Shown here: in pieces, positions 1 to 64,000 of the stretch | How the letters are laid out: each line of letters begins with the position of its first letter | Position numbering within the stretch: the stretch's first letter is position 1 | NCBI GenBank assembly: GCA_963842945.1 | Contig: CAWJIM010000016.1 | Span: 1 to 64,000 of the forward strand | Direction: 5' to 3' | DNA: 64,000 nt | Source of the DNA: an uncultured Gemmatimonadales bacterium | GTDB lineage: Bacteria > Gemmatimonadota > Gemmatimonadetes > Gemmatimonadales > GWC2-71-9 | Notes under the pieces: model-generated | What the model saw: only the letters and a program-made list of their open reading frames with translations | Databases searched by the model: none | Told to the model about the DNA's origin: nothing | Program-made: the position numbers and the translations under genes

Positions 1-16
1 GTCCTGTGTACCTGCG

Positions 17-67
17 GGCTAACTAGCGCATCGAGCTGGTGGCACATCATCTTAAGGAACGTTAGAT
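17..67 (+). repeat. degenerate/shortened integron attC-like site
   Basis: GGCTAAC (17-23) ... GTTAGAT (61-67): complementary CTAAC/GTTAG core ends, just upstream of a cassette-like ORF; only 51 bp, so probably internally deleted. Confidence 0.45.
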
Positions 68-108
68 AACGACCGCCACTGATTCCAAGCACGACCGCAC
101 CTATCGAG

Positions 109-672
109 ATGCCCAAAGCGAAAGAGATTACCGCGAAGCAACGCGACGGCTTGCTTAGGACACTGAAGGCCCGCTTCGACGCGCACATGCACCGCCATGC
201 AGGTCTCGAATGGACTACGGTGCAAGCACGACTCGAGTCGAACAGTGCCAAGCTCTGGTCGCTCAACGAGATGGAGCAATCTGGCGGCGAACCGGATGTT
301 GTTGGCATCGATAAGACGACCGGTGAATGCATCTTTGTGGATTGTTCAGCGCAGAGCCCTAAGGGACGCCGCAGCGTTTGTTACGATCGCGAAGCGCTCG
401 AGGCACGGAAGGAGCACAAACCGAAGACCAGCGCCGTCGAGATGGCAACTGCTATGGGTGCCGCACTCCTGACAGTGGACGAGTATCAGGGGCTTCAGGC
501 GCTTGGTCAGTTCGATACGACAACGTCCAGCTGGGTGCAAACACCTGCTAAGATCCGGAAGCTCGGCGGCGCGCTGTTCTGCGATCGCCGCTACGACACG
601 GTCTTCGTGTACCACAACGGCGCCGAGTCCTACTATGCCGCTCGGGGGTTCCGGTGCTCACTCAGAGTCTAG
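109..672 (+). CDS. DUF4256 family protein
   Basis: 187-aa ORF with MEQSGGEPDVV, SPKGRRSVCYD, YHNGAESYYAARGFR motifs recalled for this family. Confidence 0.85.
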   Translation: MPKAKEITAKQRDGLLRTLKARFDAHMHRHAGLEWTTVQARLESNSAKLWSLNEMEQSGGEPDVVGIDKTTGECIFVDCSAQSPKGRRSVCYDREALEARKEHKPKTSAVEMATAMGAALLTVDEYQGLQALGQFDTTTSSWVQTPAKIRKLGGALFCDRRYDTVFVYHNGAESYYAARGFRCSLRV

Positions 673-802
673 CTGAGGGACCCTTCAGCTCTAATGGAGT
701 GCGCGCGCCGTGCTTCCTGGTTGCCTTCTCTCCTGTGGGACATTAGTGTGAAAAACTACTCTTGAGTGCATTCGGACCCGGCTGGCCGGTAAGGAGTTGG
801 GT

Positions 803-2875
803 ATGCTGCAGCACCCGAGTCCGCAGGACTATCAGGCCATCTTCGACGCCACGCCTGGCAACTACCTGCTCCTGAGTCCCGACCTCACCATCGTCGGCGT
901 CAATCAGTGTTATCTCGCAGCCACCATGACCCGCCGGGAAGACATCGTCGGGCGGGGACTGTTCGAGATCTTTCCCGACAATCCGGAAGACCCCAACGCG
1001 GACGGAGTTCGGAACCTCCGCGCCTCGCTGCAGCGGGTGATGGCCGGCAAGCGGCCCGACCGGATGCCGGTCCAGAAGTACGACATCCGCCGCCCTGAGT
1101 CGGAGGGAGGTGGCTTCGAGGAGCGCTACTGGAGTCCCCTCAACAGCCCGCTGCTGGATGAACGGGGCGAGGTCAGCTACATCATCCACTGGGTCGAGGA
1201 TGTCACCGAGTTCATCCGGCTCAAGCAGCAGATGATGCGACAGGATCTCCGCAATACCAGGCCCGAGAGCACGTCAAGCAGTATCGAGGCCGAGGTTTAT
1301 CTCCGGACCGAGGCGATCGAGGCCCACCGGCAGCTCACCGAGACCGGACGTCACTACCAGTTCCTGGCCGACTTCGTCCCCCAGCTCATCTGGACCGCCG
1401 ATCCGACGGGCGCTGCCGACTACTTCAACCACCGTTGGACCGAGTTCACCCGCCTGGAGCGGGAACAGCTCCTGATGGATGGGTGGCAGCAACTGCTCCA
1501 CCCCGAGGACCGGGCGGCCACGATCGAGCTGTGGCAGGAGACCTTCAGCACCGGAGCCGAGCGCTACCAGGTCCAGCATCGGCTGCGCTGCCATGACGGG
1601 AGCTACCGCTGGATCCTCACCACCGCCCTGCCCTATCGGGACGCCGAGGGCCGGATCCTGAAGTGGTTCGGAAGCTCGACCGATATCCACGATAAGGTCA
1701 TGGCCGACGAGCGGCTGCAGCAAGCCCAGCGGCTTCAGGCCGCAGGACAGCTCGCTGGAGGCGTGGCCCACGAAGTCAATAACATGATGACGATCGTGAT
1801 GGGCTGTGGAGAGTTCGCGCTCCAGTCGCTTCCGGCAGAACACCCCCAGCGGACTGAAATTGCAGAAATGGTGAAGGCGGCCGGGCGAGCCTCCGACGTG
1901 ACCCGCCAACTTCTGGCCTACAGCCGCCAGCAGGTTTTCCGAGTTCAAGCCTTAAACCTGAACGAGGTGGTGCGGGACCTCACGCCGGCGCTGATCCGCC
2001 TCATCGGATCGGACCGGCAGCTTGCGGTGCGGCACACGCCGGGCGACGTGTGGATCCGGGCCGATCGGGGGCAGATCGAGCAGGTGCTGATCAACCTGGT
2101 GGCCAACGCTCGCGATGCGACCGAGACCGATGGCCTTGTCGTGGTAGAAACCGGAATGGTGGAGCTGGACCAGGAGCAGTTGAGCCGAAACCACGAAGAG
2201 GAGCTCTCTCCCGGGCCCTTCGTCCGGTTGGGGGTGAGAGACAACGGCTCCGGGATTGCCCCGGAGATCGCGGCCCGGGTATTCGAGCCGTTCTTCACCA
2301 CCAAAGCGCTGGGCCAGGGAACCGGTCTTGGTCTCTCCATGGTGTACGGCATTGTGAAGCAGAGCGGAGGATTTCCGGAGCTGATCAGCGAACCAGGTGA
2401 GGGTACCACGGTGGCGGTGTACTTCCCAGCCGTGCGGGACGAGCCGGCAGTGGACAGGATGGTCACGACCAGGTTACGCGGCGCCGGGGAGCAGATCCTC
2501 GTGGTGGAAGACGACCCCCAGGTGCGAGCGATCGTGCGGCGGGCGCTTCAGGCGGCAGGGTATGCGGTGTATGAAGCGATCACCGGCCTGGCGGCGATCA
2601 ACTTCATGGCGGCCCACGCCCGGCGAAATCGACTTGGTGGTGAGTGACGTGGTGATGCCCGGCGTGAACGGCCGGGAGCTGGCCGAACAGCTCCGACCGC
2701 CCACCCCGAGCTGCCGATCCTCTACATGTCAGGCTACCCCGAGGCGGAGATCGAACGGCGGGGACTCAACATCGCGCACGCGAGCTTCCTCCAGAAGCCG
2801 TTCCCACCCGACGCATTGGTGACGGCGGTACACGGGGCCCTGTCCCGGCGGCCAAGCTCGCCCCGAGTGCCGTGA
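803..2875 (+). CDS. hybrid PAS-PAS sensor histidine kinase with C-terminal receiver (frameshifts ~2620 and ~2700)
   Basis: AAGGAG RBS at 791-796; two PAS/PAC domains; H-box AHEVNN, N-box NLVANARDA, DNGSGI, GTGLGL; receiver ILVVEDD continues as SDVVMP and FLQKPF in shifted frames, stop TGA 2873-2875. Confidence 0.9.
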
Positions 2876-2878
2876 CGC

Positions 2879-3370
2879 TTACCCCCGCTTGCTGAGACAG
2901 CGGCGGACTTCCTCGAGCAGACGCTCCGCCTTAAACGGCTTGGGCACCACGCCGCAGGGTGCCGCCACTCCCATTCCCGCCAGCTCACCCTGAGCATAGG
3001 CCGACATGAGGATCACCGGAACACCGGGACGGGTGACGGCCAGCGCCTTCATCAGCTCGACGCCGTTGAGCCGGGGCATGATGATGTCGGAAACCACCAG
3101 CTCCACCGGCACGGCTTTCTTCTCGACCAACTCCAGTGCTTCGGCCCCATCGGCAGCTTCGTGCACCGTATGGCCATCCTGTTGCAGGATCCTCGTGACG
3201 AAGCGCCGGACCGCGCGCTCATCATCCACCACGAGCACGTGACATCCGTCTTCGTTGACGCACGAAGGCAAGCTGGGGGAGGACCCCGCGGCGGTGCCGG
3301 GTACGGTGTCGGTCACTAGAAAAACCGAGTTGACTTCAGCTGGGGGTAACTCAAAAATAGCAGCAGCCAT
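2879..3370 (-). CDS. single-domain response regulator (receiver), convergent with the kinase; start uncertain
   Basis: VLVVDDE, SDIIMP, LMSAY, PKPF receiver motifs. Confidence 0.8.
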   Translation of the reverse strand: MAAAIFELPPAEVNSVFLVTDTVPGTAAGSSPSLPSCVNEDGCHVLVVDDERAVRRFVTRILQQDGHTVHEAADGAEALELVEKKAVPVELVVSDIIMPRLNGVELMKALAVTRPGVPVILMSAYAQGELAGMGVAAPCGVVPKPFKAERLLEEVRRCLSKRG

Positions 3371-3523
3371 GAAGAGAACGCCAGGCGAGCCGTCTGACGA
3401 TGCCGGCAACGAAGCCGTGGACCTGGCGGCCGACCAACAAGCAAATACAGCTGGGGCACGATACACCGTCCGTCAGCGGATCGCGTATGCGGAGGAGATC
3501 ATACGACATTCCGAGTTCCGAGC

Positions 3524-3841
3524 ATGCGCGTGAGTCTGGTCCTCCTTCTCATGGGATGCACCCGCTGGGAATCCTATGAGGTGCCTCGGACGCCGGAGCC
3601 CGCCTTACCATCCTACGTGCGCGTCTCTATGGCGGGCCGCCCTTCCACCGTGCTGGTGCAACCGTTCGTGCAGCTGGATACCCTCTATGGCCGCTCACAA
3701 GGAGACACTCTCGGCTTCGCCTTACCCGCCATCGAGCGGGTTGAGCGACCCCGAGTCGACGGGCTCCGCACAGCGGGACTGGTGGTTGGCAGCATGGCTG
3801 CCTGGATTACGCTAGGCTTGGTGGGAGGGGGTCTGGAGTAG
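3524..3841 (+). CDS. hypothetical lipoprotein with C-terminal hydrophobic segment
   Basis: MRVSLVLLLMG-C lipobox-like start; C-terminal TM segment. Confidence 0.6.
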   Translation: MRVSLVLLLMGCTRWESYEVPRTPEPALPSYVRVSMAGRPSTVLVQPFVQLDTLYGRSQGDTLGFALPAIERVERPRVDGLRTAGLVVGSMAAWITLGLVGGGLE

Positions 3842-3919
3842 CGGAGCGTGGCGCGGTAGTGCAGCCCGCGGCCCTTCAACTGTAATGAACGTTAGGAGCG
3901 GCATCCGACGGTTCCCTCG

Positions 3920-6900
3920 TTGCCCGACGCACCCGACCTCCTCGCGGCCGCCCTGGCCGACCGCTATCGCATCGAGCGAGAGCTCGGACGCGGCGGCATG
4001 GCCACGGTATATCTCGCCCACGACATCCGGCACGACCGACCCGTCGCCCTGAAGGTCCTGCGACCCGAGCTGGCCGCCTCCCTCGGACCGGAGCGGTTTC
4101 TGCTGGAAATCAGGATCGCCGCCCGCCTCCGGCATCCGCACATCCTGCCCGTACACGACTCGGGCGAGGCGGCGAGCCGGTTGTGGTACACCATGCCGTA
4201 CGTGGAGGGCGAATCCCTCCGGGAGCTGCTGGCGCGCGAGCGCCAGCTTCCGGTCGACCGAGCGGTGCGGATCGCCAGCCAGGTACTGAGCGCCCTGGGC
4301 TACGCCCACGCGCACGACGTCATCCACCGCGACATCAAACCGGAAAACATCCTCCTGGAGAGTGACCAGGCGGTGGTGGCGGACTTCGGAGTGGCACGGG
4401 CCATCAGCGCCGCGGGTCAGGACCGGCTCACCGAGACCGGCTTGGCACTGGGGACTCCGGCCTACATGAGCCCGGAGCAGGCCACCGCCACCCGGGAGCT
4501 GGACGGACGGAGCGATCTGTACGCGCTCGGTTGCGTGCTCTACGAGATGCTCGCGGGGCAGCCACCGTTCGTCGGGGCCACGGCGCAGCAACTGCTCGCC
4601 CGGCACGCGATCGATCCGGTTCCACCGCTCCGGACGGTGCGCGACACGGTACCTACGGGAGTAGAGCAAAGCGTGACGCGAGCGCTGGCCAAGGTTCCCG
4701 CCGACCGCTTCGCGACGGCTGCGGACTTTGCCGAGGCACTGACCAGAGCCGGTGATTCGCACCGTAGGGTCCTCCGCACCACCCCGACGCCGGAGTACGC
4801 GCCGACTGGTCGCCCCGGCGGCCGCGGCGCTCGGGCTCGCGCTCGTGGCGGGATATCTGTGGTGGCCGCATCCCAAGACCGTAGTCGACCCGAACCTGGT
4901 CGCCGTGGTTCCGTTCCGCGTAAGAGGCGCGGCTCAGGCGCTGGGCTACCTGCGGGAGGGGATGATCGATCTCGTCGCGGCGCGCCTGACCGGAGAGGGC
5001 GGCGCGCGGGCGGCAGACCCGGGCTCGGTGATGACGGCCTGGCGGAAGGCGGCGGGCTCCGAGGCGGACGATCTCCCGGAGCGCGACGCGCTCGGTCTGG
5101 CTCGCCGGCTCGGGGCCGGTCGTCTCCTGGTCGGGGGCGTCGTGGGGACGCCCGGTCATGTGGCCCTCAACGCCTCCCTGCTTCCGGTTGAAGGCGGTGG
5201 CCCGCGGGCCGAGGCCAAGGTCGAAGGTGTGGCGGACAGCCTGCCTCAGCTGGTGGACCGGTTGATCGCCCAGCTCATCACCGAGGAGGCGGGAGCGCCG
5301 CACGGACTCGCAGGCCTGGTCAACCGTCCGCTGCCGGCGCTACGGCTGTACCTCGAGGCTCAGGCGGCATATCGCCGCGCCAATTACGTCGACGCGGTCG
5401 CCCGACTCAGTCAGGCGCTCGATCTGGATTCGACCTTTGCAATCGCGGGCCTGAGACTCGCGAGCGCCGCCGGATGGACCGCGACGCCGGGCGCGGCTCG
5501 GCGGGGACTGGAGCGCGCCTGGAGCAGTCGTGACCGGTTGAGCCCGCCCGATCTGGCATTGTTGAGGGCCGAAGTGGGTCCGGATTATCCGGCTGTCTCA
5601 CCGCTGGCGAAGCATCTGGCATGGTGGGAACGCGCCGTGGATCTCGCCCCCGACCAGGCGGAGCGGTGGTACGAGCTGGGCGACGTGTACTTCCACGAGG
5701 GTTTCTACCTGCAGATCGAGTCCACCCGGCGGCGGGCGGCGGAGGCCTTCCGCCGGTCGGTGGCGCTCGACTCGAGCAGCGCGCCGCTGGGACACCTGAT
5801 CGAGGTCGCAGTGCTGGACGACGACAGCGCGGCGGTGCGGCGCCTGGCCCCCCTGTACCTGGCCCGCGACTCGAGCGGCGAGCTGCTTGGCTTTTACCGC
5901 TGGCGCATCGCCGAGGGGCTGCACGACGAGCCGGCGCTGACCGCACTGCGGGCACAGTATCGGCCGATGGCGCTGCCGAGTCTGTGGCGGATCATGAACC
6001 ACGCGGTGCTCGACGGCCGTGGTATGGAGGACGCCGAATCGGCCGCCGTCGCCATCCGCTCCAAGGCGGGGCGGAGCTCCGACTGGCAGCGCAGCAAGAC
6101 CTATCTGCACGCCTTCGAGATCAACCGCGGCCATCCGGCAAAGGCGCTGGGGGACACGGCGCGGTCGGATGAGGAGGAGTACGCGCCCCACACGGCCCTG
6201 TACGAGCGAGTGCTCGACGCCATGTACGGCGATGGGGACAGCGTGAACGGCAGCCAGGCGGCGGGGGAGTTGGCCCGGCTCACGACGCATCCCGCGTCAG
6301 GAGGAAATGACACGCGAGCGGTTGCGCAGACTAACCTTTGCGTTGTCACCCTCTGGCGCCTTAGCCATGGCGAGCCCGGGGGCGCCGCTCAGGCCATCAC
6401 GCGCCTTCGCTCCCGTGCGCCGGGCGACCTACCGGCGTCGCTCACCAGTAACACGATTTGCGCGGCGCTGCTCGATGCCAAGCTCGCGGCTGCTTCAGGC
6501 GCAGCCGGCGCGGCCGCCGCGCTGGATAACCTGGACAACCTCATGCGGAGTGGTCCCGGCGGACAGCGCAACGGGCCCTCGGTGGCGTTCACCCTCAGCC
6601 CGGCGTACGTCAGGTCCACGGTCGGGATCAGTCCCGTCGGCTTCGAAGACTTCGCCAACCTGGAGGTGGCTCGCCTGCGCGAGCGCCAAGGCAACATCCG
6701 GGCGGCGCTGTCCGCGGTCAGGCGGAGGGGATACTCATACCATCTCACCGATTACCTGGCAACGCACCTGCGTGAGGAGGGCCGGCTGGCCGCTCTCAGC
6801 GGAGACACGTCGGGGGCGATCCGCGCCTACCGCCACTACCTGGCACTGCGGTCGGATCCGGAGCCGGCTCTCCGGACGGTGGTGGAGGCGGTACGAGCGG

Positions 6901-6929
6901 ACCTGGCGAAGCTGGCTGGGAGCCCCTGA
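3920..6929 (+). CDS. Hanks-type Ser/Thr kinase with TM and helical/TPR-like C-terminal region (frameshift ~4770)
   Basis: GRGGMATV, ALKV, HRDIKPEN, DFG, GTPAYMSPE; C-terminal part continues in ORF 4752-6929. Confidence 0.85.
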
Positions 6930-6955
6930 CTAACAGACGCCATCAACAGATTCGG

Positions 6956-7504
6956 ATGGAAACACTATTCATTGCCAAGCGGCCGTTCGACCCCACAGTT
7001 GGAGAGCCTTGGGACCGATATGTTACCTGGTCCGGTCTTTCCCAGCTGACCGAAGTCGTTTCACTGGACAGCATGCTGTGTCCCACTCTCCCGGAGGAGC
7101 TCACGCCTCCGGACTGGAACTACAACGTCCATGCGGATTATCTGGTGTTCTTCTTCCGATCGCTGGATTACTTGCGGAATCGGGTCGCCGGGAACGGCCC
7201 GCTCAACCTACTTGCGGTGCTCCAGAATCCCACGGAATTCGAGGTGGCGGAGATGTCCCTCCCTGGCTTCGCCTTTGCCGGGTTCGATCTGGTCGATGTC
7301 CGGGGGGACATCAGTGCCCTGACAAACTGCGGCGGCTTCGACGGGGTCTTCCTGAATGCCGAGCTGTCGGAGCTTGGTCTGCTCACCAATCTGACCAGGG
7401 CACAGCAGGTGCAGGCCTCCCTGCGGCTCGAGTATCCAGAAGAATCTCACGCAGAGTGCCACGTCTGGGGCATCTGGCGGCAACGATTTCCTGCTGGGAG
7501 CTAG
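6956..7504 (+). CDS. hypothetical protein
   Basis: 182-aa ORF with protein-like composition (SALTNCGGF); no family recognised. Confidence 0.65.
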   Translation: METLFIAKRPFDPTVGEPWDRYVTWSGLSQLTEVVSLDSMLCPTLPEELTPPDWNYNVHADYLVFFFRSLDYLRNRVAGNGPLNLLAVLQNPTEFEVAEMSLPGFAFAGFDLVDVRGDISALTNCGGFDGVFLNAELSELGLLTNLTRAQQVQASLRLEYPEESHAECHVWGIWRQRFPAGS

Positions 7505-7509
7505 AGTTT

Positions 7510-8337
7510 CTGCCACGATCCTTCGCGAGAATTCACGTGCTCCTGGCGAGAGAAGCACCGCTCGGTGTGGTTATCCGGCGGGGGCCATCCAAGCAGGTCT
7601 GCACTATCGGCTGGGAACGGAGTCGTGACGAGTTCCAGCTGGGCCAGTGGCTCAGCGGACGCATCTACGAGCGGCGCAGCGACCTGTCTCCTGACGGGAA
7701 GCACCTGATCTACTTTGCGATGAACGGCAAATGGAGCGCTGAATCCAGAGGGTCCTGGACCGCCGTCTCCCGAGCACCCTATCTCAAGGCAGTGGCGTTC
7801 TTCCCCAAGGGCGATTGCTGGCACGGCGGAGGGCTATTCACCGGCAACCGCTCGTACTGGCTCAATGCCGGGTACGGCTGTTCCGAGCTGCACAAAACGG
7901 ATGAGGTCGAGCGCGACCTCGACTTTCAACCGTCCGGCTCGGTCGGCGGCGAGTGTCTCAGCGTCTACTATCCGCGGCTGCTCCGGGACGGGTGGACGCA
8001 TGTCGAGCGCCTCAGCCTCGCGAAGTGGAAGGATTATGACGTGTTCGAGAAACTGCTGGATCACGGGTGGGTGCTGCGGAAGATTGCGCACGCGGAGATC
8101 GGGGCGCCCCCGGGCAAGGGCTGCTACTGGGATGAGCACGAGCTTGTCCATCCCGGCTCCGGTCAGCGAGTCCGACAGCCCGATTGGGAATGGGCGGACC
8201 TGGACGCAAATCGTCTAGTCTGGGCGGAACATGGTAAGCTGTTTGGCGGACGTATTCGCGAAGAAGGACTGGTGGACAAGGCACAGCTCTTCGACTTCAA
8301 CCGGATGACATTCGAGCAAATCACGGCGCCGTACTGA
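7510..8337 (+). CDS. hypothetical Trp/Gly-rich protein; start unclear
   Basis: Protein-like segment from RIHVLLAREAPLGVVIRRGPS through DLSPDGKHLIYFA to the stop; no clear ATG. Confidence 0.6.
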   Translation: MPRSFARIHVLLAREAPLGVVIRRGPSKQVCTIGWERSRDEFQLGQWLSGRIYERRSDLSPDGKHLIYFAMNGKWSAESRGSWTAVSRAPYLKAVAFFPKGDCWHGGGLFTGNRSYWLNAGYGCSELHKTDEVERDLDFQPSGSVGGECLSVYYPRLLRDGWTHVERLSLAKWKDYDVFEKLLDHGWVLRKIAHAEIGAPPGKGCYWDEHELVHPGSGQRVRQPDWEWADLDANRLVWAEHGKLFGGRIREEGLVDKAQLFDFNRMTFEQITAPY

Positions 8338-8373
8338 CCTGGAGCGGAAGCCTCAAATCGTACCGCTCAGAGC

Positions 8374-8418
8374 GCCTGGTGGATCGTGAGCAAGATCTAC
8401 GTGGCCGAGCATCGCTGA
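8374..8418 (+). pseudogene. C-terminal remnant of an NTF2/lumazine-binding-like gene
   Basis: Reads AWWIVSKIYVAEHR*, resembling the WWIVSKIY end of such proteins; directly followed by an attC-like arm. Confidence 0.35.
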
Positions 8419-8431
8419 CCGGTTAGGAAGT

Positions 8432-8462
8432 CGTCGCAGCTGACACGCTGCCCGTTGGGCGG
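8432..8462 (+). repeat. attC-like right arm (L'-spacer-R')
   Basis: CGTCGCAGCTGACACGCTGCCCGTTGGGCGG; GTTRRRY at 8454-8460; aligns with copies at 10669, 12798, 13335. Confidence 0.6.
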
Positions 8463-8476
8463 AGGCACAGATTACG

Positions 8477-8833
8477 ATGGCGGATATGACTCCTGCTGAT
8501 TCGAAGCGTACCAAAATCCAGCGCGAATTCCTTCAGCGTCTGGGGTGGCAGGCTCTCTGGGCGCTTCTGCTGGTGGCGGGATCGCTCCTTGGGGGTATGG
8601 CGGGCTTTCACCATTGGGGTAGACTGGCGTGGCTTGACGCCTTTCTCAATGCCTCGATGTTGTTGGGGGGCATGGGGCCGGTCGGTGATCTGGGCCCCGC
8701 CGCGGGCAAGTTGTTTGGCGGCTTCTATGCGCTTTATGCCGGGCTGGTTTTTCTGATCGTGGCCGGTCTACTGGTCGCGCCAGTCTTCCATCATGTCTTG
8801 CACCGCTTTCATCTCGAAGACAAAGAACGCTGA
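8477..8833 (+). CDS. small membrane protein, K+ channel pore-like (2 TM)
   Basis: WLDAFLNASMLLGGMGP between two TM helices. Confidence 0.7.
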   Translation: MADMTPADSKRTKIQREFLQRLGWQALWALLLVAGSLLGGMAGFHHWGRLAWLDAFLNASMLLGGMGPVGDLGPAAGKLFGGFYALYAGLVFLIVAGLLVAPVFHHVLHRFHLEDKER

Positions 8834-8846
8834 GCCACCCCGATTC

Positions 8847-9467
8847 ATGCGCTACGTTCTTGATCTGGTGGGGGTCGCAGTATTCGCCATCAGCGGCGTG
8901 CTGGCCGCCGGACGTAAGGGCCTGGACGTCCTCGGCGTGGCAGTGATCGCGGTGGTAACGGCGATAGGTGGTGGGACGCTGCGCGACCTGCTGCTCGACC
9001 GGCATCCGATATTCTGGATCGCCGATCCCACCTACCTGTGGGTGATTCTGGCGGCGACCGCAGTGACGCTGGGGTATGTGCGGTTCTGGGCGGCATCGCG
9101 CCGCACCCTTCTCATCGCCGATGCCCTGGGATTGGCGTTCTTCACCATCGGCGGGGTGGAGATCGCGCAACAGGCGGGACACTCGGATCCTATCGCGCTG
9201 CTCATGGGAACAATCACCGGCGTCGCCGGGGGAGTGCTTCGGGACGTCCTCCTCGGCGAGATCCCGCTGATCTTTCGTCCCGGCCGCCTGTATGCCACGG
9301 CAGCTATCGTGGGTGCCGGACTTTATGTGCTGCTGGCGGGGCTCGGCGTCCCGAAGGAGACGGCAGCGCTGGCCGGCATGGGCGCAATCGCCGGGCTCCG
9401 GCTGGCCGCGATCTTCTGGGGACTCGAGTTACCGGTGGTCCAGCTCCCGGAAGACGAGACCCGTTGA
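8847..9467 (+). CDS. trimeric intracellular cation channel (UPF0126/YadS-like) family protein
   Basis: Repeated TAIGGGTLRD / TGVAGGVLRD motifs, ~7 TM. Confidence 0.9.
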   Translation: MRYVLDLVGVAVFAISGVLAAGRKGLDVLGVAVIAVVTAIGGGTLRDLLLDRHPIFWIADPTYLWVILAATAVTLGYVRFWAASRRTLLIADALGLAFFTIGGVEIAQQAGHSDPIALLMGTITGVAGGVLRDVLLGEIPLIFRPGRLYATAAIVGAGLYVLLAGLGVPKETAALAGMGAIAGLRLAAIFWGLELPVVQLPEDETR

Positions 9468-9515
9468 CGGGTCGCCTTCTGGCGAGGGTAGACTGTCCGT
9501 CAAGCACGGATACCG

Positions 9516-10649
9516 ATGAATAGACCTCGAATGGTAGAACGCATGGGCGGGCTCCTCCCGCTGATTAGTGTCGCGCTTGCCTGCGCTTCGGGTAGTAAAC
9601 CGGCGGAGCCGGCTGGCCCCGCCCCAGTGCTGCTTCCGGATTATCGCCCGGTTGCGGAAGGAGTACGCCAGTTCATTCTCGACACCATGCGCGTGCTCCG
9701 CGCACCCGGAGCGGCGATTTGCGTCAGAAAGGACGGCCGGCTGGTATGGAGTGAAGGCTTCGGCTATGCCGATCTCGAACAGCGGGTGCCGGTGACCTCC
9801 CAAACCAAATTCCGCATCGGGAGCGTGTCCAAACCACTTACTGCCGCCGCGCTGGGCCTCCTCAGCGAAGGCGGCAAGCTCGACTGGGATGCTCCGGTTC
9901 AGCGTTACGTCCCCAGCTTTCCGGTCAAGCGCTACCCGATCACGGTTCGGCAGGTCGCCGGGCATCTGGCAGGGATTCGGCACTACCTGCCGGGAGAGTT
10001 CGAGAACCAGAAGCACTACAGCACGGTGCTGGAGGGCCTGACGATCTTCCGGGACGACTCGCTGCTCTTCGAGCCCGGGACTCGATTCGCCTACTCCAGT
10101 TACGGATGGAATTTGTTGAGCGCGGTCATCGAGGGAGCGTCGGGCGAATCGTTTCTCAGCTTCATGCGGCGTCGGGTGTTTGCCCCCGCCGGCATGTCCC
10201 ACACTATGGCCGACTTTCCGGACAGCATCGTCCCGGCCCGGACCCGCTTCTACACCCGACCCGATTCAGTCGGGCCGGTTGTGAATGCGCCCTTCGTCGA
10301 TAACAGCTACAAGTGGGCCGGCGGCGGCTTCCTCTCGACCGCCGAAGACCTGTCGCAGTTTGGCGAACAGATGCTGGATGGGCGCCTGTTACACCCAGCC
10401 ACCGTCGCACTCCTCTGGACCTCGCAGCATACATTGGATGGGAAGGCCACGGATTACGGTATCGGTTGGGGTGTGCAGAAGGACGCGCACGACCGTCGCC
10501 GCGTTTCTCACTCAGGTGGCTCGGTGGGCGGGACGGCGAACCTGCTGATTTACCCGGCTGAACACCTGGTCGTGGTCGTGCTCGTCAACAGTGATCGCAC
10601 CTTCGTCGACGCTGTGCCTCGCTACGCGGAGCCGTTCCTGGCACCGTAA
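9516..10649 (+). CDS. secreted serine hydrolase (beta-lactamase/AmpC-like), lipoprotein
   Basis: ALA-C lipobox; SVSK (SxxK), YSS, HSG motifs. Confidence 0.85.
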   Translation: MNRPRMVERMGGLLPLISVALACASGSKPAEPAGPAPVLLPDYRPVAEGVRQFILDTMRVLRAPGAAICVRKDGRLVWSEGFGYADLEQRVPVTSQTKFRIGSVSKPLTAAALGLLSEGGKLDWDAPVQRYVPSFPVKRYPITVRQVAGHLAGIRHYLPGEFENQKHYSTVLEGLTIFRDDSLLFEPGTRFAYSSYGWNLLSAVIEGASGESFLSFMRRRVFAPAGMSHTMADFPDSIVPARTRFYTRPDSVGPVVNAPFVDNSYKWAGGGFLSTAEDLSQFGEQMLDGRLLHPATVALLWTSQHTLDGKATDYGIGWGVQKDAHDRRRVSHSGGSVGGTANLLIYPAEHLVVVVLVNSDRTFVDAVPRYAEPFLAP

Positions 10650-10668
10650 CGGCCCAGCGCTGAGAAGT

Positions 10669-10699
10669 CGCTGCGGCTGATGGGCGGTCCGCTAGGCGG
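10669..10699 (+). repeat. attC-like right arm
   Basis: CGCTGCGGCTGATGGGCGGTCCGCTAGGCGG; upstream gene ends in TAAC (10647-10650). Confidence 0.55.
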
Positions 10700-10703
10700 A
10701 CAC

Positions 10704-11180
10704 CTAGTCCTGGGGAGAGGAACGATCGATTCGAGCGATGAAGCAGCCGGCCTCAGCGTTGCGCAGATGGACATATTGTGTGCCAGGCTGGGCCCAGACC
10801 TGATCGAGCGTTGCCTCAAAGCTGCCGGTGCCAACTCGCCGCTGGACCAGCAGCGCTCCGCCCGCACCATAGCTTTCTAATACGAGGGGCAGAGGCCGAA
10901 GCGCCTCGGGGAGCCGCAGATCGTCGTACCGCTCGCAGGGCTCACGATGGATGAATATGGGACCGGGCGCCGGCAAGGCATCGGAATCGGTGAACGGCTG
11001 GTAGGTGAAGAGTAAGCGCTCGTCCGCGCCCACCGTGAACGTTTGCAGGCAAAGCCGGCACGGTCCGTATCCCGTCGCCAGCTCGACATGGGCCGGGTGG
11101 CCGTATTGCGGTGAGCGCATGGTTGCTCGCGTGTCCGCAGCGAGACTTTCGGGAATTCCTTGAATGCGGTAGCGATTCAT
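10704..11180 (-). CDS. DUF1203 family protein
   Basis: PCRLCL, GPIFIH, YVHLRNAEAGCF motifs. Confidence 0.85.
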   Translation of the reverse strand: MNRYRIQGIPESLAADTRATMRSPQYGHPAHVELATGYGPCRLCLQTFTVGADERLLFTYQPFTDSDALPAPGPIFIHREPCERYDDLRLPEALRPLPLVLESYGAGGALLVQRRVGTGSFEATLDQVWAQPGTQYVHLRNAEAGCFIARIDRSSPQD

Positions 11181-11289
11181 GGCTTGAAGGTATAGGCTCT
11201 GCTGCAGGCGGCCTCCCGAATCATGCGCTCAAAGTGAGCATGACCGGTGACAGGGACTCGCCAAGCTCTATGGCCGGGACTGTGTGACG

Positions 11290-11643
11290 ATGAGAATGAA
11301 GACCTATAGTAGCTTCGATGAATACCAGAAAGACCAGAGTCGCAAGAATCAGGCGATCATTCGTGGACTTCGCCGGCTGGTGAAACGGGTTGAGCCTGGA
11401 TTGAGCGAAGCAGTGAAGTGGGGAAACGGGTGCTGGATCGGCAGTAACGGTCCCGTGGCGTATGTTTATTCCGCGCCAGACTACGTGCAGTTCGGTTTCT
11501 TCAGGGGATCATCCTTGAAGGACCCGAGAGGGTTACTCGAGGGTAAGGGCAAGTACGTGCGTCATACCAAAGTCCGTAAGCCTTCCGGAATCGATGAGCC
11601 GTCGTTTGCGGCACTCCTCCGGCAGGCCGCGGGCTCGCGCTAG
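11290..11643 (+). CDS. DUF1801 (YdhG-like) protein
   Basis: EAVKWG, FGFFRGSSLKDPRGLLEGKGKYVRH. Confidence 0.85.
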   Translation: MRMKTYSSFDEYQKDQSRKNQAIIRGLRRLVKRVEPGLSEAVKWGNGCWIGSNGPVAYVYSAPDYVQFGFFRGSSLKDPRGLLEGKGKYVRHTKVRKPSGIDEPSFAALLRQAAGSR

Positions 11644-11685
11644 CATTCTCAAGTCCGCGCAGTTGGATCTCTGCGGGAGCAGCCA

Positions 11686-12132
11686 GTGATATCCATCGAT
11701 TCCGCTTGCGAAGCGCGGGTGCGGGAGAGCTTCAGCCGCCAAAGCCATATGGCCACTCTCAGGGCCGAGATCGTCTTCATCGCCTCGGGGGAAGTGCATC
11801 TGGCGTTTCCGTTCGGGGAGGAATTCTGTCAGCAGAACGGGTTTATGCATGCGGGGGCCATTGCGAGCGTTGCCGACTCAGCCAATGGCTATGCCGCGTA
11901 CACCCTGGCCCCACCAGATACGGATGTCCTGGCCGTGGAGTTCAAGATCAACCTGCTGGCACCGGCCCGGGGTACGGGGTTTCTGACCTGCGGCCGCGTG
12001 TTGCGCGCGGGGCGAACCCTCACCGTCTGTCAAGCCGATGTCTTTACCACCGGAACCAGCGAGCGGACCCTCATCGCCACCATGCTCTCAACCATCATCG
12101 TGCGTCCGAGGAGCAGTGGTAGCACCGGCTAG
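11686..12132 (+). CDS. PaaI family thioesterase
   Basis: QQNGFMHAGAIASVADSA, EFKINLLAPA. Confidence 0.9.
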   Translation: MISIDSACEARVRESFSRQSHMATLRAEIVFIASGEVHLAFPFGEEFCQQNGFMHAGAIASVADSANGYAAYTLAPPDTDVLAVEFKINLLAPARGTGFLTCGRVLRAGRTLTVCQADVFTTGTSERTLIATMLSTIIVRPRSSGSTG

Positions 12133-12152
12133 GATAGTGCGCGCGAGAACCG

Positions 12153-12656
12153 ATGTCAGCTGATACTCGAGCCAATCCCGATCCCGCCAAGCCGGTCCCC
12201 GAGGCCGCAAACCTTGGGATTGCCCGTCCGCCTCTGGTGTATCTGGGCTCGATAGCACTCGGCCTGGTCCTGCACTTCGCCCGGCCACTGTCACTTCGTT
12301 CTCGTGGCGTGAGTCCGCTCTTCGGTGTCCTCCTGATTCTGGTGGCGATCGGCCTGTTTGTATCCGCCGCCCGCACCTTTCGAGTTGCCGGTACACCGGT
12401 CCCGGGCAATCGGCCCACGACGACAATCGTGCGGACGGGACCCTATCGTTTCAGCCGCAACCCCATCTATCTGGCGTTCTCGCTGCTCCAGCTCGGAATA
12501 GCGCTCTGGGTTAACAGCCTGTGGCTGGTTGTCACGCTACTCGCAGCGGTGGCCGTCATGTCCCTCGTCGTGATCCCCAAAGAGGAGTGGTATTTGGAGA
12601 GACGCTTCCCTGCTGAGTATCCCCCTTACAAGGCCTCCGTGCGTCGCTGGCTCTAG
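12153..12656 (+). CDS. isoprenylcysteine carboxylmethyltransferase (PEMT/ICMT) family membrane protein
   Basis: TGPYRFSRNPIY, EEWYL...Y...VRRW. Confidence 0.9.
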   Translation: MSADTRANPDPAKPVPEAANLGIARPPLVYLGSIALGLVLHFARPLSLRSRGVSPLFGVLLILVAIGLFVSAARTFRVAGTPVPGNRPTTTIVRTGPYRFSRNPIYLAFSLLQLGIALWVNSLWLVVTLLAAVAVMSLVVIPKEEWYLERRFPAEYPPYKASVRRWL

Positions 12657-12797
12657 CGCGCCGTCAAACGACCGTACGCAGTTTCGGAGCTCCATGGTTA
12701 TCCGTGCTGGGTATTCAGCCTTCGTGGTCATACTGATCCCAGTACTGGCCCCATCAGTACGGGTCCCTGCTGCGGGGGGAACGGGAGCCCGGTTGGC

Positions 12798-12820
12798 CGC
12801 CGCAGCTGATGCACAGTTCG
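12798..12820 (+). repeat. attC-like right arm (truncated)
   Basis: CGCCGCAGCTGATGCACAGTTCG; first 15 nt identical to the 13335 copy. Confidence 0.5.
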
Positions 12821-12830
12821 AGAGATCGTC

Positions 12831-13310
12831 ATGACACTGCAGACCGGAGTCGAACTCGTTCTTGCCGTGGGCGCCGCGGGCGTACTGATCCGGGATGTGG
12901 GTCGGAGTTGGCGGGACCGGCTCCGACGTCCCGTCACCTTGCTCGTGCCCAGCCTGCTGAGTGCCCTTTTGATCGGCGTCGCCGGCGGGCGGGCTCACCC
13001 GGACCCGTGGTGGCTGCTGCTCCCTGCCGGTATGCTGACTTGGGAGGTAGTCCGCGGCTGGCGTCGGGCACCGCGGTGTCATCTGTGGGAGGCAGGAGTC
13101 GGCGCGTTTGCCGCGAGTCTCCTCCTGAGTGCACTTGCCCTGGGGCTGGGGAACGGAAGGACTGCGCCCATTTTGCTCGGCGCGGCCGTTGGGCTGGCTG
13201 GCGTGGCCGTTGGTCTCCTCTGGGGCTCCCATCGCCGAGAGCCTCCTCCCTCGCGCCCCGGTGACGTTAACCATTACGAGCGTCGCTCAATGCAGCGCCC
13301 GGCACGCTGA
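12831..13310 (+). CDS. hypothetical membrane protein
   Basis: 159-aa ORF with several hydrophobic helices, flanked by attC-like arms. Confidence 0.65.
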   Translation: MTLQTGVELVLAVGAAGVLIRDVGRSWRDRLRRPVTLLVPSLLSALLIGVAGGRAHPDPWWLLLPAGMLTWEVVRGWRRAPRCHLWEAGVGAFAASLLLSALALGLGNGRTAPILLGAAVGLAGVAVGLLWGSHRREPPPSRPGDVNHYERRSMQRPAR

Positions 13311-13334
13311 CGGATTTCGCAGACAGGTAGGACT

Positions 13335-13366
13335 CGCCGCAGCTGATGCGGCCGTCCCTTAGGTGG
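13335..13366 (+). repeat. attC-like right arm
   Basis: CGCCGCAGCTGATGCGGCCGTCCCTTAGGTGG. Confidence 0.6.
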
Positions 13367-13401
13367 CGCACTCGATCGGGCTCGAACATCTTCCCGCTAC
13401 A

Positions 13402-14169
13402 ATGTCTGACTTCGCGGGTAAGGTCGCCCTCGTTACTGGGGCCGCTTCGGGCATCGGCACGGCGGTCGCTGCGCGGTTGGCGGCGGGGGACGCTGAGGTC
13501 TACTGTGCTGACTTGAACCACCAAGGCGCCGAGGCCGTGGCCAGCACCACACCGAAGGCACACGCGATCGTCCTGGACGTGCGGGAGGAGGCCGCCTGGA
13601 TAGCTGCGATGGAGACCATTCTCATGGCCGGTCGGCAGCTGGATGTGCTGGTGAATTGCGTGGGCGTCTCCGCGGCAACTCCCCTCCCTGACACGACGCT
13701 CGCCGAGTGGCGGCACGTGTTGGCCACCAATCTGGACGGCGCTTTTCTGGGCACGAAACATGGAATCCGGGCGATGCGGGCCGGCGGCGGCGTGATCATT
13801 CATGTGGGGTCCGCTTCCGGCATTCGCCCCGCGCCGGGGGCAGCCGCCTACTCCACCAGCAAGGCCGGCCTCCGGATGCTCGTCCGCACGGCGGCCAAGG
13901 AGTGCCGAGACGCCGGGCTCGACATCCGCATCAACCTGGTCAGTCCGGCCGGGGTGAAGACACCTATGTGGCGATCCATGCCGTTCTTTCAGGAATTGAC
14001 GCGCAAGCTCGGTTCCGAGGAGGCGGCATACGATGCGATGGCCACGGCCGGCGGCGGACGCTTTATAGAGCCGGACGAGGTTGCGCGAGTCATCTGCTTT
14101 CTGGCGAGTGAAAACGCCCGGCACGTGACCGGAGTGGAGTTGCCGGTTGACGACGGCTACGTGCTCTGA
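13402..14169 (+). CDS. SDR family oxidoreductase
   Basis: TGAASGIG, YSTSK, TGVELPVDDG. Confidence 0.92.
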   Translation: MSDFAGKVALVTGAASGIGTAVAARLAAGDAEVYCADLNHQGAEAVASTTPKAHAIVLDVREEAAWIAAMETILMAGRQLDVLVNCVGVSAATPLPDTTLAEWRHVLATNLDGAFLGTKHGIRAMRAGGGVIIHVGSASGIRPAPGAAAYSTSKAGLRMLVRTAAKECRDAGLDIRINLVSPAGVKTPMWRSMPFFQELTRKLGSEEAAYDAMATAGGGRFIEPDEVARVICFLASENARHVTGVELPVDDGYVL

Positions 14170-14175
14170 TATCGG

Positions 14176-14700
14176 CTATACTTTCGCCGCCTGCATCCTC
14201 TCCTGCATAGCTGCCATCTCCTCGCGGTTCGGGCCGTAGATCCCCGGCGGCGTGCCGCCGGCCAGCCGGCATATCAGCGACAGCTGACCGCGGTGGTGGA
14301 TCAGGTGCATGAGAATCGCGCCCCAGAGGATGTCGCGAATCGGCATCCGTCGGTCGGCGAAGGGCATCTCCCGGTCGAGATCTGCCTCGGTGAGCTTCGC
14401 GAGTCGTGCCACTGAGTCGGCATGCATCCGTCGATATCCTGGCGCCAGCAGTCGCACCTCGCGGGGCCGCTGCATATTCGGCGGTGCATCCTGAAATGTG
14501 ACCGCCCCGTTCGCGATGCCATGGCTGATATACCCCTCGATTTCCGAGAGGTGCCACGCCATCTCGCCGAGGGAGCGGCCGCCGCGATCGGGGCGGAAGT
14601 CATACTGGTCGGCTGGGAGGGATTCGAGAAGCTTGGTCGTGAGCTGGGCTTCCATGTCCCAAACCTGACGGAACCGGTCCAGCTCGCTGATGGGTGCCAT
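14176..14700 (-). CDS. DinB family protein
   Basis: GGAGG RBS; SLGEMAWH, HLIHHRGQL. Confidence 0.9.
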   Translation of the reverse strand: MAPISELDRFRQVWDMEAQLTTKLLESLPADQYDFRPDRGGRSLGEMAWHLSEIEGYISHGIANGAVTFQDAPPNMQRPREVRLLAPGYRRMHADSVARLAKLTEADLDREMPFADRRMPIRDILWGAILMHLIHHRGQLSLICRLAGGTPPGIYGPNREEMAAMQERMQAAKV

Positions 14701-14846
14701 GATGTCCTCCGGACAGTGGTTGGCAGATGGGCGCTGCCGAGGGCTCACATGGTACCAAGTTGCCCGCCGGCGGGCCAGAGGGTCTCAGGTGGAATGCTGA
14801 TCAGCCGGCGGTGCGTGGTTATTTAGATTTGCACTTAGTAGGTGCG

Positions 14847-15335
14847 ATGCGAACCTCACGACTCACGCTGATGCTCAGCCTGCTCTTGATGGCAGCGCCC
14901 CCGCCCGCGACGGCCCAGAGTGTTGCCATGGCGCCGGACTCCGCCCGCGATCAGATCCGGTCCGTGCTCCGGGCCTTCTATCTCAACCTTGCCAATCAGA
15001 ACTGGGACGCTCTGGCCGCCTACGTCCTGTCGCCGAAGCTCCTCGAGCGGCGGGGTGCTCCTGGAGACCTCCAGCTGGCCGCCCGGGACCGGACCCGCGG
15101 CCTCGGCTCACCAGCCGCGGTTGCCCCACGGGCATGCCCATCCAACGCTTCGCCCATGATCGATGAGGCGGTCATTGGGCTCGACGGAGATTGGGCGGAC
15201 GTATCGGTGCCCCGCTGCAGCGGACCTTCACCGGGCGTGGATCAGTTTGGCATGCTGTACTTCGAGGAACGCTGGCGATTCATATACACGGATCTGTTCG
15301 GGAATTCGCCGGCGCCTGAAACGGCTCAGCGGTGA
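14847..15335 (+). CDS. secreted hypothetical protein (NTF2-like?)
   Basis: Signal peptide; DGDWADV, EERWRF. Confidence 0.55.
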   Translation: MRTSRLTLMLSLLLMAAPPPATAQSVAMAPDSARDQIRSVLRAFYLNLANQNWDALAAYVLSPKLLERRGAPGDLQLAARDRTRGLGSPAAVAPRACPSNASPMIDEAVIGLDGDWADVSVPRCSGPSPGVDQFGMLYFEERWRFIYTDLFGNSPAPETAQR

Positions 15336-15375
15336 AGTACCGGCGGTGACGCAAGTGTCGATGGAGGGTGACTGC

Positions 15376-15780
15376 ATGCGATTGGATATCTATGTGAACT
15401 ATCGTGGGAACTGTGAGCAAGCGTTCCGTTTTTACGAGCAACATCTGGGCGGGAAAATCACCGGGGTGATTCGGCACGGGGAACAGCCCAACCCCAACAT
15501 ACCGGCCGACTGGCGGGAAAAGGTCCTCCATGCCCGCATCGCGATCGGTACGGGCATACTCATGGGTGCCGATATTCCGAGCGCCGAGCCTATGCGAAGC
15601 GCCTATCTCACCCTCTCCCTCGATCGTGAGGAGGACGCGGAGCGCATATATGCCCTGCTAGCGACCGGCGGCGAGATCTTCATGAAGATGGAAAAGACGC
15701 CCTTCGCCAATCGCTTCGCGATGCTACGCGACAAGTTCGGCACGTCCTGGATGCTTCTCCATCAACCTGAGTCCAGGTGA
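15376..15780 (+). CDS. VOC/glyoxalase PhnB-like protein
   Basis: GGAGG RBS; GNCEQAFRFY, LRDKFGTSW. Confidence 0.9.
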   Translation: MRLDIYVNYRGNCEQAFRFYEQHLGGKITGVIRHGEQPNPNIPADWREKVLHARIAIGTGILMGADIPSAEPMRSAYLTLSLDREEDAERIYALLATGGEIFMKMEKTPFANRFAMLRDKFGTSWMLLHQPESR

Positions 15781-15831
15781 TGCATCCGAGCGGCCCTTTG
15801 GACGGCCACTTCGAATCCTGAGAGGAAGCTC

Positions 15832-16230
15832 ATGAAACAGACCGCGAATGCTCGATTCGCCATCAAGAGCTGGGATGAGAAGCCCTACAGTGAGGGCCAG
15901 GATCTGCCAAAGCTCACTCGAGCCAGCGTGAGCAAGACCTACAGCGGCGACATTTCGGGTGAGGGGCAGGTCGAGTACATCATGATGTACCGGAGCGACG
16001 GCTCGGCGACCTTCCTCGGGCTCGAACGGATCGTCGGCCGACTGGCAGGCAAGAGCGGCAGCTTCGTGCTCCAACGCACTGGCGTCTTTGAAGGTGGCCA
16101 GGCAAAGGAGACCTATTCCGTTATCCCCGGCTCCGGAACTGGAGAGCTGCACGGTCTCGTGGGAGACGGACGCTCGGCCGTTGGGCACGGCATGGAACAT
16201 CCTTTCACGCTGAGCTATGAGTTGGCCTAG
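15832..16230 (+). CDS. DUF3224 family protein
   Basis: SWDE, GKSGSFVLQ, PGSGTGELHGL. Confidence 0.9.
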   Translation: MKQTANARFAIKSWDEKPYSEGQDLPKLTRASVSKTYSGDISGEGQVEYIMMYRSDGSATFLGLERIVGRLAGKSGSFVLQRTGVFEGGQAKETYSVIPGSGTGELHGLVGDGRSAVGHGMEHPFTLSYELA

Positions 16231-16245
16231 CCCTCCGGAGGTCGC

Positions 16246-16911
16246 GTGGGATCAAGAGCGCGCGAGTCAACCCAATCGGCCCTGGTCGAGCTGGCGTTGG
16301 CCGTGCTCATCGTCGCGTCGTTCGCGGCCGGCTTCCTCCCCATCAGTGAAGTGCCCGCTCTTCTTATCCTGGGATGGGTGTCGTTGCGCCGCCGCAAGCT
16401 ACGCTGGTCGTCCGTTGGCCTCAGACGACCCGAGAATGCCCGGCGAGCCGCGCTGCTGATAGCGGCTGGAGTCGCCTATGCCATCATTACCCTGTACACG
16501 CTGGATCCGCTGTTAGACCGGCTCACCGGCCACCCGGCCGATCTCAGCGAGTTCGCGGATGTGCGGGGCAACGCATCCATGCTCATCTTCTGGCTGCTGC
16601 TGAGCTGGCTGCTGGGCGCCTTCGGTGAGGAGCTCGCGTATCGCGGGTATCTCCTGAACCGTATAGCCGACCTGGCGCCACCAAGGGTGGTTGCACAGTC
16701 TATCGCCATCCTTGGCAGCGCTGTGCTCTTTGGAGTGTCCCACATATCGCAGGGACTCTCCGGCGTCATCTCCAATTTTCTGGGCGGGCTGGTCTACGGT
16801 ATCCTCTATATATCGGCTGGTTGGAACCTCTGGGTTCCGATTCTGGCGCATGGCCTGGAGGACACCATCGGCTTCGTCCTGATATTTCTGGGACGGTATC
16901 CCGGCCTGTAG
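16246..16911 (+). CDS. CPBP/Abi intramembrane glutamic endopeptidase
   Basis: EELAYRG, FGVSH, AHGLED. Confidence 0.88.
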   Translation: MGSRARESTQSALVELALAVLIVASFAAGFLPISEVPALLILGWVSLRRRKLRWSSVGLRRPENARRAALLIAAGVAYAIITLYTLDPLLDRLTGHPADLSEFADVRGNASMLIFWLLLSWLLGAFGEELAYRGYLLNRIADLAPPRVVAQSIAILGSAVLFGVSHISQGLSGVISNFLGGLVYGILYISAGWNLWVPILAHGLEDTIGFVLIFLGRYPGL

Positions 16912-16937
16912 CGCAGCCGAGGCCGGCGGGAGACCCT

Positions 16938-17309
16938 ATGTCGCTGGAAATGCGCTCGATTGCCCACTGGGCTGCGATAGCGCTGCTCGTTGTACTCAGC
17001 GTCCTCGGTCTGCAGAGTGCCGTGGATGAGCTCGATGCAGCGAGCACCCTGGGCCAGCAGGCCGCAATCGTATCCCAGTTCGGGTACGCTCTCGCTGGGC
17101 TCCTTGCTGCCGGCGCTCTGCTCGGCCGGCGGGCCTGGGCCCGCGGACTGCTGTGGCTCTGGGCCGGGCTGGTCACGCTGACCGGCGGAATGGCGCCGGT
17201 GGTATGGGGTGAGGCCGGGCTCATCGTCGGACTCGTTGCGGCCGTGGCGTGCGCCGGCATCGCGGCCTGCGTGCTGTGGCTGGCCACCAGGACCCCGGTG
17301 CGTTCGTAG
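16938..17309 (+). CDS. hypothetical membrane protein
   Basis: GGGAG RBS; ~4 hydrophobic helices. Confidence 0.6.
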   Translation: MSLEMRSIAHWAAIALLVVLSVLGLQSAVDELDAASTLGQQAAIVSQFGYALAGLLAAGALLGRRAWARGLLWLWAGLVTLTGGMAPVVWGEAGLIVGLVAAVACAGIAACVLWLATRTPVRS

Positions 17310-17338
17310 GCGGTTCTGAATCAGGGAGAGAAACGGTC

Positions 17339-17725
17339 ATGAAGAAGAGCGGGTCGCAGAGGAGCGGGTCTCCTTCTCAGCTGATAGACGCGAGAATCCG
17401 GGAGCTGGACGACTGGCGGGGCAAGATGCTGATGCGGCTCCGGACCCTGGTCAAAGAGGCTGATCCCGAAGTGGTCGAGGAGTGGAAGTGGAACGTTCCG
17501 GTGTGGTCGCATGACGGACTGATCTGCACCGGCGAGGCCTACAAGAGCGTAGTGAAACTGACCTTTGCCAAGGGAGCGGCGCTCGAGGATCCTACCGGTC
17601 TCTTCAACTCGAGTCTCAAAGGGAACACCCGGCGCGCCATCGACTTCCGCGAGGGCGAGACGATCGACGAGAAGGCCTTGAAGACTCTGGTTCGCGCCGC
17701 CGTGAGCCTGAATCAGTCCAGTTGA
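17339..17725 (+). CDS. DUF1801 family protein
   Basis: EEWKW, PVWSHDG, DPTGLFNSSL.GNTRRAID. Confidence 0.9.
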   Translation: MKKSGSQRSGSPSQLIDARIRELDDWRGKMLMRLRTLVKEADPEVVEEWKWNVPVWSHDGLICTGEAYKSVVKLTFAKGAALEDPTGLFNSSLKGNTRRAIDFREGETIDEKALKTLVRAAVSLNQSS

Positions 17726-17890
17726 ACGTCTAGCCATAGTCGCGCCCGGTCGGCCCGGCCCTCCGCGGATCCGGTCTGGGCAGCCGACCCAAAGTCTAGT
17801 TCCGGCCATCGGACCAACGCTGCTTATTGATCATGGAGAGAACCGAACGCCCCGAGTAGCCATCACTGAGCATACCGAAAGGAGCTGGAC

Positions 17891-18661
17891 GTGTCTCCGT
17901 GGTACCGCCTGACGGCACCTGCCATAATTCTTGTTTCCATAGGCCTGGTTCCTCCCCTGTCTGCGCAGGCACATCATGCTGCGCACTGGACCTACGAAGG
18001 GGAGTCCGGGCCGGCCCACTGGGGCTCGCTCGATCCCGCGTTCGCCCGTTGCGCCATGGGCCACGCCCAGTCCCCCATCGACATCAGCGCGCCCAAGTCC
18101 CACTCCCTGCCCAGTCTGGCACTCCATTACCAGGAGACCCGGATCAGCGTCGTGAACAATGGCCACACCATCCAGGTCGCCTATGATCCGGGCAGCAGCA
18201 TCGACATCGAGGGCACCCGCTACCAGCTGATCCAGTTTCACTTTCATACCCCGAGCGAGCACACCATTGACGGCAAGCACGCGCCGGCGGAGCTGCACCT
18301 GGTGCACCGGAGCGGGGATGGCCGGCTGGCGGTCATCGGAGTGCTGATGCAGCCGGGGCAGGAGAACACCGCGGTGGCTCCGCTGTGGAAGCACCTGCCC
18401 GCCGCCGAAGGGCCGGCTCAACGGGTAGACGCACGGATCAACGCCCAGGATCTGGTCCCAGCGAAGCACACGAGCTATCGCTACGACGGCTCGCTGACCA
18501 CGCCGCCGTGCACCGAAGGGGTCAAGTGGATCGTGATGACGACCCCGATCACCCTGTCCGAGCAGCAGCTGGAGAAGCTCACGTCGATTCTCCACAACGA
18601 CAGCCGGCCGGTGCAACCGCTGGAGGGACGAACGGTCGCCTCCGACGCGGTCTCACGATGA
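17891..18661 (+). CDS. cah: periplasmic alpha-class carbonic anhydrase
   Basis: Signal peptide; QSPIDI, QFHFH, SEH, ELHLVH, GSLTTPPCTEGV. Confidence 0.95.
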   Translation: MSPWYRLTAPAIILVSIGLVPPLSAQAHHAAHWTYEGESGPAHWGSLDPAFARCAMGHAQSPIDISAPKSHSLPSLALHYQETRISVVNNGHTIQVAYDPGSSIDIEGTRYQLIQFHFHTPSEHTIDGKHAPAELHLVHRSGDGRLAVIGVLMQPGQENTAVAPLWKHLPAAEGPAQRVDARINAQDLVPAKHTSYRYDGSLTTPPCTEGVKWIVMTTPITLSEQQLEKLTSILHNDSRPVQPLEGRTVASDAVSR

Positions 18662-18730
18662 TGCTCTGGTGACAGAGGCGACGTTCCGGCCGGAACCGAC
18701 CAACGGTCGACCTGACGCCTGGCTCCGGAG

Positions 18731-19078
18731 ATGGTGTTCCCGCTGCTCGGCATACTCTTCGTCGTTCTGGCCTGGCCCCTCGCCGCTCGGCGAATTCCTC
18801 CCAACCGGTGGTATGGCCTCCGGGTTCCGGCCACGTTCGCCGATGAGACGGTCTGGTACGACGCCAACGCGGTGACCGGAAGGGACATGATGACGTTCGG
18901 CGACAGTGGTTACGGTGATCGCGCTGGTGCTCCCCCACGTTGTTCGCTTACGAAGCGGGACCTATGCCGCGATCTCGCGGCTGCCTTCGGTCTGGGGTCC
19001 CTGGTCCTGGCGGTCCGAGGATGGCGCCTGGCCAACCAACTGCTGCGTCAGCGGCGCGGTGGAGAGGGCGCACGCTGA
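18731..19078 (+). CDS. SdpI/YhfL family immunity-like membrane protein (compensating frameshifts ~18900-18980)
   Basis: PPNRWYGLR...W..AN motif. Confidence 0.75.
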   Translation: MVFPLLGILFVVLAWPLAARRIPPNRWYGLRVPATFADETVWYDANAVTGRDMMTFGDSGYGDRAGAPPRCSLTKRDLCRDLAAAFGLGSLVLAVRGWRLANQLLRQRRGGEGAR

Positions 19079-19287
19079 CCGGCTACTTGTAGCGGAGTTT
19101 GGCCCCCACGCCGCCTGCGGTGTGGGTCGGCTGTCACGGGGCCACGGCGAGCGAGCGTATCGGCCGCTCAGAAATGTTCGGTCCAGCCCCTCCCAAGAGT
19201 TGGGCGGCTCCAGCAATCCTCTCCTAGCCACGCCGCGGCGGGGCGGTATGCTTCAGGGATCCATCCTCCTCCATCTCAAGGCTTTGA

Positions 19288-21691
19288 GTGGCTGACCTGC
19301 GCGAGCAGCTTGCACGCGGCTTGGCGGATCGCTACCGGCTCGAGCGCGAGCTCGGCCGAGGAGGCATGGCGACGGTCTACCTCGCCGAGGACCTGAAGCA
19401 CGGCCGCCGCGTCGCGCTGAAGGTGCTCCGCCCGGAGCTGATCCCCACCTTGGGCGCCGAGCGGTTCCATCGCGAGATTAGCATCGCGTCAAGGCTGCAA
19501 CACCCGCACATCCTCAGCATTCACGACTCCGGTGAGGCGCTGGGCTTGCTCTACTACGCGATGCCGTACGTAGAGGGCGAGTCGCTCCGGGCGCGGCTCG
19601 CTCGCGAAGTGCAGCTCCAGGCTGACGAGGCCGTCCGCATCGTGGGCGAGGTGGCGGATGCCCTGGCCTTCGCCCATGCAGCCGGAGTCCTGCATCGGGA
19701 CATCAAGCCGGAGAACATCCTGCTCAGCTCGGGGCATGCGCTGGTCGCCGATTTCGGCATTGCCCGGGCCATCGACGCCGCGGGGAGCGAGCGCCTCACC
19801 GAGACGGGCTTGGCCCTGGGCACCCCGCACTACATGAGCCCCGAACAGGCCTCTGGCGGCCGCGTGGTGGACGCCCGCAGCGACCTCTACGCCCTCGGGT
19901 GCGTGTTGTACGAGATGCTCGCCGGGGAGCCGCCCTTTAACGGGCCGTCCGCACAGGCCATCATGGCGCGCCACGCGGTCGATCCGGTGCCGCCTCTCCG
20001 GACTATCCGGTCCACGATCAGTCCCGCGCTCGACGCGGTGGTCGGGAAAGCCCTGGCCAAGGTGCCGGCCGACCGATTCGGCACCGCCCTGGAGTTCAAG
20101 GAGGCGTTGCATCGCGCCAGCTCTGGCGCCCGTGGCCGCTCGATCCGAAGTCGTCTCGTCGGCGGCTGGCGATCGGGCTGGCGGCGGTAGTCCTCGGTGG
20201 TGGAGTGGCGGCCGGAGTGCTGGGTGGCCGGGCAGGGTCGCTTTTCGGTGCAGGCAGCGGCGAGGACTCGATCCGCTCGCTGGCCGTACAGTCGTTCGAA
20301 AACCTCACGGGGGACTCGGGTCAGGTCTACCTGGCGAAGGGAATCACCGATCAGCTCGAGACCGAGCTGGCCCAGATCGGCTCCCTTCGCGTCATCGGAC
20401 TCGACCAGGTCCGTGGGGCGACCGCCGCGGTCGAAGCCGCGAAAGGGCTGGGCCTGGAGGCGGTGCTCTCCGGCTCGCTGCAGCGGGCGGGGAGCGCCAT
20501 CCGCATCAGCGCCCGGCTCAAATCAACCGAGACCGGCCAGGCGATCTGGGCCCGGAGCTTCGACGGGGAGCTCACGCACCATTCTCCAGCTCCAGGCGGA
20601 CGTGGCTCGCGCGGTGGCGGAGCGCATCAGGGTGTCCCTCACCCCCGGCGAGCGCTCCAGGATCGCGGGGAGCCGGCCCCAGGTCTCGCCGGCGGCGTAC
20701 GAGTCTTATGTGCGCGGGGCGTACTTTCTGGACAAGGGGACCGAAGCGAACTTTCAGATCGCCATCGGCCACTTCGCGAAAGCCATCGACGCCGATCCGA
20801 CCTTCGCCGCGGCCTATGCCGGCATGGCGGAATCCTATGGCAACCTCGGCTACTTCGGCGGCCTGGCTCCCGAGATCGCCTTCCCCCAAGCCCGGGCGGC
20901 CGCGAGCAAGGCGCTGGCGCTGGACTCCACCCTGGCGGATGCGCACCGTGCCATGGGGGCTGAACTGTCGGTCGGCGAGTGGAACTTCGCCGAGGCGGAT
21001 CGTGCGTATGCGCGCGCGGTCGCGCTCGATTCCACCAACGCCCGTTCGCATTGGATGCGCGGCATGTACTTGACGGCGATGAATCGGAGCGGCGAGGCGA
21101 TCGCCTCGGTCGAGCGGGCCCAGCGGCTCGACCCGTTGTCGCTCATAATCCAGTCCGCATCCGCGCGCTCGTACTACAACGCCCGCCGGTACCAGGAGGC
21201 GATCGACCAGGCCAAGGTCGCCCTGGACCTGGATTCCACACATGCCAGGGCCCGGTTCTGGATCGGGATGGCGGAGGAGCAGCTCGGGAGATCGGACGAG
21301 GCGATCCGGGAGCTGAGAGCGACCATCCAGCAAGGGGGTCCGACCTCCGCCTACCTCGCCGCCCTCGGTCACGTCTACGCCACCAATGGCCAAAGGCGCG
21401 AGGCGCTCCGCGCTCCTGGACGACCTCGAGACTCGATCCAAGACGCGCTATGTCTCGCCGCTGGATATCGCTACGGTGCGGCTGGGTTTGGGCGAGACGG
21501 ATTCCGCCCTCGCACTGCTGAGCCGGGCTGCGCAGGCGCACGATGGCGGCCTGCATTTTCTCGCGGTTGACCCCCGCTACGAGCCGCTACATCGGGATCC
21601 CCGGTTCCAGTGCCTGCTCCGGCGGATCGGGTTTCCCGACAGCCTGACTACGGCACCTGCGGGGGGATGCGGGGACCGGGAGGGAGGGTAG
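19288..21691 (+). CDS. Ser/Thr kinase with TM, TolB-N-like and TPR domains (frameshifts ~20140-20200, ~20580, ~21410)
   Basis: Kinase motifs HRDIKPEN/DFG/SPE; SLAVQSFENL; TPR helices; terminal DPRYEPLHRDPRF. Confidence 0.85.
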
Positions 21692-21732
21692 CCCCCCTGA
21701 AAAGTTCGACCGAGGTGGCGGCGCCACCAAGA

Positions 21733-21763
21733 GACCGCAGCCGAGGCCCGTTCGTTTCACGGC
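21733..21763 (+). repeat. highly degenerate attC-like right arm
   Basis: GACCGCAGCCGAGGCCCGTTCGTTTCACGGC, weak match to the consensus. Confidence 0.3.
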
Positions 21764-21902
21764 AGGGCCGCCAGGCGAGGTGTATGGTGGCATTGGTGGT
21801 GGGAGTGCGTGGCTGATTGGGATGGGGCGGCGTCGTGCTAGAGCCTGGCCCTGTTGAAATCGGCTATCGAAACGCGTCGGGTTGGAGCAACGTAGGTTCA
21901 GG

Positions 21903-23101
21903 ATGACTCGGTCTCCCCTCCTCCCCCTGCTCTTTCTCGCCTGCAGCAGCGCCACACCGCCCGAGCGCTATGGCTTCGTGGCCACGCTGGGAAGCGACAC
22001 GGTTTCGGTCGAACGGATCGAGCGGTCTCCGACCCGGCTGGTGAGCGACGGGGTCGATCGCTGGCCGTTCGTGCACCAGCGTCACACCGAGTTCGATCTC
22101 GCTCCGGACGGCAAGATCCGTCACATGGTGATGGACGTCCGAACCCCGAACGGCCCGTCGCCCAGGGAACGAGGCCGGCGGGTCACGGCCGACTTTTCCC
22201 GGGACCAGGTGAAGATCTCGGTCCGCGACAGCGCCGGAGTGCGGGACACGGCCTTCGGCACCGGGGGAGCGATCACCGTGCCCCACGCGTCCATGGTTTA
22301 CAGCGCGATAGAGCTGGAGATCGCGGCGGCGCTCCGCCAGGCTGCGGCCGCCGGCCTCGCGCCGGGTGACAGTGTGCTGTTCCGGCAGTTCTACCCCGAT
22401 CGGGACGTGGGACCGAGCTTTACCATGCATCGGGGTTACGTGCACCCGCTGCCCGGCGGCAAGGTCGAACTGAGGCACGGCTGGCTGGCCGGGACGGGCG
22501 ACGTGACGGTAGACAGCGGCGGCCGGATGCTGACCTACTCCGGAATGCGCAGCACCTACAAGGTCTCGGTCGTGCGGACGGCGACAGCGCCGGATGTCGA
22601 GGCAATCGGGGAGCGGATGGCGGCCGCGGAGCGCGCGCACCGGGCCCCAGCAGCTCAGCGTGCGCGACACCACCCGGGCCACCATCGGCAGCGCAACCTT
22701 CTCGGTTGACTACGGACGGCCCCTCCTGCGGGGGCGGACGCTCCTGGGCGACGTGATCAGCTACGACCGGGTCTGGCGCACCGGGGCCAACGCCGCGACC
22801 CAGTTCACCAGCTCGTCCCCGATCACGCTCGCGGGATTGTCGCTGCCGGCGGGCACGTACACCCTGTGGACCGTTCCCCGCCAGACCGGCGTCGACCTCA
22901 TCGTGAACAAACAGACCGGCCAGTGGGGCACGGAATACAGCCGGGCTCAGGATCTGGGAACGGCGCGCGATGAAAGCCGACAGTGTGACCCCGCCGGTGG
23001 AAAAGTTCACCATCTCGATCGAGCCCGCCGACGCGAGGCACGGCACTCTGGCGATGGCGTGGGGAACGTTTCGATGGACGGCGCCCATCGTGGTGCAGTA
23101 G
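21903..23101 (+). CDS. lipoprotein with C-terminal DUF2911 domain (frameshifts ~22640, ~22967)
   Basis: FLA-C lipobox; VDYGRP..RGR, VWRTGANAAT, PAGTYTLWTVP; ends MAWGTFRWTAPIVVQ*. Confidence 0.8.
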
Positions 23102-23235
23102 CCGAAGCGACGCGCCGCCGCAGACAGCCCACCTGCATACTTGATCTGACCGAAGTACGTGACCTTACTTCGTCTGACGGCCTCCGTGCCAACCAAGGAT
23201 TAGCTCCATCAGGCCTTCAGGCGGGAGTCTGTAGA

Positions 23236-23638
23236 ATGAAGCTCAAAGCAATGCTGACCGTTTCAGCAGTTTATCAGGCCATTATAGGCGTGGGCATGAT
23301 GCTGGTTCCCCGGCAGTTCGGTATCGGTGCCATTCCAGCCGATGCCCCGCCCGCGCTGATTGCTTTTCTCCGAATCTTCGGTGGTCCCATGGTGGGGATT
23401 GCAGTGCTGAACTGGATGGCCCGGAACCTGGAACCTTCGCCGGCGCGGGAGGCCATCGTCCTGGCCAATATCGCAGGGTTTGGCTGCGTCACTGCCATGG
23501 ACGTGTGGGGCGTGCTGAGCGGCGACGCGCGGCCGGTCGCGCAAGTGTTCCTGATGATACATCTGCTTATGACCGTTGCCTTCCTCGTCGGCATGGCAAA
23601 CCAACATGCCACGACGCGAGCTTCGGCCCGGGCATTAA
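23236..23638 (+). CDS. hypothetical membrane protein (stop probably masked by a frameshift)
   Basis: 4 TM helices; reads through into the next gene, which has its own RBS+ATG. Confidence 0.55.
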
Positions 23639-23652
23639 GAGGACAAGGCGAC

Positions 23653-24081
23653 ATGTCGGCACTGTTATCGCGAAGCGACATCGCGGTCACGGTAGGTCTT
23701 TTCAGCGCGATCGGGCTGGTGGTGATCGCCCGCATTTTCGCGGGCCGTCGCGAGTTGCTGGTTTACGGCGTCGGCCTGGGCTTCACCGCGGTCGAGTATA
23801 TCGCCCTCGGCCTGCTCGCAGGGGCTCCGGCGGGCTATCTCGGGTGGGAGCTCGTCGGCGCCCTCCTCTTCGGGATTGCCGCCCTGCTCGGAACCAGACG
23901 CTGGCCTCTGCTGCTGGCGCTGGGGTGGACGGCCCATGTGGCATGGGATCTCTTTTTCCATGAGACCGGCTCGGGATTCGCGCCAGCCTGGCTTCCGTGG
24001 TTTTGCGTCGGCTTCGACCTCTTCATAGGCGGGTACATCGCCGGTCTGATCAGGGTCACACCACAAAGCTCCGCTACATGA
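23653..24081 (+). CDS. hypothetical membrane protein
   Basis: GAGG/AAGG RBS; HVAWD..H, PWFCVGFD. Confidence 0.6.
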   Translation: MSALLSRSDIAVTVGLFSAIGLVVIARIFAGRRELLVYGVGLGFTAVEYIALGLLAGAPAGYLGWELVGALLFGIAALLGTRRWPLLLALGWTAHVAWDLFFHETGSGFAPAWLPWFCVGFDLFIGGYIAGLIRVTPQSSAT

Positions 24082-24091
24082 TCTCGTTCTG

Positions 24092-24565
24092 ATGACGCTT
24101 GGCGGGGGGAGTTCGGTTGTCGTCCGTCCGGTCCAACGGGCGGACTTCGATAATTGGCTGCCGCTCTGGGACGGCTACAACGCCTTCTATGGCCGGAGCG
24201 GCCCGACGGCGCTCCCGCTCGAGATCACGGAGTCTACCTGGCGCCGCTTCTTTGACCCAGCAGAGCCGGTATTCGCTCTGGTGGCAGACGAGGGTGGCAA
24301 GCTCGTGGGTCTCACGCACTACCTCTACCACCGAAGCACGACGCGAATCGAGCTGACCTGCTATCTCCAGGATCTCTTCACGGAGCCCGCCGAGCGGGGC
24401 CGAGGAATCGGCAGAGCGCTGATCGAGGGGGTGTATGAGCAGGCGCGGGCCGCGGGGATCCGGCGGGTATACTGGCAGACCCAGGACTCGAACGCCGCGG
24501 GCCGCCTGCTCTACGAGAAGGTCGCCAAGCACGGCGGGTTCATTGTGTATACCGCGGAGCTGTGA
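24092..24565 (+). CDS. GNAT family N-acetyltransferase
   Basis: YLQDLF, RGRGIGRALI, N..GRLLY. Confidence 0.92.
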   Translation: MTLGGGSSVVVRPVQRADFDNWLPLWDGYNAFYGRSGPTALPLEITESTWRRFFDPAEPVFALVADEGGKLVGLTHYLYHRSTTRIELTCYLQDLFTEPAERGRGIGRALIEGVYEQARAAGIRRVYWQTQDSNAAGRLLYEKVAKHGGFIVYTAEL

Positions 24566-24733
24566 CCGGCATGCGCCTCCCAACGAGGTCGGCCGGCGCG
24601 ACGTAAAGGGAGTGTCCGGCATTCCCGGTCCTGAGTGCCTGTCTCTTGTGAGTCGAAGGAGAATTTCGTAGTGTTAGAGTAGCCGGCTTCTACGTCACAA
24701 GACGTAGACCCGCAGATTTACTCGGAGGTCGTT

Positions 24734-25321
24734 ATGCGCAGTGCCTTCCTGTTTCCGCTCTCACTCGGCCTTGTCGTTGCAGCCGGCTGCGCCTCCCCGG
24801 TCAAGGAGCAGGCCGCGGCACGTTCCGATCTGGAGCGGGATCTCACCCTCGCCAGCAGCACGCGCGAAACCGCTATTGCCACCCCCATCGAGCTGGGGCG
24901 GATTCGCCAGCCGGCGGGTAGCCAGAACAATGTTTCATCTCGGCACAAAGTGGTGCGCCACAGGGCGGCTCCCCGCTCTACCGTAAGCTCACCCAAGCCA
25001 GTCCCCGTGGTTGCCTCGGCTCCAGCGCCGGCACCGGCACCGGCAGTAGCCCAGCCTGAGCCGATGCCGGCGGACCCGCACGAGCTTCCTCCTGGAAAGA
25101 CGGTCACCATCATTCCGGCAAGCAGCGGTCCCTCCACCGCCGACCCGGACGGCTTCCCCCGGCCGGGGTATGGAACAGGTGGTAGCGGCATGGGTGGAGG
25201 TGGCAGCGGCATGGGTGGAGGTGAAAGGGCCGGTGGCGGCAGCGGGATGGGCGGCGACTGTCCCCGTCCCGATTTCGGTCCCAGGACCATCGCCGGCAGG
25301 ACACGCGGACTGTTGTATTAG
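24734..25321 (+). CDS. Pro/Gly-rich lipoprotein
   Basis: GGAGG RBS; AAG-C lipobox; PAPAPAP and GSGMGGG repeats. Confidence 0.7.
   Translation: MRSAFLFPLSLGLVVAAGCASPVKEQAAARSDLERDLTLASSTRETAIATPIELGRIRQPAGSQNNVSSRHKVVRHRAAPRSTVSSPKPVPVVASAPAPAPAPAVAQPEPMPADPHELPPGKTVTIIPASSGPSTADPDGFPRPGYGTGGSGMGGGGSGMGGGERAGGGSGMGGDCPRPDFGPRTIAGRTRGLLY
25181..25222 (+). repeat. 21-bp coding tandem repeat x2 (GSGMGGG)
   Basis: ggtagcggcatgggtggaggt / ggcagcggcatgggtggaggt. Confidence 0.8.
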
Positions 25322-25336
25322 GCGGAGAGTTGGAAC

Positions 25337-25383
25337 GGCGGAGGGCCGGAGGAGTGATCAACTCTTCCGGCCCTCCGCCTTTA
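25337..25383. terminator. intrinsic terminator hairpin between convergent genes
   Basis: 19-bp stem ggcggagggccggaggagt / actcttccggccctccgcc (one G-T pair), followed by TTT. Confidence 0.75.
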
Positions 25384-25411
25384 GTATGTCCTTAAATCTG
25401 CGCCCTCGGGC

Positions 25412-25949
25412 TCAAGGCTTCGAGGCGGACCGCGGGTCGTCCTTCGAGGAAACGTAGGTGATGGCGAACGGGCCGGTGCTCTGCACCTCCACAACTGCGT
25501 GGCTGGCTGCGTGGAGGTAATGCGGCTCCTTAGCGGCGAGCGTCACCGGCGCGTCAGCAGCCACCTCTTTCATGGCCTTGTCATTCCACTTGGCCCCTTG
25601 GCCAACGTGCACCGTGCCCTCGAGCACGCGGAGCGTCTCGCTCGTGGGGTGGTAGTGCGGACGGATAGTGTAGTCGGGGGGCATGTCGATCCGCAGGGTG
25701 AACGGGCCAGCCTTCCCCGGGTCGCCCGAGATGACAGCTACCTTCGACCCCGGCGGCAGACCCGGCGGTGCCGGCCCCCAAGTTCACACCAGCATCATTT
25801 GCGGTGTCCGCTGTGGCCGCAGAGGCAGAAACCGTCGTGTCGGTGCGGGTCTGGTCGGCGGCCGCGCTGCGGTCTGCGGTGCCGTCGCCACTGCGTCCAC
25901 AGCCGAGCAGCAGGCCGAGGGCGGATGACAGGATCAGCGTACTGCGCAT
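25412..25949 (-). CDS. cupin-domain lipoprotein (frameshift ~25780)
   Basis: LLG-C lipobox; GDPGKAGPFTLR, PHYHP..E, PHY cupin motifs. Confidence 0.75.
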
Positions 25950-26141
25950 GGTGCCGTCCCTCCGAAAATGCCGCAAAGCCTCGAACGTGCGGGCCAGTCC
26001 CGCATGGCGCCGGGGCGGTGTGGCAGATGCAGGATAGACCGCGGAACGGCGGTCCGCCAGGGCCATCGTTGACGAGCGCGATCTTCGTGACGCCGGATTG
26101 AAACTAGCGCGAAGTCATCGGCACCTCGCCACCGGTGGGGC

Positions 26142-26210
26142 TTACTTGAATTGCTGTATCAGGATCCCGACCCATACAAGCAGGACCGTTACCCACAGCA
26201 AAGCTCGCAT
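26142..26210 (-). CDS. putative 22-aa single-TM small protein (not in ORF track)
   Basis: AGGAGG 6 nt before ATG; MRALLWVTVLLVWVGILIQQFK*. Confidence 0.5.
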   Translation of the reverse strand: MRALLWVTVLLVWVGILIQQFK

Positions 26211-26375
26211 AAGAAACCTCCTGCGAAGGTAGTGGGTGTGCTCTCAGGGGGGCCATCTCCTCTTGCTGGCATTTCTTGTCGCGTGGTGGGCAGAAGGTTG
26301 TAAGGTAAGCCCTTCGGTGATCCGCGCCATGGCCCTCAGCTCTGCGCGCCCGGCGTCATTCGATAGAATTCACCG

Positions 26376-27188
26376 ATGCCCAGGCACCTCACCTCCATCC
26401 TGTTACTCCTCGTCGCCGGGGCCTGCCAGACAGGCCGCAACTATACCAGCATGGAAGGACCCCGCTACGCCGGCGAGCCACCGGTTGAAGCTGCCAGCCG
26501 CGCAGCCCGGACTCCGGCTGCGCTACGGATCGTGTCCTTCAATGTCGAGTACGCAATTCAGGTGGACAGCGCCATCGCGGTGCTGACCTCCGAGCCGGCC
26601 CTGCGTGGGGCCGACCTCGTCCTCCTTCAGGAGATGGACGAGCAAGCAACCCGGCGCATCGCCGACACCCTGGGCATGTGGTATGTGTACTATCCGGCCG
26701 TCTTTCGCTTCAACACCCAACGCGATCTCGGTAACGCGGTGCTCTCTCGCTGGCCCATTATCCAGGACCGTAAGATCGTATTACCACATCTGTCCCGGGT
26801 CGTCCGCTCTCAGCGAGTGGCAACCGCGGCAGCTGTTCGGGTGAATCAGTCGCTGGTGTGGGTTTACTCGGTCCACCTGGGAACCATGGCCGGCCTGGCA
26901 CCAGGGGCCCGGCGCGACCAGCTCCGCACCATCCTGGTGGACGCCGAGCGCCACGCACACGTGGTGATCGGCGGTGACATGAACGACCCCGGCATCGGCC
27001 AGACCGCTCGGGAAGCCGGGTACGTCTGGCCGACCCAACGTGGCCCAAACACCACCCGAGTGGGCCGCCTGGATCACATTTTCGTCAAGGGCTTGGGGAC
27101 GCCCGACAGTGGGGCTGCGGGCACCGTTCTCAACGTGCGCCGGGCCAGCGACCATCTCCCGGTCTGGGCAATCGCACTTATTCGCTGA
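26376..27188 (+). CDS. endonuclease/exonuclease/phosphatase (EEP) family lipoprotein
   Basis: AGA-C lipobox; SFNV, LLQE, VHL, GGDMN, LDHIF, SDHLP. Confidence 0.9.
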   Translation: MPRHLTSILLLLVAGACQTGRNYTSMEGPRYAGEPPVEAASRAARTPAALRIVSFNVEYAIQVDSAIAVLTSEPALRGADLVLLQEMDEQATRRIADTLGMWYVYYPAVFRFNTQRDLGNAVLSRWPIIQDRKIVLPHLSRVVRSQRVATAAAVRVNQSLVWVYSVHLGTMAGLAPGARRDQLRTILVDAERHAHVVIGGDMNDPGIGQTAREAGYVWPTQRGPNTTRVGRLDHIFVKGLGTPDSGAAGTVLNVRRASDHLPVWAIALIR

Positions 27189-27257
27189 GGTACCCAGCAT
27201 GCTGGACGCACCGGCCCAAGGAGCAGTGGGGAGCCATTTGTCGAGGCAGCGGAGTGC

Positions 27258-27334
27258 TAAGTTGTTGACTGGTGAAGTGCCCGAGGCGAGAGTCGAATTC
27301 GCACGAGGTTGCCCTCGGGGGATAGAGTCCCTGC
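27258..27334 (-). pseudogene. degenerate tRNA-Leu-like 3' fragment (att-site scar) with adjacent IHF-like site
   Basis: Minus strand reads gcagggactctatcccccgagggcaacctcgtgcgaattcgactctcgcctcgggcac: damaged anticodon arm, long variable arm GAGG-gcaa-CCTC, T-loop TTCGACT, acceptor 3' strand, discriminator A; no D-arm or 5' end; TAAGTTGTTGACT at 27258-27270. Confidence 0.75.
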
Positions 27335-27418
27335 CCAGCTAGACCATAAGGCTTCGCAACCGACTCCTTACCGCCCCAAACCCCCGTCCCTGCGACTCAG
27401 CAGGGGACGATTTCCATC

Positions 27419-27472
27419 CCAAGAACAGTTCTCACTCCCTTCAGAATTTCTTAATAGAGAATACTCCAGATT
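27419..27472 (+). promoter_or_regulatory. 11-bp direct-repeat regulon box + -10
   Basis: CCAAG-N4-GTTCT-N6-CTTCA-N6-CTTAA-N12-CAGATT. Confidence 0.55.
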
Positions 27473-27505
27473 GGCCGGAGCAAAGTCCCCCGCTCTGGAG
27501 CCCTC

Positions 27506-27649
27506 ATGTACTCTGATTTCGGCAGCCCAGCAGACCCGGTCTGGCAGAACTCGGTGACCTGGTTGCTGTTCTGGCTACTTATGGCGGCGGTGGTCTGGTT
27601 CATCGTCAACCGATCCGATAAGGGCCCTCGCGAGGGACAGGACCAGTGA
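27506..27649 (+). CDS. 47-aa single-TM small protein (not in ORF track)
   Basis: GGAG RBS; MYSDFGSPADPVWQNSVTWLLFWLLMAAVVWFIVNRSDKGPREGQDQ*; TGA overlaps the next GTG (GTGA coupling). Confidence 0.7.
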   Translation: MYSDFGSPADPVWQNSVTWLLFWLLMAAVVWFIVNRSDKGPREGQDQ

Positions 27650-28176
27650 GCCCCAGAACGCTCAGCCTCTTGGCACTAGCTGCGACTCTGTCCTGCCACC
27701 CGCCCACATACGGCGACCCGGTACCCGTCGAGGGAAGCCAGGAAGCGATCTCGGCGATAGCGGGGGATTGGAGCGGCCAGTACCGGAGCAAGGATGCCGG
27801 CCGGCATGGAGTCATCCGCTTCGTCATGCCTGAACGCGCGGACACTGGATTCGGGGAAGTGGAGATCACCTTCTCCCCTGCACTCGCATCGGCGGCTGCC
27901 GGTGCAGCTGTAGATCCAAAGATCGATAAGGATGTCGATCGGCTCGACCCGGAGCCCTGTCCATTCCTCAGCATCAAGGTCGTACGGATCGAAAAGAATG
28001 CGGTGCGCGGAACCCTGGCCCCCTACTGGGACCCCGATTGCGAATGCCGCACCCAAACGGTTTTCGAGGGCAAGATCTCGGGCAATCGGATCGAGGGAAC
28101 GTTCAGCTCCAGGAGACAGTCGGCTGAACGTCCGGTCTTCACCGGTAAATGGCAAGTCGAGCGGGTCCGATCCTAG
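27646..28176 (+). CDS. hypothetical beta-rich lipoprotein
   Basis: TLS-C lipobox; AGDWSGQY, YWDPDCEC. Confidence 0.7.
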   Translation: MSPRTLSLLALAATLSCHPPTYGDPVPVEGSQEAISAIAGDWSGQYRSKDAGRHGVIRFVMPERADTGFGEVEITFSPALASAAAGAAVDPKIDKDVDRLDPEPCPFLSIKVVRIEKNAVRGTLAPYWDPDCECRTQTVFEGKISGNRIEGTFSSRRQSAERPVFTGKWQVERVRS

Positions 28177-28191
28177 GAGGAACAACAAGTC

Positions 28192-28933
28192 ATGACACGC
28201 GTCCTTCACCGTACCCGAGATCTCATTGGAGCAGGCGCTGCAACCGCGGCCCTGTTCGGCACCGGCTTGATCGCGCTGAACTGGTTGCGCTATGGCAACA
28301 CTCACCCGAAGCGCGGCCGTCCCGATCGACTCCTCGATCACTTCATGCCCTTTTATGAGGTCCGGGAGTATCACGAGATCAGGGTAGCTGCTCCGGCAGA
28401 CCTCACTCTGGCCGTGGCCCGGGAGCTAGACATGCAAAGCTCCGGCCTGGTGCGCGCCATCTTCAAGGGACGGGAGCTGCTCATGGGTGCAGCTCCAGGC
28501 GAGCGCCGGCAGCCGCAGAGCCTTCTCCCCGAGGTCCTGGCGCTGGGATGGCGAATTCTAGCCGAGGAGCCGGGACGAGAGCTGGTGCTGGGCGCAGTCA
28601 CGCAGCCTTGGAAAGCCGACGTCAAGTTCCGAAGCCTTGCTCCCGAGGAATTCGCCCAGTTTCAGCAGCCGGGATACGCCAAGATCGCCTGGACCATGGG
28701 GGTTGAAGCCGCCGGGCCAGACAAGCTCGATCTTCCGCACGGAAACCCGGGTGGCAACTACCGACAGCGATTCCCGCCGGCGCTTCCGCCGATATTGGTC
28801 CATGGTGTCTCCCGGTGTGGTGCTGATCCGGCGTGAGATGCTGCGGTTGGTCCGAGCCGAAGCTGGCAGACGACACCGGTCGACCACTCTCGGCGCCACT
28901 CTGCCCAGCTCCAGCAGCAGCACTGCTTACTAA
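28192..28933 (+). CDS. hypothetical protein (frameshift ~28722)
   Basis: AGGAGG RBS; EPGRELVLG, GYAKIAW, then TETRV..TD..SRRRFRRYW in the shifted frame. Confidence 0.7.
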
Positions 28934-29556
28934 TGCTTCCATCTATGCTCCGTAAGCGCTTCCTACTGCTGTTCGGCCTGGTAACGGTTTGGGTGGTCGC
29001 CCCAGTACGCGCACAGACCACGACAACCGATCAGTTCTGGACCTTCACCACCCGAGTGCTGATGACCGGCAGTTCGGATGAATCCGATCCTCCCGGATAC
29101 CAGGTCTATAGTACTTTCGCACTCGAGGCGGCGCTTCGTCGCGTGCTGGGGAGCTCGTTCACCGCGGAGCTCACCGTCCACACCGAATCCCGTGAGGTGG
29201 ACTCACTCGTGTCGGGAGGCGAGGACCGGCGTCTCGGCTCGCTGGAGCTGCTACCGCTTAATCTTTTTCTCCAGTACCGGCGGTCAGGAGGGAGCCTGCA
29301 TCCGTATGCAGGAGTGGGGGTGAACGCCACATTTGCCTGGGAAAAGAGCGGGGTCCTCGACTCCGTCGACATGAAGCCAAGCTTCGGTCCGGCGATACAG
29401 ATCGGCGCTGACCTCGATCTCTCCCCTCAGGTTCTCTTGAACGCAGATCTGAAGTGGAACCGGCTCCGGGCCGATCTCGAGAACGGAGGAGTTCCCCTTA
29501 CCAGCATCCGCATGGATCCACTGGCGCTGGGCGCCGGCGTCGGCTTCCGCTTTTAA
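28933..29556 (+). CDS. OmpW family outer membrane protein
   Basis: Signal peptide; LHPYAGVGVN, QIGAD, DPLALGAGVGFRF. Confidence 0.85.
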   Translation: MLPSMLRKRFLLLFGLVTVWVVAPVRAQTTTTDQFWTFTTRVLMTGSSDESDPPGYQVYSTFALEAALRRVLGSSFTAELTVHTESREVDSLVSGGEDRRLGSLELLPLNLFLQYRRSGGSLHPYAGVGVNATFAWEKSGVLDSVDMKPSFGPAIQIGADLDLSPQVLLNADLKWNRLRADLENGGVPLTSIRMDPLALGAGVGFRF

Positions 29557-29597
29557 CATCAGAGCCTCGCAGACCAGGCGTGGCGGAGCTTGTCACC

Positions 29598-29999
29598 ATG
29601 ATTTGGCGGGCGTTAATGGTCTGGGTGGGCATTCTTATTCTGGCCGTACTCAACGGCGGGGCGCGGCTGGCGTGGCTGATTCCGTATTTTAGCGAAACAG
29701 CGGGGCGGGCGCTGAGCACGATTGCGCTCTGCGGCCTGGTCTTCGTGGTAGCATGGCTGACGATTAGCTGGATGCGGCCACTCGGCGTCGCTGATGCGCT
29801 AAGGCTGGGGCTGCTGTGGCTACTGCTGACGCTCGCCTTCGAGTTTCTCGCCGGCCACTACCTGTTTCACCAGCCGTGGGCCGTGTTGCTGAAAGATTAC
29901 GACCTCAGCCGCGGACGTATCTCGGGGGTCGCCGTACTCGTGGTGGTGCTATTCGCTCCGCTCTGGAGCATGCGGCTGCGGACGATAAAGCCAGGATGA
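29598..29999 (+). CDS. hypothetical membrane protein
   Basis: AVLNG, WLLLTLAFEFLAGHY. Confidence 0.7.
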   Translation: MIWRALMVWVGILILAVLNGGARLAWLIPYFSETAGRALSTIALCGLVFVVAWLTISWMRPLGVADALRLGLLWLLLTLAFEFLAGHYLFHQPWAVLLKDYDLSRGRISGVAVLVVVLFAPLWSMRLRTIKPG

Positions 30000-30008
30000 C
30001 TCTCAGTC

Positions 30009-31718
30009 TCAGATCCGCAGTGACGCCTTGATCTCCGCCAGACGGGCATAGGCTTCCTGGCGGAACTGTTCCAGCAGGCGCTCGATTCGTTCCGGACTCT
30101 CGTCCAGCTGGCGAAGGAGGACGCCGCCGAGCTGCAGACTTCCCTCGACGACCTCGGGCACGGCCGCCGTCGCCCCGGCCGCGACCAGCTTCTCACAGTC
30201 GGAGGTGTCCCGCCCACGTGCCAGGATCGGCAACGAGGATCGCGCGGCCCGGAGAACCTGCACCGCTCGCCCGGCGATACCAGGCTCGTCCAGGGTGCTG
30301 ACCGCGAGCCGGGCCCGGTCCAGGCCGGCGGCCTTCAGTACCTCCGGTTGGCTCGCATCGCCAAAGAACACTCGCCGGCCGTGCCGCCGGGCAGCCGCTA
30401 CCAACTCGGGGTCGCGGTCGAGGGCCACGTAGGGGATCTGCACCGAATCCAGCAGAACTCCAAGGGTCTGGCCCACCCGGCCGAAGCCGGCGATCACGAC
30501 GTGGTCTCGAATCCGCTGGGCCTCGTCACTCAGCGAGCCGTGAGACTCCGGAGGATGTCGCTGCAGCCGGGCGAGCACGATCCGGCTCAGATGAAGCAGG
30601 GCCGGCGTGACCGCCATGCTGGCGCCGATGACGAGCATCGTGAGCTGCGATACCTCCCTGGTGATGACCTGCGCCTGCTGGGCCAGGGGAAAGAGCACGA
30701 AGCCGAACTCGCTACCCTGGGCCAGCATCAGCCCCACCGCGGCGCCAACGCCGAAGGGAAGTCGAAACCCGCGGCTGAGCAGCGCCAGGATGATGGCCTT
30801 GAGGCAGAGCAGAACCAGGAGCAATCCGAGAATGAGTGGCGCCCGCGTTCGCAGCAGCTCGAGATCGAGGCCCATACCGACTGTCATGAAAAACAGCGCC
30901 AGCAAGATGCCGCGGAACGGCTGGATGTCTCCCTCGATCTGGGGCCGGTACTCGGTCTCCGCCATCAGCAGCCCGGCCAGGAAGGCTCCGAGCGCCATGG
31001 GAAGGCCAAACCGCTCGGTTATCCAGCCGACCCCAAGCACCACCAGCAGCACGATACCGGTGAACAGCTCCGGGGTATCTGCGCGAGCAACGTGACGCAG
31101 CACCGGCCGGAGTGCCAGTCGGCCGAGAACGAGGATGGCGATGAAGGCAATGGCCGTCTTCCCGAAAGCGGTGCCCAGCGCCGGCAGGATCCGGGCACCT
31201 TCCCCGCCCAGGAGGGGTATCAGGGTGAGCAGCGGCACCACTGCCAGATCCTGGAACAGCAGCACCGCGAAGGCGAGCCGGCCATGATGAGAGGCCAGCT
31301 CCCGCCGCTCAACCAGCATTCGCAGAACGACGGCGGTAGACGAAAGCGACAGGCCAGCACCGATGATCAGCGCGGCACCATCGGCCAGTCCTGCTGCCCG
31401 CAGGCCGGCCCAGAACACGAGCGCCGTGACCAGAACCTGTGCCGCACCCAGGCCGAACACATAGCGTCGGAGTGCCAGTATCCGCTCGACCGACAGCTCC
31501 AATCCGATCCAGAACAACAGGAAGACCACGCCCAGCCGGGCCACGCCGTCGGTCGACTCGATGTCATGGATCAAGCCCAGCCCGAAGGGGCCGATCAGTG
31601 CTCCAGCCAGGAGGTAGCCCAGCACCGAGCTTCCTCGGAGGCGGCGGAAAACGGAAACGACCGTCACCGCCGCGATCAAAATGATAAGAAACTGCCTCAG
31701 CTCAACCGTGTCGCTCAT
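30009..31718 (-). CDS. CPA2 (KefB/KefC-like) K+/H+ antiporter with TrkA-N domain
   Basis: ~12 TM; LSSTA, LLFQD, LGAFLAG, GFGRVG, FGDA. Confidence 0.92.
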   Translation of the reverse strand: MSDTVELRQFLIILIAAVTVVSVFRRLRGSSVLGYLLAGALIGPFGLGLIHDIESTDGVARLGVVFLLFWIGLELSVERILALRRYVFGLGAAQVLVTALVFWAGLRAAGLADGAALIIGAGLSLSSTAVVLRMLVERRELASHHGRLAFAVLLFQDLAVVPLLTLIPLLGGEGARILPALGTAFGKTAIAFIAILVLGRLALRPVLRHVARADTPELFTGIVLLVVLGVGWITERFGLPMALGAFLAGLLMAETEYRPQIEGDIQPFRGILLALFFMTVGMGLDLELLRTRAPLILGLLLVLLCLKAIILALLSRGFRLPFGVGAAVGLMLAQGSEFGFVLFPLAQQAQVITREVSQLTMLVIGASMAVTPALLHLSRIVLARLQRHPPESHGSLSDEAQRIRDHVVIAGFGRVGQTLGVLLDSVQIPYVALDRDPELVAAARRHGRRVFFGDASQPEVLKAAGLDRARLAVSTLDEPGIAGRAVQVLRAARSSLPILARGRDTSDCEKLVAAGATAAVPEVVEGSLQLGGVLLRQLDESPERIERLLEQFRQEAYARLAEIKASLRI

Positions 31719-31847
31719 CCAGAGCCGGGTGTGAGGGAATAGATGGGCAAAGTCGGTTGAATATAGATCGCTTTTGGTTATCTCCTGATGCTGCGTAGTA
31801 GAGCGCGCTTCTTATTTCGTTCACTCTGACTGGCAGGACGCAGTGCT

Positions 31848-34549
31848 ATGCGAAAGTCCCCAGCTCAGCCGACACCGGCTCAGGGCGAGCCACTGTGGCA
31901 CGCGCTCCCGTCTCACGCGGTGCTGGAACAGCTCGGTTCCGGCTCCCTCGGTCTAACCGAGGCAGAGGCCGCCGAGCGGTTGGTACAATTCGGCCGCAAC
32001 ATCTTTCGGATTGCCCGTCCCCGCTCCGCCTGGTCGATCCTCGTCGCCCAATTCCGCAGCGTCATGGTGGTTCTCCTGTTGGTTGCGGGGGCCGTGGCCC
32101 TGGTCTCAAGAGACCTGCTCGATGCCGGCGCGATCCTCGCCGTGCTGATCCTGAACGTCGCCATCGGCTTTGTGACCGAGCTCAGGGCGCATCGCGCGGT
32201 CGAGGCGCTCCTCGAGCTCGAGGTGACCCATGCCCGGGCCGTGCGCGATGGCCGAGTGCGGGAGCTGGACGCGCGCGATCTGGTTCCGGGGGATGTGATC
32301 GAGATCGAGACCGGGCAGATGGTCCCCGCCGACGCCAGGCTGCTTCAGGCCGCCGAGCTCCGCACGGTGGAGGCGTCACTCACCGGCGAGCCGCTGCCGA
32401 TCGATAAGCGGGCCGAGGCGGTACTCGATGCTGAAGTGCCGCTGGCCGAGCGCACGACGATGCTGTACAAAGCCACTCCGGTAGTGGCGGGCCGGGGCCG
32501 CGCTGTCATCGTGGCGACCGGGATGATGACGGAGGTCGGACGTATCGGCGAGCTGGTCAGCGGAATCGCCGAGAAGCGAACGCCACTCGAGCGCCGGTTG
32601 GACACACTGGGACGGCGCCTGGTCGCGGTCGCGGTGGGAGTGGCCATCCTGGTGATCTGGCTGGGATACCTCCAGGGCCTGTCACCCAAGGAGCTGTTCC
32701 AGACCGGGGTGGCGCTCGCGGTCGCGGCGGTGCCGGAAGGATTGCCGGTCGTCGGCACCATTGCCATGGCAGTTGGCGTACGCCGCATGGCTCGACGGCG
32801 GGCGTTGATGCGGCATCTCCCCGCGGTGGAAACGCTCGGCTCGGCCACCATCATTTGCACCGACAAGACGGGGACTCTGACCGCGGGCGAGATGACCGTG
32901 ACCATCGTCCGCCTGGACGACCGCGAGATCGAGGTGCGAGGATCCGGCTACTCGCCTCAGGGTGACTTCCTGCATCTGGGTACCCGAATCGATCCGCGGG
33001 GAGAGCCTCGGCTTGCGGCTGTCCTGCGGATCTGCGCCCTGACCAGCCGGGGAGACGTCGCCGAGCGCAACGGCGTCTGGGCTGCAGTGGGTGACCCGAC
33101 GGAGGCTGCGCTGGCCACGCTCGCGCGCAAGGCCGGGCTCGACCGCGACGCCCTGCTCACGAGAGCTGCCCGAGTCGGGCGAGCTGCCGTTCAGTAGTCA
33201 GCGCATGCTGATGGCGACATTTCACCGCTCCCCGTCGGGCGTGCTCATTGCGGTAAAGGGTGCTCCGGCCCGGGTTCTTCAGCTGAGCACCCGGGCTCTC
33301 GCAGAGACCGGTAGCCGGGAGCTGAACGAAGCCGAGCGCCGCCGCCTGCTGGAACTCAACCGCGAACTGGCCGGCCGCGGACTTCGGGTACTCGCCTTAG
33401 CTCAGAGAGATGGATCGGGGCCGGCAGATCGGGAGATCCAGGATCTCACCTGGATCGGCTTCGTGGGTATGACCGATCCGCCGGCTCCTGGCGTCAGGGA
33501 GACCATCGCCACCTTTCGGCGGGCAGGAATACGCACGGTGATGTTGACCGGCGACCAACGACTCACGGCCGAGCGCGTCGCTACCGATCTCGGCCTGAGC
33601 CAGGCTGACGACGTGATACTCGAGGGGCACGAGGTGGACCGGCTCTCGGATGCTGCGCTTCGGACGGCAACCCGGCACGCGGTCGGGTACAGCCGGGTGA
33701 GCCCGGAGGCTAAACTCCGCATCATCAGCGCCTATCAGGCCGGGGGCGATACCGTCGCCATGCTGGGAGATGGGGTGAACGATGCCGCAGCGCTGAAAAA
33801 GGCCGATATCGGTGTGGCCATGGGGCAGCGGGGAACCGACATGGCCAAGGAGGCATCCGATCTCATCCTGGAGGACGACCGATTCCAGACCATTGCGGCT
33901 GCGGTCGAGGAAGGCAGGGTAATATTCGACAACATTCGAAAGTTCGTCTTCTATCTGTTCAGCTGTAACCTGGGCGAGATCCTGGTGCTGCTCGGAGCTG
34001 GAGTTGCAGGACTTCCGCCGCCGTTGCTGCCGCTTCAGATCCTCTGGCTCAATCTGCTGACCGACACCGTGCCGGCCCTGTCGCTGGCGGTCGAGCCAGG
34101 CGAACCGGGACTCATGGATCAGCCGCCCCGCAACCCTGGGGAGGCCATCCTGTCTCCTCGCCTGACCCGCTCCATCATCGGTTACGGTCTGCTCATCAGC
34201 CTCTGTACTCTCGGCGCATACTGGTGGGCTCTCACCCGGTTTCCCCACGATCAGGCGCGGGCCACGACAGTGGCGTTCATGACCCTTGCATTCGCGCAGA
34301 TCCTGCACCTCGGCAACGCCCGGAGTGCTCTTCCGGTGCTCGCGCCGCTCCAGGTGGTGGCCAATCGGTATGCGCTCGCCGCGGCTTGGCCTGACCGCCG
34401 CACTGCAGGCGTTGACGCTTAAGCTCGAGCCGCTGGCGCGGGTGCTCCGGGTCGAGCCGATCGGGGGCGAAGGGTGGCTCGTGGTGATCGGGTTTGCGCT
34501 GATCCCGGCTCTGGCGGGGCAGCTCATCAAGACCATCAGGGCGCAGTGA
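31848..34549 (+). CDS. type IIA cation-transporting P-type ATPase (frameshifts ~33160, ~34390)
   Basis: LTGEP, PEGL, DKTGTLT, KGAP, DPP, GDGVND, LWLNLLTD. Confidence 0.9.
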
Positions 34550-34561
34550 TGTCGCTTCGGT

Positions 34562-35785
34562 TCACATGGCTCCCACGATACGAACAGGACTGAGGCGCCT
34601 CTCTGTCGTGCCATCGCCGAGTTGGCCGCTGCGATTCTCCCCCCAGCAATAGCCGACACCGGCAGCGGTCGTCCCACAGCTGTGGGACGCGCCAGGGCTG
34701 AGCTGAACCAGGGCGAGACGGCCGGCCACCGAAACCGGAGTCGATTGCTGCAGAGTGGTACCATCGCCAAGCAGTCCACCGGTTCCCCAGCAGTAGATGC
34801 GGTGCAGAATGGTCTCGCCGCAGGTGAATGGGTTAAAGGACCCACCTGCGCCGACGCTCTCGAACGACAGCCCTCCCACAACGGCTACCGGCCAGAGGCG
34901 GACGCGGAGGTAGGTCTTGCCGTTGCCCAGCGCGCCCCATCGGTTGCTTCCCCAGCAGTACGCTCTAGCCGCGGTAGAGACCGCGCAGGTGTGCAGGTTC
35001 CCCGCTGATACCTGCCGAAACTTCAGGGTTCCAGCGGCGACCCGGACTGGACTGAAATGCCCCACTCTGCTGCTGTCCCCCAGCTGACCGTAATAGTTCC
35101 GTCCCCAGCAGTAGAGTTGCCGGGAGATAGCGAGACCGCAGGTATGTTGTCCGCCTGCACTCAACTGAAGCCAGCGCCGCCCGCCGAACACGGGAACGGG
35201 GGTCAAGCGATCGGTCGTCGTGCGATCGCCAATCTGTCCGGAGGAGTTATTTCCCCAGCAGTACGCCAGACTGTCGTAATACCCAATGGCGCACGCGTGA
35301 TGTCCGCCGGCGACGACTTGCCGGAATCGGAGCGCGCTTGCCACCGGCGTCGGTGTCAGCCGGTCCTGAGTAGTACCGTCGCCCAATTGCCCAGAATTTG
35401 CGCCCCAGCAGTGGACTCGAAATCCGGTTCCCAAGCCACAGGAGAACTCGTTGCCGGCGCTCACACTGCGAAATCTGACGGTCCCGACGACGAGCTCCGG
35501 CGTCGGTTGAGGGTCCCAACTCGATGTACCATTGCCAAGCTGCCCCCGCGCATTGGAACCCCAGCAGTAGGCCAGGTCTTCCTGGGTTACCCCACAGGTG
35601 TGATCGTAGTCCGCAAGCAAGCCCCGGCCCGAGCTGACCTCTCGAAACACCAGTGCGGCGGCCGACCCCAGGCTCGGGCTGGAGGGTTCGGCTACCGGAG
35701 CGGTAGGCGCGTCATTCGTACTCTGACAGCCGGTCGCTGCCAGCAGCGCCAGGGAACCCAGAGCCAGAATTGAAGGCTTGCGCAC
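34562..35785 (-). CDS. RCC1-repeat beta-propeller lipoprotein
   Basis: GAGGTG RBS; ATG-C lipobox; about 7 HTC...YCWG.N..GQLG.G repeats. Confidence 0.9.
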   Translation of the reverse strand: MRKPSILALGSLALLAATGCQSTNDAPTAPVAEPSSPSLGSAAALVFREVSSGRGLLADYDHTCGVTQEDLAYCWGSNARGQLGNGTSSWDPQPTPELVVGTVRFRSVSAGNEFSCGLGTGFRVHCWGANSGQLGDGTTQDRLTPTPVASALRFRQVVAGGHHACAIGYYDSLAYCWGNNSSGQIGDRTTTDRLTPVPVFGGRRWLQLSAGGQHTCGLAISRQLYCWGRNYYGQLGDSSRVGHFSPVRVAAGTLKFRQVSAGNLHTCAVSTAARAYCWGSNRWGALGNGKTYLRVRLWPVAVVGGLSFESVGAGGSFNPFTCGETILHRIYCWGTGGLLGDGTTLQQSTPVSVAGRLALVQLSPGASHSCGTTAAGVGYCWGENRSGQLGDGTTERRLSPVRIVGAM

Positions 35786-35863
35786 GATACACCTCGTTCC
35801 TTCCAGTATGGAGCACAGGGGTCAGGTTCGAATGGATGCGAACTCGGCCCGGAAACAGAGTGA

Positions 35864-35956
35864 ATTCTAGGGCTGGGGCATGATGCGCTGGTGGAATTTT
35901 CGTGAGGATCTCTTCAGGCAAACCTCACTCCGGCGTCAGGGACCGGAGCGTATGCT
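35864..35956. promoter_or_regulatory. shared divergent regulon box for RCC1 (-) and Kelch (+) genes
   Basis: +: TGAGG-N4-CTTCA-N6-CCTCA-N6-CGTCA-N12-TATGCT; -: TGAAG-N4-CCTCA-N6-TTCCA-N6-CATCA-N11-TAGAAT. Confidence 0.7.
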
Positions 35957-36008
35957 GGGGCACGCTTCACAGGGATGCGGACGAGATCAGCACCGTCAGG
36001 AGGTTGGT

Positions 36009-36600
36009 ATGAGAAGACATTCAGCTGCTGCTCTTCTGGGACTCGGCTGCCTGCTGCTGGCAGGCTGTTCCGATCAGACTGCTCCATCCGGGATGCGGAG
36101 CGATGCCGGTCCGGACCTCGCGGTTACCCATAACACCTGGATCACCCGGAAGGACATGTGGAATACCGAGCGGACCGATTTCGCGACCGCCACGGTGCCC
36201 AATGCGGCCGGCCAGTCGGTGGTGTATGTGATCGGGGGCCGCGGCGCGTCGAACGTGGGGCTCACCAGTGTCATGGCGTATAACGTCGCCACCAACACCT
36301 GGACCCTGAAGAGCGCCCCTCCCCTGGCCTCGGTACGCGATGAGCGGAGCCGGTGTGATCAACGGCAAGATCTACATAACAGGGGGGTACCCGTACGGAT
36401 ATTCCAGTCCTCGGACGCTGATGTATGATCCCGCCAAGAACACTTGGGCCGAGAAGAGCCGCATGCCGGACGTGGAAGATCTGCAGGCCGGTGGTACAGG
36501 GGTGACCGGGGTCATCAATGGCAAGCTCTACGTGGTAACAGAGGGACGGTGCACTGATACGCGGCCCGACTATGACGAGAACGTTGTCCGTGATGGGTGA
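36009..36600 (+). pseudogene. Kelch-repeat lipoprotein, frameshifted (~36330) and 3'-truncated
   Basis: LAG-C lipobox; NAAGQSVVYVIGG, AYNVATNTW, GVINGKIY; ends about half-way along its paralog at 49823-50914. Confidence 0.7.
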
Positions 36601-36625
36601 TCGCGGTGAAACGGGCGCCGGCTGG

Positions 36626-38677
36626 TCAGAGCCGGGCCCGCCGAAGCAGCTGGGCGTTGACCGCAACGATGACGGTGCTGAGCGACATGAGGATCGCCCC
36701 GACCGCCGGGGACAGCAGGATCCCCCGGTGGGCCAGGATGCCCGCTGCGAGCGGAATGGCGACGATGTTGTAGCCGGCGGCCCACCAGAGGTTCTGCACC
36801 ATCTTGCGGTAGCTCGCCTTCGATAGCGAGACGATCCGCGGCACATCGCGCGGGTCGCTTCGAATCAGCACCACATCGCCGGCTTCGACCGCCACGTCGG
36901 TTCCGGCACCGATCGCGATGCCGACGTCGGCCGTGACCAGCGCCGGCGCGTCGTTCACCCCGTCGCCCACCATGGCGACGCGCTTGCCCTGGCGCTGAAG
37001 CTCCTGGATCTTCGCCGCCTTTTCCTCCGGAAGAACCTGGGCAAAGACTCTGTCGATCCCGAGCTCGGCGGCCACGGCTTCGGCCACCGGCTGAGCATCG
37101 CCGGTCAGCATGGCGACTTCGATCCCCAGCCGATGCAGCCGGTCGACCGCCTCCCGTGATTCGGGACGGATCGCATCGGCCACGCTGAAGGCCGCCAGGA
37201 CTCCGGTCCCTTCGATCAGGTAAATGACGCTCTGTCCCTTGGCCGCCGCCGCTGCGGTAAACTCGTCCAGCTCGCGGGGAAGCGTGAGGTTCAGCTTCCG
37301 CAGCAAATTCGGCCCACCGAGGGCGAGCTTCCGGCCATCCGACCACGGCCTCGACTCCGTAGCCGGACATGGCACTGAAGTACGTGGCGCGGGGAATGTC
37401 GTATCCCTGTTCCTGGGCGCTGGTCACCACCGCCCGCGCGATGGGGTGCTCGGCATCCTGCTCCATTGCGGCGGCCAGCCGGAGCGCCTCTGCTTCGGTG
37501 AGACCGTCAGCGTCCTCATCGCCACCACCCGGTGCTCGCCCAGGGTGAGCGTCCCGGTCTTGTCGAAGACCACTGCGTTGAGCAATCGGGCCTCCTCCAG
37601 GCCGCGCCGGTCGCGGACCAGGAGCCCGCCCCGGGCACCGAGAGTGGTCGAGATGGCGATGACCAGCGGCACGGCCAAACCGAGCGCGTGGGGGCAGGCG
37701 ATGACGAGTACGGTGACCAGCCGCTCGACCGCGAAGGCGGCATCCGCGCCCGCCGCCAGCCACCCGGCCAGGGTGACCGCTCCCGCGCCGAGCGCGACGA
37801 TGGTAAGCCAGTACGCGGCCCGGTCGGCCAGCGCCTGGGCCCGGCTCTTGGACTGTTGAGCCTGCTCGACCAGGCGCATGATCCCGGCGAGCGTGGTGCG
37901 CTCTCCGGTTCCGGTTACTTCAACCCGCAGCGATCCCGAGTCATTCACGGTGCCGGCGATCACTGGGGCGCCGGGGTTTTTCTCGACCGGCCGAGATTCG
38001 CCCGTGATCATGGATTCGTTCACGCTGCTGTGGCCTTCGCGTGCGATGCCGTCTGCGGCTACGCGGGCACCCGGGCGCACCAGGATCAGATCACCCGGTC
38101 GAAGCTCTGCGACCGGCACCTCGACCGGCTCTCCTGTCCCGCTGATACGCAGCGCGGTATCCGGCAGCAGCCTGGCCAGCTCGGCCAGGGCCCCCTGCGC
38201 CTGGGTGATCGACCGCATCTCGATCCAATGGCCCAGCAGCATGATCGTGACCAGGGTGGACAGCTCCTCCCAGAGCGGCATCCCGCGATAGCCCAGAGTC
38301 ACCGCCGCGCTGAAGACGAACGCCACCGAGATCGCCAGGGCGATCAGGGTCATCATCCCCGGCAGGCGCTCGCGCAGCTCGCGAACGGCTCCCTGGATGA
38401 ATGGCCAGCCTCCGTAGAGGAACACAGCGGTGCCGAACACCGGCGGGATCCAGCGGGCACCAGGGAACTGTGGCGGCGCGTACCCGAACGCCCGCTGCAG
38501 CATGTGACCCCAGATCAGGGTCGGGATGGTGAGAAGGAGAGAGATCCAGAACTTGTCCCGGAACATCGCGACACTATGACCGGCGTGTTTGGCATGCGGG
38601 TCGTGTCCGCCGGCCGGATGTTGGCGGTGTGCCGGGGTCGAAAGATTCGGTTGATGTTCGTGCTGCTGGTGGCGCAC
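36626..38677 (-). CDS. copB: copper-exporting P1B-3 (CopB-type) ATPase (frameshifts ~37500, ~37345)
   Basis: His-rich N-terminus, [39 protein letters not shown]. Confidence 0.88.
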
Positions 38678-38733
38678 GCCGCGCTCAGGCCTTTGTCTGA
38701 GGGCTCAGCCCAGGCTCATTCGCGCTTGCCCGG

Positions 38734-39102
38734 TTATCTAGAGTCATGATGTTCGGCATGTGCGCTATCGTCCCGATCCGACGGTGCCATCCGGGGTCCA
38801 CCCATCATGTGCTCCGAGTGCATCCGCTCCATCATCTGCATCATATGCGACCGCATCTGCTTGCGTTGGGCGACCAGCTCGTTGATCACCGCCGCCATGG
38901 CCTCGACTTTCTTTTGTCCGGTAGCACGATTCATCTCGCCCACCAGCCGGTCCATCCGGGCATCGGCCGCCTGGACCTGCTGCATCATCCTCTCATGGTT
39001 CATCATCATGGCGCTGTCCCGATGCGGAACCGGCTGTTGAGCGGATACCGCGACCGGAGATAGCGTGGCGGCCAGCAGAAAAATTCCAATGTGGCGAATC
39101 AT
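38734..39102 (-). CDS. periplasmic Met/His-rich helical protein (putative Cu-binding)
   Basis: AGGAG RBS; signal peptide; MMMNHERMM, MRSHMMQMMERMHSEHMM, HAEHH. Confidence 0.75.
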   Translation of the reverse strand: MIRHIGIFLLAATLSPVAVSAQQPVPHRDSAMMMNHERMMQQVQAADARMDRLVGEMNRATGQKKVEAMAAVINELVAQRKQMRSHMMQMMERMHSEHMMGGPRMAPSDRDDSAHAEHHDSR

Positions 39103-39162
39103 GGGTTCAGCTCCTGTATCGAGTGTACAGCATCAGCATTCTTTCGGCCAAGCTCACCCTGC

Positions 39163-41620
39163 TCAGCACTCATCCGCTCCGGCGGCAATCCTGTACGCTA
39201 CCCTGGCGAGCGAGTCGGGATTGAGCGATATCGAATCGATCCCGATCCGCACCAGATAATCGGCGAAGTCGGGGTAGTCGCTCGGCGCCTGGCCGCAGAT
39301 CCCGACCGGCCGCCCGTTCTGGTGGGCTGCGGCGATGACCATCTGGATCAGCCGCTTCACCCCGGGATCCCGCTCGTCGAACACTTCGCGGAGCAGCTCG
39401 GAGTCGCGGTCCACGCCGAGCGCCAGCTGGGTGAGATCGTTGGACCCGATGGAGAAGCCATCGAAAAGCTGGCTGAACTCGGCGGCAAGAATGACGTTGT
39501 TGGGGATCTCGCACATGACGTAGACCTGCAGGCCGTTCTGTCCCCGAATGAGGCCGTTCTCCGCCATCACCCGAAGCACCCGGCGGCCTTCCTCCACCGT
39601 CCGGCAGAACGGAATCATCACCTTGACGTTGGTCAGGCCCATCTCCTCCCTGACCCGCCAGATCGCGGCGCACTCCAGGGCGAAGGCCTCCCGATAGCGA
39701 TCGTCGTAATAGCGGGAGGCGCCGCGGAAGCCGATCATCGGGTTGGACTCCACCGGCTCGAAGTCCCTGCCGCCCAGCAGCCCGGCGTACTCGTTGGTCT
39801 TGAAGTCGGAGAAGCGCACTATCACGGGCCGGGGATAGAAGGCGGCCGCTATCTGGGCCACGCCGCTGGCCAGGCGGCTCACGAAGAACTCGGATGCCGG
39901 ATGAATGTTTGCCACCCGCCTCCGGATCTCGTCAGCCGCGGCCTCGTCGGTCACCCGCTCCAGGTGGAGAAGCGCCATCGGGTGGACCCCGATCCAGCTC
40001 GACACCACGAACTCGATCCGGACCAGCCCCACGCCGTCGCTGGGAAGTTGGGCCAGATGGAACGCCCGCTCCGGATTGGCCAGGTTGAGCATCAGAGGCA
40101 CCGCCGGCTTCGGCAGAGTCGCCGGGTCGATCTCCTGCCGGTCGAAGGCAACTTTCCCCGCGTACACTCTTCCGTCCTCGCCTTCGGCACAGGAGATGGT
40201 GACCTCCTGGCCGTCGCGGAGTACCTGGGTGCCGCGCACGGTGCCCACCACGCAGGGGATTCCCAGCTCGCGGGCCACAATCGCCGCGTGACAGGTGCGC
40301 CCTCCCTCGTCGGTGACCACGGCAGCGGCCTGCTTGAGGACCGGCTCCCAGTCCGGGTCAGTCATCGGCGCCACCAGCACCTCGCCGGGCTGGAACTGGC
40401 TGAGACCTTCGGTGGACCGGATCACTCTCACGCGGCCGGTGGCGACGCTGTTCCCCACTGCCTGACCCGTCAGCAGGATTTCGGCTTCCCCCTGCCTCCG
40501 GTAGAATGCCAGGCTGGGAGCAGTGGAGCGGGAGTGCACCGTCTCCGGCCTGGCCTGGAGGATGAACAGCTGGCCGTCGCGGCCATCCCGGGCCCACTCG
40601 ATATCCATCGGAGTAGGGCGTCCCGCCCGCTCGGAGTAGTGGTCCTCGATCTCGAGCGCCCACTGGGCCAGGGTGAGAACGTCGTCGTCGCCCAAAACCG
40701 CGGCCTGGCGCTCCCGCCGAGGCACCCGCACTTCTCGCACCGTCTTCCCGCTCTCCTCGGCGTAGATCAGTTTCATCTCTTTATCAGCAATCTCCCGGCG
40801 GATGATGGAGCGGTGCCCCTGCCGCAGGGTCGGCTTGTGCACCCAGAACTCGTCGGGGCGAACCCTGCCCTGCACCACCGTCTCGCCCAGGCCCCAGGCA
40901 CCGGTGATGAGCACCACGTCGCGAAATCCGCTCTCGGTATCCAGGGTGAAGATCACGCCGGCCGAGTCCAGGTCGCTCCGGACCATCTTCTGCACGCCGA
41001 CCGATAGCCCCACGTCGCGGTGCTCGATTCCCCGCTCGGCGCGATACACGATGGCCCGCTCGGTAAAGAGAGAAGCCATGCAACCCCGGACCGCCCGGTC
41101 GAGCGCTTCGAAGCCGCGGATGTTGAGATAGGTCTCCTGTTGCCCCGCGAAAGAAGCCGTAGGCAGATCCTCGGCGGTCGCGCTGGAACGGACTGCTACG
41201 TCGGTAGCCTCCTCGGTGTAATCCGTGGACAAGCGACTGTAGGCGGCCCGAAGTTGCTCGGCCACCTCGCTCGGCAGCGGCGCAGTGGCTATCCGGTTCC
41301 TGATTGACCGTGCAGTCCCGGCCAGGGCGGCGACATCATGCAGGTCTACACCCGCCAGCTCGGTGTAGATGCTCGAGTCAAGGCCGGCGGCTCGAAGGTG
41401 CAGGCGGAAGGCGTCAGCAGTGACGGCAAAGCCGTTGGGGACTCGGATTCCCTTGGGTCCTCAGTGCGCGGATCATTTCTCCCAGCGAGGCATTCTTCCC
41501 CCCGACCCGCGGAAGATCTTCCAGGTTGATCTCGCTGAAGGGCAGGACGTACTGGGGCGAAGCCGGTGGAGAGGGTGACGCCCAGGACGGGCGAGGAACG
41601 CTGGCGGTGGCATTGCTCAT
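39163..41620 (-). CDS. ppsA: phosphoenolpyruvate synthase (several frameshifts in the 5' 350 nt)
   Basis: VGGKNASLGE, VRSSATAEDLP.ASFAGQQ, QARPETV, GGRTCHAAI, GSNDLTQ, GICGQAP. Confidence 0.93.
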
Positions 41621-41659
41621 GAGTGGGCCTCGAGATTCATGGTGGTTTCAACTCCTGAC

Positions 41660-41774
41660 AATCTGCGAGGCGCGATATGAAGGAACCATGAAGCGCAGAG
41701 GAATCCGGGATCAGCCATTCGGAAGAAGTCTTCACGGTGGGTTCAGTCCGGATTCAGGAGCCGGGAGCAAACTT
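41660..41774. promoter_or_regulatory. back-to-back regulon boxes for ppsA (-) and CBS (+)
   Basis: -: TGATC-N4-ATTCC-N6-CTTCA-N6-CTTCA-N12-CAGATT; +: GGAAG-N4-CTTCA-N6-GTTCA-N6-ATTCA-N11-CAAACT. Confidence 0.72.
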
Positions 41775-41799
41775 CAGGCAACCTTCTCCCGGAGGCACC

Positions 41800-42201
41800 A
41801 TGCTGGTTTCCGAACTGATGCAGACCGATCTCCAGGTCATCGCTCCAGATGCAGCAGTGAACGAGGCCGCAGTTACTCTGGCAGAGGCCCACGTTTCGGG
41901 CCTCCCGGTGGTGGACCGGCGCGGACACCTGGTAGGAGTCATCTCCAGCACTGATATCCTCGCTTCGGAAGAGGAGGTTGAAGGTGAGGCGGGGAGGGTG
42001 GCGCTGTTCGAGGAGACTCTGGTCCGCGATCTCATGACCCCGCGGCCCGTGACCGTCGCGCCAACGGCCACGGTCAAAGATGCTGCCCAGCTCCTGCTCT
42101 ATGCCGACGTGCACCGGGTATTTGTGATGGATGGCGACCGGCTGGTCGGCGTCCTCTCCACCACGGACATCGTTCGAGCGGTCGCCAACGGCCAGCTCTG
42201 A
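41800..42201 (+). CDS. CBS-domain pair protein
   Basis: GGAGG RBS; SGLPVVD..G.LVGVIS.TD; second CBS repeat. Confidence 0.9.
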   Translation: MLVSELMQTDLQVIAPDAAVNEAAVTLAEAHVSGLPVVDRRGHLVGVISSTDILASEEEVEGEAGRVALFEETLVRDLMTPRPVTVAPTATVKDAAQLLLYADVHRVFVMDGDRLVGVLSTTDIVRAVANGQL

Positions 42202-42365
42202 GTCAGGGCACGATGCTCAAATCTAGCCTGTCTCGTTCGGGCCTCATCGGGCACGTCATCATGCACGGCGCCGCGGTCTTCCACGGGATAGAGAGCACTC
42301 CGCAGCTCCCGCCGCACTTCCCCCATTCAATGAGATAGGGGCGCGGCTCTAACCGAACCTGATCG

Positions 42366-42419
42366 TGAAGCAATCTTCATCGCGAGTTCACGCTGGCAGC
42401 GGGAAGCGGTCGCCATCTT
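42366..42419 (+). promoter_or_regulatory. regulon box upstream of nosZ
   Basis: TGAAG-caat-CTTCA-N6-GTTCA; CATCTT starts 39 nt after the first CTTCA, as at the other sites; third repeat degenerate. Confidence 0.7.
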
Positions 42420-42455
42420 CGGGAGTAGGTGATGCGTATTCCACAAGGAGAGAAG

Positions 42456-44445
42456 ATGAGTTCGATCCGCCATACCGCCCTCGCGGCCGCGCTGGTTGCT
42501 ATCGGAATTTCCGGCTGTAGTCACTCCGGGTCAGGCCGGGTAGGCGACACCGGGGATGCCGCCAAGCAGGTGTACGTAGGCCCCGGCAAATACGATGAGT
42601 TCTATGCCTTCATGTCGGGCGGCTTCGACGGGCAGGTCGGGGTGTACGGCCTGCCGTCGGGCCGGCTGCTCAAGCACGTGCCGGTGTTTTCCCAGAGTGC
42701 GGAGAACGGCTGGGGCTACAGCGAGCAGACCAAGCCGATGCTGGCCACCAGCTACGGGTTCGTGCCCTGGGACGATGCCCACCATCCCCAGCTCTCCCAG
42801 ACCAAGGGCATTGTTGATGGACGATGGCTCTTCATCAACGGCAACAACACTCCGCGCATCGCCCGGCTCGACCTGACCCGCTTCGAGACCGAGGAGATTC
42901 TCGAGATTCCCAACTCGGCCGGCAATCACAGCTCGCCGTTCGTCACCGAGAACAGTGAATACGTCGTGGCGGGAACGCGATTCAGCGTGCCATCGCCGCA
43001 GCGGGACGTGTCGATCGAGGAATACAAGGACGCCTTCAGCGGGGTGCTCAGCTTCGTGCGGGTGGACAGCGCCACCGGTCACATGCAGCTGGCCTTCCAG
43101 ATGAGACTCCCGGCCTTCGACTACGACTTGTCCCACTCGGGCAAGGGCCCGTCGCACGGCTGGTCGTTCTTCACCAGCTACAACAGCGAAGAGGGCAACT
43201 CCAAGCTCGAGGTCAGCGCCTCGCAGAAGGACAAGGACTACATCGCGGCGGTCAACTGGAGACGAGCGGAAGAATGTGTCGCCCAGAACAAGGCTAAGAC
43301 CGAACCGGCCCGCTACGCCCACAACCTGATGGGCGAGGACGGTATCGCCCGGACCGAGTGGGGCTCCAGCGTAACGATGCTGACTCCGGCCGGCTGCCCC
43401 GGGATGGTGTACTATCTCCCCACTCCCAAGTCGCCCCACGGGGTCGACGTGGATCCCACCGGCGAGCTCATCGTGGCCGGCGGCAAGCTCGCGACGGTGA
43501 TCCCGGTGCACTCCTTCAGCAAGATGCAGAAGGCCATCGCGGACCGCGCCTTCACCGGCGAGGTGCACGGAATCCCGGTGCTCAAGTACGAGGCGGTGGT
43601 GGCGGGAGAGGTGCAGAACCCGGGCCTGGGCCCCTTGCACACCGAGTTCGACGGCAAGGGAAACGCCTACACCTCGATGTTCCTCGCGTCCGAGATCGTG
43701 AAGTGGAGCCTCAAGGACTTCAAGGTGCTGGATCGGGCGCCCGACCTACTACTCGATCGGCCACCTGATGATCCCCGGAGGGGACAGCCGCAAGCCCTGG
43801 GGCAAGTACGTCCTGGCGCTGAACAAGATCACCAAGGACCGCTATCTCCCCACCGGTCCGGAGCTGGCCCAATCGGCCCAGCTGTACGACATCAGCGGCA
43901 GCCGGATGAAGCTGCTGCTGGATTTCCCGACCATCGGCGAGCCGCACTACGCGCAGGCCTTGCCCGCCGAGCTGATCCGCGAACGGCAGCTCAAAATGTA
44001 CTCGCTTAAGGACAACAAGGATCCGTTCGCTGTGCGCTCCGAGATGAAGACCAGAGTGGACCGGAAGGGCAACGTGGTTGACGTGCTATTGACGTCGGTG
44101 CGGAGCCACTTCATGCCCGACAAGATCGAAGGAATTCGCCTGGGCGACACCGTCTACTTCCATGTGACCAACCTGGAGCAGGACTGGGACGTACCTCACG
44201 GCTTCGCCATCACCGGAGCAAACAACTCCGAGCTGCTGATGATGCCGGGACAGACCCGTACCCTGATGTGGGTGCCCCAGCGGGTCGGCGTCTTCCCCTT
44301 CTACTGCACCGACTTCTGCTCGGCGCTGCACCAGGAGATGCAGGGGTATGTGCGGGTCTCGCCCCGCGGCTCGAAGGTGGAGCTGGCCTGGAACAGCCCG
44401 ACCTACAAGGGGTGGAGAGGTCGAGGAACTGAATCCGCGGAATGA
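42456..44445 (+). CDS. nosZ: clade II (Sec/lipoprotein) nitrous-oxide reductase (frameshift ~43742; extreme C-terminus uncertain)
   Basis: AAGGAG RBS; ISG-C lipobox, no RR motif; CuZ His motifs DAHH, GNHS, SPHG, GPLH, IGH, EPH; CuA motif CTDFCSALHQEM. Confidence 0.95.
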
Positions 44446-44486
44446 GGAGCATGAGCGGCGGGAGCACGGGGGAGGCTGGACGCCTA

Positions 44487-45124
44487 ATGCGGATGAGAAG
44501 GCGTCTCCCGCTGGACTATCGCAGCGGCATCGCTGATCCTGCTGGCGCTTTACCTGCTGCCGCTCTGGAAGATTCAGCTGCACGCGCCGCAGTATCCCGA
44601 AGGGCTGGGCCTCCGGATCTGGGTGGACCGGATCACCGGGGCTCCAGCCCAACGACCTGAACAGCATCAACAATCTGAACCATTACATCGGGATGCACGC
44701 CATCCATCCGGATGACTTTCCCGAGCTCAGGTTCATGCCCTGGGTCCTGGGCGGCTTCATCGGGCTGGGTCTGCTGGTGGCGCTTACCGGGATCCGGGGA
44801 GCCCTCTATGCCTGGCTTCAGTTAATCGTCCTGGGCGCGGTGGCCGGGCTGGCCGACTTCTACCGCTGGGGCTACGCCTACGGCCACGAGCTGGACGAGC
44901 ACGCGGCCATCAAGGTACCCGGCATGAGCTACCAGCCACCGGTGATCGGATCCAAGCAGCTGCTCAACTTCCACGCGTCATCCTGGCCCGACCTGGGCGC
45001 CTGGGTCGTGGTTCTGGTCCTCGGCATCGGCCTGACGGTGGCTTGGCTCGAGTGGCGGAGGGCGCGTCGAAGCTCGCCGGCTTCGTTGGCTCTCGACCGG
45101 CCCACTCTGCGGGTGACCGCTTGA
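44487..45124 (+). CDS. nosB: NosB membrane protein (frameshifted)
   Basis: PLWKIQLHAPQYPEGLG, NNLNHYIGM, YQPPVIGSKQLLNF; located between nosZ and nosD. Confidence 0.85.
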
Positions 45125-46360
45125 GGCTGACTCTCGCTTCCCTTCTGGCCTGCTGGCTGGCGAATGCCGCCTCGGCGCAGTCGCCCTTGGTCGTGGTCGA
45201 CCCTGGCGGCCCGGTCACCACGCTCACCCAGGCGCTGAGGCTGGCCCCGCGACACGGGCGGATTCTGGTGCGGGCCGGTACCTATCGCGAGCCGAGGCTG
45301 CTGGTGGATCGGCCAGTGACGATCGAGGGAGAGGGCTGGCCTGTGTTCGTCGGCGGCGATCACGAGGTCTTCACCGTTACCGCGGACAGCGTCACCATCC
45401 GCGAGCTTGCGATCAGCCGGATCGTGGCCACTGGAGCGGAAGACCGGGCAGCGATCCGGCTTTCCGGTGTCCGCCACTGCAGGGTGGAGAACACCAGGCT
45501 GGACGACACCTTCTTCGGCATCTATCTGGCCAAGTCAGCAGACTGCCTGCTTGAGGGAAACATCATCCGGGGCCGGGCGAAGACTCAGGGGCTTGCCGGG
45601 AACGCCATTCACTCCTGGAACTCGAGCCACCTCACCATCCGGAACAACTAACCTCACCGGTCACCGGGACGGCATTTATCTCGAGTTCACCACTGCGTCG
45701 ACTATCCAGAACAACCGAAGCTCGGGAAATCTGCGCTATGGCCTTCACTTCATGTTTTCCCATCACTGCGACTACACCGGGAACTCGTTTGTGAAGAAAC
45801 CGGGGCGGGGTCGCCGTGATGTATAGCGACTCGGTCACCATGCGGCAGAACCGGTTCGAGGCCAGCTGGGCTCGGCGGCCTACGGCCTCCTGCTCAAGGA
45901 GCTCAAGGACAGCCGGATCGAGGACAACCAGTTCACCGCAAATACGGTGGCGCTCTGGACCGAGGGCACCAGCCGGGTCATGGTGAGCGGCAACCGGTTC
46001 GTGAATAACGGGTGGGCCATCCGGGTGCTGGGCGACGCATCGGACAACGTCTTCCGGCGGAATCGCTTCGCGGCAAACTCGTTCGACGTGGGAGCCACCG
46101 AGGGCCACAGCGACAATCTGTTCCTGGAGAACTACTGGGACCGCTACCGGGGCTACGACCTGGATCGCGACGGATTCGGCGACGTGCCGTTTCAGCCGGT
46201 CACCCTGTTCGCCTTCCTGGTCCAGCAGAGCCCGCCGACTCTGATCTTGCTCCACAGCTTCTTCATCGACCTGCTGGATCTGGCGGAGCGGGCGCTGCCG
46301 GCGCTGGCGCCGGAAACGCTGCTCGATCCGCATCCGCTGATGCAGTGGAGCAGCTCATGA
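45121..46360 (+). CDS. nosD: NosD periplasmic maturation protein (frameshifts ~45648, ~45800, ~45870)
   Basis: Beta-helix repeats, RYGLHFMFS, NYWD.Y.GYDLDRDGFGDVP. Confidence 0.9.
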
Positions 46361-46384
46361 CAGCGATGAGGATCGAGATGTCGC

Positions 46385-47132
46385 ATGCCAAACTATCCCT
46401 CGACCTCGCCCGGCCTGGCGCTGGAGTTGCAGGAGGTCAGCAAACGGTTCGGTCGGAACCGGGTGCTCGATCAGGTGAGCTTCGAGGTTCGCCCTGGCCG
46501 GGTAAGTGCCATCCTGGGTCCCAACGCGGCGGGCAAGTCCACTGCCATGAAGATCGTTTTGGGACTGGTGCGCCCGGACAGCGGCCGGGTCCTGGTTAAC
46601 GGCATTCCTGCCGGCGGACGACCCCGAGTACCGATCCAGTATCGCGTATATGCCTCAAAACGCCCGCTTCCCCGATAACCTGACCGGGCATGAGGTGGTC
46701 CGCCATGCTGCGCGACCTCCGGCGCGGACAAGTTCCGGGGACGACCGGCTGTTTCAGGAGCTCGGGGTTGACGATGCAGCTGGGCAAGCCAATCCGAACG
46801 CTCTCGGTGGGTACCAGGCAGAAGCTCAATGCCGCCATCGCGTTCATGTTTCGGCCCTCTCTCCTGATCCTGGACGAACCCACGGCGAGCCTCGATCCGG
46901 TGGCCAGCAACGTGCTCAAGACCCGGATTTCCGAGAGCCCGGAATGAGGGGTCCACCGTCGTTACTCACCTCTCACGTGCTGGCCGAGGTGGAGGAGCTG
47001 GCCGACGACGTGGTCCTGCTGCTGGAGGGCAAGGTCGCCTTTGCCGGAACTCTCCGGCATCTGGAGCAGATGACCGGGGAGCCACGGCTGGAGCGCGCGG
47101 TGGCCTGTCTGATGAAGCGAGTGGCGTCATGA
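46385..47132 (+). CDS. nosF: NosF ABC ATPase (frameshifted)
   Basis: GPNAAGKST, LSVGTRQK, LILDEPT, TSH. Confidence 0.85.
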
Positions 47133-47915
47133 GCGCGGGACTGATCGTGCTGAAGCACCAGGTCAACAATCTGCGGCGCAGCCGCTGGCTGCCGGGCTAT
47201 GTGCTGGTGCTGGTGGTGCTCACCGACTCGCTGCTCCGCTTCGGCGGCGCTGGTCCCCAGACGGTCGTGAGTCTGCTGAATGTGGTGCTGATCGTGGTCC
47301 CCCTGGTGAGCCTGGTGTTCGGGACCCTCCACCTATATGGAGCTCGCGAGTTCGCCGAGCTGATTCTGGCCTAGCTGGTGGGACGAGGATCGCTCTATGC
47401 GGGCCTCGACGGGGGTTTGCGCTGCCGCTGGCAGCCGGATTTACGGCCGGCGTCGGCCTGCCCTTCCTCTGGGGCGGGGGTGATCAGGACCGGCGGGCCG
47501 CTGGGGATTCTGCTTCTGGCCGGCGTCATGCTGACCCTGGTCTTCAGCGGTCTCGCCTTCCTGATCGCCCTCACTTTCGACGACAAGGCCCGCGGCCTCG
47601 GCGCGTCCCTCGTGATCTGGCTGGGCATCACCGCGCTGTACGACGGCTTTCTCCTCTTCGTGATCGGCGCCTTTGCCGACCGGCCGCTGGAGCTGCCGCT
47701 GATTGGACTGACTCTGCTGAATCCGGTGGACCTGGCGCGCATACTCATTCTGCTCCGGCTGGATACCGCGGTGTTGATGGGGTATACCGGAGCAGTGTTC
47801 GAGAGATTCTTCGGAGGATCAGCAGGCCTGGTCGTAGCGGCTCTGGCGCTGCTGGGCTGGGTGGCCTTGCCCTTCGGGGCGGGGACTGAGACGTTTCCGC
47901 CGCAAAGATCTCTGA
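47129..47915 (+). CDS. nosY: NosY ABC permease (in-frame TAG 47372-47374 and frameshifts)
   Basis: LLNPVDLARILILL.LD..VLMGYTGA; ends RRKDL*. Confidence 0.8.
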
Positions 47916-47942
47916 AGCGGAAATCTTCGAGGAACCCAGAGA

Positions 47943-48939
47943 ATGAGCCTCAGCGAGAACCCCTGGGAAGTCTCCGAGCAGGATTTCCCCTACGACGCAG
48001 ATATCGAAGACCAGCTTCGGTTTCTGCTCCGCTTTGCCATCCTGGCGCCGTCCGCTAGAAATTCCCAGCCCTGGTCCTTCAGGGTGAGAGGCAACAGGGT
48101 GTTGCTGCTGGCCGATTTTGCCCGAAGCCAGCCAGTGTCGGACCCCAACCGCCGTGAACTCTACATTGCATTGGCATGCGCCCTGGAAGATCTGCTCTGT
48201 TGCCGCCGAGCACCTCGGCTTTGAGCACTCTGTGGCTTACTTCCCTCGCCCGGGACAGCAGGATCTTGCCGCGATGATCGCTTTCCGGCCGGGCGGCACT
48301 GTCTCTCCAGCGCGTAGCGGAACGACCCTGGATGCAGTCCGCCGACGGCGGAATGAGACCGGACTGGTTCCACTCCACACCGGTTCCGACGCAGCTGCAG
48401 GAGCGGCTCACCGGCTGCTGCGTCGAACCTGACCTGGTGGTGAACCTGAGCGAGGATACCCTGTTCCATCGATGGATCGATGCGCTCACCATGGCATCCG
48501 ACCGGGCCGATCTGGCCAATCCGGCCTTTCGAATGGAGCTGCAGTACTGGAGGAGCCTCAGCGTCTTTGGCAGTCGGTTGGAACAAGGGCTGGCCAGTAC
48601 TGGCAAGCTCCCCATGAACCGGGAGGCGGTGGCGGTGCTGGATCATCTCGAGGTGGAGAGCGCTCCTGTAATCGGCCTCATCCGGGGCGCCGGTGACACT
48701 CACCTTATCCACCTCAAAACCGGACAAGTCTTCGAGCGGCTCTGGCTCACTGGCACTGCGCTGGGTGTCGGCATCAACCCCATGAGCCAGATGATGCGCC
48801 GGCCGGAGTGAGATCGACGGTGAGGGAGCTGATGCCGTCGGTGGGCTGGGACCCTCAGCACCTGTTCCGGGTCGGCTACTCCAGCAACGACCCGGAGCCG
48901 CGCGCTCCCCGGCGATCACTGGAAGACGTGCTGTTGTAG
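47943..48939 (+). CDS. Acg-family FMN-binding nitroreductase (frameshifted)
   Basis: APSARNSQPWSF, DP.RRELYI, GQVFERLWL, PQHLFRVGY, RRSLEDVL. Confidence 0.82.
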
Positions 48940-48967
48940 CTGAGCCGAAAGGGATACTTGGCCCGTG

Positions 48968-49804
48968 CTAGACAGCGCTCGGTTGGAGCGACTTGACGGA
49001 GAGCCTTCGACCAGGGGCACCGCCGACGGCAGCGACCAGAAGCCACATCGTGGCCGCTGAGGCTAGAGGGATCATCAGAAGGCGTGCACCGGTAAGCCCC
49101 GGCTGGGTAAAGACGATCGATACGAAGGAGACCGCTGCGTGCATGAGCATCACCAGCGGCAGGCTCCGGGTTCGCTCGTGGAGCTCAATCAGGAGCACGC
49201 GAAACGGCGGCAGCCAGGCGAACAGGCGCGTCAGCAGAATTGTGAACGGGAGGGTCGCGGAGAAACTGTCAACTTCCCAGAAAAGCGGGAAATGCCATGC
49301 GCCCCACACCGCACCGACCGCGAGTCCGGTCATCAGGATGGAATGACGCCTGCGCAGGTGGGGAACGGCAAAGCCAGTCCAGCCGCTCTCCTCGAAAGCG
49401 CCGACCATCAAGCTTGGGCCGATGGCGCCAATCAGGATCGCGCCTCTGTTCTCCGCGGCAAGGATGGCGGGGCGGAATTCGGAGGAGATCATCGATAGCA
49501 GCAGCGTCGTTCCGGTGATCGCCAGAGCGGGCAGGAGCGCCAAGGCGTACGCGCCAGGGGAAACACGCCAGTGGCCCAGCCGCGCCAGAAACTCTCTGAT
49601 GCCGGGAATCCCGTCGGTGAGCGCTATCATCAGAATGCCCGCCACGCTGGGTCCGGCTATGATCGCCAGGTAGACCATGGGTCCCAGGCTGGCGAATCGC
49701 TCGGCGCTCGGCGGAAAATCTCCCGGGGCGAGAATAAGGAGGCCGCCCCAGGAGAAGAGGAACACAAGACCGAAGTAGATCAGTACCGAGTGCCTCGGAC
49801 CCAT
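48968..49804 (-). CDS. CPBP/Abi intramembrane protease
   Basis: EESGWTG, WGAWHFP, MHAAV. Confidence 0.88.
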   Translation of the reverse strand: MGPRHSVLIYFGLVFLFSWGGLLILAPGDFPPSAERFASLGPMVYLAIIAGPSVAGILMIALTDGIPGIREFLARLGHWRVSPGAYALALLPALAITGTTLLLSMISSEFRPAILAAENRGAILIGAIGPSLMVGAFEESGWTGFAVPHLRRRHSILMTGLAVGAVWGAWHFPLFWEVDSFSATLPFTILLTRLFAWLPPFRVLLIELHERTRSLPLVMLMHAAVSFVSIVFTQPGLTGARLLMIPLASAATMWLLVAAVGGAPGRRLSVKSLQPSAV

Positions 49805-49822
49805 TTGGCGTTGCCAACGCTG

Positions 49823-50914
49823 CTACGGGGTGTACTGCAGGTTGTTCCCCGGCACCGTTCCGCCGACCAGCTCGATCCGCGGCTGGCCCTTGAGCAGCAC
49901 CGTCGTAGCGGCGAGACCGGTGCGGGGGGCCGGCAGCGAGGCCACCGGAGTCCACAGGTCCGTGGCTGGATCGTATACGATGGTCTTGTCGATGGTCTCG
50001 GATCCGCCAAGAGCGGGGTTGTACCGTCTGCCACCGATGACGTACAGCTTGCCTCCCAGCACCGCCGTGGCTGCGCCGGGACGGGCAAATCCCAGGGCGT
50101 TCCTTGGCGTCCACTGGTTGGTGGCGGGATCATAGACGCTGAATCTCGAGTCCTCCCCATATCCGGCCATCACATAGAACTTCCCCGCAATGACCCCGCC
50201 CGCGTACGGTGAATAGGAAAACTCCGTAAAGGGAGAGGGCAGCGTGGTCCACCGGTCGGTGACCGGGTTGTACCGGAAAAAGAAGGGAGCTAGATGCTCG
50301 CTGCATCCCTCAGAGAAAGGGTCCCCCGGAAAGGAGGTGAAGCACGCTGTGACCACGTACAGCTTACCGCTGATCACGCCGGTCACGCCGCCGGCACCCA
50401 CCCTGTAGCGATCGCCCCCCTGGGTAAGTGGGATCTCCGGCATATCCCGCTTCCGGGTCCAGGCATTGGTAGCGGGATCGTACATATAGAGGGCGCTGGT
50501 CACAAAGTCATAGCGGGTTTCAAAGTACCCGCCGGAGACGTAAATCCTTCCGTTGATAACGCCGGCACCATTGGAACCGGCCAGAGGAACCGGCAGCGAA
50601 CGCCGGAAGGTCCAGGTATTGGTCGCGACGTTATACGCCGTCACCTTGCTGAGCGGGATCCGACTGGAGTTGCGGCCGCCGATGGCGTACACCATTGATT
50701 GCCCCGCGGCATTGGTCACCGTGGCCGCCGCCAGCTCGGTCCGGCTCGCGGGCATGTTGGCCAGGGTGGTCCAGCTGCCGGCCAGGACCTTCTCGGGGCC
50801 GGCCGGCGCAGGCTGAGCCGCCCCGGTGGCCTCGGTGGGCGCATCGTTGCCGCAGGCGGCAAGCCAAAAGGTGCTGAGCACCAGCGCGCCGGGCAGCAGT
50901 GAAGGGTATCTCAT
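49823..50914 (-). CDS. Kelch-repeat lipoprotein
   Basis: LAA-C lipobox; multiple YxxGG...YDPATNxW blades. Confidence 0.9.
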   Translation of the reverse strand: MRYPSLLPGALVLSTFWLAACGNDAPTEATGAAQPAPAGPEKVLAGSWTTLANMPASRTELAAATVTNAAGQSMVYAIGGRNSSRIPLSKVTAYNVATNTWTFRRSLPVPLAGSNGAGVINGRIYVSGGYFETRYDFVTSALYMYDPATNAWTRKRDMPEIPLTQGGDRYRVGAGGVTGVISGKLYVVTACFTSFPGDPFSEGCSEHLAPFFFRYNPVTDRWTTLPSPFTEFSYSPYAGGVIAGKFYVMAGYGEDSRFSVYDPATNQWTPRNALGFARPGAATAVLGGKLYVIGGRRYNPALGGSETIDKTIVYDPATDLWTPVASLPAPRTGLAATTVLLKGQPRIELVGGTVPGNNLQYTP

Positions 50915-50953
50915 TGGGCCTCTCCCTATCTTGGAGGATCAGGATGATGCCCT

Positions 50954-51007
50954 ACTCTACAACCAAGGTCTGGAGAGGACGGTGAGATCGGGGTGAAGAA
51001 GTCTTAA
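50954..51007 (-). promoter_or_regulatory. regulon box upstream of Kelch-CPBP operon
   Basis: TTAAG-N4-CTTCA-N6-TCTCA-N6-TCTCC-N12-TAGAGT on the minus strand. Confidence 0.65.
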
Positions 51008-51643
51008 CCCAACCGGAAGGGCGGATACTCGATCCGTCGTCAGAAGAAAGGCGTAGGCGTTTACCCTGAGCCCGTAGCGCAATACCCCGACGACGAAGTC
51101 GAAGAGTCCCGGTGGATACCGGCCGGTCAGCAGGATGGCAAACCAGGCCAGGATGACTGCGACTACCGCCGCCACGCCCAGGAAACAAAGAACGATGTAG
51201 TGCGGAATGGCCAGAAACCATTTGACCAGCGGAAGCCACCGACTCAGCTCCGTCGCGTCGGGATACGGTATCCAGACGTGCACCCCTTGCTCTTCGTCGG
51301 TCGAGGGATATTCGTCCCGCAGGAGCGCGAGGTAAGCCGCCACCCGGGTACTGAACCTGGTCAGCTCCAGGTTCCAGTCAAACCACCACCGGGGATATTT
51401 CTGCCGGAACAGCAACATCAGCATGGTCGGGAGGACCACAATTCCCCCGATGACGAAGACCGCTTGGTCCGACTGGTGATGCACGACCGGTCCGGACAAG
51501 AGACCCAGGATGACCCCGATGGGGATCACCAGGAAAATCCGGAAAAACGTCGTTTTCCAGTTCAGCTCTCGATCGGGATACTCGACCTCCAGCTCTGCCG
51601 GATAACCGTCAGTACCCTGGCTAATGAGCGGAATTCCATTCAT
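51004..51643 (-). CDS. DUF4389 membrane protein (last codons frameshifted; likely ends YPPFRLG*)
   Basis: Two repeats: KYPRWWFD...RDEYP and LAIPHYIVL...TGRYP..LFDF. Confidence 0.85.
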
Positions 51644-51671
51644 TGTGCCCCCCTGGTGTGGACTGATCCAC

Positions 51672-51726
51672 AAGCTTGGGCGAAGCGGCTGAAGAAACCG
51701 TGAAGTGCGGCAGAAAGCCGGCTTAA
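51672..51726 (-). promoter_or_regulatory. regulon box upstream of DUF4389 (divergent from ackA)
   Basis: TTAAG-N5-TTTCT-N6-CTTCA-N6-CTTCA-N12-AAGCTT on the minus strand. Confidence 0.55.
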
Positions 51727-51743
51727 CGCCCGGACGAGGCTCC

Positions 51744-52817
51744 ATGGTCATTCTGGTGATCAACTGCGGCAGCACCACGCTCAAGTACCGGCTCTTCCAG
51801 GCCAATGGCGCCGAGCTGACCGCGGTGGCGTCCGGTGCCGCGGAAATCAGGCTGGGTTACCGGGAGGCTGTGGCCCGCACCCTCCAGTCCTTGCCGAAAG
51901 TACCAGAGGCGATTGCCCACAGGGTAGTGCACGGCGGGAACCGGCTGACCGGCGTGGTACAGGTGGATGTCGGGGTGCTGAACCAGTTGCGCGAGCTCGA
52001 CTCTCTCGCTCCACTGCACAACCGCCCAGCCCTGGAAGGGATTGAGGCCACGCTCGCGCTCGGAGTCCCACTCCTGGCCGCTTTCGACACTGCATTTCAC
52101 CGAACCCTGCCGGCTCGGGCCTGGCGTTATGCCGTTCCAGCCCCGGAGCAGGTGCGGCGTTACGGGTTTCACGGGTGGTCCCACCAATCGGTCATGGAGC
52201 AGTACGCCCAACTCTCCGGCCACCCCCACCCCACGATGATCAGCCTGCACCTGGGGAGTGGTTGCTCCGCCACTGCCATCGAGCGGGGCAGATCGGTGGA
52301 TACCTCGATGGGATTCACGCCCCTGGAAGGGCTCGTGATGGGCACGCGGCCAGGCGATTTGGACTCGGGGGTCCTAACCCATCTGATGGCACAGGGCATG
52401 ACCTTGAACCAGCTGCGGCACCTGCTCTACCACGAATCGGGCCTCAGGGCAATTGCCGGAACCGACGACATGCGTGAGCTGCTGGGGAGAAACGATGAGG
52501 CGGCGCTGCTCGCGGTTGAGATCTTCTGCTACCGGGTGCTCAAGTACGTGGGTGCCTACCTGGCCATTCTGGGGGGAGCCGAGGCAATCGTGTTTACCGG
52601 TGGGATCGGCGAGCACTCGCCCGAGATCCGCCGCCGGGTATGTGATGGACTCAAGTGGCTGGGACTCACGCTGGACCAGCAGGCGAACGGCCGCGGTAAT
52701 CGCCGGATCTCCACGGCGGCGTCCAGTCTCGGCGTGTTCGTCCTCCCGGCGGAGGAAGAACGGGTGATCGCGCGTGAGGCCTGCGCCGTCCTAAGGCGAG
52801 ACGGCGCGACGGGCTGA
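51744..52817 (+). CDS. ackA: acetate kinase
   Basis: NCGSTTLK, HRVVHGG, APLHN, FDTAFH, RRYGFHG.SH, HLGSG, TSMGFTPLEG, FTGGIGE. Confidence 0.95.
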   Translation: MVILVINCGSTTLKYRLFQANGAELTAVASGAAEIRLGYREAVARTLQSLPKVPEAIAHRVVHGGNRLTGVVQVDVGVLNQLRELDSLAPLHNRPALEGIEATLALGVPLLAAFDTAFHRTLPARAWRYAVPAPEQVRRYGFHGWSHQSVMEQYAQLSGHPHPTMISLHLGSGCSATAIERGRSVDTSMGFTPLEGLVMGTRPGDLDSGVLTHLMAQGMTLNQLRHLLYHESGLRAIAGTDDMRELLGRNDEAALLAVEIFCYRVLKYVGAYLAILGGAEAIVFTGGIGEHSPEIRRRVCDGLKWLGLTLDQQANGRGNRRISTAASSLGVFVLPAEEERVIAREACAVLRRDGATG

Positions 52818-52844
52818 CCGGCCGCGCCTTCTGCCGGTGTACTT

Positions 52845-53843
52845 TCACGCCAGCACCTTCCGGCAAGCCTGTACTCCGCTATCGCGCACCACACCATACT
52901 GGTTGATAAACTTCCACTCGTAACGATCCGCATACAGATCGAAACGTACAACACCCCACTCCACAAGGATATTCTCCGAATTGGGATGCCGCTGGATGAT
53001 GTCCCGCAGCCTCACTCCTCCGGTGCCAACTACAAACTGCCGGATACCAGCATTCGAAACCGTTCCATCCCGCAGCATCGGCCGCAGCCGCTCCCAACGG
53101 TGCGCATGACCACTGACGACAAACTCGCACCCACTCTCCTGAAGTGCTTGCCACATCGGACCTACGCGACCCTTCGAGGTCATATCCTTCTTATGATACT
53201 CACAGACGCTGGCGAACATCGGGTAATGCACCATCGCAAGGATGTGGTGTGTCGCTGCATACTTCGCCAGATCAGCCTTCAGCCATGCGAGTTGTTCAGT
53301 GAAGTCGGCCCCACCTTCATTGACGGTCATGCAAGTCAGCATGTAGACGCGCCAGTCGTTACCTAGCGTCTTTGCGTAATACCGTGGCGCTCCGGTGTAT
53401 GCGTAATACGCTGCTCCGCGAGGAAGGGCATACATCGTATCGTGATTGCCAATTCCGAAGATCGTTCGATCCTTGAATTGGCCCCACGACTGATGGTAAT
53501 ACTGCTGATACTCGATATCATGGCCGATGTGTGTCAGATCACCTATCGCGAATGCCCACGCACTCGGGTCTGCATCCAGCACTCGCTTCACCTGCGCTGC
53601 CGTCCTCCCTCTGGCCGCAAGATTCAGAACAGCGTGCTGATCCCCGGCTCCGATCAACGTGAACCGTCCTGCTACCGCCACATCGAATTGAGGATTGAAT
53701 ATCCGATCTACCGCACAGCCGAAATTGCTCAACAACAGCGGCGCAGCAGCAACCGTAGCAAGACTCTTGACCATATCGCGACGATTGAGGCTGTTGAGGT
53801 CGGATATTCTCAACTGCGCCTGGGCCCTCTTCTGGTTTAGCAC
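52845..53843 (-). CDS. Tat-exported lipoprotein metallophosphoesterase (calcineurin-like)
   Basis: AGGAGG 7 nt before GTG 53843; NRRDMVK twin-Arg and NFG-C lipobox; GDQH, GDLT, GNHD, GHAH. Confidence 0.85.
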   Translation of the reverse strand: MLNQKRAQAQLRISDLNSLNRRDMVKSLATVAAAPLLLSNFGCAVDRIFNPQFDVAVAGRFTLIGAGDQHAVLNLAARGRTAAQVKRVLDADPSAWAFAIGDLTHIGHDIEYQQYYHQSWGQFKDRTIFGIGNHDTMYALPRGAAYYAYTGAPRYYAKTLGNDWRVYMLTCMTVNEGGADFTEQLAWLKADLAKYAATHHILAMVHYPMFASVCEYHKKDMTSKGRVGPMWQALQESGCEFVVSGHAHRWERLRPMLRDGTVSNAGIRQFVVGTGGVRLRDIIQRHPNSENILVEWGVVRFDLYADRYEWKFINQYGVVRDSGVQACRKVLA

Positions 53844-53881
53844 AGGGCTGCCTCCTGTAAGGGTGTTCACGTTACGGAGAC

Positions 53882-54000
53882 AAGATGCCCGAGCCATCGT
53901 GAAGCCAGGATGAAGGACAGGCGAAGCTTTCCTGCAGGTGCCCAGGTGAAGACTCTTTCATGCCCGCTTCAGCCTCGGCTCAGCAGGTGTTTCCCAGATT
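53882..54000. promoter_or_regulatory. back-to-back regulon boxes for the phosphoesterase (-) and cheB (+)
   Basis: -: CTTCG-N6-CTTCA-N6-CTTCA-N12-CATCTT; +: TGAAG-N4-TTTCA-N6-CTTCA-N6-GCTCA-N12-CAGATT. Confidence 0.72.
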
Positions 54001-54006
54001 TGTACC

Positions 54007-54651
54007 ATGAAGCAGCCCATACGCCTGGTCACCATTGCCGCGTCCGCCGGAGGTATTCCCGCGCTCCGCGAGCTGCTGGCAGCACTACCGGCCGATTACC
54101 CGGCCAGCGTTGCCATTGTTCAGCACCGGACCGAGCACAAGCCGGACCTCCTGTCTGGGGTACTTGCCCGCCGCTCCAAGCTGCCCGTGAGCCAGGTGCA
54201 GCCGGGTGAGCCGATTCTACCAGGCCATGTCTACCTGGCACCCGCTCGCGAGCACCTGCTGATCCTGGCCGACGAAACCTTTGCCACTACCGACGGCAGG
54301 AAGATCCACCATCTGCACTCTTCGGCCGACCCCCTGTTCGAGACGGCGGCCCAGGTCTTCGGTTCCGCCATGATAGCTGTGGTGCTCACCGGGGGTGACT
54401 CTGACGCCACCGATGGGGTGCAGGCCGTCAAGTCAGCCGGCGGAACAGTAATCGTGCAAGACGAGGCAACATCCCAGTGTTTCTCGATGCCCGCCTCGGC
54501 AATCAGGACCGGGGCAGTCGACTACATCCTGCCGTTGGGCGACATCGGACCGCGCGGTAGTGCGCCTGACCCGGCGCAGCAGAAATCACCAGGATATAAC
54601 TGCCGGCGCAGTAGGAGGCATCAGATGACTGCAGCTTCGGCGCGACAGTGA
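54007..54651 (+). CDS. cheB: stand-alone CheB methylesterase domain protein (3' end probably frameshifted)
   Basis: ASAGG, VQH, VVLTG..SDATDG, VQDEATS...MP.SAI; no receiver domain. Confidence 0.85.
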   Translation: MKQPIRLVTIAASAGGIPALRELLAALPADYPASVAIVQHRTEHKPDLLSGVLARRSKLPVSQVQPGEPILPGHVYLAPAREHLLILADETFATTDGRKIHHLHSSADPLFETAAQVFGSAMIAVVLTGGDSDATDGVQAVKSAGGTVIVQDEATSQCFSMPASAIRTGAVDYILPLGDIGPRGSAPDPAQQKSPGYNCRRSRRHQMTAASARQ

Positions 54652-54687
54652 TTCGAGGCATCCATATTCCTGAAAGCGAGCGACTAA

Positions 54688-55245
54688 ATGAGCCAGATCC
54701 TGATCAGCTACGGAACCTCCTACGGCCACACCGAGAAGGTTGTCCGGCGAATGAGCCAGGTGCTGCAAAATCATGGCCATTCGGTGAGTACCTACCGGGC
54801 CGATCGGCTTCCTCCGGATATCCGAGTCGGCACCTACGATGCCTGCATAGTGGCCGGCTCGGTTATCAGCGGGAAGCATCAGCGTTACCTGCTGGACTTC
54901 GTGCGACAGCATGCCGGCGAGCTGAATGCCACCACCTCGGCCTTCATTTCGGTTTCCGGATCGGCCAGGGATGCGCCTGATCAGGCGTGCCGCTGCGCCG
55001 AGTCCTTTGTGCGCGACGCGGGCTGGCGCCCAACTTTCATCTACTGCGTCGCCGGTGCCATGGCATTTACCCGGTACAACTGGCTGCTTCGGTTGATCAT
55101 GAAATGGATCAGCCGGTCACATGGGGGACCTACTGATACCAGCCGGGACTACGACCTGACCGACTGGCCCGCGCTGGACCGGTTTACGGCCGAGCTGGCC
55201 GAGGCTGTGCCGGCGCGAGCGAAGTTCCAGACCTCACCTCCATGA
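54688..55245 (+). CDS. hemG: HemG-like flavodoxin (menaquinone-dependent protoporphyrinogen oxidase)
   Basis: YGTSYGHT, AFISVS, AGAMAFTRY, DTSRDYDLTDW. Confidence 0.8.
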   Translation: MSQILISYGTSYGHTEKVVRRMSQVLQNHGHSVSTYRADRLPPDIRVGTYDACIVAGSVISGKHQRYLLDFVRQHAGELNATTSAFISVSGSARDAPDQACRCAESFVRDAGWRPTFIYCVAGAMAFTRYNWLLRLIMKWISRSHGGPTDTSRDYDLTDWPALDRFTAELAEAVPARAKFQTSPP

Positions 55246-55440
55246 GGTGCACTGTGACCTTCGCCGACAGATCATCTGGCAAGGCCAGTGCCGACATGAT
55301 CCCGACCGTTGCCGGCCAGCAGACAGCCTGATCTCCTCGCCGACCCAGCTTGCTCGTCCGGCAGGAGAACTGCGCGCGCTAAGGAAGTGAAGGTCTACGA
55401 TGAACAGCCCATAGCGAAAACAGATAGGGGAGGAGAAAAG

Positions 55441-56079
55441 CTGGCAACCCTCCTGCTGGTGTGCGGCATCGTCTCTTCGCTGCTGTACGCCGCGATGCTG
55501 GCCGTTGTTCCGCTGCGGTGGGACGGGTACAGCTCTGCCGCTCAAACGGTCAGCGAGCTGTCCGCCATCGGCGCGCCGACCCGATCGCTCTGGGTGCCGC
55601 TCGGGATCCTGTGGACCCTGCTCTATGCCCTCTTCGGTTGGGGAGTCTGGCAGGCAGCGGGACGGAGCCGTTCTCTGCGGATTGCCGGAGCCGTCATCAT
55701 CGCGCATGGCGTGTTCGGAATCTTCTGGCCCCCGATGCACCTGCGCGGAACCCCGCCCTCGCTGACAGACACCCTGCACATCGTGTGGTCGATGGTGACC
55801 GTGCTGCTCATGGCGCTCGCGATTGGCTTCGCGGCTGCGGCGCTGGGCAAGCGATTCCGTCTGTATTCCATCCTGACGCTGCTGGTCTTCATCCCGTTCG
55901 GGATTCTGACCGGGATGGATGGCCCCCGGATCGCGGCCAATCTGCCCACACCGATGATCGGCGTCTGGGAGCGGATCAACATCGGGGTCTGGTTGCTCTG
56001 GGTCGTGGTGCTGGCCGTCGCCCTGCTGCGGCGATGCGCGCTCCGGGGATGCGACCGGCGTGCTCCGGTGAGGCCATAA
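55441..56079 (+). CDS. DUF998 membrane protein (start uncertain)
   Basis: GYSSAAQTVSELSAIGAP, DTLH, GVWERI. Confidence 0.8.
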   Translation: MATLLLVCGIVSSLLYAAMLAVVPLRWDGYSSAAQTVSELSAIGAPTRSLWVPLGILWTLLYALFGWGVWQAAGRSRSLRIAGAVIIAHGVFGIFWPPMHLRGTPPSLTDTLHIVWSMVTVLLMALAIGFAAAALGKRFRLYSILTLLVFIPFGILTGMDGPRIAANLPTPMIGVWERINIGVWLLWVVVLAVALLRRCALRGCDRRAPVRP

Positions 56080-57272
56080 CGCAGGTTCATGGGCTGGTCG
56101 CCCCGGGCTTCGAGGAGGTCCGCGCCGAGTTCGCGCGCAACTTCGCCGAGCGGGGGGAAATCGGCGCCGCCGTCGCAGCGTACTGGCGGGGCGAGAAGGT
56201 GGTGGACCTGTGGGGCGGCCGCCGCACGCCCGAGGGCGACGCGCCGTGGAACGAGGACACCATGGTCGTCGTCATGTCCAGCACCAAGGGCCTCTCGGCC
56301 ATGACCCTCGCGGTGGCGAACGCGCGCGGCTGGATCGATTACGACGCGCCGGTCGCCCGGTACTGGCCCGAGTTCGCCCAGAACGGCAAGGCCGGCGTCA
56401 CCGTGCGCCAGCTGCTCGGCCATGAGGCCGGACTGGTCGTGCTGGACGAGCCGCTGACACTCGAGCGGTTGAACGATCTCGATGACGTAGCGCGTCTGCT
56501 AGCCCGGCAGAAGCCGGCCTGGCCGCCGGGCACCCGGCACGGGTATCACACGATGACGATCGGCCTGTGCATGCAGGAGCTGATCCGCCGGGTCGATCCC
56601 AGGCATCGCACGCTGGGGCGGTTCTTTCAGGAGGAGATCGCGGCTCCGCTGGGACTCGACTTCTACATCGGCCTTCCTCATGAGATCCCCGATGAGCGCC
56701 TGGCCAAGGTGAAACCGCTCTCTCGCGGGCGCGGCCTGCTGGCGCTGCGCTACACCCCGCCGGCCGTGACGTTGAAGATGATCATGCCGGGATCGCTGCT
56801 CCGCCGATCCTTTTCTGGCTTGAGTGTCGACCCCACCGCCCGGGCCTACCTCGATGTCGAGGTGCCCGCCGGGAATGGCGTGGGTACCGCGCGCGCGATC
56901 GCCCGAGCCTACTCCGCCTTCGCCGAAGGGGGCGCCGAGCTGGGCATCACGCCGGAAACGTTCGCTCGCATCACCGAGCCACCGGTGGTCGCCCGGCCCA
57001 AGGACGAGGTCATCGGCCTCCCGAGCTACTTCTCGCTGGGCTTCCTGCGCCCCGGGCCCGAGGTGGCGTTCGGCTCCAGCCAGCGCGCTTTCGGCTCGCC
57101 CGGTGCCGGCGGCTCCTTCGGGTTTGCCGATCCCGACGCGCGCCTGGGCTACGCCTATGTAATGAACAAACTGGACTTCTATCTGGTGGACGACCCGCGG
57201 GAGAAGGCGCTGCGCGATGCGGTGTACCGGGCCATTGCGCGAATCACCATCCGCTCGGAGAGGAGGCGGTGA
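56049..57272 (+). CDS. serine hydrolase (family VIII esterase/beta-lactamase-like); start uncertain
   Basis: SSTK, LLGHEAG, HGYH, GAGGSFGFADP. Confidence 0.88.
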   Translation: MRPACSGEAITQVHGLVAPGFEEVRAEFARNFAERGEIGAAVAAYWRGEKVVDLWGGRRTPEGDAPWNEDTMVVVMSSTKGLSAMTLAVANARGWIDYDAPVARYWPEFAQNGKAGVTVRQLLGHEAGLVVLDEPLTLERLNDLDDVARLLARQKPAWPPGTRHGYHTMTIGLCMQELIRRVDPRHRTLGRFFQEEIAAPLGLDFYIGLPHEIPDERLAKVKPLSRGRGLLALRYTPPAVTLKMIMPGSLLRRSFSGLSVDPTARAYLDVEVPAGNGVGTARAIARAYSAFAEGGAELGITPETFARITEPPVVARPKDEVIGLPSYFSLGFLRPGPEVAFGSSQRAFGSPGAGGSFGFADPDARLGYAYVMNKLDFYLVDDPREKALRDAVYRAIARITIRSERRR

Positions 57273-57339
57273 GCGGACCCGTGGCCGGATGCGAGTGGCG
57301 GTTTCCAGCGCGCTGTAGTCAGGCGGTCTCGCTTCTTCA

Positions 57340-58234
57340 TCATGGCCACAACCACGCGGCGCCTCGAACTCCGCTCGAGTCTCCATGCACGTTCAAGAGG
57401 ATACGGGTGGCCACCCGGTCGGAGAAGACGTAGCGAGGCAGGAGGACGGTAACTGCGGAGGTGAGGTCGGGGAGATTGGACATCCCGCCGCCGAGGACGA
57501 TTGCATCCGGATCCAGGATATTGGTCATCGCGGCCAGTGATCGGGCGAGCCGGTCCTCATATCTCCTGAGCGCGCCGATCGCATGGGCGTCGCCCTCGGC
57601 CGCCGCGCTCACGATGTCGCGGACCGGTCCTGCGCCTGCCGCTCAGAAGCGTATAGTCTCGTTCGAAGCCGGGCCCGGAAAGAAACGTCTCCACGCATCC
57701 GGTCTTGCCGCAGTAGCACGCCGATGCGGTGGAACGCTCCTCGTCGGTCATCCAGGGGAGCGGGTTGTGTCCCCACTCGCCGGCGATCTGGTTCGGCCCC
57801 TCGTGAATTCGCTGCCGCAGCGCAATCCCGCCGCCTACCCCAGTGCCCAGGATCACGCCGAACACGGTATCGAAACCCCGGCCCGCGCCGTCGATCGCCT
57901 CCGATAGCGTGAAGCAGTTGGCATCGTTGGCTACGCGAACTGGCCGGGAGAGTCGGGCCTCCAGGTCGGCCAGCAGCGGTCGACCGTTGAGCCAGGTGGA
58001 GTTCGCGTTCTTGACCAGACCGGTGGCGTGGCTGACGACCCCCGGGATTCCGATGCCGACTGAGCCGGGACGCCCCGCCTCACGCTCGATGTCGGCGACG
58101 AGGTCCGTGATCGCATCGATCGCCCCGGCATAGCTGCGTGGCGAGGCGACTCGGCGTGGCACTGCCAGGAGCGTGTCCGCCTTGAGGCCGATCCCTTCGA
58201 TCTTGGTGCCGCCCAGATCGATGCCGATCTGCAT
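57340..58234 (-). CDS. ROK family sugar kinase (fructokinase Mak-like; frameshift ~57625)
   Basis: DLGGTK, NDANC, GTGVGGG, GEWGH, CYCGKTGCVE, GDSSGVRGAAWL. Confidence 0.9.
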
Positions 58235-58249
58235 CTGTGCCATCAACAA

Positions 58250-58303
58250 TGAAGGATTCTTCATGGGCGGTTCCTCCCCACGTCATTCCTCCTATCAGAC
58301 ATT
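58250..58303 (+). promoter_or_regulatory. regulon box upstream of the metzincin-Kelch gene, abutting the ROK start region
   Basis: TGAAG-gatt-CTTCA-N6-GTTCC-N6-CGTCA-N12-GACATT. Confidence 0.68.
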
Positions 58304-58408
58304 AACTGTACGAACACGCTGAGAGTGACCGGGTCATTCCTCCAGATGCGGACCGCATCAGTTCCTGCCCGGTGCTTTCGGCAGGCTTTTGCGAGAAGGG
58401 AGTGACTC

Positions 58409-60662
58409 ATGTATACAGGATCGCTCGTAACCGCCGCTGCCGTGGCGCTTGCTGTCCTCGGCTGCCAGAACGAGCCGACAGCTCCAAGGGCCGAGATGCT
58501 TCTCGCGCTGACCGGTCGGCTGCACGCCCACTCGAAGGCTGGTTCCATGTCATATGGGTTGACCCTGGGCCGGGGCACGGTCCGGCGAGCGTCCGATACC
58601 AGCTCGTTGACGCTCGGGGGCATGGTACCGAGCTGGAATTAAGTCCGGGGCTGGGCGCCCGATGGGGAGGGCCGCGCGGACTCGACCGGCGGAAGGTCCG
58701 GGTCGATGGAACTCCGTGGCCAGGGGCCGGTTTCGCGTCCACTCGATCGAGCCGGTCGCCGGGCCTGCCGGTGCTGGGCCGTCCGCAGTACAAATCGGCT
58801 CCCGTCCTTACGTCACCATCCTCTGCAAGTTCTCCGACATTGCGGCAGAGCCCCAGACGGTCGCGACGTATAGCCTGGACCACCGGCACCTCCTACCCCG
58901 GACTCGATCACTACTGGCGCGAGCTGTCGTACAACAAGATGAACGTCACCGGCAGCATCGTGGTTGGGTGGTACACGCTGCCGCACCCGATGTCCATTAC
59001 TACCCAGGACGCCGCCTGGGACCTGGTGAGCCTGACTGCGCGATTGCACCGCGCGCCGCGGATTCCGACGTGAACTTTCCCCAGTTCTAGGGCATCAACC
59101 TGCAGGTCAACGGCCCCGGTAGGATGGTGCCTTGGGGGCGGCTGGACGCTCACCGCGACGGCCAGACCAAGAACTACGGTATGACATGGCTGGAGCCATG
59201 GGACCACGCGGCCTTATACGCCCACGAGGACGGTCACACGCTCGGGCTGCTACACTCCTCCGGCCCATATGCCAGCCTTACGATTCGCGGTGGGACGTGA
59301 TGAGCTACTGGAGTACTGGGGACGGCCTCGACGAGCTATGGCGTCCCGCAGCACACCATCAGCTACCACAAGGACCTGCTCGGGTGGATCCCCGCAGCCC
59401 GGAAGCTCACCGTGGGGCCGAACACCAGCGGGACGATCACGCTGGAGCGCCTCGCTCTGCCCGGCCCGGGTAATTACCTGATGGCCCAGATCCCCATGGA
59501 CAACGCCCCGGGCCAGTTCTACACGGTGGAGGCCCGCCGGCGAGTAGGATACGACAACGGCTTCCCCCGGCAACGCAGTGGTGCTGCACCGGGTCGATCC
59601 ACCGAATGGCCCTGGATCGGTTATGACCGTTAGCTCAGGTGGTGGACGTCGACAACAATGGCGACCCGAACGATGACGGCGCGAGTGGACGCCGGGCGAG
59701 ACCTTCACCGATGCGGCCAACAAAATCACGGTCACGGTCAACGCGCAGACCGCCACCGGCTTCCGGGTCACGATCAAGCGCGGGACGCCCCGGCCTGGGT
59801 GAGCCGGGCTTCGATGTCGACCGCCCGCCGAGCCCTTGCCGTCGCGGTCGCTAACGGCAGCGTCTACGCCATCGGCGGAGCGAATGCCGCAGGGCACGGT
59901 GCTCCGGACGGTGCAGGCCTACAGTCCGAGCCACCAACGGATGGACCACCAGGGCCTCGATTCCGGCGGCTCGGCAGGGCGGCAATGGCGCCGTCACGAT
60001 CAATGGGACCGTGTACCTGCCCGGCGGCGAGGACGCGGCGGCGAGCGCTGACCCGGACGCTGTACGCCTACAATACGGCCACCAACGTATGGAGCACCCG
60101 CGCCCAGATGCCGGCATATGCCGCCTGCGGCGGATCGGCCGTGATCGCCGCGAGGGTCTACGTCTTCAGCGGCTGCACCCGCTCCAGCACCGGCGCCACG
60201 ATCAACGCGGGGGTGCTGCACCGGTACAACCCGACTACCAATACCTGGACCACGCTCAAGGCTGCTCCGGTCACGCACTTTCGGCCGGTGGTCGCGGCCA
60301 TCGGCGGCAAGCTCTACGTGGCGGGCGGAAACAACGCCGCGGGCACCGCCCTGCGCCGAGTGGATGTGTATGACCCGGCGACGAACACCTGGTCCACCGG
60401 AGCGGCCATCCCCACTGCTCGAGCGAACGCCGGGGCAGCCTTCATCGCAGGCAAGTGGTATGTCTTCGGTGGCAAGAAGGGGACGACCTATCTGAATACT
60501 CTCGAGGTCTACGATCCGGCCGCCAACGCCTGGACCAGCCGGCCCGCGATGCCCACGGCACGGGCGGCGTTGGGGGTCGGAGGTGTCAGCGGACTGATCT
60601 ACGCCGTCGGAGGCCGGAACGCGACCGCTGCACTCGCTACCAACGAGCGCTTCACGCCCTAG
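58409..60662 (+). CDS. lipoprotein: M6/InhA-like metzincin protease fused to a Kelch propeller (many frameshifts, TAG at 59088; possibly a pseudogene)
   Basis: VLG-C lipobox; ILCKFSD, DHYWRELSY, HEDGHTLGLLH (59223-59255), Met-turn WDVM, GWIP, EARRRVGYD; C-terminal Kelch repeats. Confidence 0.72.
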
Positions 60663-60685
60663 ACAGGAGATGGATCGCCATCTAG

Positions 60686-60718
60686 AACGCCTCCGGCCAC
60701 CGGAGGCGTTTTCTTTTT
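60686..60718 (+). terminator. rho-independent terminator
   Basis: aacgcctccgg-cca-ccggaggcgtt followed by ttcttttt. Confidence 0.9.
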
Positions 60719-60739
60719 GGCCGCTGTACGTTTCCGCCT

Positions 60740-62375
60740 ATGACCCTGCCGGCCAAGCGCGGCCTGGACCTGCTGCACGATCCTCGACTCAACAAGGGCA
60801 CCGCCTTTACGCGTGGAAGAGCGCGACGCGCTCGGTCTCCACGGACTGCTGCCCCCGCGGGTCTTCACCATCGAGCAGCAGCTCGAGCGGGTGATGGAGA
60901 ACTTCCGGGCCAAGCCATCCGATCTCGAGCGATACGTGTACCTGGTTGCTCTCCAGGACCGGAACGAGACTCTCTTCTATCGCGCACTGGTCGAGCACCT
61001 GACCGAGATGATGCCGATCGTCTACACCCCGACGGTGGGGGAGGCCTGTGCCCGGTTCGGGCACATCTTCCGGCGCCCCCGCGGACTCTACCTGTCGGCC
61101 GGCGACAGAGGAAAGATCGCCGAGGTGCTCCGCAACTGGCCTGAGCTGGAGGTGCGAGTCATTGTGATCACCGACGGCGAGCGCATCCTTGGCTTGGGAG
61201 ACCTGGGGACGTATGGGATGGGCATCCCCATCGGCAAGCTGGCGCTCTACAGCGCGTGCGGCGGGATCCCGCCCTCGCACTGTCTGCCGGTGATGCTAGA
61301 CGTGGGCACCGAAAACCCTGCGCTGCGTTGGGATCCACTCTACACCGGTCTGCTGCAGCCTCGGCTGCGGGGCCGGGAGTACGCTGACCTGGTGGATGAG
61401 TTCATGCTGGCGGTGCAGGAGGTGTTCCCGAAGGCGTTGGTGCAGTTCGAGGATTTCGCCACGGAAAATGCGGTTGGGCTGTTAGCCCGCTACCGCGACC
61501 GGATGTGCGCCTTCAACGATGATATTCAAGGCACCGCCGCAGTGACACTGGGTGCGCTCCTGGTGTCGGGCCGGATCACCGGCCGGCGACTCGAGGACGA
61601 GCGGCTGCTCTTCGTCGGCGCCGGGGCGGCGGCGCTCGGAATTGCCGATCTCATTGTCGCCGCGCTCCGCCGGGCGGGGATCGGCGAGCAAGCAGCCCGG
61701 GGCCGCATCTGGACTTTCGACTCCAATGGCCTCGTCGTTGCGGAGAGGACCGACCTCCCCGAGTGGAAGCAGCGCTACGCACATGACCATCCCCCGGTTG
61801 CCGGATTGGCTGATGCTGTTCGCGCGCTTCGGCCCACTGGATTGATCGGGGTTTCGGGGCAACCCCAGCTTTTCACCCGACGAGTGCTCGAGATCACAGC
61901 GGAGGTGACCCAGCGGCCGGTCATCTTTGCGCTCTCCAACCCGACTTCGCGGGCGGAGTGCACCGCCGAGCAGGCATATCGTTGGACCGGTGGCCGGGCG
62001 GTGTACTCCAGTGGGAGCCCATTCGATCCTGTGGAGCTCGATGGCCGCAGGTTCGAGCCATCGCAGACCAACAACGCTTACGTCTTTCCGGGGTTGGGGC
62101 TGGCTCTCACGGCGATGGCGGCGCGCCGGGTCACGGACGGGATGCTGCTGGCGGCCGCTGAAGCGCTGGCGAACCAGGTCGCCGAGGGGGCGCTCGCGCG
62201 TGGAGCAGTGCTCCCGCCGCTGGAGCGAATCCGCGAGGTCTCGCTCGATATCGCTGCCGCAGTGGCCCGGGTCATTACCGAGGAGGGCCACGCCGGGCGC
62301 GAGCTCCCGAATGATCTGGAGTCCTACCTTCTCGATCGCATGTATCAGCCGGTCTATCCCGAGTACCTGAGCTGA
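60740..62375 (+). CDS. maeA: NAD(P)-dependent malic enzyme, large SfcA/MaeA type (frameshift ~60812)
   Basis: NKGTAF, YTPTVG, TDGERILGLGDLG, QFEDF, FNDDIQGT, GAGAAALG, LSNPT. Confidence 0.92.
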
Positions 62376-62549
62376 ACCCTCTGCGGTGATCCCGCGCTGG
62401 TGCGGCTGCTCCGGGGCGCTGCCGAGTCGACAGTCGCGTGCTTTCCCCCTCTCGTGCGCGGGAAAAGGCGCAACGCGACGCGGTCTACGCGCGAATACGA
62501 AGCTCGCTAGCAGTCAAGACAGTCCTGCAGGGGGGAAAACTTGTCTGGA

Positions 62550-63524
62550 TCAGTGTCTAGGGACGTCAATCGTGAATGGCACCGTGTTCCTGAAGCGGGT
62601 TCTGATCAACTGGTTTCCCGTCGCGCGAGCCGCCCGGGAGACCAGGAGCGGGACCCAATGGGCCGGGAACTCCGACAGATCTGCCAGGAACTCCACTTCG
62701 ATCTGAAATGCGGAGTGCTTGAAGCCACGGCCTCTGGCGTGGTCCAGGTGACCTAGGTCTATATCGCTCAGTGTATGCGGGTACCAGTAGTCTTTGCCAC
62801 CTGCATCGTGCCGCAACACCCCCTGCCAGTCACCATACTGGATGTGCGTCGCCTCGTGCAGCATCGTACCGGCGCGGTGTCCGGGGTCGCTCGCCCGATT
62901 CAGGCTGGGACACCACATCTCCACCCGATCCCTGGCGCGCCACCCCATGACCGCGTGACCGTAGACGTTGTGCCCGTCACTGATGGTCTGGTTTCTGGGC
63001 TGGTATCGGAAGCCATGGACCGAGCCCGAAGCCCACTTGGTATAGTCACTACTGCTGTGCCACGGGCGCCCAGCTCCATTCCTCGGTGGAAGGCTCCTCT
63101 GGCTGCCGACAAGAGGGTTGTAGCCGACCACCTGCTGCGGGCCACCACCGGCAACGCCGGGCCGCACTAACCCGGTGTCCACCCCGGCTCGCAGGAGAAA
63201 GGCCGCATTCATCATCTTCGAGAACGCAGAATTCGGAGACGACTTTCCCCAGCCCCAGCCATCGCCCCACTGCTTCTCCTGCAAGTTGAAGTAATCGGCG
63301 AACACCGCCTGGAAAGCCGAATCCCCTGCCAGTGCTGCCGCAATCTGGATGTCCTCGGGGTTGGCAGCCGTTCCACAGGTTGGATCGTCAGCTCCGGCAA
63401 AGGCCGCGACCATAACTGCGGCGGCAAGCGCCGCGAATAGTCCTCGGCACCTACCGGCACTCCTGGCGATCACGCCAACGCCAGGTTTAAGGGGCGACCT
63501 CTCCTCTCGCCGTATCGGTGCCAA
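62550..63524 (-). CDS. secreted hypothetical protein with HExxH (zincin-like) motif
   Basis: Hydrophobic signal AALAAAVMVAAFA; RAGTMLHEATH; start uncertain. Confidence 0.6.
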   Translation of the reverse strand: MAPIRREERSPLKPGVGVIARSAGRCRGLFAALAAAVMVAAFAGADDPTCGTAANPEDIQIAAALAGDSAFQAVFADYFNLQEKQWGDGWGWGKSSPNSAFSKMMNAAFLLRAGVDTGLVRPGVAGGGPQQVVGYNPLVGSQRSLPPRNGAGRPWHSSSDYTKWASGSVHGFRYQPRNQTISDGHNVYGHAVMGWRARDRVEMWCPSLNRASDPGHRAGTMLHEATHIQYGDWQGVLRHDAGGKDYWYPHTLSDIDLGHLDHARGRGFKHSAFQIEVEFLADLSEFPAHWVPLLVSRAARATGNQLIRTRFRNTVPFTIDVPRH

Positions 63525-64000
63525 TCTCCGGCCGCTCCAAAAGGGGATACAGAGTGGTGGGAAGCTGTTTTTTCAAGCTGCTTTGAGCGTCAGGGTCGCC
63601 TCGATGGCGCCGCAGGTAGGCGTTGATTGCTGCCATTCGAACCACAACTGACTCATGACCTCGGATGATCGTCACCAGTACCTGGTCAATTCCCTTCCTG
63701 GACACGGCGGATAGCTGTTCCACCGCCGTGGAAACGATCATTTCCTCCCGGTCTCGAGCCGAGAGGCCGTCGGATATCCTGGCTGCAGGGAGCGGAGTCC
63801 AAATGATGGAATTCAGCTGACGGACTATGGCGCTCGCCCCCAAGGAGCCCAGGAGTTGGACCGCCTGGAAGCGTTGCAGAAAGTCGGCCTTATCGAGCCC
63901 TTGGTAGTACGTGTAGATGACTGCCGGGGCCTGCGGCTGCTGGCTAAGCAAGCGTATGGCCCGCTCGAAGCTGAGTGGTGTCCTGTTGGGTAGCCCGGCC
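63487..64000 (-). CDS. partial helical/HEAT-like hypothetical protein (5' end outside the window)
   Basis: RFQAVQLLGSLG, VVVRMAAINAY HEAT-like segments; overlaps the start of the HExxH gene. Confidence 0.5.
   Translation of the reverse strand, partial: AGLPNRTPLSFERAIRLLSQQPQAPAVIYTYYQGLDKADFLQRFQAVQLLGSLGASAIVRQLNSIIWTPLPAARISDGLSARDREEMIVSTAVEQLSAVSRKGIDQVLVTIIRGHESVVVRMAAINAYLRRHRGDPDAQSSLKKQLPTTLYPLLERPEIGTDTARGEVAP

Follow-up and report, generated by a model that had tools for sequence, protein, structure and literature searches.

Promoter architecture shared by nosZ and other genes

Which genes share the promoter arrangement found upstream of nosZ in this uncultured soil Gemmatimonadales bacterium, and what regulator and signal might act on it? 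The original prediction, made on a 64-kb window (the whole stretch of DNA analyzed), had proposed that eleven promoters carry one arrangement of short repeats recognized by a single OmpR/PhoB-type activator. In this arrangement, four 5-bp slots lie in an 11-bp phase, with centres near -58, -49, -38 and -27 relative to transcription starts that were deduced from the -10 element and its conserved distance of 6-7 nt from the ATG. The slot near -58 is inverted (TGAAG), those near -49, -38 and -27 are direct (CTTCA / sTTCC / gTTCA), and a TAnnnT-type -10 hexamer lies 11-12 nt past the last slot. The distance from a CTTCA half-site to the -10 is fixed at either 12 or 23 nt, often with the inverted TGAAG ahead. 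Sites were present at all eleven named promoters, at the positions originally given:

27419..27472 (+): promoter of the small ORF, unknown genes (27646-28836) and OmpW; GTTCT 27428, CTTCA 27439, CTTAA 27450; -10 CAGATT 27467-27472; slot scores 2, 3, 5, 4; spacer 12
35864..35916 (-): RCC1 promoter; CCTCA, TTCCA, CATCA; -10 TAGAAT 35869-35864; fails the strict rule; RCC1 Pfam matches on 34562-35785(-)
35903..35956 (+): Kelch-1 promoter; TGAGG 35903, CTTCA 35912, CCTCA 35923, CGTCA 35934; -10 TATGCT 35951-35956; Kelch Pfam matches on ORF 35880-36428
41660..41693 (-): ppsA promoter, proximal-pair type; CTTCA 41693-41689, CTTCA 41682-41678; -10 CAGATT 41665-41660; ATG 19 nt on
41721..41773 (+): CBS-domain gene promoter; GGAAG 41721, CTTCA 41730, GTTCA 41741, ATTCA 41752; -10 CAAACT 41768-41773
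42366..42419 (+): nosZ promoter; TGAAG 42366, CTTCA 42375, GTTCA 42386, fourth slot unmatched; -10 CATCTT 42414-42419
50954..51007 (-): Kelch-2 promoter, weaker; TTAAG, CTTCA 50998-50994, TCTCA, TCTCC; -10 TAGAGT 50959-50954; Kelch Pfam matches on 49823-50914(-)
51673..51705 (-): DUF4389 promoter, proximal-pair type; CTTCA 51705-51701, CTTCA 51694-51690; -10 CAAGCT 51678-51673
53882..53926 (-): metallophosphoesterase promoter; CTTCG, CTTCA 53915-53911, CTTCA 53904-53900; -10 CATCTT 53887-53882
53947..54009 (+): CheB-like methylesterase promoter; TGAAG 53947, TTTCA 53956, CTTCA 53967, GCTCA 53978; -10 CAGATT 53995-54000; ATG 54007, leaderless geometry
58250..58303 (+): promoter of an unknown gene (58372-59073; Kelch gene next); perfect palindrome TGAAGGATTCTTCA 58250-58263, GTTCC 58270, CGTCA 58281; -10 GACATT 58298-58303

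Under a strict rule (two adjacent slots at at least 9/10 plus [TC]AnnnT), eight of the eleven passed, with -10 positions 27467, 35951, 41665, 41768, 42414, 51678, 53887 and 53995. The site at 58250, whose palindrome is perfect but whose -10 reads GACATT, and those of RCC1 and Kelch-2, whose repeats are degenerate, were weaker; the RCC1 and Kelch-1 promoters have the palindrome at 35903-35916 in common. At ppsA, DUF4389 and the phosphoesterase, the proposed first repeat matches poorly, and the two strong repeats are the promoter-proximal pair. This proximal-pair type also includes the promoter of a universal stress protein (Usp) gene, the nosZ promoter uses the distal three slots, and the regulator's own promoter (see below) has all four.

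The predicted enrichment over shuffled and control background was borne out both in the window and genome-wide. CTTCA-N6-STTCA occurred five times in the window against 0.10 expected, a number reached in 0/100 shuffles, and TGAAG-N4-CTTCA with at most one mismatch occurred seven times against 0.87 expected. Across the 4.30-Mb genome we counted 17 exact CTTCA-N6-CTTCA matches, 12 of them in DNA left uncalled by a rough in-house ORF caller on an assembly with many frameshifts; control spacers N2-N5 and N7-N11 gave 1-6 uncalled matches each. Among 82 uncalled matches with at most one mismatch, [TC]AnnnT lay exactly 12 nt downstream in 13 and at 22-23 nt in 21, whereas control-spacer matches (n=289) showed it at a rate of 1-3% per offset. 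Counts anchored on the hexamer gave 17 and 18 matches at spacer 12 and 6 and 10 at spacer 11, whereas 16 other spacers gave 0-9, about 3 on average. In 12/29 candidates TGAAG precedes the second slot by exactly 9 nt, against 0-1 at 11 other offsets. The shared architecture is therefore real. Genome-wide, 47 candidates were obtained, about 8-12 of them expected by chance. About 40 promoters share the architecture, and the set extends beyond the eleven originally named.

A probably self-regulating OmpR-family regulator in a conserved cassette

An activator of the OmpR/PhoB type had been predicted to lie outside the window, and a search for an OmpR-family gene carrying the same box returned two fitting genes:

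C16 69278-69976: OmpR-type regulator, copy 1, 5.3 kb beyond the window end
contig C24: OmpR-type regulator, copy 2, behind a soluble histidine kinase

The proposed family fits these genes, with two copies instead of a single regulator. These paralogues (receiver REC plus Trans_reg_C) are 93% identical, and each is preceded by a four-slot site and a -10, with the ATG 6-7 nt further on (leaderless start). They are the only two of six full-length OmpR-type regulators in the genome that bear the site. With completeness at 87% and contamination at 6%, the assembly might conceivably combine two strains that each supplied one copy; two copies also occur in the related genomes G004 and G007.

We then considered the 80 closest regulator loci (80-93% identity, all from Gemmatimonadales or Gemmatimonadota MAGs). 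TGAAG-N4-CTTCA at 8/10 or better was present at -59 to -63 from the ATG in 74/80 loci, a test passed by 1.9% of shuffled upstream sequences. The aligned promoters had invariant columns at the slots and the -10 only, and no -35 was conserved among these 80. A GAF-domain kinase lies directly upstream of the regulator in 76/80 loci, a P-type ATPase downstream in 55/80 and a divergent Usp gene in 56/80. Throughout the 471 kb of orthologue loci, strict sites pile up at two positions only: 56 loci have one at the Usp promoter and 26 at the regulator promoter. Regulator, kinase and divergent Usp form a conserved cassette in Gemmatimonadales. Seventeen more distant regulators (57-68% identity), which lack the upstream GAF kinase, served as a negative control, and the palindrome was present in 0/17.

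The repeat excess also tracks the presence of the regulator within the genus. Nineteen congeneric genomes with the regulator contained 161 CTTCA-N6-CTTCA matches, where the reversed control gave 52 and the N8 spacer 50, whereas six congeneric genomes without it showed no excess (19 versus 20 and 20); these counts come from one genus, whose members are kin and not independent.

Predicted targets and their sites in relatives

The predicted targets comprise nosZ, a NirK-like gene, Usp, CBS-domain, Acg-type nitroreductase, Hsp20, ppsA, P-type ATPase and trehalose synthase genes, and many Kelch/RCC1 beta-propeller genes. Two of those in the window are:

39163..41640 (-): ppsA (PEP synthase / PPDK-type); Pfam PPDK_N, PEP-utilizers and PEP-utilizers_C; N-terminal part out of frame in the assembly
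42429..44445 (+): clade II (Sec-type) nosZ, in two frames here (42429-44009 and 43768-44445); NCBIfam TIGR04246, 578 bits; Pfam nos_propeller

In relatives, nosZ is an open frame of 684-738 aa. The site was retained upstream of nosZ in 5/5 same-genus orthologues (79-88% identity), although such within-genus conservation is partly inherited through shared ancestry. It was not found at three nosZ genes of another family, in genomes without the regulator. The distance between nosZ and the regulator is 1.5-5 kb in G001, G007, G010, G011 and G013. Sites are also retained at ppsA/CBS, Acg, Usp and Hsp20 orthologues (G024, G007, G001); orthologous ppsA carries one in G024 and G001, and the divergent ppsA/CBS pair with its sites recurs in G024.

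The partner kinase and the probable signal

The soluble kinase combines one GAF domain with a HisKA H-box. Its GAF domain (residues 42-188) matched GAF-A of DosT (2vzw) with an E-value of 4e-42 and that of DevS with about 1e-33, and the motifs containing the proximal His and the distal Tyr, residues whose roles are described in PMC4082495, are conserved in the alignment. Judged by this homology, it is likely a DosS/DosT-like haem sensor domain. The signals originally suggested were redox, copper, phosphate or envelope stress; a DosS/DosT-like haem GAF would point to O2, NO or CO as the likely cue and away from the last three.

It is quite probable that the architecture is the operator of this self-regulating OmpR-family regulator, paired with the soluble haem-GAF kinase. 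A drop in O2, or NO or CO on the haem, would lead the kinase to phosphorylate the regulator, dimers of which would sit on the repeats, substitute for a -35 contact and draw in RNA polymerase in the manner of PhoB and PmrA; the slot layout suggests that a second dimer may occupy the distal slots. The regulator's own leaderless transcript would also rise, and nosZ and the NirK-like gene would be induced together with the other predicted targets. Because the nosZ promoter shares its architecture with about 40 others and the kinase resembles haem sensors, N2O reduction and a dormancy-like stress set would, if this is true, be switched on together at low oxygen or NO.

The same regulator might instead serve a general stress or stationary-phase regulon, with the kinase GAF responding to another ligand or to redox or energy state. 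The single GAF plus HisKA core is unlike DosS/DosT, so that the kinase may bind haem and respond to gases differently, and many targets (Usp, Hsp20, trehalose synthase, Kelch proteins) are of general stress or unknown function. We consider this unlikely, given the close DosT match with both haem-pocket motifs kept and the nosZ, NirK-like and Acg-type nitroreductase targets, which are consistent with low oxygen or NO as the cue.

A simple head-to-tail OmpR dimer does not predict the inverted first slot, and 5-N4-5 is the geometry of FNR/CRP sites. A CRP/FNR-type dimer could thus bind TGAAG-N4-CTTCA, which is exact at nosZ and 58250, the response regulator being just one target; FNR-family control of nosZ in clade I denitrifiers is described in the abstract of PMC5582078. 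Such a dimer fails to explain the ppsA, DUF4389, phosphoesterase and Usp promoters, which have direct repeats at 11-bp phase and no palindrome. In addition, the conserved cassette encodes no DNA-binding protein other than the OmpR-type regulator, and the repeat excess follows it within the genus, which makes the CRP/FNR alternative quite improbable. Least credible of all is an alternative sigma promoter, or a promoter cassette duplicated within a genomic island, without a dedicated activator: 11/47 candidates fall in the 64-kb window and seven more in the next 11 kb, with an integrase fragment nearby, but candidates occur on 10 other contigs too, the -10 is an ordinary TAnnnT-type hexamer, we know of no sigma -35 element with one to three direct copies plus an inverted one, and spacers and flanks differ between all sites while only slots and -10 are conserved, so the sites are not copies of one cassette.

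Comparison with known systems

Our literature search found no paper describing this regulon. With CusR/CopR/SilR/HprR (NCBIfam TIGR01387) the regulator shares its best-scoring curated family, the heavy-metal CopR/CusR/SilR group, and boxes of the CusR/CopR group can be inverted repeats. However, both copies (232 and 228 bits) score below the cut-off of 279, the kinase is soluble and lacks a periplasmic metal-sensing part, and the cassette has no cus/cop efflux genes.

Curated PhoB and PmrA models scored far below their cut-offs, and PmrA/BasR was among the best solved relatives (E 6e-42). Like PhoB and PmrA, the regulator has a receiver and a winged-helix domain, and its direct repeats, about one helical turn apart, replace the -35. 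According to PMC10570014, PhoB spans about -40 to -25 on pstS, as the strong proximal pair does here, and PmrA recognizes XTTAAY-N5-XTTAAY, a box that overlaps the -35. Its half-sites have the same 11-bp phase and are one base off CTTCA. The differences are the CTTCA half-site, up to four slots with the most distal inverted, a cytoplasmic partner kinase with a haem-type GAF, and targets unrelated to phosphate or lipid A.

The FNR/FixK/NnrR systems that control nosZ in clade I denitrifiers resemble this one in the predicted induction of nosZ by low oxygen or NO, a site upstream of the -10 and, here, the palindrome spacing; the regulator family, half-site and direct repeats differ, and sensing would be by a separate kinase.

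The likeness to DosS/DosT-DosR (DevSR) lies in the homologous haem GAF-A with its His and Tyr motifs. DosR is of the NarL/LuxR type and DosS has two GAF domains with a HisKA_3-type core, whereas here the regulator is OmpR-type and the kinase has one GAF plus HisKA (PF00512). The Usp gene adjoins the regulator and autoregulation is predicted, as with DosR/OsdR; nosZ and the NirK-like gene are predicted targets that set this system apart. As judged from gene annotation, the content parallels DosR/OsdR regulons and the regulator family and DNA motif differ: by comparison with the DevR/OsdR regulons described in PMC5069765, Usp, Acg/Rv3131-type nitroreductases, a small heat-shock protein and a pyruvate-phosphate-dikinase-type enzyme are shared with DosR and Streptomyces OsdKR, and the operator is a CTTCA repeat instead of the GGGnCn-type palindrome of OsdR.

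Repeat motif and its coupling to the -10 hexamer

All eleven sites that the original prediction had assigned to one promoter architecture in the window, including that of nosZ, were found in the sequence as described. CTTCA-N6-STTCA occurred five times in the window (0.10 expected) and TGAAG-N4-CTTCA, with at most one mismatch, seven times (0.87 expected). Throughout the source assembly (4.30 Mb, 24 contigs, 65% G+C), in which the window covers positions 1-64000 of contig C16, exact CTTCA-N6-CTTCA was present 17 times, 12 of them in uncalled DNA, i.e., outside our rough ORF calls, where other spacers gave 1-6 matches each; the 11-bp phase (spacer N6) was the only spacer enriched there. Higher totals of CTTCA pairs at N4, N7 and N10 were attributed to coding periodicity. 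Since many genes are split, coverage by our two home-made gene callers was limited to 72-78% of the genome; the label of uncalled DNA is therefore rough, and weight was put on spacing controls and on relatives.

The decisive statistic for this motif is its coupling to the -10 element. Among 82 uncalled pair matches (at most one mismatch), [TC]AnnnT was located exactly 12 nt downstream in 13 and 22-23 nt downstream in 21, compared with 1-3% per offset for control-spacer matches (n = 289). When counts were anchored on the hexamer, 17 and 18 were obtained at spacer 12 and 6 and 10 at spacer 11, against 0-9 (mean ~3) at sixteen other spacers. In 12 of 29 candidates, the inverted TGAAG preceded the second slot by exactly 9 nt, with 0-1 at other offsets. 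On this basis, ~35-40 of the 47 candidates in the genome are promoters above background. Their distribution is clustered: 11 of the 47 are in the window and 7 more in the next 11 kb. The string CTTCAACCAACCTTCA was found identically inside a called coding sequence of the source genome (G000, contig C23, 63871) and at single places in the related genomes G002, G009, G010, G011, G013 and G022; it is probably part of a conserved gene, which the simple repeat pattern picks up falsely.

Promoter anatomy

The promoters were described by a four-slot model, in which an inverted TGAAG (S1) is followed after 4 nt by CTTCA (S2), then by S3 and S4 at 11-bp steps and, 11-12 nt later, by the -10 element; a hexamer resembling -10 sits exactly 12 nt (or 23 nt) past a repeat. 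Taking the start ~7 nt after the -10, slot centres are at ~-58, -49, -38 and -27. S3 and S4 are strong in the promoters of ppsA, DUF4389, the phosphoesterase and Usp, the nosZ promoter contains S1, S2 and S3, and all four slots are present in the promoter of the regulator itself (see below). A strict rule (two adjacent slots of at least 9/10 plus a [TC]AnnnT -10) retained eight of the eleven proposed sites and lost those of RCC1, Kelch-2 and position 58250, which are weaker or have GACATT as -10. Repeats are common to, or mirrored at, the divergent pairs at 35903-35916, 41660-41774 and 53882-54000, in agreement with what had been proposed.

At window positions 58234-58264, the ROK kinase ORF as called begins within the palindrome at 58250-58263; the usual ROK N-terminus (MQIGIDLGGTK) begins ~30 nt further in, and therefore this palindrome is probably intergenic.

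In the CheB-like gene (window 54007), the regulator (position 5976 of L001, the part of contig C16 past the window end) and transketolase (position 2149 of L010, a further site-bearing locus), the start codon follows the predicted -10 by 6-7 nt. The gap is likewise fixed in 74 regulator orthologues, and leaderless mRNAs seem to be common in the putative regulon.

Genes behind the sites

Among the window genes, Pfam and NCBIfam searches confirmed RCC1, several Kelch proteins, ppsA, a tandem-CBS protein, DUF4389, a metallophosphoesterase, a CheB-like methylesterase and nosZ, the last probably of the Sec type. Elsewhere in the genome, sites precede tandem Usp genes (three loci), a second CBS gene, two Acg/Rv3131-type nitroreductases, a Usp-NirK-like operon, a multicopper oxidase, YceI, transketolase, aldehyde dehydrogenase, an OmpA-family protein, a stand-alone receiver with kinase, and more Kelch proteins. 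The nosZ product scored 578 bits with the model of Sec-dependent (clade II) NosZ, TIGR04246, versus 210 bits with the TAT-dependent one, TIGR04244; the former score falls short of the cut-off of 625, as a frame change splits the gene.

One rhizosphere metatranscriptome contained 5% of the words of 39000-46000, and its contigs matched the window with full identity in ppsA (39203-39301), CBS (41977-42126) and nosZ (42468-42692). As these data are contigs, uninformative on starts, strand and level, they give at most a hint that an RNA library contains these genes, and carry-over of DNA is possible; the missing cover in the bin over the promoters carries no weight.

OmpR-family regulators carrying the same site

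An OmpR-type regulator encoded outside the window had been predicted, and two copies bearing the site were indeed found among the six full-length OmpR-type regulators of the genome. They are 93% identical to each other; no candidate site of the genome-wide set was found near the other four.

C16 69278-69976, minus strand: regulator copy 1, located 5.3 kb past the window end; a P-type ATPase, trehalose synthase and a Kelch gene come after it, and a Usp operon is divergent from it
C24 487704-488399, plus strand: regulator copy 2, in the order Usp, GAF-kinase - regulator - multicopper oxidase; sites before Usp, before the regulator (within the kinase 3' end) and before the oxidase

The regulator domains were assigned by Pfam (Response_reg, 9.7e-30; Trans_reg_C, 4.1e-26), with both copies above the PF00486 cut-off, and in both the ATG lies 6-7 nt after the -10, which is a leaderless geometry. 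Assignment to the CopR/CusR/SilR heavy-metal subfamily (TIGR01387) was rejected, as the two copies scored 232.3 and 228.3 bits, below the cut-off of 279.2. Comparative evidence, namely the autoregulatory site, synteny and co-occurrence, makes it likely that the repeats are the operator of this regulator and that it would act there as an activator.

In architecture, the predicted replacement of the -35 by direct repeats one helical turn apart would resemble PhoB and PmrA promoters: in PMC10570014, the PmrA box is given as XTTAAY-N5-XTTAAY and PhoB on pstS spans -25 to -41.

Conservation in relatives

The orthologue set comprised the best 80 regulator matches in 185,579 species genomes, all of which are Gemmatimonadales or Gemmatimonadota MAGs, although two have a different label. 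The palindrome (at least 8/10) was located at -59 to -63 from the ATG in 74 of the 80 (53 perfect), compared with 1.9% of shuffles. Repeat slots at columns 9, 20 and 31 are kept in these 74 promoters, where information content is seen in the four slots and at the -10 and nowhere else; the would-be -35 stretch between slots 3 and 4 is without conservation (columns of 0.02-0.28 bits). A cassette surrounds the regulator at the 80 loci, with the GAF kinase directly upstream in 76, a P-type ATPase downstream in 55 and a divergent Usp gene in 56, and strict sites across these 471 kb gather at the promoters of Usp (56 loci) and the regulator (26 loci). Regulators of 57-68% identity, which had passed E 1e-80, were not accepted as orthologues: they belong to a neighbouring subfamily, with other kinases instead of the GAF kinase upstream and the palindrome in 0 of 17. 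The tally of 122/301 at E 1e-80 overstates the orthologue range.

Among congeneric genomes, 19 that have the regulator contained 161 repeat pairs versus 52 for the reversed pattern and 50 for N8, and six that lack it contained 19 versus 20 and 20. The repeat excess appears to track the regulator, although this co-occurrence is only suggestive because the genomes are kin. In five congeners, every nosZ orthologue keeps the site while the flanks differ, and in five genomes nosZ and the regulator are only 1.5-5 kb apart. No site was present at three nosZ genes from another family, whose genomes lack the regulator. For nosZ-like genes of 46-51% identity, no site was found within 1.5 kb in G020 and G004; in G002, G016 and G003 a site ~570 nt upstream probably belongs to an upstream gene. 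Sites are also kept in G024, G007 and G001 at ppsA/CBS (again divergent), Acg, Usp and Hsp20.

A putative haem-binding sensor kinase and the proposed regulon

The kinase, a soluble protein of 438 aa, combines a single GAF domain with a HisKA (PF00512) H-box and HATPase_c. Its GAF domain matched the haem-binding GAF-A of DosT (2vzw, E 4e-42) and DevS (E ~1e-33; 2w3d, E 3e-33), and its FPPHHPPM and FGNLYLT motifs align with their DosT/DevS counterparts. Both the proximal-His motif (FP.HHPPM) and the distal-Tyr motif (LYLT) are kept; in PMC4082495, the proximal His is His147 in DosT and His149 in DosS, and a role of the distal Tyr is described. These similarities point to haem binding and a gas response of the kinase.

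The gene content also parallels the DevR/OsdR regulons, for which PMC5069765 lists USPs, nitroreductases, a heat-shock protein and pyruvate phosphate dikinase. The present system has one GAF domain, HisKA PF00512 and an OmpR-type partner, and its membership in DosS/DosT-DosR was rejected on domain architecture and regulator family. DosS and DosT contain a tandem pair of GAF domains together with a HisKA_3-type core, and their partner regulator is of the NarL/LuxR type. With a sensor-domain kind and gene set like those of the mycobacterial DosR regulon, and another regulator family and DNA motif, this would be a clear case of non-orthologous replacement.

It is most likely that these genes, with the probable clade II nosZ among them, form a haem-kinase/OmpR-type two-component regulon of Gemmatimonadaceae, which supports and extends the proposed OmpR/PhoB-type regulon. 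We regard the regulator assignment as quite probable and the signal assignment as less secure. A fall in O2 sensed by haem, or NO, would induce N2O reduction together with a dormancy-like stress programme. The wider proposal, about which we are evenly divided, is that Gemmatimonadaceae independently built a DosR-like hypoxia/NO dormancy regulon, in which a DosS/DosT-type haem GAF sensor was rewired to a regulator of the OmpR family that has a CTTCA operator of its own, with the circuit directly gating clade II nosZ and the NirK-like gene.

No published description of the kinase-regulator pair, the motif or a nosZ regulator in Gemmatimonadota was found in open-access full text. If true, Gemmatimonadota, a major soil N2O sink and among the most abundant N2O-consuming soil phyla, would have their first proposed regulator dedicated to clade II N2O reduction, and the predicted joint induction bears on the timing of N2O consumption by soils. 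The pattern has become a testable circuit with a named kinase-regulator pair, a four-slot operator, predicted starts and a target list.

Other features of the site-bearing regions

Many window genes are broken up into two or three reading frames, which suggests assembly indel errors or island decay; the nosZ frames of relatives are open for 684-738 aa. An integrase fragment may be a sign of present or past mobility of part of the region.

Window 31848-34422, 36626-38677, 39163-41640, 42429-44445, 45043-46360, 51200-52817 and 57557-58264: split genes (two P-type ATPases, ppsA, nosZ, nosD, acetate kinase (ack) and ROK kinase)
L001 9367-10014 (C16 73367-74014): phage-integrase-family fragment, between an Acg-type gene and a Kelch gene, on the far side of the site-rich stretch
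L002, a stretch of C21, 4281-5801 and 16479-19805 (C21 72281-73801 and 84479-87805): stand-alone receiver, then split histidine kinase, behind the site at C21 71967; MtrC-like and other multihaem cytochromes in the vicinity, close to the site-bearing YceI gene
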